A stretch of 64,000 nt of DNA, taken from positions 95,852,001-95,916,000 of the forward strand of contig OZ024742.1 in the NCBI GenBank assembly GCA_964016885.1, given 5' to 3'. Positions 1 to 64,000 of this stretch are shown piece by piece. Source of the stretch: Eledone cirrhosa (Eukaryota). The position numbers and the translations under genes were made by a program. The notes beneath the pieces were generated by a model. The model was not told the DNA's origin. It saw only the letters and a list, made by a program, of their open reading frames with translations, and ran no database searches. Numbering within the stretch: the first letter of the stretch is position 1; each line of letters opens with the position of its first letter.

Positions 1-1811
1 CTCAACCAGCCGGGAAAGACGTCTATCAGCGAGTCGAGATTCGCGCTCAGCAGGTGTTTCCTAGAGAAAATTAATTAATTCTACTGGTTAGCTAAGCCAA
101 TGGCAGTGTCAATAGTAAATGAGAAAAGTCTAACATGAACAAAAGGGAATCAAGGTAAGACAATAAATTTAACATAACTACGATTAGAATGTTGTAGTTG
201 CTTAAAAGTGGTGACGGTTAGGATAAACGCAGTACTTGCTAACATTAAGGGAGAATATTGCATAAAGGATTAATCAATTGTGAATGAACTCATACCTGAG
301 AACGCCTAATTCGTTGTCTCAAAGCAGTAGCTGTACCTTTTTTGGAGGTAAGTCTTGAACATTTCCGTGTGGGCATAACGACGTGTAACGAAGCTGTTAG
401 GTTAGAGAGAGGTGATTAAATACAGAGAGAGATGACACCAGATTCGTTAGCATGGTTACTGGTGAATGGGAAGGTTTGGAAATAGGATTACAATAACTTA
501 CCGAATTTTCCCGTCTATAAATTGCACTTAAAATAATTAAATTTAATCAAAAAAGAGCTCTGCGCTTTATACTCCGGTGAGCCTTATGTATAAATAATAC
601 AATGGTAATCAATCACGGCTCTAACAGAAGTAATAGATCTAGACTAAAAGTAAAGAAGATAGCATTTTCTGGTTAGCCTTACACGCCGTTGCGCGGACCT
701 GATTTTAAATGATACGCCTTATATCCTGGTGAGCCTTATAGAGCGGAAAATATCTATTGGAAAAGAATACGAATTCATGACCAAGGTGTGACAAAATAGG
801 CGTCTATACAGCGCCTGAAACAAACTTGTCCAAAACCCTAGGATTTTTCTCGTTAAGTATCCACCCAAAAGGAACCGTTTTTTAGTTACAAAAAATAACC
901 AAAGTGTATAGTAGCTATATTTCTGACATATCATGCCAAAAAGAACAATATATTCAAAAGATGTTCTAAAGTACATTCAATCTCTCTTTTTGACCGATAT
1001 CTTAATAAGCAAGTTATCGATTTTGTATTTGCTGTCAGTGTCTATCTGCATGCAGGTGTGCACATGTGCGCAATTAATTGCAAATACGCTCATAACATTT
1101 AGTCGTAAGCAGAACAAAAAATGCCATTAGAGGTGGGCCAATAATGAAGACACAAACCCTGGTGAACTTACGTTTAAACACCCGAAAAGTTACTCACTTC
1201 CTGTGCAAAAGACTGTATTATAAATTAAGTAATTTTTTAGAATCTTTTGTTTAAAAAAGGAAAACATTGGTACGACGTAAATTTTTTTACTTGTATTGTA
1301 TGTGTACAACACAAGTTGGTCAACGTATTATTTAGTAATTTTTTTTTCAAAAAGCATGATTATTTAAGACTGTTTGCAAATTTACTCACAGCTTTTAGGT
1401 TCACAAAAGACATCATTAAATTTGGTTCCCTTTTGAGATAGGGATAATACTGTATTTCCACTTGAATAAGGTGGAATATGAAAAGAAACTCTTTAATGGT
1501 CGGTCGTTTGCTGAGACAGCTGGGAACACATGCAGCTGGCCGTCCAATCAATAACGCACGTCCTTATATGGCCATATGAAATTTATTTTTATTGCGCGAG
1601 ATGTAAACTAAGAGTTCTTGTGTTCGAATTCACATAAAATTTCATTGGAATCGAAAACATTCTGTCATAGGGACCGATTATCGATCTTTCGAAAATTTCA
1701 AGTAGCCTATTCCACTCTACGCGTTGAGTTTTATATATGTGTGAGGTTTCATGAAAATTGGATGAACGCTGTAGCAGGCAAGTTCGGTACACTAAACAAT
1801 GTCCATCTTCC

Positions 1812-1815
<4 letters not shown>
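1..1815. other. Unclassified non-coding, CpG-containing segment ending abruptly in a (TA)n tract; probably a transposon fragment
   Basis: More complex and richer in CpG than the flanks, no credible ORF, terminates at a TA run like other inserts in the window. Confidence 0.25.
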
Positions 1816-1847
<32 letters not shown>

Positions 1848-2090
1848 TTAGTTATACTATTTATGGTTATGTAAATACAAAACCTTATGCAGTTATAAGT
1901 ATTTTTTATACACACCCTAAATAGTGGTAGGCAGTAATGTATTACTACCTTATTACCAGTAAGTTAAGTAGCTCAATGTAAAAACATCAGATGATTTACA
2001 GAGCAGTTATATGAAATATATATATATATATATTTAGATAAATATATATAGTTATATATATATATATATTTAGTTAATATATATATATAG

Positions 2091-2880
2091 TTAATATTTG
2101 ATGAACATTTACATGTTTTAGTTGCAATCGACTAATAAAATCGCTAGAATGAAATATCTTAATTCAACAACATAAAGTTTGCCTGTACGATCTAAAAAAT
2201 AATAAATCAATACTCACAGACTCATATGGGCAAAAAGCCTTGGTACCTAGACACGTTTAAAATTCAAAATACAAACTTTTTCCGCAGATCGGTCAGAACT
2301 TCAAACTTCAAACATGTTTCACAAAGGATGGTATAATAGTGAAATAATTAACTAATTAGCAGTGAGTTAATCAGCTTTTTCTGTGTTTATCAATAGGTAC
2401 CCAGATAAAATTAAATAACTCCACCTCAGAAAAATATCTAAGGTCTGGTTAGCATAGCGAAAATACACGAGGTTTTGCACACGGCTTATTCCAGTCCTCT
2501 AACGTCCCACACATAGTGCTAGAAATAACAGCCGTTTATAGTTAATTATTTCACTATTATACCATCCTTTGTGAAACATGTTTGAAGTTTGAAGTTCTGA
2601 CCGATCTGCGGAAAAAGTTTGTATTTTGAATTTTAAACGTGTCTAGGTACCAAGGCTTTTTGCCCATATGAGTCTGTGAGTATTGATTTATTATTTTTTA
2701 GATCGTACAGGCAAACTTTATGTTGTTGAATTAAGATATTTCATTCTAGCGATTTTATTAGTCAATTGCAACTAAAACATGTAAATGTTCATCAAATATT
2801 AATTTATTCTGCTCAGAAGCGATTCTTAGAGCTGAAATGATTGTAAATGACCCCATTGAGTCTAAACTCTAAGCTATTTA
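2091..2880. repeat. Fold-back insert with 264-bp inverted arms (2091-2354 / 2539-2802) between TA tracts
   Basis: Arm 2 is the reverse complement of arm 1; I saw one mismatch (gcaatcgac vs gcaattgac). 184-bp spacer; unique 78-bp extension after arm 2. Confidence 0.93.
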
Positions 2881-2924
2881 TATATAGTTATATATATATA
2901 GTTATATATAGTTATATATAGTTA

Positions 2925-4243
2925 GGAGGAGTTTAAGACCGGATGCCCGTGGGAACTCCTGTATGCTGATGACCTCGCACTCATAGCTGAATCTATGGTA
3001 GAACTAGAGAATAAGTTCCAAACTTGGAAGCAGGGACTAGAAAGAAAGGGTCTCAAAGTCAACATGACAAAGACTAAGGTCCTTGTAAGTAGACGAGAAA
3101 ACAGAACCCAGATCCCCTCAGGGAAATGGCCTTGCTCAGTATGTAGGAAAGGTGTAGGTAGGAACTCCATTCTCTGCCCCAAATGCAAACAATGGGTACA
3201 CAAGAGATGTAGCGGGATCTCAGGAAGCTTAATTAAGAATGTAGGATTCACATGCAGCAGCTGTGCTGAGACAGCAAGCAGCAAACAGCCACAGGAAACA
3301 AGTACCACCAATCTCTGGGAGGGCTCTGTAGAAACAGTAGACAGCTTCTGCTACCTAGGTGACCGAATTAGCAGCGGAGGTGGGTGTTCAGAAAGTACAA
3401 TAACTAGGGTAAGAACGGGATGGAAGAAGTTTAGGGAACTACTACCACTGCTAGCTGAAAAAGGCTTCTCCCTCAAAATGAAAGGCATACTGTATGATGC
3501 GTGTATCCGAACAGCAATGTTGCATGGTAGTGAGACCTGGGCGCTGAAGGTGGAAGACTTACGTAGATTAGAGAGAAACGAAGCCTGCATGCTCCAATGG
3601 ATGTGTAACAGTAATATACGTGAACGACAAAGCATAAATGAATTGAGAGAGAGACTGAGCATAAGAGGAATCAAATGCTGTGTGCAGGAGAGGCGGTTGC
3701 GCTGGTATGGACATGTGATGCGTATGAAGGATGACAGCTGCATAAAAAGGTGCAGAGCACTAGAAGTTGATGGAAACCGCGGAGTGGGGAGACCCAAGAT
3801 GACCTGGGATGAGGTGATAAAAGCCGACCTTACCCAATTACACCTCTCAAGGACAATGACACACGACCGTGACTTCTGGCGTCACGCAGTAATACAGAGT
3901 ACCCGACCTCCCATGGGTACAAGCTGAAGCATATAGACAATATGCTCCCCCACCCCCACCCACCCCCACCGCAAGGTGGTCGTGGAGGTGCCACGGCAAA
4001 AAAGCACCCAGCCCACACTGTAAAGTGGACGTGTAGGCGCCACGAAAAAGCACCCAGCACTCACTGTAAATGAGGTTCGTGTTAGGAAGGGCATCCAGCT
4101 GTAGAAATCAAGCCAGATCAGTTCCTGTATGAGCAAGGCATGGTCAGCCGACCAGACACTGCCGACAACAGGACAACCCGTCTAACCCATGCTAGCGTGG
4201 AAGAACGGACGTAAAACGGTGATGATGATGATGATGATGATGA
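2925..4243 (+). mobile_element. 5'-truncated RTE-clade LINE with 3' UTR and (GAT)n tail
   Basis: RT C-terminal ORF, then a 3' UTR with 'gttaggaagggcatccag...aacccatgctagc...ggacgtaaaac' and a (GAT)n tail; inserted in a TA-rich tract. Confidence 0.93.
2926..3927 (+). CDS. RTE LINE ORF2 C-terminal fragment (reverse transcriptase with embedded C4HC3 PHD-like finger)
   Basis: Open frame from EEFKTGCPWELLYADDL through [58 protein letters not shown]. Confidence 0.92.
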   Translation, partial: EEFKTGCPWELLYADDLALIAESMVELENKFQTWKQGLERKGLKVNMTKTKVLVSRRENRTQIPSGKWPCSVCRKGVGRNSILCPKCKQWVHKRCSGISGSLIKNVGFTCSSCAETASSKQPQETSTTNLWEGSVETVDSFCYLGDRISSGGGCSESTITRVRTGWKKFRELLPLLAEKGFSLKMKGILYDACIRTAMLHGSETWALKVEDLRRLERNEACMLQWMCNSNIRERQSINELRERLSIRGIKCCVQERRLRWYGHVMRMKDDSCIKRCRALEVDGNRGVGRPKMTWDEVIKADLTQLHLSRTMTHDRDFWRHAVIQSTRPPMGTS

Positions 4244-4741
4244 GTCAGCATTACAGTCACTAGGGCTTCTTTACTTTTATGATTTTTTGTCTCATTTTAT
4301 ATATCTTTATAGAAATTTTTTTCCATTTTTCTCTGAATATATGTTTGTGTTTATTATTGTTGTTATTTTGTGTGTAAATGATATAATAAATGTTGTCAAA
4401 GATATGCTGTAAATTCTTTTGGGAACTCACTGTATTTTTTGCATTTTTATTTTGTTTTGTTTTTTTGTTACATTAGTTATTGTTGTTGCTTGATTGTTAG
4501 GAATACATTTACTCTTTAAAAAAATTAATAAAAAATTATCCTAAAGTGGGAATCTACATGTCATCTGTTTTTATGTTTTGAAACATTCTGAGAACATCAA
4601 AGATAAATTCAATTGAAGTATACGTGTAATTGACCTGAAACGATTAACACTACCCAGCAACTGTTGAAAACTTTACTCTGGCTTCAGTTGACTGCTCATT
4701 CATTTACTTTCATAATTTACTCAATGTTGTATTAAATATTT

Positions 4742-4773
<32 letters not shown>

Positions 4774-5032
4774 AGGCAAAGGTATGGCTGTGTGGTTAAA
4801 AAACATTTTGCTTTGGTTAATGTCCCACTGTATGGCATCTTAGGCAATTGTTTTTACTATTCTCTCAAGATGACCAATGCCTCTCTTCAATCACTGCAGC
4901 TCACTGTTGAGTTAAATACACGGCATCTAAAATGGATGCAGAACAGTGATGGTGATGATGTATATAGCTAGCATAGAGATGAAATCAGTAAAATGTCTTC
5001 ACTAAATAACAAACTTATGCCAGTGTTTTATG

Positions 5033-5104
<72 letters not shown>

Positions 5105-5187
5105 GTTTATTATTGTTATTATTTTGTGTGTAAATGATATTAATAAATGTTGTCAAAAATATATTGTAGATATATATATATATATAC

Positions 5188-5570
5188 ATGTGTAGTATAT
5201 TTGGCAATATACTGTATGTTTAATTAAAAACATTTTTAAAACCATTCGCTGACTTTTAAAGTAGTGACTATGTCACTTACTTATTCTTGACAAAAACAAA
5301 GGGAGGGTGATTGACAGTCTGTTTCTCACTTGTTAGCATTTATCAAGAGCACACACTCCCTTGCCTTTGCCGAGAATTATAGAAGCTGGATTTTATAGAA
5401 TTCCAGTAATATTTAAGAGCTGATTAAACAGAGAATTGCCAGTCCAGCAAAAATTAGGTATTAGTGTTGGTGCTCTGAAATAGTAATATATACAGGAATG
5501 TATGTGTAGTATATTTGGCAATATACTGTATGTTTAATTAAAAACATTTTGAAGACCATTTGCTATGAGT

Positions 5571-5572
<2 letters not shown>
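5188..5572 (-). mobile_element. TA-embedded insert with ~60-bp direct repeat (5188-5246 / 5502-5560) and a hammerhead-like motif
   Basis: Direct repeat 'atgtgtagtatatttggcaatatactgtatgtttaattaaaaacatttt'; flanked by TA tracts. Confidence 0.55.
5307..5352 (-). ncRNA. Hammerhead-like motif, U3-A8 core, imperfect stem I
   Basis: Minus strand: gtgctc TTGATAA a tgct aaca agtg a GAAAC agact GTC aatcac, within an extended gggag/ctccc helix. Confidence 0.5.
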
Positions 5573-5614
<42 letters not shown>

Positions 5615-5615
<1 letters not shown>

Positions 5616-5816
5616 CGAAGGAAAAGTGGTAAGGAACCAGGTGGACCATAACGCACCAAAGTACTCAATACTTAGGGTAGTAGAGTGGGTAATAGGAGTA
5701 AGTAAGACCCCGACGGCTGAGCTCAAGCCGTTTCGATGGCTAATTCTGTACTGAATTAGCCGTACAGAATTAGCCGTCGAAACGGCTTGAGCTCAGCCGT
5801 CGGGGTCTTACTTACT

Positions 5817-5821
<5 letters not shown>
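5615..5821 (-). mobile_element. Family-A short insert (Penelope-like 3' end) with fold-back arms 5692-5751 / 5762-5821
   Basis: Homologous to 22843-23209, 31473-31532 and 42258-42386. Carries the hammerhead 3' half GAAACGGCT-loop-AGCCGTC; TA flanks on both sides. Confidence 0.85.
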
Positions 5822-5896
<75 letters not shown>

Positions 5897-6323
5897 TGTA
5901 GGTCTGTATGTATGTATGTATATTAAGGAAGAGATGGAAATTTCAGTTCAACATATTTTATAATCACATGTAACATGTGTTTTGCAAATGACCAGACCAG
6001 AGCTTCAGTCAATGCAATCAGCTCAATAGATTTGCTCATCAGATGCAATGCAGATGAAAATCAGAATATGATTCTCTCATCAACAGGGTATCATTCAACT
6101 TCATTATCACCGTATAACATCTATTTTCCACGCTATCATAGATTAGAAAACTTCTTTCATTGTGAGACAAGCCAGGTCAGATGACCATGCCCTGCTCATA
6201 CAGAACTGATTTGGGCTTGGCTTCTACAGCTATATTATCTTCCTAATGACAACCACATTTACAGTGCGAACTGGGGACTTGGGTGGTGCAGGTACTGATG
6301 GATTAGGAATGTAGATCTTTTTC

Positions 6324-6380
<57 letters not shown>

Positions 6381-6389
6381 AGTTTTCCA

Positions 6390-6451
<62 letters not shown>

Positions 6452-6894
6452 TATTTATTAATATAACAGATTAAAGTTTAAGCAAAGAATCGCTGCTTTA
6501 CCTTTAACAGGATCTTCTGAAACTAAAAAAATTAATCTGTGAACGCAGAAGCAAATATTTCGAAAAATGTTGCAACCGATGGACAACAGGAAGACGAAAC
6601 TTTGGTTCGTGAAGACGTTCAAACAAAACCACGTTTATGGTATAAATGGAGTCTTTGCGTGTATTTGTTCTCATCACTCCACATAACGATGTATTATCTT
6701 TGCTTTTTTCTGTTCATTGCCAGGGAACGTCTTCACGATCCAAAGTATCGTCTTCCTGTTGTCCTTCGGCTGCAACGTTTTTCAAAATATTTACTTCTGC
6801 GTTCACAGATTGATTTTTTTAGTTTCAGAAGATCCCGTTAAGGGTGGAAGCAGCTATTCTTTGCTTAAACTTTAATCTGTTATTTTAATAAATA
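6452..6894. repeat. Fold-back element with ~170-bp diverged inverted arms (6452-6620 / 6725-6894)
   Basis: Arms are reverse complements with scattered mismatches; 'tcagttttccaaga' is duplicated at 6379-6392 and 6909-6922 outside the TA flanks. Confidence 0.88.
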
Positions 6895-6989
6895 TATATA
6901 TATATATATCAGTTTTCCAAGAGATATCAACACAAATTTTTTCCATTTCCAACCTGCCATCCCCTCAATCTATCTTATTTCTCATTCTT

Positions 6990-7025
6990 TCTTCTGATGA
7001 AGGACTAGCATCCGAAACGCCAAGA
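6990..7025 (+). ncRNA. Minimal type I hammerhead motif (cleavage triplet mutated)
   Basis: tctt CTGATGA a gga ctagca tcc GAAAC gcc aaga; GCC replaces the expected GTC. Confidence 0.65.
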
Positions 7026-7125
7026 CCCTCTTCCTATTATTTCAAGCGTTAACCTAATATATTCATTCCATATACTGTAGCAACTGTGTTGTTATTTCTG
7101 TTTACCTTTTACATACATATATATC

Positions 7126-7492
7126 TCTGGCGTCACACAGTAATACAGAAGACCCGACTTCCCATGGGAACAAGCCAAAGTATATAGGAAATATGCCCCC
7201 ATCCCCTCCCACTGCAAAGTGGTTGTGGAGCTGTCACGACAAAAAAAGCACCCAGACCACATCATAAAGCGGATGTGTAGGCGCCGCGGAAAAAAAGCAC
7301 CCAACACTCACTGTAAATGAGTTTGGTGTTAGGAAGGGCATCCAGGTGTAGAAATCAAGCCAAAATCAGTGCCCATATGTGCAAGACAGGGTCAGCCGAC
7401 CTAACATTGACCACAACAGGACAACCCGTCTAACCCATTCTAGCATGGAAGAATCGACATAAAACAGTGATGATGATGATGATGATGATGAT
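7126..7492 (+). mobile_element. RTE LINE 3' end (UTR and GAT tail)
   Basis: Collinear with about 3876-4243. Confidence 0.88.
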
Positions 7493-8905
7493 ATATATAC
7501 ATATATATCCTTCTCTGGAAAACATTACTTGTGTTCACATCTGGAGAGCAGGTGGTCTCCGCTAGGTTTAAAATGTCCAAGAAACACTGTTTATCACTAC
7601 AGTGCCTATCTTAACTCCATCAGAATTTGTTACATGTCTACATATACACAAACTTCCATATGGCATATTTCATCTTGATAGATTCAATTTAAAACCCTGT
7701 ATTTTTCAATCTCATTCATCCCTTACTTACATTCTTTAACTAGCTCTTTAATTATTTTAACTAGATACGGTCAACCCATGCTAGCATGGAAGATGGACCT
7801 TAAACGATGATGAGGATGATGATGATGATGACAGTCAACTACTTGTTTCTATAGCAAAGTAAATAAAGTAAATACAAACTCCTGAAACATTTTACAGAAA
7901 CACTGTGAATGGTTTTACAAAAGAAAAGGTTTATCCTCAGATGAAAGACCTTATCCAATTACTTTCATGAGATAGGAATTTGCTAAATATATCTAAGGAC
8001 CAGGTGGTGATGCCAAAGGCCTGTGAATTAGTTATTAAGGTGTTCAGCTCTAAATTGTAAGGTCATGAGTTCAATCCAACCCCCACCTTCTGGCAGCGTG
8101 TTGTGTCCTTGTGCAAAATATTTTAGTTCACTCAGCTGGAAAAATAAAATGTGTGGTTTTGTTTAATAGCTCCAAAGCTGCTTTCAAATGGCTTTGTAAT
8201 GAAAGAGTTAATGGCACACATGTCTGTGGAATGTTAACCACTTATATATTAATTTCACTAGCCTGCTGTTCTGTTGATCAAACAGCTGGAACACTTGGTG
8301 ACAGAACCAGTGGAGGTTCCACAGCAGGAACAAGGTGTAAAACCTGACAACGGATTAAAGTCAGCCACCTAAGCACAACTTGATGTGAATACACAAACAC
8401 ACATACAAAGACATTTACAGTTCATGATTCGCATTTTTCTATATAGAATTTATCAAAAATTATATTCATTATCCCAAAATTAGCCCCATTATCACCAGCT
8501 TAATATATATACGTTGTTTTTAAGTTGCCAATGAAAAGGAAACTGAAAGGAAAGGAAAACTGATAAAATGGCCAGTTTAAAATGACAGACAGTAAAGTGA
8601 ACATGAATGGCAAATGAGGACAATCTATTTTCATTCCTCATGAATTTCAGAAAATACAAAATAAGACAAAATAGAGGAGGAAATATGAAAAGTAATGAGA
8701 GCAAAATATAAAGACAAGAGAAAAAGTTGCTGTTTAATATTATGGAATGTATCAAAAGAGAGTATTCATCATGATAGGCTAGAGGATATTTTGAAATCTG
8801 GCGATAATATATATTTTATGCATAACATTGCTGTTGGGGCACTGAGTATGTCTATGTGGATGAGAGTATGTATGTGTATGTGGTGGTGAAAATCTAAGTA
8901 AAAAT

Positions 8906-8923
8906 AATACATATATATATATA

Positions 8924-8982
<59 letters not shown>

Positions 8983-9083
8983 CATGTATATATATATATA
9001 CATGTATATATACATGCATATATATATGTATATGTATATATATAGATGTATATATATATATGTATATATATATATGTATATAT

Positions 9084-9114
<31 letters not shown>

Positions 9115-9117
9115 AAC

Positions 9118-9148
<31 letters not shown>

Positions 9149-9311
9149 AACGTGTATATATATATATACATTTATATATATATATATACATGTATATATA
9201 TATATGTATATATATATGTATATGTATATATATATACATGTATATGTATATATATATATGTGTATATATATACATGTATATGTGAAGATAGACATAGAGC
9301 ATTTATACATG

Positions 9312-9368
<57 letters not shown>

Positions 9369-9720
9369 CATATACATATATATATGTATACATGTATATA
9401 TATAGATAGAGGGGGATAGTGAGGAGGAGGGAGGGAGGAGAGTGAGATAAATATTATATATGTATGTGTGTTTGAAGATATGCATACATATTTAGATATG
9501 TGCATATTTGACGATTTTTTTGCAGGATTTCATTATGTATGATGCGTAGGCTGCATATATAAAAAACATGTATACATAGATATACATACATATATAGATA
9601 CATACATATATACATACATATATATATATATATATCAAATGTACTTATATTCTAACATTATATTTACATATATATATACATACACATATATATATATATA
9701 AACACATATATAAACACACT
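8906..9720. repeat. Long interrupted (TA)n/(TACA)n microsatellite
   Basis: Seen directly. Confidence 0.95.
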
Positions 9721-10067
9721 TCTATATACATGAATGTGCACATTTATATAGATATATTTTAAATATGTGATAAGAATTCCTCTTGTTATGGGAGATTCAG
9801 CTTCAAAATAAAGATATCTAAAAGGCCCACCACAAAAAGATAACAGAACCTTCTATCTTCTCTCATTTTATTTGATTTGATTTTTCTTCTTAGTTTTCAT
9901 TTTTACCTTTTTGTGCACCACCACCACCATCATCATCATCAAAATCATCATTGTCGTGATCTTATTCTTTTCCTTCCTTATCTCCTTCCTTTTTTTTCTG
10001 TCTTTGATTTCATTTCATTTCGTTTCATTTTTTTTATTTCTTTCTCATTCTGCTTCTTCTCATTCAG

Positions 10068-10082
10068 GCTGAATGAGACATG
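10068..10082 (+). other. Candidate 15-nt microexon (alternative donor gives 26 nt, to 10093)
   Basis: Long pyrimidine tract ending cattcag|GCTGAATGAGACATG|gtgagt, with a second consensus donor TTG|gtaagt 11 nt downstream. Confidence 0.35.
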
Positions 10083-10381
10083 GTGAGTCGTTGGTAAGTT
10101 TCAGGGGTTACATAAATCCAAAGTCGAAGCCTTCCAGCTTTTGCTTACAATTAACGCTCCATTGAACAAACTATGAAAAACGGAGAGGACAAGTCTTATC
10201 AGCCAATAGTTATTACAAGAAGCAATGGAACGAAATATCTCCAATATTTTCTTCTGCTCTTTCTTTTCTTTCTTTCCTTTCTTCTTCCACTACTTCTTCT
10301 TCTTATCCTCCTCCCGCCCCTCCTCTTGCTCCTCCACATCATCCCCTCCTCCCCACTCCTCATTTTCTCCCTTCTGCCTCA

Positions 10382-10478
10382 TTCTTCTTCTTCTTCTTCT
10401 TCTTCTTCTTCTTCTTCTTCTTCTTCTTCTTCTTCTTCTTCTTCTTCTTCTTCTTCTTCTTCTTCTTCTTCTTCTTCT
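10382..10478. repeat. (CTT)n microsatellite
   Basis: Seen directly. Confidence 0.95.
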
Positions 10479-10617
10479 CCAACCATGTCTCCAGAAGTAT
10501 TAGGACATTTTTTGTTCATTACATTCCGCTATTTTGTTATTGTTTTCTTTTTTTTTGTGTGTGGTGTTGATGCTGATGATGGTGGTGATGGTAGTGCTGG
10601 TTATAATGATGGCAGCA

Positions 10618-10824
10618 GTGTTGGTGGTTGCAGTGTTGGGGCTGGTTGTTGTGGTGGTGGTGTTGGTTGCAGTGGTGGGGCTGGTTGTTGTGGTGGTGGT
10701 GTTGGTTGCAGTGTTGGGGCTGGTTGTTGTGGTGGTGGTGTTGGTTGCAGTGTTGGGGCTGGTTGTTGTGGTGTTGGTTGCAGTGGTGGGGCTGGTTGTT
10801 GTGGTGGTGGTGTTGGTTGCAGTG
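10618..10824. repeat. ~36-bp GT-rich minisatellite, 5-6 units
   Basis: Unit ggtgttggttgcagtg(t/g)tggggctggttgttgtggt. Confidence 0.9.
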
Positions 10825-13209
10825 ACGTATGTATGTGTGGTAGCAATATTTATGGATTTATTTTTAATTTGGTTTTATTTATTTATTTATATTGTTATTT
10901 TTTTCGCTCTTTAAACAGAAGAAATCTAAATGTAATTCTGGACAAAGCATTGGTTAAAAGAAATAACAAAAACAAAAACAAAATCTGTCTGTCTGTTTGT
11001 CTGTCTCATGTTTGTGTGTTTGTCTGTGTATTTGACCATTGATCTAGCTGTCCTTTTTTTTCTTCACCCTCTATATCTCATTCTTTCTCTTCTCTCTTGC
11101 TGCCTGTCATTCTCTTTTTCACTCAATCTCCACTCTTTCTCTTTCACCTCTCTTTCTCTCTGTTGCCCTTGGTCTATTTCTCTTTCATTCCTTCATTCTT
11201 ATCTCTCTGTGACTCCTTCTTTTTCTCCTCTCTGTGTTTCACCTTCTCTCTGTGGCTTTCCTTCTCTTTGTCCTTCTTTCTCCTTTCTCACTATCCTTCC
11301 CTTTCTGCCTCTCTCTCTCTCTCACTCTCTCTCTCTCTCTCTCCCCTCTCTTACATTCATTGTCAACTTAAGAATGAAAATGGAAATGTGAATGAATGAG
11401 GAATGAAGGATGAGAGATATATGACAATATAGGGAGGTAGTGGTGTACATGGATAGGTTGGATTCATTTGTCAACTTTGTAGTAAATATCATTGGTAGAT
11501 ATGATGTGATTGGTACTTGAGATTCTCTAGATAATGAAACATGCAATGTATTTCTACACAAAACTAACATAGAGGAATACACTTTCCGTAGCTGTATTAC
11601 ATGCACACTCACACACATACACAAACCTATTCATATCCACATACTGACATAAGCACACAGGAACACACACATACATACCTAGTACTAACTTACTAAAACA
11701 CAACACACATATACACACACAAACAAACATGTAAACTCGTAAACATAAACACTCACACATGGAAACGTGCACACATGTCCACACATATGCACACGAAAGC
11801 ACACATACTTATACTGAGAACTAATTACACACAGAGACTCACTCTCTCACACTCAAGCAGACTCTCACACACATCGCTTACACATAAACACACATGCCGA
11901 GAAATGGATGTCTCCATGTGTTAAACTTATCATTTTACATCTAGCAATGGCATCTAGCTATACAAAAAAAAAATGGCATAATGTTTGTGAGGACTATTCA
12001 GCTGTGTCATGGACACAGCAGCCTCTCTTGCTATGATAAATGCATCAGTGTACTCTGTAATGTGGTTGGTGTTAGGAGATGCCTCTAGTTTTAAATCCCA
12101 TGCCAGAAAGATGGAGAGTACACTTCAGTCATGGACATGGCAACATCTCTAGCAGTGGTGCTATGAAAAATGCCCTAGTATACTTTGCAAAATGGCTGAT
12201 GTTAGGAAAGTTATGCAGCTGTAAAATTCATACCAAAATGATTAAGGGGGCTCTTGAGTCACATCACAGTCATGGAAACCACTCTAGTGTTGATATCATC
12301 ATAAATGCACTCGGTACACTCTGTGAAGTGGCTTGTGTAATGAAGAACATCCAAATGTAAAGAGCAAGCCAAAAATGCTGAGAGGATTTTTCGGCCATGT
12401 CACAGAAAGAACAGTCTCTCTCATACTAGAGTCACGATAAATGTGGTTGTTGTTAGGAAGGACATCCAAATATAAAAATATACCCATGCAAAAACAAAAA
12501 TGGGTGAAAGAAATAGAATTGGAATAGTTGTTTAACATAAAGAATAAAAGGTAGTTGAGTACCCAAATATTGGTGCAGAAATGGCTATATTTTCTAGAGT
12601 TTGTGACCACATTGTTTTGTGTTTAATCCTACTGTGTGGCACTTGAGGCAAGTGTCTTCTGCCATAGCCTTATGAGCGAAATTTGGTTGAAACTGTTGTG
12701 GATGTCTGCTATATAGGGTTGTGAGTACCCTCCTTCAGTTTGAGAACCAGTGATTTAGGTCTAAATGGAATAAAGAGTTTGAACGAGAGTAATACAGGAA
12801 TTGTAGAAAGTTATAGCTAAATTCATCGAAACTCACTATCATCGTCATCATCATCATGCCCATTAGATGCAGAAACATATCTTAGTAACTATTTTTCCAT
12901 ACATGACTAAAATGAGTCTAATCGACCAAATCACTCCTTATTTTGAACCTCTAACACCTCAGTTGTGAGACCTGATACACTTAGATCCAGCCACAGCACT
13001 TCTATCTATATTTCTTCTTTTCATCTTCCTCAACTATAGACATATAAAACTACTGTCAGTATATGTTAATTTTTCACTTGTCATTTACTGTCAATACACA
13101 TTATATTTCCATAACAGCAAAGACCTCTCCTTTACTGCTCAACTGATCAATTTCATATTTTTATATTCAGCTGCTCTCTCAGCTCACACTTATATATATA
13201 TATATATAT

Positions 13210-13937
13210 CTCACTCTTTTAAGTTGTAAATTAGACTGGTTATCTACGCACGTGGCTGACACATTTCAGCTCGCTACTATATTGTTATATAATGGATGAT
13301 CGCATTTAAAGTCCGTTAAAGGTTCTTGGCACTACCATTGTTACCATCGTTTTCCTCTAGCCATGGGGCTTGGAGACATGAACCGAATGCTACCATTCTA
13401 TTTTATAATGTGAACTGCTATTTCTAAAAGCCATCTTTTCACCCCTTGATAATTTGTGTGGAGAGACGTTGGCTGAGTGCTTATGACAGGAACGAAAAGA
13501 TTGATTCTTTTTAGCTTCCCGTCCTCATGTAAAATTTGTAAATCAATGGCTAGTTGAGAGATAAAGTCCTATTGGTTGCCAGTTGCTAATTGCTTTACCG
13601 TGTTGGTTGTCACAAACAGTCATGACTGGCATGGGCCGGTGTTTGGATTCTGTCGATTGATTGGTTATTGATTAGGTGATACCCGCTGATGAAGCTGCAT
13701 AAGCCGATTGTGCATTGTTGCATAATATATGCAGACAGATGGTGCAGTGCACCTTACTGCTGCATTAGTGCGGCAGAAACTCGAGTCTGGGAACCTTATA
13801 GGCACCCGTTTTACGTGTGTTGTGTTGAGGCAAATAACTATGTGTATACTCTGGTAATGTATCTTACATTGCCCATTGAGTGCGCTGAGATGCAACCGGT
13901 ACTGGCATTGATAAATATGCTGGGTCCATCAACCTTT
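13210..13937 (+). mobile_element. TA-flanked insert with hammerhead, probable Penelope-like 3' end
   Basis: Bounded by TA runs; hammerhead at 13682-13791; CATTGAGTGC at 13874. Confidence 0.7.
13682..13791 (+). ncRNA. Type I hammerhead motif with large stem II insertion
   Basis: cccg CTGATGA a gctgca ...~70 nt... tgcggc a GAAAC tcga GTC tggg; palindromic stem III ACTCGAGT. Confidence 0.75.
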
Positions 13938-14542
13938 ATTATATATATATATATATAAATACATAATCGGAGAAAGCTAAAAGCGATACTCCGGCCAAAT
14001 TCGAACTCACTCAACAAACATTAGGAAATACCTGAGTATATTCCTAATTAAATGTTCGGGGTGCTAACTAATTGTATTGTGTGGAAAATTGGGTGTATCA
14101 TTTCATATGAGATATATCAAATATATCTCTTCCCAGATGGATGTCTCGTTTCACTATAAGATTTCTACAAGTTGGGTGAAATTATACCAATTTATGTAGA
14201 ATCTTGTATAAGATCAACAGATACTTATTCAAGTGGGCTCTTATAATTCTTCAGTGGGTGCCCAATAATATTAATATTGATAACCAAATCAACATCAATA
14301 TTTAGCGATAATCACCATCAGTGCTTGAGGGAGCTGCTAGGTTGTTAGTCCAACAGTTCTAAAGAAAATCTCACACTGTCTCGAAAATAGGAGGAAGGAG
14401 ACTACCGCCAAAAAACAATACATGCGCAGGTCAATGAATTCTGAAAAGAATTCAAGCCACGTGGTAGAACTCAATTGGATATGAAAAAATAACCATATGT
14501 GTGCATCGCTTGATGACACACACAGATATTTTCTCGGGCAAA

Positions 14543-14946
14543 AAGAAGAAGAAGAAGAAGAAGAAGAAAGGGGCAGATAGAAATTATGAAGGCCAAGCAG
14601 AGTTTCACATAGAATGTTGTAATCATGGAATTATTAATTTTAATATTTTTATCACTATAACCCCACCATTTTGACAGGTATTTTGACAGTATATATATAT
14701 ATGTGTGTATATATTTATGTATATATATATATATATATATACATAAATATATACACACACATATATACATATATATATATATACACACATATATATATAC
14801 TGGCATAATACTTGTCAAAATGGTGGGGTTATAGTGATAAAAATATTAAAATTAATAATTCCATGATTACAACATTCTATGTGAAACTCTGCTTGGCCTT
14901 CATAATTTCTATCTGCCCCTTTCTTCTTCTTCTTCTTCTTCTTCTT
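14543..14946. repeat. ~150-bp inverted repeat centred on a TA/CA tract (14543-14692 / 14797-14946)
   Basis: Arms are near-exact reverse complements including the (AAG)n/(CTT)n ends. Confidence 0.92.
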
Positions 14947-15984
14947 CTTCTTCTTCTTCTTCTTCTTCTTCTTCTTCTTCTTCTTCTTCTTCTTCTTCTT
15001 CTTCTTCTTCTAATACTGGTCATTACCTTACTTCATTTTAAATTCATTTAAACCAATTATGGTAATATTAACCATTATGTACATAATGGTTTACATGCTG
15101 CTACAAGAACAAAAAACAATTATAATAGGCATAAACATCAACCCTTTGACTGGTCAGTAGGTGGATTTGTTGTTGTTATAGATTATATGCATATATCAGT
15201 AGATATACATAAATAGATAGTTAAAGACAGACAGGCAGATAGATAGACAGATAATTTTGTTGTTATTGACATTCTTGTCTATTCAAAAGCCTTCCATACA
15301 TTTTCTGTTTACCCAATTCCACCTACAAGGCTTGAGTTGATCCAATTTGCCCAATATGTCACACTGGTGGTACTCATGATGCCAAAGCAAACCTCTTATC
15401 TTAACCATTCAACGATGTTTATGTTTATATATCATAAACATCATCAATATTTACTGTTCATTTTTCCATGCTGGCATAGGTTGGACAGGTCCTGAGAAAC
15501 CAACTCAGTACTTAATCAAGAGCTACATTCCATTCTGGTGTGTTTTCTATGACTGGATGTTATTCCTAATACCAACCACTTTACAGAGTGTACTGAGTAG
15601 ATTTCATCATGATATCAATACTAGGAAATTATCATCTTGATAAAACTAAGGATGTCTCTATATATCAATAAGACAGACACTGGTGGTATTACTGTTATAT
15701 AGTTTTTATCAATACCAACATGATGGAAGGTAAATTTAGTTGTAGCAACATTTGAACTCAGCACATATACAAAAGAACTTGAATATTGTAAAATATAAAG
15801 AATTGAATCCAGATTTTAGCTATTTCTGCTAACGGTTCACTTGACTGTCAATTCATCTATCAAACCCTGTGCTTGCCCCAGCTCTTACTTTTATATGAAT
15901 TCATTTGTTCCGTCCCACATTTACTATAAACCTTATGTATATAATATTTGTTGAATTATAATGTGTAAATCGTAAATCTTTCTG

Positions 15985-16140
15985 ATTGGATTTGCAGAAC
16001 TATTAGAATGTCAAACAAAATACTTTGCAGTATTTGTTCCAGCTCTTTACATTCTGAGTTCAAATCTTCATGAGGTTATCTTTGTATTTCATCCATCCTA
16101 GTTTAATGAAAATTGCTGAACTTGTGCCTAATCTATAAAT
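15985..16140 (+). mobile_element. Decayed tRNA-derived SINE
   Basis: B-box 'gagttcaaatc', 'tttcatcc' core and 'cttgtgcctaa' tail resemble the 53.1-53.5 kb SINEs. Confidence 0.6.
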
Positions 16141-19100
16141 TATCATCATCAACATCACCATCATCATCATTATCATCATCATCATTTTTATTATTATTAT
16201 TATCACTATCATTAGTATTATCAGTATTGTTGTTGTAAATATTATTATAATGCAAATCTAATATCATTTCATATACACCTGCATGTAATATCATGAGAAC
16301 TTTGTATGTAATATGATGGAAAATTTTATATTACAATATTAAAAGGCACAGGTATATCTATTGTGAAACAAATTGTTTAACGTTCATATTTCATATTTCA
16401 TTTCATCTGATTAATGTTAAAGAAATCCTGAAATAAGTAGATGAGGTAGATGCGTCATTAATTGTCTCTGTTATTCTCCATTCAACCAATAATTGCATCC
16501 ATCACCAGAAAAGGCGAGGAGTGAAAGAGAGAATATTTGTGGAAAATTCAAGTGGAAAATTTGTTCACATTTACCTCTAACCTCTCTGTAACTGTTGTCT
16601 GTTTTGTCCAATTACAAACGACATTCAATCAGATAGACAGTATTCAGTATAATGTGAGATGTATCTTTGATATTATTCAGACTTCTGAGAGAGAATACTT
16701 GATTAATCGTAGACCTTTCCTATGAAAAGTCAGCCCGCTAATAAGCTTTAGAGCAAAAATAAAATATTCGACAGATTTTTGTCATCGATAATGAAGCAGG
16801 AGTCGTGCAAAGGTGACTTGCTATTATTGGAGAAGGTAATTTACACACACATAGCAAGAGAGACTGATGTAACGACTTTTGTTCGGATTTACTTGTTCAT
16901 TGCCTTTTCGTCAGTGATTTGCTGATTAGCATGAACATTGGAAAGATTTATTGAGAAATAGCTAACACAGCAACAACAAAAACAATGGTAATAACAATTA
17001 CAACAACAGCAGTAATAAATGTAGTAACAACAACCACACTAGTAATAAGAACAATGGCAATAACAACAACAACAACAACAGTACTAACAACAATGGCAAG
17101 AAGAGAAAGCAATATCATGAACTATAACAACGGCAACCATATTAAGACCAACAGTAAGTGAGGAAATAGAGAGATAGATAGGGAGAGAGAGAGAGAGAGA
17201 GTGAGAGAAAGAGAGAGAGGGGGAGAGAGAGCAATGATGATATCATGAACTACAACAGTTTGAACAATGAAACTAGAATTATTAAGAAAAAGTTGGTAAG
17301 AAATGCCATAGAATGCTGGAAGTAATGATATGACCTATAAACAATTAATGTCCTTGATTCAGCAGTATATTTATTGTAATTCTAGCATTGTTGAGAGGTG
17401 AGTATATTTAAGTAGTATTGACTTTCTGCTGAAGTCAGTAAAAGATTCCACAGAAACAATTCTTGTGTAAATAACTATGCAATCTAAGCTACTCTTTAAA
17501 AGAGGTTTGATTATAAATTCTTCCTAATTTCAAACTGTGCGTGTGTAAGAGGTGACATCAACAATCTTCTATAATTAATCGATTCTGTTCGATGGAGTAC
17601 TGGGCAAATAAATTACACTATGTGTTATAATGTTTTTGTATGTTTTGAGTTCATATCCTGTCTTCTTCAGCTCGGTATTGTGACCATCAGATATTATCAG
17701 CAAGGGTGGAGAGATGCTGTGCTGAATAGGACCCGTCCAACCCTTGCAATCAGGGAAAAGTAGACGTAAAATGATGATGATGATGATGTGTGTGTGTGTG
17801 TTTCTAATGGCTGGAGCCTGTATATGATTGAAATATATATGATCGAACAGTTCGGGTTCAGATAAACTTACCCTTGTGTTTCCTAAAGTGTTGCCCAGGG
17901 AACGAAAGAGTTTTGCAAAGAAATTTTGGACATCTGTGAGATATGCCTCTTTTCATTAAAAACAAATCATTATATGAACAAATTATCTTCCTAAAACAAC
18001 ATTATGTTTCATTAAATCATCATCATCATCACTGTTTTACGTCCATTCTTCCATGTTAGCATAGGTTAGACAGATTGTCTTATTAAAATTGTGGTATTGA
18101 AGATTGTCTGCAAAAATATATATATAGATTCCATATTTTTTAGAAAATTGTATACATTTTTCACAACAAAATAAGTTTCAGAGCCACTGGTTCATTTGAA
18201 TCACTGATTATTTGATTGAACCAATTGAATTGATGATTGGTTTTGTTTGGTAATGTACTGAATAAATAAATATAGTGTATTACTTTATGTTTTGAGTTCA
18301 AATACCGCCAGAGATAATTCTGTTTTTCATGAGGTTCATAAAATATGTAAGAGTCATTAACTGAGAAAGGGAGAGTTGTTAGAACTTTGGAGAGAATGAA
18401 TTGCAGTATTTGATTTCGCTCTCAAGGCTAAATTTGCCTTTCATTCTTTCGATGTCGAAAACAAAAAAACGTTCCAGTCCAGTACTAGAGTTTAATTCCT
18501 CTTTATCGAATTTTATATTTTCTCCTTTTCTGGTTGTGTTCAGGCCTGAATATGAGATGGGCTCCACCCAGTTTAAAATGCTCAAGATATACTATATGTC
18601 ACTATGGCAATATTAGGAGTTACACGTCCATATATACAAATATGTTTTCATGTGTTCAATAAAACTTTCTTTAATTACAATCAGATCAGTTATAAAACTA
18701 ATCAATTTTCCAAACAAAATACTCCCTGCTTGACTAATGAGATCTGACTGTAAATAAAATGAAAATGAGTCTGTTATGCTTTAGATAGGCCACTTCTCAT
18801 TGCTCCCAATAGTGCCATCCACTATAGTAAAACAATAGAATCCAAGAAAAATAATGATCATTAGCTTTGATAAAAATTGATATAAATAATTCAAATAATT
18901 GAATACAATTTTCGCCTTAAGACAAAATGTATAATTTATGCGTTTGTGTTCCTCATATGTATGCATTTATATATACTATTGACAGGCCACTGAGATCAGC
19001 TGTTATTGCATTTCATTGTATTTGTTTATAACATGGGATTGGTGTATATTAGTTAATGTTGAAGTTTTAGGAAACGACAGTCATATATGTATGTATGTAT

Positions 19101-19157
19101 ATATATACACACACGCACGCACATATATGTATGTATGTATATATATATATATATATA

Positions 19158-19343
19158 TTAATTTTATTAAGGGTAAATAGTAAGTCTTTTTAATCTGGAG
19201 TTCTGCTTGCTTCTCACAGGGACTCTCACAGGATGAGAAGCAGGCGAAACTCCAGAGTAACAAGACTCACTTGATAGCCTTAATAAAATTAATTTTAAAC
19301 TCTACACAGGCATTGAGTACTCTTTTCTCTCAGCCTCAACTAC
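19158..19343 (+). mobile_element. Short fold-back insert (arms 19158-19216 / 19234-19292) with hammerhead 3' half
   Basis: GAAAC tccaga GTA at 19246; CATTGAGTAC at 19311; TA flank. Confidence 0.7.
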
Positions 19344-19499
19344 ATATGGATATATCATCATCAGCATCATCATCGTTTAACATCTATCTTCCATGCTAGC
19401 ATGGGTTAGACGGTTTTGTTCCATTTGATGCGGGAATGGTCAGGAGACCGTGTTTCGCTCGTACAGAAGTGTCTTTGGTCAGTTTTTTACAGCTGGATA

Positions 19500-19735
19500 T
19501 ATACATTTATTTTTTATCATTTATTTTGTTTTGACCTGTTTAGCTTGATTTGATTTTTGGCTTGGGTAGTTAATGCCTTCTTGACCACCTTTTCAGTTTT
19601 GTATGGCTTCTTAACACATTGTTTAGCTCTGGTTTTTAACTATTGAGCACTTTGCCAGTATCATTTTTGATTTTTGCATTTCGCTTCGCCTTTCGTGCCT
19701 GCCGAAATGCAATTCTCGCTGAATCTTTATTTGTA
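19500..19735 (+). mobile_element. Insert homologous to 32290-32500
   Basis: Shared 'ttttggctt.ggt.gttaatg.cttctt.acca...gttttgtatggc' and ATTGAGC motif. Confidence 0.7.
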
Positions 19736-19737
19736 TA

Positions 19738-20143
19738 TACACCTCTCCAAGACAATGTCACTGGCGCTACACTGTAATACAGAAGACCCTCCTTGCCTAA
19801 GTACAAAGCGAAACCTACAGTCAGTAGGCACCTCTTAACAAAAATACCCCCCCCCCCCCGCCCCACTACCTCCAACCCATCCACACCACCCCTTTCGATG
19901 TAAAGTTATGTTGGTGCCACAACATTCAGTCCAAAATAACACACAGTCCACGCTGTAATGTGGCCGTGTATGTAACACGGTAAAAACCTCCCAGTCCACA
20001 CTGTAAACGTGGTTGGTGTTAGGAAGGGCATCCAGCCATAGAAAACCCGCCAGACAGTCCTATACGAGCAAGACAACCAATCTTGCCTCAAGTGGGAAAA
20101 TGCCCATCTAAACCCAAGCAAGCGTGGAAGATGGACGTTAAAC

Positions 20144-20176
<33 letters not shown>
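19738..20176 (+). mobile_element. RTE LINE 3' end (subfamily of the 57.9-58.8 kb copy)
   Basis: Collinear with about 58299-58769; (GAT)n tail. Confidence 0.88.
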
Positions 20177-21673
20177 ATATATATATATATATATAATTAT
20201 CATCATCATCACTATAATCTTCACCATACAACGTCTATGTTGTCATAGGCTAAGTCAGTATTAACGTTGATTTACTGACATCTCAAATGGACAAGGAGTG
20301 GTGGGTGGGCTGCATCTTACAGAACTCATATATTGCTACATGATACCAGTTGGATTTTCAAGGAATAGTTTCATATTTTTTCTTGACGAAGACACATATT
20401 CTCTATTCAGGAGTTGTATGTATGAACCACAAGTACTAATCATCAGTTATGATGTTTGTGGCTCATACTTGCAACTCCTGATAATGGAGAATCTGTGGTT
20501 TTATCAACAAAGATTATAAAACAACTAGTTCTTTGACAAAATCCAACTAATGCTATGTATTAATATATATAAATTACCTCAGCTTTTAATAATTGACTAT
20601 CTTTCTTCGTGTGGGGCATAGGAATTTTATCCTTGAAACCACTAATTTGTTAAGGTTTCCTTAACAAATATTGGAGGACAGATTGGAATCCATTCAGCTT
20701 ATGCTTTTAATGAAGTTCTTAACAACTATGGTGAAGGGTGACATAATTCTACATCGATGTAGAATTTTTCGTTGGTCTTTCAGTAAAGTTTACACAAAGG
20801 AGTATTTAAAAATAGAATAACTTCAAGGTAGTTAACTATAGTTAGTAGCTTGTTAGTTTTAAGTAAAATGTAGAAAAATGCATCAATAAAACCCTTTGTA
20901 AATATGTCCAATGTGTATCCATTTGTGTGTTTGATATATTAAGCTAATCGTTGCTGTGGCCAAACTCTAGTGCTCTACATTTCTTGATATGTACATTTAA
21001 GATGTAAAATACTACAAAACCACACCCATTCATGCTATTATATGAATCCATACATATATCAAAACAAAAGAGTCTTTGTTTTGTGTCGGATTGAGCTACT
21101 AGAAATAATAACCAAATCCCCCTCATATCACAAACTATTTTATTATTCAATAACATACATTGGTAAAAACCTACATGATGGTCATGTCTAGAATGCTTTC
21201 CATCATGAATCTGCACAGACATGGCTGACTTGGCTCTAAACAACAGCAACAATTACATCCAGCAGCATTGTTACTGCATCCTATTGTTGGCAATAATGAT
21301 CCTTGTTCCAAGTGATCTCTGACCTATCAACAAAGGGTTTATAGCAGTCATACTGAAATCAGTCCAAACATAGGCATCTTTCTCTCATTCTTTCTCAGTA
21401 TCACTCTCAGTGTAAGTGTGTGCATGCCCCCCCCCCCCCCCCAGGCACAAACATCCCTCTCCCTCTCTGTCTTCTCTATGTGTGCTTGTGTGTTGTATTC
21501 TTAATGTTTCTCTCAAAATTCACATCATATCAAAATAAATAGTTTATTTATATATATTTAATAATTTCATAGTAACTTTATTTTCCTCCCCTGTCTGTAA
21601 CTTCATTTGCAATTAAAGCAATGTGGTTAATAAATAGAGACAGAAAGACGGATAGATAAATGGATGGTTGTAA

Positions 21674-21750
<77 letters not shown>

Positions 21751-21785
21751 GAAACACACAGATACACGCGGACACACACATATAT

Positions 21786-22123
21786 ACATGAATGCATCCG
21801 CACCCAACTGTGAGTTAAGGGTGCCAACTTCACCGATGTTGCTCAATGAATGACTGGCTTAGCTCTGTTTCTCGACCGTTATATCGCGTGACTGTCTCCC
21901 CCTCCGCCTTTTGGGATTCTTTCTCACGTCGTGTAGACGCGTTCTTGAGACTAGTAAAATGAGGTATCCTCTTGATAAGTCGGCAGACCTCGCAAGGACT
22001 CTATATCTTTGATATATTGTTTTTGTTTATGCCACGAAACTACGTAGTCGAGGAATTTAGGAACAGTTTAGGTATGATACATTTTATTACTAATTATATC
22101 TAAATGTTTCTTCTCTCTTCATA
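21786..22123 (+). mobile_element. TA-flanked insert carrying an intact-looking variant hammerhead
   Basis: CpG-rich island between TA tracts; hammerhead ends about 70 nt before the 3' junction. Confidence 0.75.
21967..22054 (+). ncRNA. Type I hammerhead motif, U3-A8 core variant
   Basis: tcctc TTGATAA gt c ggca ... tgcc ac GAAAC tacgta GTC gagga; perfect 5-bp stem I, palindromic stem III ACTACGTAGT. Confidence 0.82.
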
Positions 22124-22206
<83 letters not shown>

Positions 22207-22265
22207 CACACACACATATATATGTGTATATCATCATCATTTTACGTCTGCTTTTCCTTGCTTGC

Positions 22266-22304
<39 letters not shown>

Positions 22305-22788
22305 GAAGAAAGAGAGAGTATATAATGAATGACTATAGAGATAGATAGGTCTATGTTGTATACATTAAAAAATATATAATTATCATTATAGCTATCTGAT
22401 TACTAGGGAGTTGAAAAGTAAGGATGAGTGAGAGAGAGAGAGATTGTGTGTGGGTGTGTATGCACATGTGTGGTGGTTTTGGGAGGAGTAACCAATTAGC
22501 TGCATCAAAGGTTACAGAAGTCTCTTGGAATTCAAACAAAAACATTTAAGAAGCATTATCTAATTCTACTCCTCCCCCACAGTCTTCTTCTTTATTTCTT
22601 TTCTTCTTTCTTGGTTCTTTGTTTTTCTTTCCTTCTTTCTGTCTTAATTTTGCAATTCTTTTATTTAACTTTATTACTAATACCTCATTTCAGGTGTAAT
22701 TTACTTTTAGGCATTATTCTTGCCACTTTTATCTAAATCTATCTAATTATAGATACATATATATACATACATATAAACACATACATAC

Positions 22789-22842
<54 letters not shown>

Positions 22843-22846
<4 letters not shown>

Positions 22847-23209
22847 ACGGAAGAGTTGTAGTAAGGAACCACATGGACCATAACGCACCAGAGTACTCAA
22901 TATTAGGGTAGTAGAGTGGGTAATAGGAGAAAGTATGACTCCGACGGCAGACCTCAAGCCGTTTCGATGGCTATTTTTGGACTAAAGTAAGAGTTTTTTT
23001 TTTAGTCTTGTAAATAAATAGCCAAACCTTTCAAGGGTACTTTCTTACATGGAAAGATTGTAGTTGTCAAGGGGATTGGTCAAAATTTGTAGCGGACACA
23101 GAAAGTTTGGCTATTTATTTACAAGACTAAAAAAAAAACTCTTCCTTTATTCCAGAAATAGTCGTCTAAATGGCTTGAGCTCTGCCACCGGGGTCATACT
23201 TTCTCCTAT
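22843..23209 (-). mobile_element. Family-A insert with fold-back arms 22923-23032 / 23101-23209
   Basis: Homologous to 5615-5821; the longer copy reveals the hammerhead 5' half. Confidence 0.85.
22939..23037 (-). ncRNA. Hammerhead-like motif with long stems II and III, U3-A8-type core
   Basis: Minus: ccc TTGAAAG gtt tggctattt ... aaatagcca tc GAAACGGC-loop-GCCGTC ggag. Confidence 0.55.
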
Positions 23210-23221
23210 ATATATATAAAT

Positions 23222-23630
23222 ATAAACGGAAAAAATGAAACGAAATTTCATTTCCCACTCTTAGTACGGCTGTCACTTAAATATAAGTATGTACACGTAC
23301 ATACATATATGTATACAGACGTACAGTAGTATGTATATATATATATATACATACATGCACACATATATATATGTACGTATGGATTCACCGAACATTTATT
23401 ATAATGCTTGGTGTGTTTGTAAACAAACCTCCCGTATTAAGCCGTAGTGTCCAGCAACCATCGTTGCTCGTTTGTTCAACACTGACAAAGGAACGTTGTA
23501 CTAGTTTCAAGCTTATTAGATATCGTGAGCAACGTATACCTTCCTGCCAGATTGTTGAACGTATATACTTACCTTATGCATATTAACGGCTGAGAAGCCC
23601 AATTTGCATATCGAGTGGGTTAATCGGTAT
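23222..23630 (-). mobile_element. Family-B insert with degenerate hammerhead at 23493-23535
   Basis: Homologous to 29688-30150; minus strand acgttg CTCACGA ... GAAAC ta GTA caacgt. Confidence 0.8.
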
Positions 23631-23674
23631 ATATATATAAATATATATATACTTATATATATATATATATATAT

Positions 23675-23754
<80 letters not shown>

Positions 23755-23775
23755 TTATATATATATATATATACT

Positions 23776-23864
<89 letters not shown>

Positions 23865-23897
23865 TTATATATGTATATACTTATATATATATATATA

Positions 23898-23944
<47 letters not shown>

Positions 23945-24043
23945 TTATATATATATATATATATATACTTATATATATATATATATACTTATATATAATA
24001 AATAAATAACAAAGAACGCTTATAGCATATGCATATCTTTACT

Positions 24044-24089
24044 TGCTAACATTGTTTCATCCACACTATAAGTGGGACTCATCAGAGCA
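24044..24089 (-). ncRNA. Type I hammerhead motif at the Penelope-like 3' end
   Basis: Minus: tgct CTGATGA gtcc cac ttata gtg t ggat GAAAC aat GTT agca. Confidence 0.82.
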
Positions 24090-24775
24090 TAAAGGTTAAT
24101 TACATACCATACAAGCAATAATAAATCCAAGACATTGAAGAATGAAAGGTAATAATAGACGATAGAGGATAAGAATAAAAAATAAAAATAAAAGTAAAAA
24201 TAAAAAATAAAAATAAAAATAAAAATAAGGGGTGCTATCTGTCACAGTTGGGCGGTGTGCTGTCAACATATAGTTACATACAAGCATACACATGGATAAG
24301 AGAACAGACAAGAGTAGACACATGGATAAGAGAACAGACAAGAGTAGATAAGATAATGGGATTAGGTAAGAGTAGGTAAAAAATAGGTAAAAAATAGGTA
24401 AAAAACAGACTTATAATATATATAAAAAGAAATACAAAGAAATACATAACAAACTTACATATAAAATATAAAATATAGGGTAAGGAATGAGATAAAATAA
24501 TATACAATTAAAAATTAAAAATTATATACATAGAACATAATATAGTATAATCGTAAAATAAGATAAAATAAGGTAAACTAAAATCAAATAACATAGACTA
24601 AATTAAAATTAAAATCAAATGTGTAATTATAATTATATGTATAATTAAATGTAATTAAATGTAATTAAATGTAATTAAATAAATAAATAAAGAAATAAAT
24701 AAATAAAAATTAAATAAATAAATAAAATTAAAATTAAAATTTTAAAATTTTAAAATTAAAATCTAAATTTAAATA

Positions 24776-24818
<43 letters not shown>

Positions 24819-24914
24819 ATGGAGTCAAGTAAGTAAATAAATAAAATTAGATAACATGAAATGAAATAAAATAAAATGAAATAAAGTAAATTGAGATAAG
24901 ATATATATTTTTTT

Positions 24915-25290
24915 AGAATATATCTCTTGAATATACCAGGGGCCCACGAAGGCACTAAATGTCACAGTTATGTGTATCACTTGACCAATTTTTCAAAATA
25001 TATTTCTTGAAAACATCAGGGACCCACGAAGGCACTAAGTGTCACAGTCACCAGTATCACTTGACCATTGCAAGGCAATGGAGGCGTCCCAGGTTGGGCA
25101 GTCTCGAAAGTTCACTCGAAAGTCATGGGTGTGCATTCACACAGTTGAGCGGTGGGGTAATCACAAACCGGTTCACACACCAATTTTTTTTAAATATATT
25201 TCTTGAAAACATCAGGGGCCCACGAAGGCGCTAAGTGTCACAGTCACCAGTATCACTCGAGCGGTGGGGTAATCACAAACCGGTTCAACA
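24915..25290. repeat. Three imperfect tandem copies of a ~70-bp unit in the Penelope-like 3' region
   Basis: 'cagggg.ccacgaaggc.ctaa.tgtcacagt...gtatcact' near 24937, 25017 and 25213; 'gagcggtggggtaatcacaaaccggttca' occurs twice. Confidence 0.85.
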
Positions 25291-26420
25291 CGGGCAGGAG
25301 TCAAATGGTCAGAGAGGTGCATCAAAGGAGGTAGAAGAATTCACATGCATTAGCAGGCGTGAGGTTAAAGCAAGCAGATACAGTTGTAGCGCATACAAAA
25401 TATAAAAAGATAGCTTCAAGAGCCATTAAGTCACCGCATTGGGACATCACAAGATTGTACACATCAATATGTTCAGTACGTATATGCACGTATACACACC
25501 ACATGCACATGCAGAGACGGTATACATATATATATATATATTTTTTTTTATATATACACACAGACACATACAACCACCTACACCCATACACATATAAATG
25601 TATACACGGGCACACACGCACACACACACAGCGTAGGACACCCGGGTCAAAGCCGATATTAAATACGATATTAAATACAATATTAAATATTAAACACCGA
25701 AATACCACATTAGATCAGACCCACCACCACAGGTAATATATTCAAAACAAATACATACGATGAGATGTATTAAAATAAAGTTGAAATCCTACGGAGATAT
25801 TCATGTCTGCACGTGCCATTGACCGATTCGAGTGTACACAGACCGTTAGTAACTACGGAGGGTCATCGGGGCCAAAACGTTACTTTCGGGATCATAAAAA
25901 CGACCGTCAATATAAGGAAGGCCGATCGTGCTAGAAAGACTACAACCCCGGGTAAGAGTTCCCAGAGGTCAGCCTGTAGATCTTGAACCACAGAATATGA
26001 GGGCAACACATATATGCGCCACGTATCCACTGCTTACGGCAGGATGGCACGGGTCCGCCACAGTTACAGACTAAATTTCTACTAGTGCAGCCTAAATCAC
26101 AGTACACGCTTTACATAGATACATTACATCACAACTCATGCGCATACAGAGGTACAGATCAACAAGATATACGTCAGGATAGGTCCACCAATGCACTAAT
26201 GGTGGGTAGGCCAGCGTGGATGGGTTACATCCACTGTACCAAACAGGGGTGCTTATTAACATACACTCCCCTGCACACCCCAATATCAAGATCAATATCC
26301 TCCCACAGGCATACGTATACATTCACAGACTCGTATACATAGACGACCAACATTAGGAGACAGTTACACTCAGTCAGAGACAGTTACACAAGACAGCCCA
26401 ACTGGAGGAATAAGGACGTG

Positions 26421-27860
26421 CTAGCTAACAGGTTTAAAGTAGAAGAAAGAGCTTAATATTCGGTGGGGGCAAGAGGAAAAAATTTCAGACTTTCTATTTA
26501 GTAGAGGGCATTTAGCAAATATAATAGAGTGGGATTCGGCAAGGCACAGGTTGCATACTCTACTATGAGGAGTATATGGATGGGATTTAGCAACCTGCCG
26601 CCAAGTAAGTGTGTAAGGTGTTCGTGCATTTTTTAAATTATGGACGTACGCTGCCAAGGAGGTGGAGTTCTTCAGTTTATTATGTCTAAAAGTGCATTGA
26701 TGAGAGTTAAACCTGGTCTTAAAGGGGGTGGAAGTTGATCCTATATAGGTCATAGTGGACGCCGTAGTTACCACATCACACGCATAAACTATGTTTCTAA
26801 CAAGGCAGAAACCATTCAGGGGGCAGCCCGAAGCCCTTCTACAGTTACAACCTCTGGTGATGCTATTCTCAGAAAGATCACCACCAGTGTTACTGCCCAC
26901 TCTATCCACTACCGTGTTTTCCCCTAGGCTTAGGTTGTCCAGGCCTTCCTTTATTTTCTTATTATTAGTAATGGCCAGATGAGAGGCTAGATTTTGGGTT
27001 GTAGAATATGAAAGTTTAACAACATTCTTATTGAGGATAGAGTGGTACCTATTACCAGGAGGGAAGTTCCGTTCTAGCACAGAGAAGAAGGCCCTAGGAA
27101 TATTTGTAGCCACTTCAGAATTAAAAGGGGGGTTGAAGTATGTATTCAATCTTCTTCTATTCTTTTTATTCTTTCTATTTCCATCAGTATTATTAGCATT
27201 ATTATTTCTACGGTTCCTATGCTCACCTAGTCTATGCGGGGAGCTGCGAGGCCCACCATTGCTATTACTTAGACTAATGGTGCCCTGCTGGTTCATTCCA
27301 CCGGCATCTAGAAACCTCCCATTCACGACACCTCTATTGTTATTACTTAGACTAATGGTGCCCTGCTGTTTCATTCCACCGGCATTTAGAACCCTCCCAT
27401 TCGCGACACCTCGATTACCAATGGACATATTATGTGTTATAACAACACTGGTAGAGCTACTATTAGGACCATTATTTCCCTGGGTGTAATACAATTTGTC
27501 CCTAAAGCCGGATCTAGCTAAGGCGTCGTTATAGTAATCAGCCTGCGAGTCAAACGCCTCCTCACTATGTGAGAGTGAACTTATTCTATTAGATACGCCC
27601 TTCAGTATACCGCTGATGACAGACCTAGGGTGGTTGGAGTAGGTATTCACGTAAGTCAGCAATTCATTGGGCTTATGGTACGGTGTGTACGTATGGTTAT
27701 CCAAGTCCAGTGTAACATCTAGGAAGTTCACAGTTCTATCATTTACATCCATTGTAATGGATAGGTTAAAAGTTTTAAAAAAGCTATGCAGCTTTTTCCT
27801 AATGCGCTCTATATTATACTTACTAGTATCTATGGAGAGTAGGGCGTCATCTCGGTACAA
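26421..27860 (-). CDS. Penelope-like polyprotein, C-terminal 479 aa (RT from YRDD, thumb, linker, GIY-YIG endonuclease)
   Basis: [53 protein letters not shown]...YIGST...[26 protein letters not shown]; uninterrupted frame. Confidence 0.93.
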
Positions 27861-27883
27861 CCCGATACTTATATATGTATATA

Positions 27884-27958
<75 letters not shown>

Positions 27959-27993
27959 GTGTATATATACTTATATATATATATATGTATACT

Positions 27994-28031
<38 letters not shown>

Positions 28032-28095
28032 CTTATATATATATATATATTTGTATATATGTGTATATATACTTATATATATATCTCTATATATA

Positions 28096-28145
<50 letters not shown>

Positions 28146-28148
<3 letters not shown>

Positions 28149-28785
28149 AAAAAGAGATAAAATCGAAAATGCAACTGGAGTCTTATTTTTTTTTTTTAAA
28201 TATATATATTTATTTGGTTCCTTTACCGGTTTCGCAGTTCTTCTGCTTTTCAAAAGTAGAGTTGAGATGGAGGGTCTGTGGTTTTTCTCACATCTGGTTG
28301 GTCTCTGAATGTTACTTCTTTTATATGGAAAAAGTGGCTCGAAATGCCAAGTTTTTCGAGAAGTAATTTGATTGGTTGGTCAATAATTATAATAAATTTC
28401 GCGCCAGTTCGCGTTACAATAGTTCTTCAAATAAGAGGGGGGTTGCTACAGGTTGTTTTTTTCATATATGACTGTTTGAATTTCTTTTTACTTGAAAAAA
28501 GAGGCTCACGAAGGTTTTTTTTTATTGGTTATAAATGAAATTATTGCTGTCACGTGAACAAGTTTTCATTAAATTTTCACGCCCTTATTTGGAAATCCAT
28601 TCTGTAGCCTTTTTAGAGAATGTTATGACAAGTGAAAGATAATGGTCAAGAGAAATGGGATGGGAGAATTGTTCTGGTTCAGTGAATATGGTTAGTTCGC
28701 TGGGGTGTCAGAATTCAGATTTTCTATTGAATAAAGAAAGTAAAGATATGTATGTTTATTTGTGTGCTTGTATGTGTGTGCGCGC

Positions 28786-28858
<73 letters not shown>

Positions 28859-29154
28859 AATTTCTTTACTTTAAAAAAAGGGTGGCTCACGAAGGCTTTT
28901 TTTAAATAAACGTGCTTTGATTGGTTATAAATGACATTTGGCTGTCACGTGAACAAGTTTTCATTACATTTCCGCGCCCTTATTTGGAAATCTATTCTGT
29001 AGCCTTTATAGAGAATGTTATGACAAGGAAAACATAGTGGTCAAGAGAAATGGGATGGGAGAATTTTTCTGGTTCAGTGAATATGGTTAGTTCGCTGGGG
29101 TGTCAGAGTTCAGATTTTCTATTGAAGTAAAGATATGTATGTTTATTTGTGTGC

Positions 29155-29190
<36 letters not shown>

Positions 29191-29567
29191 TGGAAGATGA
29201 TTCTATTAGTAGAAATGGGGGAGGGAGTTGTGTGTGTGTGTATATGGGTGTTGTGTGTGTGTGCGAGTATGTTAAGATGGAGAGAATATATATTTTGTGT
29301 GTGTGTATATATGTGTGTAGGAAAGTGGTTCTATTAGTAGAAATGGGGGAGGGAGTTGTGGGTGTGGGGGTTGTTATGTGTGTGTATGGGCGTTATTTGT
29401 TTCTCTTTCCGTAATTCATCAATGCCTATTGCTTTAGCCCTTTCTATTCCATTATTTATTAGTAATAGTGGGTACTCTCTCTCGAGTAGAATTTCCTTTA
29501 ATTCTTGAAGTCTTTTATTTCGCGTTTCATAATTGGAGACAATTGTGCAAATTCTTCTTGCTAGGTG
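28146..29567 (-). mobile_element. Internally rearranged Penelope-like remnant with RT-thumb fragment, tandem duplication and 3' hammerhead
   Basis: LARRICTIVS...LQELKEILLEREYP...GIERAKAI at about 29400-29565; duplication about 28495-28860 / 28875-29190; 3' end homologous to 41086-41215. Confidence 0.75.
28221..28256 (-). ncRNA. Minimal type I hammerhead motif, U3-A8 core
   Basis: Minus: ctt TTGAAAA gcag aagaa ctgc GAAAC cg GTA aag. Confidence 0.75.
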
Positions 29568-29653
29568 TATATATATACACTTATATATGTATACACTTAT
29601 ATATGTATACACTTATATATGTATACACTTATATATGTATACACTTATATATG

Positions 29654-29687
<34 letters not shown>

Positions 29688-30563
29688 CTAAATGGATTAG
29701 AATGAAACGAAATTTCATTTCTCACTCTTAGTATGGCACTTACTTAAATGTAAGTATGTATGTATACATACATATATGTATACAGACGTACAGTAGTATG
29801 TATATATATACACACATGCACACATATATATATATATATATGTCGTATCGGTTTACCGAACATTTATTATAATGCTCGGTTTGTTTGTTTGTTTGTTGTT
29901 TGTTTGTTTGTAAACAAACAAACAGTCCGAATTACCCCGTACAGTGTTTAGGCAACCACGTCACCTTTTTGTTCGACACTGACACAGGAACAATGTATTA
30001 GTTTCAAGCTTATTAGCTATCGTCAGCATCGTATACCTTCCTGCCAGATGGTTGAACGTCTGAAATTATATACTTTCCTTATGCATATTAACGGCTGAGC
30101 AGCCTAATTTGCATATCGAGTGATTTCAGTCGGCCGGGCACACCGAAAACGATAAATGGAATAGAATGAAATGAAATTTCATTTCTCACTCTTAGCACGG
30201 CACTTACTTAAATGTAAGTATGTATGCAAATTAGGCTGCTCAGCCGTTAATATGCATAAGGAAAGTATATACTTTCAGACGTTCAACCATCTGGCAGGAA
30301 GGTATACGATGCTGACGATAGCTAATAAGCTTGAAACTAGTATATCGTTCCTGTGTCAGTCTTGAACAAAAAGGTGACGTGGTTGCCTAAACACTGTATG
30401 GTGTAATTTGGGCCGTTTGTTTGTTTACAAACAAACAAACCGAGCATTATAATAAATGTTCGGTAAACCGATACGTGCATATATATATGTGCATGTATGT
30501 ATATATATACATACTACTGTACGTCTGTATACATATATGTATGTACGTATACATACATACATA

Positions 30564-30565
<2 letters not shown>
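29688..30565. mobile_element. Family-B insert with complex fold-back (about 29752-30115 inverted at about 30223-30565; terminus restarted at 30154-30222)
   Basis: Direct comparison of arms; two hammerhead copies on opposite strands. Confidence 0.88.
30306..30348 (+). ncRNA. Type I hammerhead motif (family B); mutated mirror copy at 29990-30032 on minus
   Basis: acgatg CTGACGA t agct aata agct t GAAAC ta GTA tatcgt. Confidence 0.78.
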
Positions 30566-30604
<39 letters not shown>

Positions 30605-30630
30605 TTATATATGTATATATATATATATAT

Positions 30631-31052
30631 ATATTGGTAAACGGAATAGAAAATGCTGACAAATTGTTCACAGTTGAAAAATGGTTTAATTAGGAATAAA
30701 AGAGTATTAGTGATTGTATGGGTTAGTATTCAGTTGTGGTTTTAAGTTTTTACCGGTTGCGCATTTCTAAATGCTTTTCAAAAATAATTTTGAGATAGAG
30801 TGTCCGTGCTGTTTGCTCAGATCAGAGCAAACAGCACGGACACTCTATCTCAAAATTATTTTTGAAAAGGATTTAGAAATGCGCAACCGGTAAAAACTTA
30901 AAAACTTAAAACCACAACTGAATACTAACCCATACTATCACTAATACTCATTTATTCCTAATTAAACCATTTTTCAACTGTGAACAATTTGTCAGCATTT
31001 TCTATTCCGTTTACCAATATATAATAACTTGTGTGTTACACCTCTATTCTTT

Positions 31053-31057
<5 letters not shown>
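30631..31057 (+). mobile_element. Near-perfect ~190-bp hairpin insert (30631-30818 / 30825-31020, 6-nt loop) with hammerhead-like motifs in both arms
   Basis: Arms are reverse complements; ttt TTGAAAA gcattt ag aaatgc GCAAC cg GTA aaa at about 30748-30784(-), with a mirror copy at 30859-30895(+). Confidence 0.9.
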
Positions 31058-31097
<40 letters not shown>

Positions 31098-31100
<3 letters not shown>

Positions 31101-31470
31101 TAAGTTATTCCGGGTTGAATCGGAGGTAACCACAGTAAGTAAGGTACTCAATACATAGCAGAGTATAAAAGTTTTAATATAGATGAGATTCTACAGGACT
31201 AGAACTGTTTCATACTTTAGAAATCATCAGGAATCTGGCTGTCCAAAATAAATGTTGTGGTATTTATATCTTTTCTGGTGGTAGGAGGGGTGGGGAGTGG
31301 GATGGGTGGAGGTCATTGGTTGAAAGAAAAAGGAATTCTTTAAAAGCTAATTCTTTACGGCTATAATTTATATTTAGAGTGACAAAGGCAGAAAGAATTC
31401 TATAAACAAGTTCAGATTGGGGAGCCACTCCTTATTTTTAAGTTTCTCTTAAGCTAACAATGCCATAAAT
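31098..31470 (-). mobile_element. Family-C insert with hammerhead
   Basis: Terminus homologous to about 35003-35120; GTACTCAATA at 31144. Confidence 0.75.
31186..31236 (-). ncRNA. Type I hammerhead motif (family C)
   Basis: Minus: agattc CTGATGA tttctaaagtat GAAACAG ttctagtc CTGTA gaatct; strong stems I and III, weak stem II. Confidence 0.72.
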
Positions 31471-31472
31471 AT

Positions 31473-31532
31473 ATAACGAGTGAATTGTGGTAAGGAACCA
31501 GGTGAACCATAACGCACCAGAGTACTCAATAC
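31473..31532 (-). mobile_element. Family-A terminal 60-bp fragment
   Basis: 'gtggtaaggaaccaggtg.accataacgcacca.agtactcaatactta' as at 5626-5674. Confidence 0.85.
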
Positions 31533-31904
31533 TTATATATGTATATCCTTATATATGTATATACTTATATATGTATATATATATACTATAAAAAAGAAAA
31601 TTTCGCTCTACATGGCTGAATACAATAAATGTGATCAGAGTTCTTCGAATATTAATAATAACATTCGATTTGTTTGTAATTATGCAAGCCTCAATGTTAT
31701 AGCCATGTCTTGCTCTTATGTTGGCATGCCATCATAAGAGCAAAAATTGAGGCTTGTTTACATAATTGAAAACGAATCAAATGTTATTTTTAATATTGGA
31801 TAAACTCAGGTTACATTTATATATATACTTATATATGTATATACTTATATATACTTATACTGTATATATATACTTATATATGTATATATATATATATATA
31901 CTTA

Positions 31905-31947
<43 letters not shown>

Positions 31948-32087
31948 TTATATATGTATATATATATATATATATACTTATATATGTATATATAAATAAA
32001 CGGAAAAAATGAAACGAAATTTCATATATATATATACTTATATATATATATATAATTGTATATATATATATATATATACTTATATAT

Positions 32088-32500
32088 GGACTTCACATGT
32101 GCTTTGAACACTGTGGGGTTCTGGTGCACGCTGAACAAAATGCCTGTTGAGAAAGTGATATCTTTGTTCGATCATTATACCAAGAGCTTATTATTTTTTA
32201 TAAGCAGACAGTATTTTTGATTTAGGTGTCACAGAAACCCTATATCGGATTATACAGTCATTCCCAAGGGTCCGGGTAAATATTTCAATCATATCTTATT
32301 TTTGTTTCACCCGCTTAGCTTGCTCGCTTTTTTGGCTTAGGTGGTTAATGGCTTCTTAACCATCCTCTCGGTTTTGTATGGCCTTTTTAACTTATGTTTA
32401 TAGCTCCGGTATCTTCATATCCATTGAGCGCTTGCAAACCAATTCGGAAGTTGCGTTTCGCTAATTTCTACCTATCAAAATACGATTCTTGCTAAATGTA
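32088..32500 (+). mobile_element. TA-flanked insert with decayed U3-A8 hammerhead-like motif
   Basis: ctg TTGAGAA a gtgatatc ... ggtgtcac a GAAAC (about 32145-32257); CATTGAGCGC at 32422; 3' part homologous to 19500-19735. Confidence 0.6.
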
Positions 32501-32527
32501 TATTTATATATATATATATATATATAT

Positions 32528-32569
32528 CCCAGCATGGCCTCAGCCGGATGGCTGAAACAGGTAAAAGAG

Positions 32570-32571
<2 letters not shown>
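32528..32571 (+). mobile_element. Extremely truncated CR1-type 3' tail in a TA tract
   Basis: cccagcatggcctcagcc...gctgaaacaggtaaaaga matches the 3' end of the LINE at 61451-61500 (minus). Confidence 0.8.
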
Positions 32572-32626
<55 letters not shown>

Positions 32627-33767
32627 CATATATATGTGTATGCGTTTATGTGTATAGTTATAGTTCTGCTATAATTTAATTGAAGTGGTGAAAGGCATTT
32701 TTGTTCATTTTGTCTCGAAAATTAATGATAATATTTAGTATGTCATTTTAGTTGAATTCGTTTTGCTCATAATCTTCATATTAGATTTAATTTCGAAACA
32801 ATATCTAACTACCTTCTCTCTTTCGTTTATATTTCATATTATTATTATTGTTGTTATTATTATTATTATTACCATCATTATTTTGTACTTGTGCTTATGC
32901 TCAAAGCCTATTAATATTATCATTATCATTGTTGTTGTTCTTGCTGACAGCTTTGGAAATTAAATTCTATACAAGTATTTTAATATTATCAATATCCTGT
33001 TGAATTTCATTTTTTTTACCCTTTTTTATTTCTATTTACTTTTTTCCTTGGTGAGATAATATTTTGCTAAACTGAAAATTAAGAATTTCTGACAATACTC
33101 AAGATAGAAATGAAGACACAACCAATAGAAAAAAATAAAAAATAAATATATAAAAATAATAATGAAAGAAAGAATGAATTAATGAAAAAAAAAGAAAGAA
33201 AAATATAAATAAAGGCATAACATATAGAAAAAAAAAGGAAGGTAAGATAGAAAGAAAGAATAAATGAAAGCAAAAGCAGCACTTAAAGTCCTTGTCATAT
33301 CAGAAACAATATTTGGTTAATTCTTCAAATGATATTAGCTTTTTTACCAAATCTCTTTGATAGCCAAACATTTATACTGGCAAATGGAACGTTCAAGATA
33401 TAAAGTGACAATTTTTCATATCATGTTTTTTTTTTTTTTTGTTAATTATTATAAATTCTATTCTTATTTTTTGTTTATTTTAAAATCTTATTCATCTTTG
33501 ATGTTGTTCTTGGATTTCAAATCTTTAGGGTATTTTTGTTTTTTGACTTTTCAAAGGTTAAATTTTGTTAAATTTATATTAATTTGTAACTAAATAGCTT
33601 TTCATATTTTATATATTTATTTATTTATTGCTTATACTCATCACTCTTTTAATTGCCACCAACATAATGAATTCTTTATTAGAAATAAATCAACCATGAA
33701 AGTGTGACTTTGGTGGTCATTTTTTTTTAAGCAAAAAACAAATTAAAACTTGTTAAGAAGTCTATTT

Positions 33768-34914
33768 AAGATTTAAGCTTCAAAAGCCAAATAAATTTTT
33801 AATTAATAAATAAAATGTCAAGAATATCAAACTACTTGAAGTAAACACAAACTGTTTGAAAGTTTTCCTTTCACCTACTTGGAAGAATAGGTCATTTTGT
33901 AGATGAACCTAGTTTAATTATTTTTCAGTTCCTACTCTAAGTTTGCAACATTTTGTTAACATTAATATGAAGTTTTCTTCTTTATTACATATACACAATA
34001 TAACTTTACATTTCCCACAACTTTATAGCATTAACACTTTTGATACCAAACTATCTGAAACTAGTGTTGGTTCTCCAATATATAACTGTTTGCTATGAAG
34101 TGTTTATATTTTTCTAAAGCCCCTTTATCATAATTATATGTAAGAAATGTTGTTTTGTTTCAAACACTAGCTGAACTCTTTCACAACCCTATTTCAATTA
34201 ATTAATGTAGAAATTTGAAGGATGTACTGAAATTATTGATTATGTCACAACAAAGATAATTCTTATCCGAAGTTAGGTTTCAAAATTATAATTTAAATCG
34301 GCACTCTTTAAAATTGGTGGTTTTGTTTCATAGATTCAGAGTTGGCTTTGTTTGTGTTGGTATCAACAGTGTTAATAAAGAATATCAGTAACAGTTGGAC
34401 CTCAGTTATTTATTTCTAATGGAACCTAAATAAGCACCAGTTTCTAGCAAATCTTAGTTTAGGACAGAAATTGACCTAATGTTTATTATCAGAAAGAATG
34501 TTTATTATCAGAAAGGTAACATGTGGATATCCAGGAAATTGGTGATGATCTGTGTTACAATAATATTCTAGGGGTATAATATTGTAATAGGTGGTCATTC
34601 TGGATGGGCATTTTAATTTGTAATAATTCCAAAGTAGATTTTCAAAATAAGCATGTCACTGTTATTTTTCTAAATTCTAGTGTGCATTGCTGAAAAGAAG
34701 CAGAGTAGTTTCATTCTGTGTGCCCCCACTCCTGTCAACAGTCCTATGTAATTCTACTTTGGAATCCCTTAATCACAACTTTATTAGGTGAAATTAAGAT
34801 GTAAGTTTCAAATGCCAAATAAATTTCTAATTAATAAAATAAAATGTCAAGAATATCAAACTACTTGAAGTAAACACAAGCTATTTGAAATCTTTTCCTT
34901 CACCTACTTAGAAG
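33768..34914 (+). repeat. ~120-bp dispersed direct repeat (33768-33886 / 34797-34914)
   Basis: Shared 'aaaatgtcaagaatatcaaactacttgaagtaaacacaa...ttcacctactt'. Confidence 0.8.
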
Positions 34915-34999
34915 TAATTCTTTGCTTCAACCATTCCATACGTACTTTACCAGCATGTCTCAAATCAAACACAAATTAACAAGTGAGTGATATATATGT

Positions 35000-35180
35000 G
35001 AGTCCCAGGTTCTATAGGGGGTAACCACAATAAGTAAGATACTCAATACATTAGTAGAATGTATACAACAAAATATAGAAATGGTGTCTACATGATGAGA
35101 ACTGTTTCATTTGAAAGCAATCACCATCCGATGATTTCCTTTGAATGAAACAGTTCTAGTCCTGTAGAAGCCATTTCTCT
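35000..35180. mobile_element. Family-C fold-back copy (arms 35077-35123 / 35132-35178) turning at the hammerhead core
   Basis: Plus arm reads ccgatga tttcctttgaat GAAACAG ttctagtc CTGTA gaagcc. Confidence 0.75.
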
Positions 35181-35183
35181 CTC

Positions 35184-35219
<36 letters not shown>

Positions 35220-35719
35220 TGGTGCAAAAATTTGTTTTTCCTACAAACCGAAGTGACAGCACCCCTTAGAATTCCCTCATTCACTCGCCCAGCGCAGTGT
35301 GACAACACATTTGTAAGTGTCTAGAAAGATCTTTTTGCTTTAAATAAAACAAAACATCTTAATTATTCTGAATAACTTAACATTGAGATATTTTATTTTT
35401 ATGTTTTATTAAAGTACTTGTGTCGATAAAATCAACTTCTCCCACCCCAACAATGACTGCCATTGTACTTAAATTGGAAACCATTATTTTTATATATATC
35501 TAAAGACAGTAGGTTAGCAGAGTCATTAGAGTATTGGTCAATATATTAGATAGTTCAGAAATTCATACACATTTTTAAACATTAAATTCAAAACAACATA
35601 TCCCAGTCCAGAATTGACTCTATTGATTGACATATAGCCATTATAATCTACACATTTTCCAACAAGACAAACATTTATTTATTCTGGTAACATAGAGTAC
35701 TGAAGTTCTGGTGGTAATG

Positions 35720-36260
35720 AATTCTTCAAAGGCATTTTCTGCAGCTTTGTTTGCTGAAGACATGAACTTCTCAAAAGGCATAAAAAAGGGTAGCCATTTG
35801 GAGTATCCTGCATTGAGTATCCTGGATGAGGCTATAATGGATTAATACAGCTGTGAACTACTAAAAAGTAACCATAAATTTCTTTTGTGTTATGAAGCTT
35901 CATTTTAGTCCAATCACTATGCTGAATATCACCAGTTGTTACGTATGATCCACTTTTCACTGCACATAACAATATGATTAAGAGATGGGTAGTTTTTGTT
36001 GCAAAAGAGAAATGAAGAGCAGACTTCATAATTCAATTCTCAAGCTTTTTCAACGTTCAAATTGTTTCTATGCGTACATCTTCCTCTTCTACAAGCTTTC
36101 AAACTGTTGAGTGAGGATTTGCTTCCACCTAAGCTATCAATTCATCTTTGGCAATGGTAGAAGGGCATGTGTAACTTTCTTTATCTTCAAGAGTGAATTC
36201 ACAACAATGGAATCTTTTAAATCAACATTGCATTTTGCATTTCAAAACACTTCCAGCTCA
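35720..36260 (-). pseudogene. Decayed mariner transposase relic
   Basis: Hand translation: KRFHCCEFTLEDKES...DELIA*VEANPHSTV and EVCSSFLFCNKNYPSLNHIVMCSEKWII, resembling the mariner HTH and IVTCDEKW motifs. Confidence 0.7.
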
Positions 36261-36361
36261 ATGTAAATTGTTTGTTCAGGTAATATTCAGAAGGTGATGA
36301 TCAAGGAGATAGCTGTTAAATAAAAAAATGAATAGATAAATAAATATATATATATATAGAG

Positions 36362-36715
36362 AGAGATCAAGATATGGAAAGTGAGATATCAATATAATAA
36401 AGTACATTTAACAGTAAATATTTATACTCATCTGAAGAGCTAGTAATTTTGGAGTTGAGTCCTATCACTACATAAGTATTAAGTAATCACCAATAGATTT
36501 GAGCTGAATTATAAGTGAAACATATTCAATGAAAATAAACCTATGTTAAATTGATGTCCTACTCTCTATATTTTGATACTTGTACACTGCTATTTCACTT
36601 GATGCTGGGCAGCAGGCATCTTTCATCTTTTGTGTTGTCACAGCTACATCAAATCATAGCATTGCATTGAGTGCTGAACTCTGTTTACACCTACAATAAT
36701 TACAATCAAACCGCA
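36362..36715 (+). mobile_element. Decayed insert with hammerhead-like motif (36428-36532)
   Basis: tcat CTGAAGA gct ... agt GAAAC atattca atga; CATTGAGTGC at 36665; TA-rich flanks. Confidence 0.45.
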
Positions 36716-37724
36716 TATATAAATATATAATGTTAATATCTGTCCCATGCCTAGAGCAACATGAAATGAAATGTTTTACTCAAGGATACAACATGTAATC
36801 TTGTCCATAATTGAACCTACAACACTAGAATCATATGCCCAACATCATAACTACTAGGTCACATGTCATGTTCATTATATTTAAGTATCAGTCCATTTAG
36901 TCCTGGGTTCAAATCCCATAGGGTGACATTTGATTTTCATCCCATTGAGAGTTGAAATGAATTCAATAATGCATATCATGTTATGATCAAATCAATTCAG
37001 CCTTTTGTCACAGAATTTGGCTTTGTGCCTTGCTGAAAACTGATAGAAATATCCATAACAAATATAATTGTTTGTACTTTAGGCACAAGGCCAGCAATTA
37101 CCCAGTACATTACTGGTACATAATGTTGTTGTTTATGGTGGTGGTGGTAGTGGTGGGTGTGGTGGTGATGGTGGTGGGTCTGGTGGTGATGGTGGTGGAG
37201 CGTGTAGTGGTGATGGTGGTGGTACTAGCATCAGTAGTAATAAGGACAACAATAATTGATGATGATGAGAGTGAATGCTGTGGTGGTGAGGATGGTGGTA
37301 AAGATAGTAACAAGAACAGCAATAAGTAATAATCATGGAGAAAGTGGTGATGATAATGATAGTGAAAGTGATGATGATGATGGCACAGAACAAATATGAT
37401 GGTGATGATGGTGAAGATGTTAGTGATGTTGGTAATGATAGTCGCAAGCACAACAAGTAAAAATAATGATTGATGTTAATGATGATGGTGTTAATGATGA
37501 TGGTGTTAATGATGATGACGTTAATGATGACAAGAATTGAAAAAATGTGACTAAACGACATATTCACACCAAAATACATGTGGGGACAGAATTAATGATT
37601 GATTTCTGTATCCAATTAGTCTGCTAGAAATAGCCACGAAAGTCTATTAAATCAGACCCTAAAAAGGGAAGGATACATTAGACAATGGATACATTGGATA
37701 GTTATGATTGGAAATCCTTTCAAC

Positions 37725-38130
37725 ATAGGTCCACATTGTAAAGTGCACCCAGTCCGCACTGTAAAGTGCGCCCAGTCCGCACTGTAAAGTGTGCCCAGTA
37801 CGCATTATAAAGTGCACCCAGTCCACACTGTGAAGTGGTCATGTTGATGTCACGATAAAAAGCAGCCAGTCTGCACTGTAATGTGGTCGTGTAAGTGTTA
37901 CAACAAAAAGCACTCAGTCCATGCTGTAAAGTGGTCATGTAGGTGACGCGGCAAAAAGCACCCAGCACACACTGTAAATGTGGTTGGTGTTAGGAAGGGC
38001 ATCCAGCCATAGAAACCAAGCCAAATCAGTTCTGTGTGAATGATGGTTCCCCCTACCTGATACTTCACCAAGGGACAGCTCGTCCTACCCATGCTAGCGT
38101 GGAAGATGAACATTAAACGATGATGATGAT
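37725..38130 (+). mobile_element. RTE-type 3' UTR with tandem 'cccagtccgcactgtaaagtg' units and GAT tail
   Basis: Same UTR motifs as 3960-4243. Confidence 0.8.
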
Positions 38131-38649
38131 AGGTCTGCATAGTTAATCAGAGCTTAGTAAGGTCCAACCAATAGCTACATCAACACATACATAGTTACAC
38201 ACATAAGTACCTGCATAGACATATATATAATCACACATGTACATACATTCATGCATTCATTGTTATACATACATACTTATGTACACTCTTATGAACATAC
38301 GCATTTTCAACCACATTATCAAACATGCACACATACAAACAAACACATACATACATAAACACCATATTTACACATATAAATACAAAAATACACACATACA
38401 TCTTCACATATAAACACATGCACACGTTCATACATATGAATAAACACGCATTCATACATCAACGTATATAAACACATGCGTAAATACAAAGACATAAAAA
38501 TACATACATTAACACATATATTAACATACATACTATACACACACACACCTATATACACACATACACACACATAATATATGACAGTCAATGTATAATATTT
38601 CAAAGAAATCAGATTCTCCTGATTTTTACAAATGGGAATTATTTCTGAC

Positions 38650-39200
38650 TGTCATGATGGTGGTGATGGAGTTGCTGATAGTGGTGTAGTTACTGGTGGT
38701 GGTAGTGGTGGTGGAGTTGCTGGTGGTGGGGGTGTTAGCAATGGTAGTGTGGTAGTGATGGAGTTGCTGGTAGTGAGGATGTTACTGGTGGTGTCATTGG
38801 TTTTATTGTTGTTGTTATTCATGATGGTGGTGGTGGTGGTGGTGGTGTCAATGGCGGTAGTGGTGTAGTTGGCGGTGGTGGTGGTGGTAGTGATATAGTT
38901 GCTTGTGGTGATGGTGTTAACAGTGGTAGTGGTGTAGTTGCTGGTGATGGTGGTGGTGGTAGAGGGGGTTAGTGGGGTAGTGGTGTAGTTGGTGGTGGTG
39001 ATTGTGGGGGGGTAGTAGGGGTAGTGCTGTAGTTGCTGGTAGTGTGTGTGTGGGGGGGGGGGGGGGGTAGTGGTGTTGATGATTGATGGTGGTGAGAGTG
39101 GCAATAGTGGTAGGAATGTAGTTGGTGGTAGTGAAGGTGTTAGTGGTGCTGTTGTTGATAGTGGTCGCAGTGGTGTCAATAGTGTAGTTATGATAGTTGT
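38650..39200. repeat. Degenerate (GGT/GTA)n low-complexity tract
   Basis: Seen directly; similar tract at 37125-37530. Confidence 0.85.
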
Positions 39201-40981
39201 TTCAAAAGTTTAGCCCTAGGACAGACTTAAGTGAACAAACATGTTGAAAGGTATTCCATCCAGTTTTTCTTTAGTGTATTCAGAATTACAGTGTTCAATG
39301 TATCCTTCATTATTTAAAGGAGTTTACTGTGATTTCATATGAATTTGCCTGCTATGTCTAGCAAGTCATATGTGACTATACAGAATCTCCATTGATGGCT
39401 GGTTGGAGTTGTAGTAACCATGCTGTATTTAATGGAATTTGACTATTACCTTTAACAAGTGAACTAACCTTGAATGGTTGATCTGTTAACCCTTTCTCGT
39501 GCAAGTTGCTCTCCATGGTTTTCAATTCATTTTGAAGATAATCAAGTATTTTGAAGGATTTATTAATATAACTAACTTTTTCATTATTAAACTGGTGCTT
39601 GGAACATTAGAAAGGACATCCAGTTATAGAAAACCTGCCAGAGACAGTTCTGTACAGGTGACACACGGTCTCGCCTAAAATAGGACAAAACCGTCCAACC
39701 CATGCTAGCGTAGAAGATGGACGTTTAAATGATGATGATAAACACTTAAAAACAAATTGATTTTATCATAAAGGCATTTTGGTGTGTAAAGAGTTATTTA
39801 CTTTATATATTTACTTCTTTGACTACAATAAATCATTGGACTGTAGCTATGTTGGGAAACATCAAAGTCTGTCATATAATATTGTTTTCTACCCAGAAAT
39901 ATGTACCAACTTATTCCTTATTTAGAGGTGCACTATATATGTCATGGAATGGGTCTTTGATGGTTAATGTGAAATGGCTGAGTATTCTTAAACACATTGT
40001 ATTTGAAATTATTTGAATTGGTATTTGGATTAATGAATTTATGTATTTGAGTTAATAAAGAATTTGTAGGGATTTAGTAAAATGCTTATTTATTTCATCA
40101 TTCAGATGGTATGTGTGACATAAACAAACAAATCATTCCAATATCAAATAATGTTTGAAGATATTAATTTAAAGTGGAAACCTTTGAATGGGTAGTTTTA
40201 TTTCTTAGAACTTGAGACAGTTTTGAGCAGGTTGATATAGAAAAGCTTAATATAATTCTCAACAAGAATCAGCATGATACAAAACTGGATATTTGAATTA
40301 CAGCTACATTCTATTTTACAGACTTCCACACAGTTTTCTTCTACCCAATTTCACTTATAATGCATGTATCAACCTAAGATTAGGCTGAATGACATCTGTG
40401 CAAGATATGATGCAATGAGTTGAAACCCAGTTCAAAGATAGTAAGACATTTTTTTAAAGAGATGTTTGCTACAACCTGAATGCGGTTCCATAAAAAGCAT
40501 TCAAAAGTACAAGGTAAGGTTTGCAAGCAAGATGTGAGTATCTAGCCCACCTGAGAGGCCAGTAGCTATGCTTGAGTACTGGCTTGGTCTGTGATAACCC
40601 ATTCAACCCTTGCTAGCAGGGAAATTGGACAATCATTTTTTCTCTACAGCTGTGATGATTGCTAAACTCTAGCACCATATACTGTGTGATATGTTTTGCC
40701 TATTTTAAACAGACTCAATAGTAAAATATCTAGTATTTAAATATGTATAATGTTATATGCTGTATATTGTAATGTAAAATTAATCTGTCAATATTCTTGA
40801 AACATGAACTCATGCATAGATGTTGGCATGTCTGTATAGTTAACAAGATTGTTTTGCAACCACAAGGTTTTGAGTTCAGCCCTACTGCATGGTACCTTGG
40901 GTAAGTCCCTTCTACTATAGCTTTGCATTGTCAAATGTTTTGTGAGTAAAGTTTGGTACACGAAAACTGTGTAAAAGCATG

Positions 40982-41022
<41 letters not shown>

Positions 41023-41085
41023 AAAGGTAAACAGAAATAACAACATAATCGGTACAGTATATGGAAGGGATATATATATATATAT

Positions 41086-41215
41086 AAGGAAGAGAAATTG
41101 AAAATGCAACTGGAGTCTTTTTAAGAATATTTATTGATTTCCTTTACTAGTTTCACAGTTCTTATGCTTTTCAAAAGTAGAATTGAGGTGGAGGGTTTGT
41201 GGCTTTTCTCGCATA
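41086..41215 (-). mobile_element. 3'-terminal fragment of the 28.1-kb Penelope-like family with U3-A8 hammerhead (41142-41177)
   Basis: Minus: ctt TTGAAAA gca taagaac tgt GAAAC ta GTA aag; shared 'gaaaatgcaactggagtct'. Confidence 0.8.
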
Positions 41216-41294
41216 TGTTTATATACAATAGACATGGGTAGCCTCACTGATAATAAAAAATATTTTTTCATAATGAAAACGAAAAACATCGTAC

Positions 41295-41795
41295 TTCTGT
41301 CCACACAACCCTTACACAGTAAAGATGTGTTGGTATCACAACATAAAAGTATCCAGCCCATGCTGTAAAGTGGTCAAATAGGTGTCATGATAAAAAGCAC
41401 CCAGCACACTCTGTAAAGTAGTTGTATTGGTATCATGGCAAAAAGCACTCAGCCCACATTGTAAATGTCGTTGGGATTAGGAAGGGCATCCAGCCATAGA
41501 AACCTAGCCAGAAACAATTATGTATGAGCAAGATATGGTCACCTGACACAACTTGACTCAAATGCGATAACTTCTCTAACTCATGCTAGTGTGGAAAATG
41601 GATGTTAAATGATGATGATGATCATCATCATCATCATTATCATCATCGATTAATGTCTAACTTCCATGCTAGCATAGATTAGATGGGTTTGACCCATTTA
41701 GAGACAATTTGGGTTGGGTGACCATGTCTCGCTCATATAGGACTGTTTCTGGCAGGTTTTCTACAGCTGGATGTGCTTCCTAATGCCAACCACAT
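41295..41795. mobile_element. Two RTE-type 3' ends tail-to-tail ((GAT)n meets (CAT)n at about 41622)
   Basis: 'ttaggaagggcatccagcc' on plus, then 'gctggatgtgcttcctaatgccaaccac' as the minus copy. Confidence 0.75.
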
Positions 41796-41800
41796 ATATA

Positions 41801-41840
<40 letters not shown>

Positions 41841-42257
41841 AAATGGGGAGAAGAATACTGCAGGTTGCACATGGATAACATGTTATAAAATGAGTCCCTC
41901 ATCAGTGATTTGCCAACGATCATAGATATTTCATTGCATTAAAAATCATATACCTCACGTTGGTGCAATAATAACTAAATTAAGTTATTAGGACAATTAA
42001 AACGCGTAAAGCGAGTGAGACAAGTAAACAACAAAGAGGAAAGCTAACCGTAGATAGGAAGGGCACAAGCTCATAGTTATTCTGTCAGCATAAGCTGGGT
42101 GAATATATGAGCGTGTAGAAAAAAGACCTTTCGAGATGAATCCAAATGTAAGAAAGAAGGAAATGTTTTCGTCGTGAACGGGGTGAAGTGAGAAGGGGAG
42201 AAACAGTGAGTGAGTGAGTGGAAGTGTGAGGAAGAGGTCATATATATATATATATAT

Positions 42258-42385
42258 TAGCCGTTGAAATGGCTTGAGCTCAGCCGTCGGGGTCCTACTT
42301 GTTCCTGTTACCCATTCTACTACTCTAGGTATTGAGTACTTTGGTGTGTTATGGTCCATCTGCTTCCTTACCACATTTCCTTCAT

Positions 42386-42386
<1 letters not shown>
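42258..42386 (+). mobile_element. Family-A fragment in opposite orientation
   Basis: Reverse complement of about 5615-5742; TATTGAGTAC at 42330. Confidence 0.85.
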
Positions 42387-42437
<51 letters not shown>

Positions 42438-44029
42438 TATATATATATTTATATATATGTTCATGTATATATATATTTGTGGGTGGGGTATGTGTGTGTG
42501 CCCATGTATGTGTTTGCTTATTTGTCATAGGTTAATGGTTTGACAAAACGAGATCAATAAAATAAGTACTAGATTGTCAAAAATATGTACTTGGGTCAAT
42601 ATAACTAAATCTCTTTGTGGTGGTGCTCCAGTAGGAGCACAGACTAAAGGCTGAAATCAGCAAAAGAATTAAATAATACTGTATACACCAAAATGTCTTT
42701 AAGTTTCTCTGCCTATCTGAATCTGTGTTTATGACTTGGATTTACTGAGTCTGTGGAGTGTCTCAGGAAATTGAAATCAAGAAAAAAAATTTTTCTTCAG
42801 TATTTAATCTTATTAACTTGAGTTATAACCCAAAGCCATATTTGCAGCAATAATATGTATGTTTACATTCACAAATTAGATAAAGTGACTCCCTAGAATG
42901 CATTGGGAATGGTTAGCAATTCATCATATGAATGTTTGGCCTTCAGGGAATGAGAAAAATATGCAAATTCAAAGACCTAGTGCCATGGTAGTGCTGAGAA
43001 GTATTTAGATTTCTATGTAGTTTATTGAAGTCTTCTGTTCCCAAGAGAGGTAAAAGCAAGTAAATGAAATATAATATAATAATTTTTTATTAAATAAATA
43101 CAATTCTATATGGTTTATTTAAAGTTTGCTGCTTATGAAATCCAACTGCAACAGTGGGTGACAGAAGTGACATTTTCATCATTGAAATATTCAGTTAAGA
43201 TTGAGAGGAGAAATTTTAATATTCTGAAGCAAGAAACCACGAAGAATTTCTCTATAGAATCTGTAATCGGCAAAAGAAATTAATATTTCCTCATATTTCA
43301 TTTTAAAGAATTTTATTCGAAGGAGAATATTTGAAAGTTTATGAAGTAAGAATGAGGAATGTTCCAATTGATATTGATTTACCATTTACATAGAGCTTGA
43401 TATTAATTACTTAACATGTTAACTTTAACTGAACATGACTTTACAATGGAGATATTTGATGTGGGTGAGTCATTTCTATGTTGCTGACATTGTTTATCAA
43501 CAACTTCTCTGTTGAAGAAAGATTTATTAAAATTTTACTCGACTAACTCTTTAAAAGCTTGTTTCATGGAGCAGTTCATTTCTTCTATAATTCCTAATGT
43601 TATTAACGTTGTTATTAACGTTGTTATTATTGACTAGTCATGTATGAACTTCCTGGAGTAGAGAGGTGGCACAAAAGTAGCCATTAAAATGTTTAATTAA
43701 AGTAGGGTATATTTTTTGTGGCAATCATCTATCATCATTATCGTCATTTGAAAACTTAAGAGAGGAAGCATGTGTTTTCTATTGTAGACTTAGTAAGGAT
43801 AGAGTTTGATTAATTTAGATGGATGATTCCTTTCACGTGCTGTATATACACTTTTAAGGTCTTGAGTCATCATCATCATCCTTGTTTTTACATCCACTTT
43901 TCTATGCTGGCAAATGTTGAATGGGATGCTTTGAGATAATCTTTTACAGTTAGATATACTGCATAATGCCAACCCTTTTAGTCCCATATATATTTGTGTG
44001 TGCACATATTTTATTAAGGCTGATCCAGA

Positions 44030-44450
44030 AGCCTTTTACCCTGAAGTATCTGCTGTATGCTACAGGTTTCTCAGAATTAAGTACTAGAGAATAATGTAAA
44101 CACCCCAAATGCATATGCTTTAAAATGTGTTTGGAGCACAAAATAAACAGCTTTGTCAGGCAGCAAGTTAACAAATATGCTGGCCGACAAGAACCACTCC
44201 TAGTAATGGTAAAAAGATGGAAGCTTGACTTGTATGGTCATATATCCTGTCACAACTCCTTCAGGACACAGTTGGGGGAGGGTGAAGAAAAGGCAGAAAA
44301 AGAAAATGCTGGTCCAACAACATCAAAGACTGGTCACAACACTGAGACCCTTCTATGCATGATGGAAAATAGAGACTAATATTAACAACTGACTGCAAAA
44401 GTGTCCAGAGTGGCACTCTAATGACTGGCTGCACCAGTTATGGGAACATG
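44030..44450 (+). pseudogene. Decayed RTE-like LINE C-terminal fragment (different family)
   Basis: EHKINSFVRQQV...EPLLVMVKRWKLDLYGHI resembles the RTE thumb motif KRRKLxWFGHV. Confidence 0.6.
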
Positions 44451-44694
44451 GTTATTCCTGTATAGAATAACAGTGATATCCTTTTACATGTTTCACATAT
44501 CATTGGATGTTTATCAGACCATGTTACAGTTGCTGATTAAATGATTTTATAAATTTATTTAATTTCTGTCTAATAGAATAGACTGAAACAACTAACCAAA
44601 TGTCTTAAATTTTGTGTTTAAAATTATTATTTAGGTGCTCCAACAATTTCTCATATTTCAATACTATGAAACATGTTCATGAACTATTACACAT

Positions 44695-45528
44695 CCATGG
44701 CATGCTTTGATGGATGTGTAATATTAATATACATGAACAGCAACACATAAATCAACTGAGAGAGAAACTGGGCATAAGAGGAATCAGATGCAATATACAG
44801 GAAAGGTGTGTATTGGTATAGACATGTGATGCATATGAAGGATGACAGCTGTATAAAATGGTGAAGGGTGCTGAAAGTTGATGGTAGCTATGGAGTAGGA
44901 AGACCCAGGAAGTTTTGAGTTGAGGTTACCTTACACAAGTGCACCTCTCAAAGGTGGTGATACAGGATTGAGATGTCTAACATTATGCAGTAATACAGAA
45001 GACCCACCATCCCATGAGCACAGGATGAAGCATACATTTATTATGTACCACTTCCCCCTACCTTTCTCCCTCCCATCATAAAACTCCATCCACGTCCTAG
45101 CACTCCACCCTTCACCTGTGTCCCTACCCATACCCCTCATCTGATAACTTCCCCATCCCTTGATCTAGCTCTCCTATACATATGCACCTTCCCCACCCCA
45201 GCACCGTGTCCACACTGTAAGGTGGTTGTTTTGGTACCACAATTAAAAGTGCCCAGTCCACACTATAAGGTGGTCATTTTGGTGACATTTCAAAAGGTAC
45301 CCAGTCCACCCTGTAAAGTGGCCATGTAGGTGTCATGACAAAAGGGGCCCAGTTCACACTGTAAAGTGGTTGGTGTTAGGAAGGGCACCCAGCCATAGAA
45401 ACCATGCCAAAATCAGTTCTTTATGTGCAAGACATGGTCATTTAATCTGGCTTGTCTCACAATGGGACAACATAGTTAAGCCATAATAATTGGGGAAATG
45501 GACGTTAAACAATGATGATGATGATGAC
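44695..45528 (+). mobile_element. Decayed RTE LINE 3' portion
   Basis: Collinear with about 3585-4243, with stops and frameshifts; GAT tail. Confidence 0.82.
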
Positions 45529-46286
45529 TAATGTCATATTGACAAGGATTTTTTGTCACTGAAATGTATCAAATACACAATTTTTTTTTTTTTCGGCACA
45601 TAGTATTATTTCTGCCACATAATTTGTAGTGCAATATTATTTTGGCAAGTGTTAACCCTTCTGTTATATTTCTAATGAAAGTCACTTCCTATGATTTTCA
45701 AATTATTTTGAAATTAATCAAGAATTTGGATGGATTTAGTAATATAACTTTCTCGTTATTAAGCTGATGTTTGGAACATACCTTAACAAATGGTCTTATA
45801 AAAATTTATCATAGAAGATAACTATAAATATATGCAGTTTTGTGTCACAGAACCAGTGTGATATCAAAAAGTTTGGTATCAGGCACTGGTGAATAAGGAG
45901 TTGGAGGGATAAAGCTAAACAGTATTGAATTGAGTAAACTTTCAATCAATTTTATGGCTAATACTACCAAACTATCTATGACACTGTTAATATTTTATTG
46001 TCTGTGTTTGATGACTTTCCTGATTCTGACTTTTATATTATTTAGAATGTCTTTGCTAATTAATTCTTGGCTGGTTAATCTACATTTTAGACTGGAATTA
46101 AAGTTCTCTTTATGATATTTTAACGTGATATCTGCTTCACGCTTGGTTAAACATTCTAAACAGTCTGGTTTTAATTTGTTGCTATATTTTGGACATCATT
46201 ATTAATATTGTTATGCCTGTGTGAACTGACATTTCCGCAGTTTTGAGAGCAAAATTGCTGTGTAGGTATTTAGTGTCCATTTAATT

Positions 46287-46326
<40 letters not shown>

Positions 46327-48328
46327 TTAGTTTTATCAAAAAATGAAATATTTTCACTTGATTTGTTAATGTTTTTTTTATGTTAGAATTTAGGCTGTGT
46401 TAGAAAACTTTGTGGTGCTAATATCTGGATATATCATCATAAATCCACACTATCCATCCATATGAACATTGTTAATATTTTTCAAACATCATCATCATCA
46501 TCATCTTATCATTATCATCATTATCATCCTGCAGCAATTTTCTGTGATGGCATGGGTTGCACAGGTCATTATAGTCTGAGTATAGATGAGACAGAGAACC
46601 ATGTCTTGATCACATATTTTCATATTTGATATGGTTTCAATGGCTGGACATTCTTGCTAGTGACCACCATTTCGCCGAGTCTACTTGGAAATCCCGGCAC
46701 TACTTCAACATAAAGTGTACTGGGTGCATTTCATCATGACACAAGCAATAGTGAGGTTCTCATATAACCAAAAAGACTGGGAGTCATCTCTACATTATAT
46801 TATCTCCAATTACCAATCATTAAACATATACTAGGTACATTCAGTCGTTGTACCAACACCAGAGATGTTATCAATTCCTCAACAGGACCAAATATCGACT
46901 CTACTCTATGTCGTCTCAGGCTTTTTATCAACTGCTTTATCAAGAATACTTAGTGCATTCCACACATGGATTCAACAGAGTACATTATAATTCAAATGAA
47001 CCACAATATAATATGAAAAATTCTCAATAGAAATTTACAAATGATTATAAATGTTTCAAGGCTGCAGCAAATGTTGCTATCAATACCAAAACACTGAAAG
47101 ACGTATTCCATATACCATATTTAATAAAATATTATCATATTGCCTCACAGCTCTACAGATTTTTCCAGATTCCAGAGAGAAGGTTTTAGCTTTAGTTCTA
47201 ACTGCACTTCTTCAGGCTGGTCAAATAGATGAATGCTCCCATTGACCCATACATTTATAGTCACATAAGATACAATGTAAAATCATCACAAATATACAAA
47301 GATTACAAAATACAAGAATTTCTACACAACTTACTGAAAAATTCCTCGTTCAGAGGATGCAAATAATACTACAAAATGATCAACATGTGATAAAAAAAAC
47401 TAAAAGGTATTTATCTGGAGTCAATAAGACACATGAGCACAACATGTATCTTAATTCATCTTATTTAATTTGTAATCCACAAAAGTTTCAATGAAAATAT
47501 ATTAACAAGTGTATATATATATATATATATATATAACCATACATATATATATATATTAGACTGTGGACATGCAGGGCCCTGCCTTAATTTAGTAAACTGC
47601 AGTACTTATTTTTTTCAATTCAGATACGTATCTCATTGATCTCATTTTTGCTGAAACATTAAGTTATGGGACGTAAATACAAAGATATAAATGTAAACAT
47701 AGACAGACACACACACACACGTGCATGCATACATACATACATATATATATATATGTATAGATTTATGTATATGTATATATATAACACCATAAATATATAT
47801 GTATACAGAATTTTATGAATACAGGTTATTTTTTGTTGTCATGCATGCATACCTAAATGCACCAATATGCATATATATATACACATACATACTAGCAAAT
47901 TCATATGTGCACACATACATAAATATATACACAGATGATTCTGCTGAAATCAGTCTCTGTGTGCAAGTATGTATTTGTGTCTACCAACGTGTGTATGTGT
48001 ATTAGTTTGTGTAAGTACTGCCAAAAAGTAAATATATATAGATACAATATAATGTTTTCTTTATTGAGTACCATTATATTTATTACCTTAGAGCAAGCAG
48101 GGAGCAAATGAACACATCTCTCATGCCTCTATTGTGTTCAAGAGAAGCAAACTATGTGGTTTACTTCCTCCCTCTTCTGTCCCTATATTTTCTGTTGTTT
48201 TATTTTTTAACATAAGGCTCCAAGAAGAAGATGAAAATATACATCAATTCACTATGTTTAACAAGCTTCCTTTTATTCATGACATTTCATTCATTGAACA
48301 ACAAAGCAATAGAGAAGAGAATCTTGCT

Positions 48329-48374
<46 letters not shown>

Positions 48375-49025
48375 AAATTGGCTGTAGCTCTGAAAAAGCA
48401 TTAAGTGTAATAGGGTTTATATAAAAGTATATACTATATATTTATATACAATAAACATGTAGTAGCTTAGCTATCAAAGAAAAAATATTTTTCTCTCCTT
48501 TGTTCTGTGAACCCGTCACAGTATGCCAGCAGCAGTCAAGAATATATATATATGTGTATATTTATATATACATATTGATGATTTGCAGTATTGAGACAGG
48601 GAAGACAAGATGACAAATCAAAGAAATGCCTGATACATATAATGATGTTCAGTGGGTATATCAGAAGATCCCTTACTAATATATATATATATACAAACAT
48701 ACATTAGAATGCTGGATTAAATCATTGTCGGTATATCTTTCAGCTCACTGTCTCCAGAGTTTGAACACAGTACCAAAGAATAATATAAATTTGTCCAAGC
48801 TTTCCTACAAAGGGAAACGATCATTAAATGTTGATGATACATACATAGATACATACATATATGTATGTATATACATTTACCTAATAATATTGCAAATACA
48901 GTTACAAATTTCTGTATATGATATATGAACATACATAAATAAAATAAAAATAAAACACACACTAAGAATATAGTAGCAGTAATAGTAGTAGCAGTAGTAG
49001 CAACAGCAGTAGTATAGGAAAACCT

Positions 49026-49075
<50 letters not shown>

Positions 49076-49109
49076 CATCATTGTATATATATATATATAT
49101 ATATATCAT

Positions 49110-49157
<48 letters not shown>

Positions 49158-49519
49158 TCACAAGCAAGAAATATATTCATCAGTGAAAAGAAAAACTTCT
49201 ACAATTTTGTCTTCTGCAGACCTATGTTGTTGTTTGACATGAGGTTGAAGTGCTCAGCTAGAAGGGTGGAATGGTTTATGATCTATGTAAATATAAAAGA
49301 TAGTTTATTCTTAGCAGATTAAACACACAAGAAGTGCTTAATGGTAACATTCTATTCTCTAATATATATTGTTATGTGATATAAAAGTATATTTTTTATG
49401 TCTAAATTTTAACCTCAATGTCAAACTACACACCAAACATTACATTCATAAAACCTAGTATATGTGTGTGATTGGACGTGCATATGTGTGTGTGTATGTA
49501 AGTGTGCCTGTTTATGAGT

Positions 49520-49551
<32 letters not shown>

Positions 49552-49788
49552 AAATGTGTATTCACTGAGGATGGAAGGTGCAGTAGCGGAAGACTGCAAT
49601 AAACCTAGGCACATATGGTTTAGAGCTGATCTCAAAATGCTCAATTTCAAAGAGTATATGACAAAGGAACACCACAAGTGAAAGTAGGCTGTGTAAGAAA
49701 GGACATATCCAGCTCATGTAAGCATAGAAAACCAGACATAAAATGATTTTGATGTTGATGGTTATATATATATATACATATATGTGCG

Positions 49789-49820
<32 letters not shown>

Positions 49821-50899
49821 CATTGTCATCATCACCTTTTAATGTCCATTTTTCCACGCTTGTATGGGTAGGACAGGTAGTCACCTACCTTCTGAAACAA
49901 GGCAATGTTGCTCATATGAATATGTATTTTGGCTTAGTTTCTATGGCTGGATACCCTTCCTAACACCAACTGCATTATTGTGTGGACTGGGTGCTTTTTA
50001 TTGACATTTTGGAGTGGCAGCAACATAAAAAGGGAGCAAAACAGGACTAATACTCTGTCAACAAATTATAGATCCATACATTAGAAAGATCCCTCTTAGC
50101 CAACATATAGAGGAATTAGGGCAGGCGAACTTTATGAAACTCCAATGTCTTCTCATTCTACCAATGTTGCTAGTCAACATCAGAGTAAAATGCATTGGCA
50201 AAGAAAAGTTTTTATAGAAAAATGTAAACCAAAGCTGAAAGCATTGCATAGATAACATTTGATGCCTGGTCAGATAAGAGTTACATCCCTTGTCAAGAAC
50301 TGGAGTTGTTTTCGTCGACATAAGGGACAATGATACAACCAGTTGCATCCCTTATTTTAACAAGAACATAAGTGACAATAAAATTTCGAATGGCAAACTA
50401 ATTAATTAATCATGAAAAATCTTTTGAAACTATTCTTTTTGGTGGAAAAAACATTTTTCTTCATTATGTACTATGCACATATGTAAATACAAAAGTACAA
50501 ACACTGTTTTTTTTTGTAAAAAATATTTTTCACTATGTACTATAAAATGAAAACACATTAGGTGTTTTTTCAAATCTTTATCAATTTTCCTATATATTTT
50601 TTTCTTATATATAACTTGTATCGAAATTCTTAATCTTCCAACATTTTGATTTTTTTCTTTATATATAATATAATATGTATCATAATATAATATGTATCAT
50701 CATCATCATCATCGTTTAATGTCTATCTTCTACGCTAGCATGAGTTACATGGTTTTGTTTTATTTGATGTTGGAATGGTCGGGAGACCCTGTCTTGCTCA
50801 TACATTTACATATATATATGACTTACTTACAATTAGAAGCACCCAAATCTTGAGATGCATGAAGCAACCAAAATGCTCCAATAACCACAGTCAGTTGCA

Positions 50900-52180
50900 T
50901 CTATCAATACATCATTCCAACATTTGTTGACTGGTTCATGTTTCTGTCAATTGTCTACCACCAGTTCTTCTTGGGATGTTCTTTTCACCTCTCTCTGTGG
51001 AAGTACTACTACAGGACCTGATTAGCATGTTTCTCATTTGGTTGTCAGGTTATGTGCCCCTGCCAGCCAAGTCGATGCTTGTACATGATGTTAGATACAC
51101 ATTGATGCATTGTTGGCAAGTTTGTTGATTCAACTTTTGTTGGTGATGAATTCATACTACCTGATGCCAATGCTTTTCCAGAAGTTAAAAGCTTCTAATT
51201 TGTTCTCTTGGCTGGTCTTCACACTCCACATTTCACACCCAACATGAGTGCTGAAAGCACATTGCTGTTGTTAAATTTCATCTTGGTTCTTAGCCAAGGT
51301 TTTTTTAGGTGGCCAAAGCTTTGCCTATTCTACAATTAATTTATTTCATCATGTCCCCATTTTTGTTCATAGAGCTTCAGAGGTAGGTGAAGCCAGCCAT
51401 AAACTTCACATCCTCTTGATTAATGCAGTCATTTGTCATGATGGATACATATACTAACAATTGTGTTCTTGGTATTATTTTACACTGATGTGGAGACCGA
51501 TGCTGGCTGCAGATGAACCTCTCTCATCTATCAGATATTTCACAGTGGATGTACATTTGGCCATGGCAGCAATATCATCTGCAAAGTCAAGGTCTGAGAG
51601 CTTCTGTTCCTCTAGCCAGTCAATGCCCTTATCTTCTGTTGCTCTTTTGAGAATCCAGTCGATGGCCAAATGAAGGAGAATTGGAGAGAGTGGGCTTCCT
51701 TTGTGGACTCCAGTGATTAACTCAAACGACTCACTATAGCCATCCTCAGTTCTTACACAGTATTTTGAACCAGTATATAAATTCTTGATGGCTGAGACAA
51801 CCTTGGATAGTATACCATAAACTTGCTTGATATTCCATAAGTATAGTCTGTGTAGGCTATCAAATGCTTTAGTAAAGTCAAAGCATGTAATGGCAAGTGG
51901 TACTTGGAATTCATTGTATTTTTCAATGATAAGTAGATATTTTATTGGCACAGGGGCATTTGGGTCAGAATCCAGTTTGTTGTTCATGCAAGACTTTTCA
52001 TTTGATTCAGCATAACCTAGCAGTACACCTTTCATGGTTTGGATGGAAGTGTTATTTCGCTCCAGTTGTCTCATTCTGCAAGATTACTCTTTTGGAAGAT
52101 ACAGGCAATTGCTCCATTCTTCCAGTCTTCTGCTACCTCACCTGTATTCCAGATCTGTTTGCAGAACTGGCGCATCCATA
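50900..52180 (-). pseudogene. Decayed RTE-clade LINE reverse transcriptase
   Basis: FDFTKAFDSLHR, TGVHKGSPLSPILL, LSDLDFADDIA in ORF 51475-52074; degenerate continuation toward 50900. Confidence 0.88.
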
Positions 52181-52189
52181 ATCTTTAGG

Positions 52190-53130
52190 CCATAATAGAG
52201 GAGTTTAAGACAGGTTGACCATTGGAACTTCTATCTGCTGATGATCTGTTTCTCATAGCCGAATCTAAAGTAGATCTAGAGAACAAATTCAGACTGTGAA
52301 AAAAGAACCTAGAATCAAAATGGATGAGAGGACTCTTAGCAAAAACCAAAATGTTAATAAGTAGGAAAGAAGACAAGATAGTGATCCCCTTGGAGAAATG
52401 GCCTTCCTCAATATGTATAAAAGGAGAGGTAGAAACTCTATGCTATGCACACAATGTAAATCTTGGATACACCTGAGATGTAGCAGTATAGCAGTATAAC
52501 ATGAAATAAACATTTTGCTTGTAATAGATATTCAGGGAAAATTAATAGTAAGAATTTCAGTGATATATACCTTTTCCAGCTCCAGGTGGGATCCATAAAG
52601 GTGGTTCATAATTTTTGCTATCTAGGTGACCAAATTAGCAGTAGAGGTGGGTTACTGGAGCATAGTAGCTATGACTGAAAGGTGGGATGTATGTTGCATG
52701 TGTGAAATGCTGCATGATAGTGAAACATGGGCAGTGACTGAGTGACTGCAAAGGTTGGAGAGAAATGAAGCAAGCATGCTTTGATGGATATGCAATGTTA
52801 ATGTGCATGAACAATACAGCGAACAGAATGGATTATTATTTGAGAGTGGAACTGAGTATAAGAGGAATTATATTTTCTGTAAAGGAAAGAAGACTGTGCT
52901 GTTATGGATATATCATGCATATGGATGATGATCGCTGGGTGAAGAAGTGCACAAAATCTCAGTGGAAGCAAGCTGCAGTAGTGGTAGACCAAAGAGGACC
53001 TGGGCAGAAGTTGTGAAGACTATTCTTAAATTACCAAATATCATGGTAGAGATGACAAAGGACCATAACAAGTGGAGAGATGCTGTATTAAAAAGGATCC
53101 CTCTAACCCATTCACACTTGGCAAAGCAAA
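52190..53130 (+). mobile_element. Decayed copy of the PHD-bearing RTE family
   Basis: 'gagtttaagacaggttgaccattggaacttctatctgctgatgatctg' aligns with about 2929-2976; frame disrupted. Confidence 0.85.
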
Positions 53131-53132
53131 TA

Positions 53133-53520
53133 TAAAATAATTGTTTCTACTTTTGGCACAAGGCCAGCAATTACCCAGTGCATTACTGGTACTTTATTTT
53201 ATCGACCCCGTAAGGATGAAAGGCAAAGTTAACCTCGGCGGGATTTGAACTCAGACCATAAAGGGACATAACTATGCTGAAAAGTATGGCGTCCGACCCT
53301 CTACCGATGCTGCCAATCCATGTAAAATAATTGTTTCTACTTTAGGCACAAGGCCAGCAAATACCCAGTACATTACTGGTACTTTATTTTATTGACCCCG
53401 TAAGGATGAAAGGCAAAGTTAACCTCGGCCGGATTTGAACTCAGACTGTAAAGGGACGTAACTATGCTAGAAAGCATGGCGTCCAACCCTCCACCAATAC
53501 TGCCAATCCATGTAAAATAA
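53133..53520 (-). mobile_element. Tandem pair of tRNA-derived SINEs (190-bp period) with Meta-type core
   Basis: Minus: A-box tggcagcatcgg, B-box gagttcaaatcc, core 'tttgcctttcatccttacggggtcgataaa...agtaccag'. Confidence 0.85.
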
Positions 53521-54149
53521 TGATCATCATACATATACACACTGACAAATCCTGTTAGACAATATTTCAACAGAAGAGAAGAAACGTTTTCTCATAAGAA
53601 AATTCAAATAATCGTTGTTTAACTATTTTTCTCTACTGAATACATTCAAATTAGAAACAAGTGTAGCATGTGTAACCTGGGACTGCAGCAGCAAAGAATG
53701 GCACCTAAAATTAAGCATACAACACAACCAGCCTGTTATATGAAGGATTTTTCAAATTTATGTACTGTAATCACATAACGTTAATATTATGTATAGTTAT
53801 ATATTTAATTATATTGAGAAACAACATAAACTAGGCATATAGTTATTGAAATATATATCAAATTAAAATTGCTTCACTCTGATAGTGGCTAAATGTGTTT
53901 AAGAATTTGCTTCACAATCATATATACACAGAATGTGCACACACACATTTATATTATAGTTGCATGCATCTTATACATATACAATCACACATATACGCAC
54001 ATGCACTCAAGCACTCACAGATACACAGTAACTACAATTAGAGAGCTTATTTAGCCTTAATCTCTCTACAGAATATGCCGTGGCTCACATTGAAGAAACA
54101 AGGAATAATCTGGTAACCCCTTTCCATTCACATCATCTTAGACACAGAA

Positions 54150-54470
54150 ACCACACAAATACATACATTCACACCATATGCATACACAAATGCCATACAT
54201 ACAAGCCCACCTATTCCATTTACACACATACTGCACAAATACATACATATATACATTCACACCATATGCATACACACATGCCCACCAATTCCATATACAC
54301 ACATACCACACAAATACATATATACATACATATACACCATATGCATACATAAATGCCATACACAGAAGCCCACCTATTCCATAAACACACATACTGCACA
54401 AATACATACATACACAATATATGCATACACAAATGCCATACACACAAACGAACCTATTCCATAAACACAC
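54150..54470. repeat. CA-rich minisatellite, about 4 imperfect units of 65-90 bp
   Basis: Repeated 'caccatatgcatacacaaatgccatac...cctattccat'. Confidence 0.8.
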
Positions 54471-54570
54471 TACACTTGTACACAATAGCACGTGTACATG
54501 TCACACACAAATACATTTTCACTTTACTCTCATTAATCACAAAAACGAATTTGTAACTGCTGCTAATACA

Positions 54571-54603
<33 letters not shown>

Positions 54604-55559
54604 AGTGGTGGTTGTGGTATAAGTGGCAGTGCTGGTGCTGGCAATGTTGGTGGTGGTGGTGGTATTGTTGCTGTTACTGTTGTTGGTGCTGGTGGTACTG
54701 AGGATAGTAATAATGATGTTAGTGGTATAATGATGATAACAATGCTGATGATTATGATGAATATATTCATAATAATAATAATGGTGATGATGATGATTAT
54801 TGTGTCACTAACAGCAGAGTTTAAATCAATTTTCAAAAGACTATTATTCCATATTAACTGACATCAAACTAAACCACTTAATGCCACACAATGTTTGAGA
54901 CAAACACCAGATCCTGGTGATTGATTTTTCCTTGATTTCATTAAGAATTTGCATCTTCCGTTAGAAACTATTAGAAGCAGAAATTGGTGTATGGAACCAA
55001 GTCTATAATTGGGTGTTTATGTGTCTTTTATTTTCTGTCGATCTGCATACTTTTGCTAAAGGAACTCTGATGACACTAATAATGATTTAGGTGTAACTAT
55101 GATTGTGTATATGAATATCTGCACAGATATATTCATATGTGTGTGTTTGTGTATGACTATGTGTGTATGTATGTAAATATATATATATATTGGTTATATT
55201 GGTTTCCATTTGTACATATGCATAAGTATATCCATTAATTGAACATAAACAAATCTATACTTAAACATTGTTATCCACAAACACAAGCAAATACAATCTA
55301 AAAACTTGTATTCAGTTTCAGTAACCTGAACCAATCTGGAACATAATCTATCCTGACGAAGAACTTTCGTTTGGTCCTATCTAGGCTGGTTGCACTAATG
55401 TTATTGTGATCAACTCTTTTAAGACAATGAACATTCTTTTGTTAGGATAACTTAGGTTAAAATCATATACATTCTCTATTATTTTGCATTGAGTACTCAT
55501 TTAAAAGCTTCACCATTACTCTCATATTAAGTAAAACCATCAGTTAGTTGCCTCATAGT

Positions 55560-57560
55560 TCCATTGAACAGTAAGGAGAACTCATTACCCCAGAAGATGG
55601 ACTGGGAGATTCATTAGAATATCCATACCAACTTGTGGGGTTTGCTGCTGCAAGTGACCAACTCTGCCCCAATAGTATTGAGTAGAGAAGTGATGTGGGG
55701 ACCAAGAATGTTGGAACTCTCCAATGTTATAGGTTTGATGATATGACAAACTTATTAGAGAGTGTTCGATACATACTATGACTTCAGCTTCAAAAGCAGC
55801 AAAGTCTGAGTTAGTTGCTGAATGTGTCAGGTAGCTGATAGAGGAGGTATCATTGTATGTATCATTCCCATTGTGGAATGGGAAGATCATGAAGCTCTCT
55901 GGCCTTTTGCTGTCCTCTCAGTCCACCTCTGCTAGCTTTAGCTTAGAAGTGAAACCTGCAGCAATAAAGTCATACTTTATAATTTCAATGAGTGCAGCAT
56001 GGCATGGGAGGTAGATGGTGCTGTAGTTGCATGATAGTGGTTTAAGCTGAAAGAGTCCACAATGGTTCAACAACAGCATTTGTGTGCTTTGCAGATCTGG
56101 AGGATGAACTTCAGTGAAACACTAATATGCAAACAGTCACTGTCCAGCTGATAGTTGTTTGATAATGAAGGTATGAAATTAAGCCAGGCATCTCTATTGT
56201 GTTGGAAGGCTGAGAAAAGATATGCGCGATGGTTCTGGTCAAGCTGGCACACAAGCCAATTCAAGGCCATGTCGTACTGGATGCCATCCCATCTGCTTTG
56301 GGTGATTGGAGCTCTATAGAGAGGGAAAGGTCTGGAAATCTGCAGAGTGAAGCCTGTGCTGGTTCCAGGTCTCATAAGCTGTCTAGTATACCCAGATCAT
56401 AGTAGATTCCATTGTGTTGTGAAGAGCCTTGTTGATGAGGAGATGGCAGGAAGTTGCTAATGAAAGAAATCCCGGCAATACTGATGAGACTGGAGATTAG
56501 AGACTGAGGCCACCTTATCTGACTGGTAAGGTGGCTTGTTGCCACCTAGGTAAGGTCGCTTGTTGCTTCAAGATACATGAAGAGAAATGTGTGGCTGTAG
56601 CAAGGGACACTGCAGAAGGTTTATAGAAGCAATTTCTCAACAGGAAAAGGTCTGAATGTGCATTGATCAGGTTCAATCAGTTCAAAGCATGAACCTGAGA
56701 GTGGAAGAGATGGCAGGCACAGGAGGATCAGTGAATTGACGATGAAAACATTTCCCTTTGGGGTCACCTGCACTTGGTGGAATTGAATTTATGTTCATGA
56801 CATTTTCATGAGTTTTTCTTGAGGTGATCCTCAGCTGAGCAGGAACTATCAATTATTGAATCATCCATGTCCCAGATGTTGATATGAGTCATGATGCTGC
56901 AAGAAATGTTGTCTCCCCAAGTGGGAAGCAGAGGGTGCCCAGTCGATTTCCCTGTTCAATACTGGTTGAAGATGATATGACCTTATCTACAGTGAGTTTG
57001 ACTTAACTCTATACTACTGGCAGCTTGAAGACAAAAACATATTGAAATCACTGGGTGCATTTGAGAAAAATAAAACTTTGGAGAATAGAATTTAAGGCTG
57101 GATCATTTAGTGGTGCTGATAAGTCAGCAACAGCTAAAGGATGTTGGCATCTCATTTGTGTTATTAATCTCAGTGGAATCTAGCAACATTGAGTATATGC
57201 ATCAGCATCCTAATGGCATCAATGCGTCCAGGTAGGCCTTTTGTTCAGTGTGTCTTGTGTTGCTGGTAGGCAGAATGTTCTAATGATATTTATGGTGATT
57301 TAGTGGGGTTCTAATGTTAGTATATTTTCATGGTGTGTGTGCTGGTTCAAGCTGTCTTATCTACACCAACACACAAGCAAAAGGGAACTATGGTTTTCTA
57401 AGTGGAATTTCAGGGACCAATGATTTGAAGATGGCTAAGTGAGTGCTTTTCCAGTTGCAGCAAAACATTACATCAGTTTTCTTGTTGATGGACATTGCAG
57501 GTTGTTGTAGTATTATACAATCTCCTACTGACTTATCAACACCCAACATGACCTAACTCA
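55560..57560 (-). pseudogene. Decayed CRE-like non-LTR retrotransposon (RT plus restriction-like endonuclease)
   Basis: Fragments SIEQGNRLG (QQGDPLG-like), IWDMDD, DAWLNFIPS...LDSDCLHISVSLKF..ICKAHKCCC, KRPE..IFPF..G..DT...SY...SA...AA..AE. Confidence 0.7.
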
Positions 57561-57670
57561 ACCAATGAAAACCCTTAGCAGCATAGCCTCAAAATATATT
57601 CTCCATCTTTTTTACTTTTCTCAAATCCTATTGATTTATATATCTTTGTCATGAAACTACAAATTTATGT

Positions 57671-57730
<60 letters not shown>

Positions 57731-57874
57731 TACGTATGTATATATACATATGTGCATATATATATATACATATGTACATATGCCCATATATATATATATA
57801 TATATATATACATTTGCACATATATATACATATGTACATATGCACATATATATATTCATATGTACATATGCATT

Positions 57875-58765
57875 TGGTTGGAAAAAGTTCAGAGAGCTTA
57901 TACCACTATTAGCTGCTAAAGGGTTCTCACTAAAAATGAAAGGCAGGTTGTACGATGCCTGCATACGAACAGCAATGCTGCATGGCAGTGAGACCTGGGC
58001 ATTGTGTGCAGAGGATATACGCAGACTAGAGAGGAACGAAGCTTGCATGCTCCGCTGGATGTGTAACAGTAATATACGTGAACGGCAAAGCATAAACGAA
58101 CTAAGGAAAAAATTAGAGATAAGAGGGATCAGATGTTGTTTACTCGAGAGAAGGCTACGTTGGTATGGACACGTGATGCGCATGAAAGTCGATAGCTGTA
58201 TAACAAAGTGCAGGGCAATAAAGATAGACGGTAGTCACGGAATAGGCAGACCTAGAAAAACCTGGGACGAGCTGATAAACTCCGACATCACACACTTACA
58301 CCTCTCCAAGACAATGTCACTGGACCGAGACCTTTGGCGGTACTCAGTAACAGAGAAGACCCGCCTTACCTAAATATATAGTAAAACCTACTCCAGCCAG
58401 TAGGCATCTCTAACAAAATACACCCCGTCCCACCACCACCACCCCCACCCGATCCACACCACCCCGTTCTATGTAAAGTTATGTTGGTGCCGCGCCATCG
58501 AGGCCGAAACAAATGAGATCGTGTAGGTGTCACGACAAAAAAACACACAGTCCACGCTGTAATGTGGCCGTGTAGGCAACACGGTAAAAACCTCCCAGAC
58601 CCACACTGTAAATGTGGTTGGTGTTAGGAAGGGCATCCAACTGTAGAAAACCTGCCAGACAGTCCTATGCGAGCAAGACAATCACTCTTGCCTCAAGTGG
58701 GACTACCCCCGTCCAAACCCATGCAAGCGTGGAACACGGACGTTAAACGTTGATGATGATGATGA

Positions 58766-58769
<4 letters not shown>
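57875..58769 (+). mobile_element. 5'-truncated RTE LINE with GAT tail, inserted in TA-rich tract
   Basis: Paralogous to 3418-4243. Confidence 0.92.
57876..58373 (+). CDS. RTE LINE ORF2 C-terminal fragment
   Basis: [12 protein letters not shown]...MLHGSETW...RRLRWYGHV...GRPRKTW; the ORF-track N-terminus is microsatellite. Confidence 0.9.
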
Positions 58770-58807
<38 letters not shown>

Positions 58808-58819
58808 GTACATATATAT

Positions 58820-59248
58820 ATATAACTGAACAAAAAGGAAAAACAAACACAGACATATATGTGTTCAAATCGTAATGGACCAAAATCACTAAGGTGAAAA
58901 AAATACTAACTACAGACAATAGGTTTTGCTAGACTCAATTTAAGAATAAATTAAGAAAAATAAATACTAACTAGTATTGTGGTAACTACCATCACCCAAA
59001 CCATACTGGTTTGTATTTATTTTTCTTAATTTATTTTTAAATTGAGTCTAGCAAACCCTATTGTCTGTAGTTAGTATTTTTTCCACCTTACGATTTTGGT
59101 CCATTACGATTTGAACACATATATGTATATATATCTGTGTTCGTTTTTCCTTTTTGTTCAGTTATATACGGCTCGGAAAAATCTTTTTCCTAGAGCTAAT
59201 TTACTGTAAAGAGAATATTTTGAGTTTCTAACTCAATACATGCTTTTG
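58820..59248. repeat. Fold-back insert (arms 58820-58967 / 59013-59168) with unique 80-bp extension
   Basis: Arms are reverse complements with few mismatches; TA flanks. Confidence 0.9.
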
Positions 59249-59274
59249 ATATATATATATATCTACTGCTACCC

Positions 59275-59617
59275 TATCCTCCCACTCCCACCAACACCAC
59301 TCTCTCTCTGTAAAGTTGGTACCACAACATCCAGTCCAAATAAATGTGATAATCAGATCGAGATCGTGTAGGTGTCACGACAACATAACACAGTCAATGC
59401 TGTAATGTGGCCATGTAGGTAACACGGTAAAAAGTTCCCAGTTCCACACTGTAAATGTGGTTGCTGTTAGGAAGGGCATCCATCCGTAGAAAACCTGCCA
59501 GATAGTCCTATATGAGTGAGACATGGTCACCTGACCGACCTTGCTTCAAGTGGAACAACTCCCGTCTAACCCATGCTAGCGTGGAAGATAGACGTTAAAT
59601 GAAGATGATGATGATGA
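59275..59617 (+). mobile_element. RTE LINE 3' UTR and GAT tail
   Basis: Similar to 58430-58769. Confidence 0.82.
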
Positions 59618-59662
59618 TATATATATATACACATATGTACATATATATATATATGTACACAC

Positions 59663-59693
<31 letters not shown>

Positions 59694-59950
59694 TATATAT
59701 ATGTGTACACACATATATATATATATATATACATATGTACTCATATATATATGTACATATATATATATATATACATATATATACATACATATGTACATAT
59801 ATATATACACATATGTACATATATATATGTACACACATATATATATATATGTACACATATATATATATACATATGTACTCATATATTATATATACATACA
59901 TATCCGGGAGAGATGACCCCTTAGCCTTTGTCAAAGCAGAATTCTAGGAG

Positions 59951-61273
59951 AAGGAAAACTCTGATATAACACCTGCAACTCTGATGGTATCCAATGATGT
60001 TGACTTGTTCTTCTTTTTGGTAAATATCATCTTGGTTAAGAGAGTGGGACTGGCTTTGTGCAGTGCCTTTGCGCACAGGCATTGCTTTATATCTGGAGAT
60101 CTCTCTGCACTTGTCGTCACATGGTACCATGGGCCTAGCACTATGTGTCAATAATTGTCACAAGTGTAGTGTTTGTACCAGAGTTTTCAAGTCGCTGGCT
60201 GGACTAAAGTCACATTCGTTCAGCGCATCGGTAGGAGTTCTCCTACATGGATATAAAGTAGTGGCCGTACTCGAAAACGAGTTGGCAGCCACCATATATA
60301 CATATAATAAAAATACATATGCTATTATTAAAATATATATAGATATTTAAATATTTAACCCACTACAATATTATAATAAGATAAATACTTACAAACATAA
60401 TTCTCCATATAAATATATACATAATATAGGTAAATATTCGAATTTATTTCCCCCAAATTAATGTATATAAGTGGACTACTTTTTCTTTTTCCTTTTTCTT
60501 CTTCTTGTTCCTTTTTCTTTTTTTTTTCTTTCTTTCTCTCTTATTATATATCTAAACTTTCCATAGTGTTTAAAATAATGGTTTTTCAATCATATAACTC
60601 AACCTTATTTACATATTCATTTGCATATTCATCCATAACTTTGAAAAATCCTTTCTATAATCTCACTACCCAAGGAAAATTCAACTGATAGGGTATGGTT
60701 TCCTTGGCTATGTCAAAATTTATAAAACACTCTTTGTATTTTATCTGATGAAAGCGTACCAACATTTTTGGTACCCTTGAAATATATATAATAGAATAAA
60801 TATGGTTTAATAAATATAGTTTCCATTTATTTAATATCATTGTATATATATACATATATATATATATACATATGTGTATATATATATATACACATGTACA
60901 CATATATATGGTGGCTCCCAACTCATTTTCGAGTACAGCCACTACTTTATATCCATATAGGAGAACTCCTACCAATGCGCTGAACAAGTTTGACTTATTA
61001 GTCCAGCCAGCGACTTGAAAACTCTGGTACAAACACTACACTTGTGACAATTATTGACACATAGTGCTGGGCCCATGGTACCATGTGATGACAAATGCAG
61101 AGAGATCTCCAGATATAAAGCAATGCCTGTGCCGTGAAGCTTTTATAGTGAGCCAAGGCACTGCACAAAGCCAGTCCCACTCTCTTAACCAAGATGATAT
61201 TTACCAAAAAGAAGAACAAATCAACATCATTGGATACCATCAGGGTTGCAGGTGTTATATCAGAGTTTTCCTT
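59951..61273. repeat. ~350-bp inverted duplication (59951-60300 / 60903-61273) including a C2H2-like coding remnant
   Basis: Reverse-complement match; HKCSVCTRVFKSLAGLKSH in the plus copy. Confidence 0.88.
60740..60795 (+). ncRNA. Type I hammerhead motif in the spacer insert 60305-60842
   Basis: tttat CTGATGA aag c gtaccaa cattt ttggtac c ctt GAAAT atat ATA ataga. Confidence 0.75.
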
Positions 61274-61382
61274 ATCCTATATATATATATATACATATGT
61301 ACACACATATATATATACATATGTACATATGTACACATATATATATATACATATGTACACATATAAATATATACATATGTAC

Positions 61383-61415
<33 letters not shown>

Positions 61416-61416
61416 C

Positions 61417-61450
<34 letters not shown>

Positions 61451-63700
61451 TCTTTTATTCTTTTACCTGTTCCAGCGATCTGGCTGAGGCCATGCTGGGG
61501 CACCGCCCTTGTTGCTACACATTTTATCTCCAGCCTGTATTGGTCGGCCACTAGTGCCCTTAGGTTTCCCTCGTGCCTTGCTGTGGGCTCATCCGGGATC
61601 CTGGATAGCAAGGTGTCGAGATGTTTCTTGAAGACATCCACATCCACACCATGCAGATCTCTCAGATCCCTCGGCAGCTTGTTGAAGAGTTGAGGGCTAT
61701 TGAACCTCAGGCTATTGCAATATCTGCTCCTTATTCTAGATGTCCTCTTTGACAGTTGGTCCAGCTACCAATGCCAAAGTTTGGTGCTAGTCCCTCCAGT
61801 ATTTCCCACATGTAGATCACTGTGTATCTCTCCCATCTTCATTCCAAGGATTAGAGGTTCAGGTCTTTTAGCTTCTCCCAGTAGCTTATCTCCTTCATCG
61901 CCGCAATCCTCTTGGTGTAGCTTCCCTGGATTGCCTCAAGCTCCGTGGTTAGTTTGGCACTATGGGGTGACCACAATTGGGAGCAATAGTCTAGGAGGCT
62001 TAGGAGAAATGTCCTCCATAGTGTCAACATGGTGTCTCGGTCTCTTGCCTGGAAAGTCCTCAAGATCCAGCCAGCGAGTCGTCTGCACATTGTCACCACT
62101 TTCATGATGTGTGAGGAAAAAGATGCATCATCGCTCATGTCTATACCCAGGTCTCATATTGATTTTGACATGGGGATATCGGTCCCTCCTGGTCCTGCAT
62201 AACTGTGTTGTACTGTATTTGTGTTTGCAGGTTTGTATTGTAGGGTTTGGAATTTGCCAGCATTAAACTGCATGTTGTTGTCTTCTACCCATTTGTATAT
62301 GGCATCCAGATCTTGTTGTAAAAGGGCAGCGACAGTCGGGTTTTTGATTGCTTGTGCTACCTTAGTGTTTTAACAGAAAGAATGGTTGATGTATATATAT
62401 ATTTTAAAGAAGTATTTCATACTTATATACTCCTCCGTCTTAGCAGTATTATATAGATGTAGTATTCCTATTATTACCAGTTTAGCAGAGTTATAGATGT
62501 AGTAATTTAATAGTTATAGTGCCATGAGTAACCAGTTTGGTAGAAAGATAGGATAGGAATATCAACAACGACTTTAACATGTTTTACATTATTTATTAAC
62601 AAAGGTTGAACTGAGTAGAGCTTAGTAGAGCAGGCATGCCAAGAGAAATAAAACAAACTAATTAAGATTTTCAGAAGGCACGGTCTACTGGCTGAAGTGT
62701 TGCCAGGCCGTGGTTAGAGATTTCACGGCGAAAGAAAAATAGTTGTTTACATTTCCACGGTCAGGATGCAAGAGAGAGATTTCTCGAATTGACGCAGGAA
62801 TTTTTCCCTCAGGGCACGTAGAGATACATTCTCCTCCGCTGGCGGTCATTGGCTGGGCTGAGCCAAATAAAGCATGGAGAATGTAGGTCACTACAGTGTC
62901 ATCAGCATAGCTAGTGAGGGATGTTGTTGTATGTACTACAGAGGGTATGTCTGAGAGAGCCACTAAAAAGAGTAGTGGTCCCAGGACTGTGCCTTGGGGC
63001 ACCCCACTTGTTATTGATGTTTCCTTTGCTGCGACTGTCTGGCTTCTGTCCTTTAAGAAGTCGTGCAGACACTCACCTACTTTTCCAGTTATGCTGAGTT
63101 CACGTAGTTTGTGACATATCATTCCGTGGTCGACCTTGTCAGAGGCCTTTCGCAAAGTCAAGATATATCACGTCCAGCAGTTGTTTCAGTACCCAGTCGT
63201 AGTGATATAGCAGCTGTGTAAGGCAGCTTCTTCCCGGGCAAAAGCCATGCTGCGTGCTAGTCAGGCAGTCATTTTCCTCAAGGAAAGTGATCAGTTTCTT
63301 TCTGATGACTCGCTCCATGATCTTACTGATATGAAACATCAGGGAGATTGGCCTATAGGTTTTGGCCTCCGCTCTGCAACCTCCTTTATGGATAGGGCAT
63401 ATTGTGCCTTCTCTCAGCTCCCTGGGTAGTATACCGCTAGCCAAGGAGCTTCTGAAGAGCATCTTCAGTGGAGTTGCTAAGGCCCGCTTACATGTTTTTA
63501 AGAGGACTGCTGGGAATCCATCAGGTCCAGCAGCTGAGTCTATTCTAATTTCATCTATGGCGTGTACCACATCTTCCTCCATTATGTCTATGTGGTTGAT
63601 GGTCGCCATTTCTTCATGTAGTGTTTTGGCATCAAAGAACTCCTCTGACTTTGTTATTTGCTTGTGCCTCAGTGGACATGTGAACACACTTTTCTACTGT
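61451..63700 (-). mobile_element. CR1-group LINE, 5'-truncated and frameshifted, interrupted at YADDT
   Basis: AAGPDGF, YRPISL, QHGF.PGRSCLTQLL, YLDFAK, SGVPQGTVLGPLLF, YADDT, LDYCSQLWSP, FKKHLD; 3' tail ...ggtaaaagaataaaaga. Confidence 0.93.
62366..62895 (-). mobile_element. Probable ~530-bp solo LTR nested in the CR1 RT
   Basis: TGT...ACA termini; splits YADDT|KVAQAI; AGTGT at 62364-62368 and 62895-62899 overlaps the ends. Confidence 0.6.
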
Positions 63701-63729
63701 ATATGTACACATATATATACATATGTATA

Positions 63730-63820
<91 letters not shown>

Positions 63821-63905
63821 AAAAATTGAACAGGGACAGAACAGAGAGGCAGTACGACAAATGTTTATTAGATTCACGCTCAGGAGAGTGGGGGGTAGGT
63901 GGAGG

Positions 63906-63937
63906 ACGACGTTTCGGGCATAAGCCCTTCTTCAGGT
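63906..63937 (-). ncRNA. Minimal hammerhead motif in an insert starting at about 63818
   Basis: Minus: ac CTGAAGA a gggc ttat gccc GAAAC GTC gt; typical minimal Penelope-type arrangement, stem I short. Confidence 0.7.
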
Positions 63938-64000
63938 AAGAGTTCAAAAGGTGTGTAGGGGAGTGGTGGAGAGACATATAGCGAAAGGAAACGGTGCGAA

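What the first reader, a model, noticed from the sequence alone, without database searches (positions are those of the whole stretch)
2091..59248. Fold-back inserts share one architecture: a full arm plus a shorter inverted copy ending on internal TA microhomology
Seen: hairpins at 2091-2880, 5615-5821, 19158-19343, 22843-23209, 29688-30565, 30631-31057, 35000-35180 and 58820-59248. In each, one arm continues to a unique terminus; the inverted copy usually stops at an internal TA/ATA/TATA that merges into the flanking (TA)n (e.g. ccaatatata at 31014, gttatata at 59161). Two separate family-A insertions (5821 and 23209) stop at the identical ...ctcctat position. The arms are unequal, so these are not MITE TIRs. 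Inference: cDNA snap-back or twin priming, resolved by annealing to the TA target end; a mechanistic signature for the inverted pLTRs known in Penelope-like elements.
Basis: partly seen in the sequence, partly recalled or inferred. Interest (0 to 1): 0.75.

Follow-up and report, generated by a model that had tools for sequence, protein, structure and literature searches.

The report
Twin-primed Penelope hairpins in TA repeats
These lopsided DNA hairpins are real, truncated insertions of Penelope-like jumping genes in TA repeats, a known layout, and their many relatives indicate that each likely forms when both cut DNA ends start copying the element's RNA at two fixed TA-containing sites, which would explain a long-unexplained signature of this class.

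Summary
All eight hairpins exist. They are 3' ends (pLTR plus tail) of Penelope-like elements: family A belongs to a Hydra-clade RT/GIY-YIG element, C follows a Neptune-type endonuclease, B/D/G are tandem non-autonomous units. Inverted pLTR, one-sided tail and (TA)n targeting are published. The 'stop' is not a stop: tail-less solo copies end at the same site, and the 'unique terminus' also ends on an internal TA word. In 117 head-to-head pairs, 99 join one tail end to one tail-less end (2 tail-less/tail-less, 1 tail/tail). In 28 of 107 the tail-less arm reaches further 5' than its partner, which a single snap-back cannot build in truncated non-tandem copies. Outer ends overlap TA words at 11 of 17 sites (3.1 expected); centres carry microhomology or inserts. 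A bulged RCTC/GAGY hairpin lies just 3' of most start sites and recurs in 3 of 6 published Hydra consensuses. Best model: twin priming from both target strands at two fixed RNA sites, then end joining. This scan reported the same model on other DNA. No read spanned these loci; mechanism untested biochemically.

The parts
2091..2540 (-). Family B tail-less arm (450 bp, includes the apparent loop); B is a 565-bp tandem non-autonomous unit
2539..2881 (+). Family B tail-bearing arm; tail about 2803-2881 with bulged GCTC/GAGC hairpin at its start
5615..5756 (-). Family A (Hydra-clade PLE) tail-bearing arm: 3' half of a hammerhead-like motif plus 80-nt tail
5762..5821 (+). Family A tail-less arm ending at the fixed CTCC-TAT site
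6445..6901 (.).
19157..19216 (-). Family E tail-less arm
19225..19350 (+). Family E tail-bearing arm; family carries a canonical hammerhead motif and the ACTC/GAGT hairpin
22843..23104 (-). Older family-A-related tail-bearing arm
23105..23209 (+). Older family-A-related tail-less arm ending at the homologous ctcc-tat site
26421..27884 (-). 5'-truncated Hydra-type PLE ORF (RT C-terminus, CxCX5C linker, GIY-YIG), 32% identical to family A ORF; a separate insertion, context only
29689..30226 (-). Family G tail-bearing arm, 1.2 units of a 442-bp tandem unit with a minimal hammerhead motif
30223..30564 (+). Family G tail-less arm
30628..30818 (-). Family C tail-less arm ending at CCAATATATA site
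30817..31057 (+). Family C tail-bearing arm (34-nt tail); family follows a Neptune-type GIY-YIG ORF in L095/L108
35000..35134 (-). Family F tail-bearing arm (diverged copy)
35135..35178 (+). Family F tail-less arm, ends short of the family's main site
58819..58998 (-). Family D tail-less arm ending at GTTATATA site
59003..59254 (+). Family D tail-bearing arm (85-nt tail); D is a ~516-525-bp tandem unit with a canonical hammerhead motif
59903..61279 (.). Further head-to-head unit just outside the finding: left arm with about 44-nt tail, right arm tail-less, both against TA repeats

Best explanation
The hairpins are 5'-truncated Penelope-like element insertions in (TA)n, likely made by twin target-primed reverse transcription from two fixed sites on the element's RNA. 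Shown: each family has two dominant 3' ends, 34-85 nt apart, both overlapping TA words; head-to-head pairs almost always join one of each; either arm can hold sequence the other lacks; the two arms share source variants; centres carry microhomology or short inserts. Inferred: the GIY-YIG endonuclease cuts both strands of a (TA)n tract; each TA-ended 3'-OH pairs with a UA word on the RNA and primes one cDNA, one at the tail end and one at the tail-less site; both run towards the RNA 5' end over the same template (strand displacement on one RNA, or two RNAs of one source in one complex); their 3' ends are joined head to head by microhomology-mediated end joining. Predicted: in Hydra-type families a bulged RCTC/GAGY hairpin just 3' of each UA word positions the enzyme. 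The tail is simply the distance between the two starts.
For: Parent elements: L156 is full-length with RT and C-terminal GIY-YIG, inverted tailed pLTR at the 5' side and tail-less 3' end; C follows a CX4CxxC/CCHH endonuclease. Two ends per family. Pair classes 99 tail/tail-less, 8 tail/other, 3 tail-less/other, 4 cut by locus edge, 2 tail-less/tail-less, 1 tail/tail of 117; among 42 pairs not picked by a tail-containing probe 34 vs 2 vs 0 (p about 1e-8 against 0.5). Copies with no partner in view end at either site (9 and 6). Reach: tail-less arm further in 28, tail arm further in 31, equal within 10 nt in 48 of 107; e.g. L154 55 vs 2441 nt, L158 181 vs 3328, L041 107 vs 2022. TA overlap of 3 nt or more at 54 of 58 tail ends and 54 of 65 other ends scored; 11 of 17 distinct sites vs 3.1 expected, p=2e-5. 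Centre overlap mean 2.3 vs 0.7 nt in 53 distinct insert-free junctions. Shared variants within vs between insertions: A 1.14 vs 0.08%, C 1.37 vs 0.21%, D 0.45 vs 0.07%, G 0.30 vs 0.04%, B 0.09 vs 0.00%. Hairpin in read-through copies: A-S 33/36, A-T 2/3, B-S 23/25, D-S 28/36, D-T 6/13, E-S 15/28, F-S 14/25, H-S 10/22; 3 of 6 published Hydra consensuses by eye. In vitro, a Poseidon PLE cuts and extends both strands and starts at two internal sites bounding the tail (PMC11167929).
Against: No biochemistry. 48 of 107 pairs with equal reach fit snap-back as well, and many come from a probe that selects short copies. Exceptions: 2 tail-less/tail-less and 1 tail/tail pair plus window 6445-6901. [quoted passage not shown] The hairpin motif was defined after seeing these sites (lead from an earlier scan note), is absent at C-S 0/26, G-S 0/35, G-T 0/28, strict form absent at B-T 0/7 (4/7 with a 1-3 nt bulge), and absent or partial in 3 of 6 published consensuses. 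TA overlap was scored only at ends abutting (TA)4, and fixed sites are few, so TA words could be retained for the endonuclease rather than for priming. Shared variants could also come from gene conversion. Target-site duplications could not be established in (TA)n (search gave mostly spurious matches).
Confidence: 0.75

Rival explanations
1. Snap-back: one cDNA folds back on itself, copies itself, and stops where a TA word anneals to the second target end.
For: 48 of 107 pairs have equal reach and many are near-perfect palindromes; arms share variants; TA overlap at the tail-less end is real.
Against: In 12 of 63 pairs of non-tandem families A and C the tail-less arm reaches further 5' than the tailed arm; in L041, L154, L155, L158 and L102 neither arm contains its partner (L156 is not informative because it passes its own 5' pLTR). 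The 'stop' is also the end of copies with no partner in view. The commonest family-A centre is a loop-less palindrome on a self-complementary 4-mer, as expected from two ends annealing.
Confidence: 0.08
2. Self-priming on an antisense RNA template produces the head-to-head palindrome, later resolved by the endonuclease (proposed in PMC3846280).
For: Published reading of palindromes at inverted junctions (passages); inner ends cluster (A: 64 of 102 arm starts at -128 to -142; C: 19 of 34 at -223 to -232).
Against: Does not predict arms that each carry unique sequence, kilobase-scale variation of the centre, inserts at 51 of 117 centres, or two TA-overlapping outer ends; in vitro a sense RNA is used (PMC11167929).
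Confidence: 0.06
3. Post-insertion events: two independent insertions side by side, or DNA repair/template switching, create the inverted copy; gene conversion makes the arms alike.
For: Elements pile up in the same TA tracts; centres look like end-joining scars.
Against: No TA tract at the centres, same family and source variants in both arms, and the one-tail/one-tail-less rule; D and G arms differ by 3.5-3.9%, so conversion is weak there.
Confidence: 0.07
4. Assembly or amplification chimeras, or MITEs with fixed TIRs.
For: No read or contig spanned a window hairpin.
Against: Arms differ by 0.4-20%; centres vary between copies while outer ends are fixed; families lead into RT/GIY-YIG ORFs or hammerhead units; raw Illumina reads of three other runs show head-to-head joints and tail-less ends running into (TA)n for family A.
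Confidence: 0.02

Closest known systems
Insertion units of EN+ Penelope-like elements (inverted 5'-truncated pLTR plus one-sided 30-40 bp tail; PMC8557442 passages, PMC3846280 passages)
   Same: Head-to-head inverted truncated copy, tail at one end only, partial tandems, hammerhead motifs, microsatellite targets.
   Different: Tails here are 34-85 nt; the papers call the tail optional and attribute it to endonuclease resolution or self-priming, without the one-of-each rule, TA pairing at both ends or the hairpin signal in the parts read.
Hydra clade PLEs, e.g. Hydra-1_Obim, Hydra-1_Ajap, Hydra-2_Amil (PMC8557442 section 11, File S7)
   Same: Family A parent has RWR, DKT, YRDD, CxCX5C, CxxC, CxH, no CCHH, and inserts in (TA)n.
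   Different: Family A has a 3' UTR of over 1.5 kb (element about 4.1 kb) and a non-canonical hammerhead core; no tree was built.
Poseidon element PAc in vitro (PMC11167929)
   Same: Both strands cut and extended; two internal RT starts bounding the tail.
   Different: PAc starts in an AC-rich stem-loop without homology to the target; here both starts overlap TA words matching the target and are paired one of each.
LINE-1 twin priming and dual priming (PMC2837659 passages)
   Same: Second target strand primes internally on the RNA by microhomology, giving an inverted 5' part joined at a microhomologous centre.
   Different: L1 gives non-overlapping inverted fragments with an internal deletion and a variable second start; here both cDNAs cover the same sequence from two fixed sites, giving palindromes.
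Non-LTR retrozymes as non-autonomous PLE derivatives (bioRxiv 10.64898/2026.07.22.740005, part 1 of 5 read)
   Same: D and G are ORF-less tandem units of about 440-525 bp with a type I hammerhead motif.
   Different: B is a 565-bp tandem unit with no hammerhead seen; cleavage not tested.

Membership tests
EN+ Penelope-like elements | Single ORF with PLE RT and GIY-YIG endonuclease linked to the repeat | tested here: met
   Family A: L156 frame 3658-6030, 790 codons with one stop. C: endonuclease part in L095/L108. H: L278. Read from motifs; Pfam gave no hit. No ORF found for B, D, G; parents of E and F not found.
EN+ Penelope-like elements | pLTR formed by partial tandem, inverted 5'-truncated copy | tested here: met
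   L156 layout; tandem units of B, D, G; 117 head-to-head pairs
EN+ Penelope-like elements | Tail extension at one end only | tested here: met
   99 of 117 pairs
EN+ Penelope-like elements | Hammerhead ribozyme motif in the pLTR | tested here: inconclusive
   Canonical or minimal core by eye in D, E, F, G; variant core in A; none seen in B, C. No hammerhead among the 150 of 205 Rfam rows shown for the window.
EN+ Penelope-like elements | Target-site duplication | tested here: inconclusive
   Hidden by (TA)n; search gave mostly spurious matches
Hydra clade | RWK-like motif, DKT, CxCX5C linker, CxxC and CxH, no CCHH, C-terminal EN | tested here: met
   Family A parent: RWR 87, DKT 167, CNCPDRSGC 622, CNLC 720, CKH 748 against PMC8557442 section 11
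Hydra clade | (TA)n insertion preference | tested here: met
   Flanks
Hydra clade | Placement in RT phylogeny | not tested
   No tree built; reference sequences were available only as paper text
Neptune/Nematis-type PLE (family C) | CX2-5CxxC linker plus CCHH within a C-terminal GIY-YIG | tested here: met
   L095 translation CDRPNCGIC ... C..C ... H ... H; RT part not fetched, so Neptune vs Nematis is open
L1-type twin priming | Inverted fragments non-overlapping, with internal deletion | tested here: not met
   Arms overlap in sequence in nearly all pairs; works like twin priming but is not the L1 form
MITE | Fixed symmetric TIRs and constant internal region | tested here: not met
   Asymmetric outer ends, variable centres

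The most novel reading that the evidence does not exclude
Penelope-like elements insert by programmed twin priming: a dimeric RT-endonuclease docks on two tandem bulged RCTC/GAGY hairpins, conserved across Hydra-clade elements from coral, sea cucumber and this genome, and uses the UA word just 5' of each as a telomerase-like alignment site for the two cut ends of a (TA)n tract. This one rule would explain tails, inverted pLTRs and microsatellite targeting together.
Probability: 0.4. Interest if true: 0.8.

Novelty: new variant of a known kind. Interest (0 to 1): 0.55.

Why it matters
How Penelope-like elements form tails, inverted repeats and microsatellite bias is named as an open task in PMC8557442 (section 15). 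These copies turn it into exact predictions (two start nucleotides, one per strand, a cis hairpin, a pairing rule) that the existing in vitro assay of PMC11167929 can test directly. PLE RTs are the sister group of telomerase RT, so a primer-alignment word set by an adjacent RNA hairpin would be an informative parallel. The elements and the layout themselves are not new.

Tried and rejected
Rfam scan of the window: only sub-threshold miRNA look-alikes in the 150 of 205 rows shown. Pfam on two ORF pieces: no relevant family. Protein atlas: no answer. TSD search in 107 pairs: mostly artefacts of (TA)n, not used. Reads: four runs on 58822-59250 and four on 5616-5818; none spanned the locus-specific centre; small-share runs not used. 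A cap-derived extra G at inner ends: seen in only 3 of about 89 upstream contexts of family A, not claimed. MITE and chimera readings rejected (see rivals). Ten of 127 candidate pairs were dropped before counting (five simple-repeat matches in C, A L091, two chained rows of A L014, two diverged G rows) and two rows were corrected by hand for chaining errors (L041, L156). Literature searches that returned no statement of the two-site twin-priming model or the hairpin; the library lacks most subscription papers, and the supplements of PMC11167929, PMC3846280 and the bioRxiv preprint were not seen and may bear on novelty.
Full report
Observation. Self-comparison of the window finds all eight inverted pairs at the stated places, with arm differences from 1 in 264 to 9 in 44. 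The quoted TA words and the shared ctcctat end are correct. The window lies in a 3.0-Gb assembly; that it is an octopus is my inference from its repeats and from earlier scan notes, not a call result.

Families. The eight hairpins belong to seven repeat families (A twice, B-G), each with 631 to 2712 first-look candidates in the genome, which are lower bounds and not copy numbers. Walking upstream from family A reached a GIY-YIG C-terminus and then a full-length copy, L156: inverted tailed pLTR, direct pLTR with tail, a 790-codon frame with one stop, a long 3' UTR and a tail-less 3' end in (TA)n. Its motifs (RWR, DKT, YRDD, CxCX5C, CxxC, CxH, no CCHH) are those given for the Hydra clade (PMC8557442 section 11). 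Family C follows an endonuclease with CX4CxxC and CCHH, i.e. Neptune/Nematis type. B (565 bp), D (about 516-525 bp) and G (442 bp) are ORF-less tandem units; D, E, F, G show hammerhead cores by eye, A a variant, B and C none. Parents of E and F were not found.

Two fixed ends. Mapping all 3' ends in the fetched loci gave two dominant ends per family, about 80 (A), 78 (B), 34 (C), 85 (D) and 60 (G) nt apart. With internal probes, family A copies with no partner in view end at the tail-less site (9) as well as at the tail end (6) in 30 merged loci. Where read-through copies show the continuation, the tail end also overlaps a TA word.

TA overlap. Of 123 ends that abut (TA)4 and match the family majority, 54 of 58 tail ends and 54 of 65 other ends overlap the flank by 3 nt or more. 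Counting distinct sites, 11 of 17 reach 3 nt against 3.1 expected with a best-phase null (p=2e-5), 13 of 17 reach 2 nt against 7.6 (p=0.008). Minor sites of family B also fall on TA words. Older families E and F show the same clustering (inverted arm in 12 of 30 and 23 of 30 loci). The selection for TA-flanked ends and the small number of sites limit this test.

Pairing rule. From 127 candidate head-to-head pairs in 228 merged loci, 10 were dropped and 2 hand-corrected. Of 117: 99 tail/tail-less, 8 tail/other, 3 tail-less/other, 4 cut by an edge, 2 tail-less/tail-less, 1 tail/tail. In the 42 pairs not selected by a tail-containing probe: 34, against 2 and 0. Family H gave, by eye, 5 tail/tail-less pairs and one exception, the window unit 6445-6901, in 25 loci.

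Against snap-back. A self-copied arm must nest within the first arm. In 107 pairs the tail-less arm reaches further 5' in 28, the tailed arm in 31, and 48 are equal within 10 nt. In non-tandem A and C this holds for 12 of 63; in L154, L158 and L041 a 55-181 nt tailed arm faces a 2-3.3 kb tail-less arm that lacks any tail. Centres: 51 of 117 have extra letters (some are subfamily differences); in 53 distinct insert-free centres overlap averages 2.3 nt against 0.7. Arms share variants 5-14 times more than arms of different insertions in A, C, D and G, yet differ by 0.9-3.9%: one source, real age. One RNA or two RNAs of one source cannot be told apart.

Cis signal. Following an earlier scan note, I looked 3' of each start and found a bulged hairpin RCTC-stem-loop-stem-2 nt-GAGY beginning 6-10 nt after it: A-S 33/36, A-T 2/3, B-S 23/25, B-T 0/7 strict, D-S 28/36, D-T 6/13, E-S 15/28, F-S 14/25, H-S 10/22; absent at C-S 0/26, G-S 0/35, G-T 0/28; background 0-7% of positions. 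The motif was defined post hoc. As a held-out check I read the six Hydra consensuses of PMC8557442 File S7 by eye: strict match in Hydra-2_Amil, Hydra-1_Ajap (two copies) and Hydra-2_Ajap, partial in Hydra-1_Amil and Hydra-1_Crog, none in Hydra-1_Obim.

Reads. No read or contig spanned a window hairpin. Raw Illumina reads of three runs of one study show family A tail-less ends running into (TA)n in about a thousand or more reads each and head-to-head joints at the same places in all three, from one or two start points each. This supports the class, not these loci.

Literature. Inverted truncated copy, one-sided tail and (TA)n bias are published (PMC8557442: passages, sections 11 and 15, supplement rows and parts 52-53). 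PMC3846280 (passages) proposes self-priming on an antisense template. PMC11167929 (parts 1-2 of 4) shows both strands cut and extended and two internal starts bounding the tail, but without homology to the target. PMC2837659 (passages) defines L1 twin and dual priming. The retrozyme preprint was read in part 1 of 5. Searches returned no paper stating the pairing rule or the hairpin. That PLE RTs lack RNase H and that such RTs displace strands is recalled knowledge.

Verdict. Real feature, known elements and layout, with a quantitative case for programmed twin priming that makes an open question testable. The scan has reached the same model on other windows of this and other genomes; those notes are not independent support. 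Interest 0.55; new variant of a known kind.

Noticed in passing
window 14540-14949: Hairpin of a different kind: 186-bp arms, TA-rich centre, (AAG)n/(TTC)n outer ends; no other copy in the fetched loci.
   Followed up: partly
window 6380-6392 and 6910-6922: A 13-bp flank word is duplicated on both sides of the 6445-6901 hairpin, with a long (TA)n between the left copy and the element; possibly a target duplication with TA added on insertion.
   Followed up: partly
L003, L007, L122, L123, window 35178-35187: Some element ends run into (CT)n or (CA)n that continue the last letters of the element before (TA)n begins; RT slippage making new microsatellite, or priming in compound repeats.
   Followed up: no
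window 26421-27884 (-): 5'-truncated Hydra-type PLE ORF with an asparagine-rich insert holding a 78-bp duplication between RT and EN, recalling the N-rich inserts of PMC3846280.
   Followed up: partly
window 41458-41802: Tail-to-tail inverted pair of a common RTE-related short repeat ending in (GAT)n; not the PLE architecture.
   Followed up: no
window 2926-3927 (+), 57579-58373 (+), 51475-52083 (-), 62685-63693 (-): Fragments of LINE reverse transcriptase ORFs (RTE-like and others, named from recall).
   Followed up: no
L155 1070-3412: Uninterrupted 781-codon Hydra-type ORF of another family with long direct pLTRs; its 3' end also lies just before the bulged hairpin in the 5' pLTR copy.
   Followed up: partly
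L009, L044, L251, L258, L261; window 31470-31535: Tail-only or near tail-only stubs between TA tracts, i.e. very short cDNAs from the tail start.
   Followed up: no
family A -128 to -142, family C -223 to -232 from the tail end: Inner ends cluster at initiator-like words, perhaps the RNA start; biased by the probes used.
   Followed up: partly

Follow-up and report, generated by a model that had tools for sequence, protein, structure and literature searches.

A doubled bulged hairpin predicted in the leader RNA of Hydra-type Penelope-like elements lies beside the ends of inserted copies

A first-pass annotation had proposed that the ten-letter word YATTGAGYRC is a conserved cis-element lying close to the 3′ end of Penelope-like inserts with hammerheads. 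The word forms the 3′ strand of a bulged RNA hairpin predicted here, and the cis-element is supported as a base-paired structure and not as a linear word. Full-length copies carry two such hairpins between the hammerhead and the ATG. We show from sequence comparison the paired pattern, the twin copies, the copy ends 5′ of either hairpin, the agreement of tail length with hairpin spacing, and the occurrence of one end of each kind per insertion. Since copies end a few letters before either hairpin, the pair likely directs the copying enzyme to its starting point, and we consider it reasonably probable that the hairpins bind the reverse transcriptase (RT) of the element and set two internal start sites. 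The hairpin pair occurs in a group of jumping genes that are related to telomerase and come from several animal phyla. Penelope-like elements (PLEs) are the closest mobile relatives of telomerase; their choice of start site is at issue here, and earlier descriptions of their one-sided tail, which go back years, gave no cause in the sequence.

The ten-letter word and the predicted hairpin

The exact word occurs 12 times in the window (the whole 64,000-nt stretch of DNA that was analysed), compared with a mean of 1.25 and a maximum of 5 in 100 shuffles; the annotation had roughly estimated a chance rate of about one per window. All 11 exact sites of the annotation were recovered at the same coordinate and strand, and a twelfth was found at 48062 (+). 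When one mismatch was allowed, no excess was observed in the window (34 matches against 30.8 expected). Beyond the window, 80 stretches of 10 kb chosen at fixed positions contained 44 matches, compared with 7–15 from Markov models, and the whole genome contained 146,258 matches, compared with 11,650 for the backwards pattern, a control that holds CpG-containing words and probably understates chance. The excess owes much to copy number. By eye, two families account for 27 of the 44 matches and 7 of the 44 have no assignable tail, and two matches fall within ORFs and look like chance.

The predicted hairpin has the form RCTC-[variable stem-loop]-T(N)-GAGY-RC. Changes between families are paired: ACTC/GAGT in some families against GCTC/GAGC in others, a T-A, C-G or G-C pair closing the bulge, and a swapped middle pair (GTTC/GAAC) in one family. 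The word misses hairpins with TA, TC or single-T bulges and those with C-G or G-C closing pairs. The spacer between the two strands ranges from 3 to ~60 nt, and the inner stems are paired. Two other readings of the word were rejected. A coding constraint (I-E-Y/C/H/R, or V/A-L-N on the antisense strand) does not suit sites that precede the first ATG and keep no fixed frame relative to it, and a linear promoter or a binding site of an NK-type factor, which we take the word to resemble, leaves the compensated complement unexplained.

The pairing was tested in 21 leader clusters (6 from this genome and 15 from metagenomes) without selection for pairing, using T-N-GAG and the nearest upstream CTC as the only anchors. 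Both free positions were Watson-Crick paired in 24 of 44 sense-strand sites; the antisense strand gave 1 of 24, and each of 10 control descriptors gave 0–1. A separate alignment (A2) was 98% paired; this count shows pair types only and is circular, because its rows were chosen by a pairing descriptor. The inner stems contained 5 G-U and 0 A-C cells, a strand test based on 7 cells, which points to folding on the sense strand.

The folding energies of the hairpin are marginal and its stems are weak. Single-sequence folding placed the hairpin within the minimum-energy structure at only ~3 of 11 sites in the window, and none of five whole leaders folded in this way gave two separate hairpins. A search of seven leader-bearing loci against Rfam gave only four weak microRNA-repeat matches, and the best 150 of 205 matches in the window were all of microRNA type and below the cut-offs. 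Rfam missed the hammerheads too, and its negative result on the hairpin is therefore weak evidence. A description of the doubled hairpin was not found in a literature search.

Hairpin sites and their carriers

The complementary 5′ strand was found at 5661, 13874, 19311, 19641, 22893, 31144, 35039 and 42330. Ten of the 13 sites listed by the first-pass annotation are hairpin tails, and the proposed position near the 3′ end holds at these ten supported sites, where the next (TA)3 lies 29–83 nt downstream. Among the others, 55487 is weak, and 2854 and 36665 lack a hairpin; no credible hairpin or model match was found at 36665, 48062 or 2854. In regards to the two sites listed as variants, 35039 (−) is a decayed hairpin and 2854 (+) dropped out. 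The sites belong to several families as proposed, with five supported instead of at least six. These families were described as otherwise unrelated, and they are indeed unalignable as DNA; however, they are related, since three aligned proteins are 40–45% identical and of the Hydra type.

Family A accounts for four sites. Its hairpin 1 at 5661..5686 (−, 30.7 bits) consists of ACTC, a 4-bp inner stem, a TT bulge and GAGT-AC, and lies in a fold-back insertion within (TA)n at 5615..5818 (−). The long arm of this insertion reaches an outer terminus at ~5615, the short inverted arm reaches an inner terminus at ~5818, and the 3′ half of the hammerhead begins at 5734. The family is tied to a full-length ORF at locus L245. 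Its further hairpins 1 are at 22893..22917 (−, 26.3 bits), at 31522..31531 (−), where only the 3′ strand is present in a fragment ending just 5′ of the motif, and at 42314..42339 (+, 21.9 bits), with one C-to-T change in the 5′ strand. Family B has hairpin 1 at 31144..31164 (−, 26.4 bits), with a type I hammerhead upstream at 31188..31236 (−; core starts at 31230, lower bound approximate), and a relative of this family has a decayed hairpin 1 at 35039..35060 (−, 10.5 bits).

Two families are represented once each, by a hairpin 1 with a long inner stem at 13848..13883 (+, 14.3 bits; hammerhead core at 13686) and by hairpin 1 of family C at 19299..19320 (+, 28.8 bits), whose relatives elsewhere carry a UUCG loop. 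Family D has a hairpin of the GCTC/GAGC form at 19626..19650 (+, 29.2 bits) and another at 32403..32431 (+, 17.6 bits) with one mismatch adjoining the bulge; a U3-A8 hammerhead core was located by eye at 32147 for the latter copy. A possible decayed hairpin at 55471..55496 (+, 13.6 bits, E 0.82) is weak and has no relatives among the fetched loci. Two extra hairpins fall outside the word: one with a GAGC-TA ending at 1969..2004 (−, 18.2 bits), with a relative at locus L279, and one with a G-C closing pair and a TA bulge at 59171..59198 (+, 15 bits), whose relative at locus L272 has twin hairpins. A copy of family N comprises a 5′-truncated ORF encoding the RT thumb and GIY-YIG endonuclease at 26421..27884 (−) and a hammerhead (core at 24085) with an inner terminus at 23995..24095 (−). 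This copy has no tail because it stops ~4 nt before hairpin 1.

Judged by the motifs and domains of their proteins, those families for which an ORF could be traced are PLEs of the Hydra type. Families A, N and G have a single ORF with an RT plus a GIY-YIG endonuclease at the C terminus, and show DKT in place of DKG plus RWR/RWK; the N-terminal GxKF/Y is absent. The metagenome ORFs have DKT or DKS, plus RWK. A CxCx5C linker and CxxC and CxH around conserved E and N are present and CCHH is absent by eye; two cysteines do precede YIG in the Neptune-like ORFs of this genome. The Hydra-type carriers also have a hammerhead motif (a predicted ribozyme) and insertion into (TA)n. In families A and G the predicted hammerhead has the U3-A8 core described in PMC4209133; a canonical C3-G8 core in family A was rejected, as its 41 pattern matches were mostly accidental. 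No ORF-bearing copy was found among the fetched loci for families C and D and the family at 13874, and no PLE family was matched in a Pfam search.

The clade description of C-terminal EN+ Hydra elements by Craig et al. 2021 (PMC8557442) shares with our carriers the DKT, R-W-K/R and CxCx5C linker, CxxC and CxH around E and N with no CxxC before YIG, the hammerhead, (TA)n targets, tandem and inverted copies, and the one-sided tail. No mention of a hairpin was found in that description, whereas twin hairpins occur here. It gives units of generally <3 kb, which is not strict; the tandem periods here are 3.5, 4.5 and 5.1 kb (3.5–5.1 kb overall), because the untranslated regions are longer and the linker has inserts. 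The tails here are 71–184 nt, in contrast to the 30–40 nt it describes for PLEs.

The same hairpins occur in relatives from metagenomes, and published consensus sequences of coral and sea cucumber carry them as well. Among six published Hydra consensi the motif is clear in three and Hydra-1_Crog has a variant, while no readable motif was found in Hydra-1_Amil and Hydra-1_Obim. The canonical hairpin was present in only 10 of 29 hammerhead clusters in an unbiased sample. Searches of the Craig supplement with four 8-mers gave mostly ORF-internal matches in Naiad and Chlamys consensi, with some matches hidden by line breaks. One matching hairpin, in the 3′ region of Naiad_Mmer, is absent from the related Naiad_Scon and was treated as chance.

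Two hairpins and the ends of inserted copies

Twin hairpins per leader were found in families A, G, N, H and J, in two further single cases, in many metagenome leaders and, by eye, in the published Hydra-1_Ajap consensus. Inserted copies end ~2–6 nt before one or the other hairpin. In this genome, 111 of 146 ends (drawn from 136 stretches at fixed positions) lay 5′ of a hairpin at a distance of −1 to 12 nt, compared with 16.8 expected. In regards to the metagenome loci, a first BLAST-based test of the ends showed no excess (7 of 51, with 6.6 expected), which was ascribed to cross-family hits; the test was redone by exact walking, which placed 10 of 18 ends at a hairpin against 2.7 expected. 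Locus L245 has loose (TA)n ends at 1286 and 1366, and its hairpins start at 1292 and 1370; run X1 may be the same sample. In family B, 15 of 26 ends had no canonical hairpin ahead, and the second hairpin lacks the bulge; a plain 4-bp GCAC/GTGC stem stands there in most of the junction copies read.

The tail length and the hairpin spacing were 80/78, 184/184, 94/92, 89/90 and 71/71 nt in five families, the last being family B, assigned by hand. The fold-back insertions comprised one inner and one outer end in 31 of 31 classifiable pairs, compared with 15.5 expected if the ends were independent; 13 more pairs, with one unclassifiable arm each, stand outside the 31. All 31 thus show the canonical PLE structure, an inverted 5′-truncated copy with a tail at one end only, which is the PLE insertion described in Craig et al. 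(PMC8557442).

These data bear on whether there is a functional element at all. A few high-copy families, shared ancestry and chance would explain the word only very improbably: two families dominate the unbiased sample, three window sites are unsupported or weak, and every typed carrier is related, but the changes are paired across unalignable leaders, the coral and sea-cucumber consensi carry the same motif, and the distance to both ends is fixed. The anchored pairing test and the end mapping largely refute this explanation. It is also improbable, though less so, that the hairpins guide RNA processing (a cut or 3′-end 5′ of the stem) or leader transcription or translation, with copy ends mirroring RNA ends. 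Both hairpins do precede the ATG within the leader, a region reported to hold PLE promoters; however, such processing would not readily give one inner and one outer end in 31 of 31 insertions, a promoter word would need no compensated complement at variable distance, and the Poseidon reactions discussed below do not require a template that ends at the start site.

Proposed placement of the start sites

Two internal RT start sites set by the hairpins would explain the one-sided PLE tail. Among the three functions proposed in the annotation (RT recognition, 3′-end processing and a pLTR promoter element), RT recognition fits best. Each hairpin would fix an RT start site a few nt 5′ of itself, on a sense RNA whose fold is probably held by protein. 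The endonuclease would cut both strands of the (TA)n target. Extension of one DNA end would begin at the site that precedes hairpin 2 and yield the long arm with hairpin 1 in its tail, where the annotation had seen its motif; extension of the other end would begin at the site that precedes hairpin 1 and yield the short arm. At both start sites, the TA letters would pair briefly with the cut target. A solitary insert, which lacks hairpin 2, would have no tailed daughters, and tandem copies would be the sources.

In LINE/SINE 3′ stem-loops, the R2 3′ UTR and hepatitis B epsilon, template choice and start position are both set by a short RNA structure. Each of these RNAs carries one signal, which is copied into the product or serves as the priming template; in contrast, hairpin 2 is left out of solitary inserts here.

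By analogy, in vitro support for two internal starts comes from another clade, Poseidon. In the Poseidon experiments of Frangieh et al. 2024 (PMC11167929), with which we compare by description only, the protein cuts and extends both strands, two internal start sites of Poseidon_Ac bound the tail, and RNA 3′ of the start sites is required (+172, against starts at 111–118). The Poseidon_Ac starts are described in an AC-rich stem-loop inside the ORF with no repeated anchor named, whereas here each end is followed on its 3′ side by a conserved hairpin, and the leader that contains it is untranslated.

The ends could instead be cut sites at nearby TA, with the GIY-YIG endonuclease recognizing the hairpins in DNA form, either as an extruded stem or in single-stranded cDNA. 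Cutting and starting are not separable by end positions alone, the account of tails in Craig et al. (PMC8557442) invokes endonuclease-mediated resolution, and the D. virilis Penelope tail is needed for endonuclease recognition in the account of Frangieh et al. (PMC11167929). We nevertheless regard this as unlikely, given that spacers of 3 to ~60 nt with paired inner stems are unlike a duplex DNA site, that the G-U cells and the UUCG loop suit RNA, and that the ends matched RT start sites in the Poseidon test.

Slightly less likely again are stop signals resembling the telomerase template boundary, before which antisense-template or second-strand synthesis would halt. The 2–6 nt gap suits a roadblock, antisense templates in Penelope were argued by Arkhipova et al. 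(PMC3846280), and in telomerase and DRT10, which have related RTs, an adjoining stem (SL5 in DRT10) fixes template use and template ends adjoin a stem (PMC12632851). Synthesis is stopped by those stems, which are placed 5′ of the template, whereas the stem here is doubled and lies 3′ of the copy end, a place for a start-positioning anchor on sense RNA; a stem 5′ of the copied template would arise only with an antisense template. The sense-strand fold suggested by the G-U cells, the weak stems and the use of sense RNA as template in the Poseidon reactions also argue against stop signals, and recognition, not a barrier alone, is suggested by the unpaired U, which is conserved, and by the RC that follows the stem.

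The start-site reading may be extended, more tentatively: a doubled TAR-like bulged hairpin shared by cnidarians, echinoderms and this genome may hold two RT active sites on one RNA, so that a single event primes both ends of the (TA)n target, each at a different internal site. Such a two-start route would explain why there is a tail, why it is one-sided and why the arms are head-to-head, and a portable ~25-nt signal would aim a telomerase-like RT at any internal RNA position. The hairpin is possibly a short tag directing RT to a chosen RNA position, the doubled hairpin with spacing equal to tail length makes start-site choice directly testable, and the hairpins give a rule for element boundaries in repeat libraries.

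The hairpin shares with the HIV TAR bulge and the 7SK arginine sandwich (PMC6189040) the order paired base, bulged U, G-C, A-U, G-C; a bulged pyrimidine 5′ of a G-C and then an A-U pair is present here as a secondary-structure pattern only. In TAR, the A27-U38 pair is joined in a triple by bulged U23, on which arginines stack (PMC6189040), and a base triple may likewise arise here between the bulged U and the G-C and A-U pairs that follow it. The loop closes the opposite side of the bulge in TAR and 7SK compared with the hairpin here, and no homology is implied. An arginine-rich stretch precedes W(F/Y)NPP in 15 of 15 Hydra-type ORFs among those listed.

The YATTGAGYRC motif and its partner strand

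The first-pass annotation listed a 10-mer motif, YATTGAGYRC, at 13 sites near the 3′ ends of otherwise unrelated hammerhead inserts. Pattern matching confirmed all 11 exact sites and gave 12 matches in the window against 1.25 expected, an excess that disappeared when one mismatch was permitted. Outside the window, 44 matches were found in 80 10-kb stretches at fixed positions (7–15 expected), and the source genome, which is 3.0 Gb in size and (TA)n-rich, contained 146,258 matches, compared with 11,650 when the pattern was reversed. Two families accounted by eye for 27 of the 44 matches, which indicates that the raw counts mostly reflect copy number.

Upstream of the motif lies an RCTC complementary to its GAGY, with ACTC accompanying GAGT and GCTC accompanying GAGC; a stem-loop free in sequence and length, followed by a bulge beginning with T, separates the two. 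Judged from sequence, the motif is one half of a predicted hairpin. A descriptor of this shape matched 59 sites in 800 kb; 49 of them were followed by (TA)4 within 130 nt, and 27 were preceded by it. The 31 control descriptors, in which the core or the bulge letter was replaced, matched 2–37 sites, with downstream (TA)4 in at most 10. Pairing was examined non-circularly in 21 leader clusters (including two that are not true leaders) by anchoring on T-N-GAG and the nearest CTC only and leaving two pairs free. Both free pairs were Watson-Crick in 24 of the 44 anchored sites, versus 1 of 24 antisense sites and 0–1 in ten controls. For the closing pair, 24 of 30 sites matched, and shuffling gave 12.8; this statistic ignores relatedness. 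The presence of five G-U cells and no A-C cells favors a fold on the sense strand. One family carried a compensated middle pair (GTTC/GAAC), and among the common variants of the two hairpins of family A, a Penelope-like element (PLE) family, in contigs of sequencing run X1, four lay in loops and one kept a G-U pair. The hairpin was not favored by folding energy alone in most contexts.

A covariance model trained without any window sequence recovered ten of the 13 sites, weakly at 32422, 13874, 55487, and 35039, and did not recover 31522, 36665, and 2854 in the window; it also proposed candidate hairpins at 1969–2004 and 59171–59198. On 56 untrained loci, the model gave 64 matches in 17 clusters, with (TA)4 downstream of 58 and upstream of 37 (base rate, 18%). 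Ten of the annotated sites, 31522 among them, fall in five families; 55487 is weak, and no credible partner strand was found for 2854 and 36665, nor for 48062, which the annotation had not listed. The 2854 variant lies at the right end of a 264-bp inverted repeat (2091–2354 and 2539–2802, 99.6% identical, between TA runs), inside a short repeat that recurs in another locus (L025); in that locus, the partner of GAGT is an ACTC located downstream. The stretches 2926–3927 (plus strand), 57876–58363, and 61255–63693 contain non-LTR retrotransposon RT fragments, one with a PHD finger, together with a short, many-copy repeat whose end consists of (CAT)n-like runs.

Families carrying the hairpin

The hairpin is a real structural element, and the retroelement clade that carries it is a known one. 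A PLE ORF precedes family A in three loci (L111, L062, and L072) and family G in two (L046 and L110), and tandem full-length copies were obtained for families A, G, and N, the last being the window's own ORF family. The proteins of these three families are 40–45% identical and bear the Hydra-clade marks given by Craig et al. (PMC8557442); for families C, D, and that of 13874, no ORF-bearing copy was found among the loci obtained. An arginine/lysine-rich stretch, a candidate RNA-binding segment of Hydra-type ORFs, directly precedes W(F/Y)NPP in families A, N, and G and in all 15 metagenome ORFs listed.

The hairpin was present in 10 of 29 hammerhead clusters, versus 2 upstream and 4 antisense; the two typable hairpin-less families have Neptune-like endonucleases, and three other hairpin-less families were also in the set. 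Neptune-like PLE families (L253 + 6756, with ORFs in L070, L086, and L072; L102) have hammerheads and (TA)n targets without the hairpin. The commonest hammerhead cluster of the sample (26 copies; window 30312+ and 30026−; L300 + 5168) also lacks it and has a different GC-rich stem near its end. Family D (window 19641 and 32422) occurs as tandemly repeated units of approximately 623 bp that contain no ORF (L076 minus strand, 595–1218) and a U3-A8 hammerhead with long arms. These units resemble the animal retrozymes described in a 2026 preprint (bioRxiv 10.64898/2026.07.22.740005).

The metagenome scan covered 80 of 159 related loci. In 21 of 30 leaders there was a hairpin whose inner stem had at least 2 bp, versus 4 antisense and 0 ORF-internal controls, and the remaining leaders had by eye mostly the single-closing-pair form. 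A downstream hairpin accompanied 19 of 35 hammerheads (0 upstream, 9 antisense). The six Hydra consensi of Craig et al. were read by eye: one hairpin follows the hammerhead in Hydra-2_Amil (coral) and Hydra-2_Ajap (sea cucumber), two precede the ATG in Hydra-1_Ajap, Hydra-1_Crog has a variant, and Hydra-1_Amil and Hydra-1_Obim gave no readable hairpin. One group of metagenome elements (L329, L343, and L366) has a third small bulge-less stem, ACTCA/TGAGT, directly after the hammerhead and approximately 125–133 nt before the ATG; Hydra-1_Amil has a similar stretch. A literature search, with subscription journals and Repbase reports outside its coverage, found no description of the hairpin, which is apparently undescribed as a structural element so far.

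Two hairpins and two copy ends

In full-length copies of families A, G, N, H, J, and two more, a second hairpin follows the first, upstream of the ATG; only family B departs from this arrangement, having a plain GCAC/GTGC stem at that place. TA-flanked copy ends form two peaks, an inner one directly before the first hairpin and an outer one directly before the second. Among 146 copy ends, 111 lay −1 to 12 nt before a hairpin, against 16.8 expected, with modal gaps of 2–5 nt. In five families, the length of the tail between the two ends tracked the hairpin spacing over a range of 71–184 nt; no exact ends were obtained for family J, family N contributed few copies, and family B entered by its variant stem. 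Fold-back pairs numbered 44 in 136 unbiased loci, and all 31 classifiable pairs combined one inner and one outer end. In metagenome loci, exact walking placed 10 of 18 ends before a hairpin (2.7 expected), and BLAST-based end mapping gave a null result. Support is good both for the pairing and for its fixed relation to the two copy ends.

The end positions alone are compatible with less probable rival readings, in which the hairpin is an endonuclease site, a stop signal on an antisense template, or an RNA-processing element. For a Poseidon element, Frangieh et al. (PMC11167929) showed that the protein cleaves both strands and extends them, that it uses two internal start sites bounding the tail, and that it needs RNA out to +172 though its starts fall at 111–118. 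This requirement predicts an anchor 3′ of each start, where the twin hairpins stand. We consider it fairly probable that the hairpins bind the element's RT and set its two start sites: the RT would bind a hairpin and begin synthesis at TA, a few bases 5′ of the hairpin, with each cut DNA end taking one of the two start sites. The local pattern of the hairpin equals that of the TAR bulge (PMC6189040), which is a lead rather than a test.

The family N copy of the window (ORF at 26421–27884, minus strand) terminates at the inner end and for this reason lacks the motif. Family N (also in L216) is very young, with many copies whose endonucleases are 97–100% identical and a tandem period of 5.1 kb; within the RT-EN linker of one copy in L216 there is an inverted, in-frame insertion that stems from part of the copy's own 3′ UTR.
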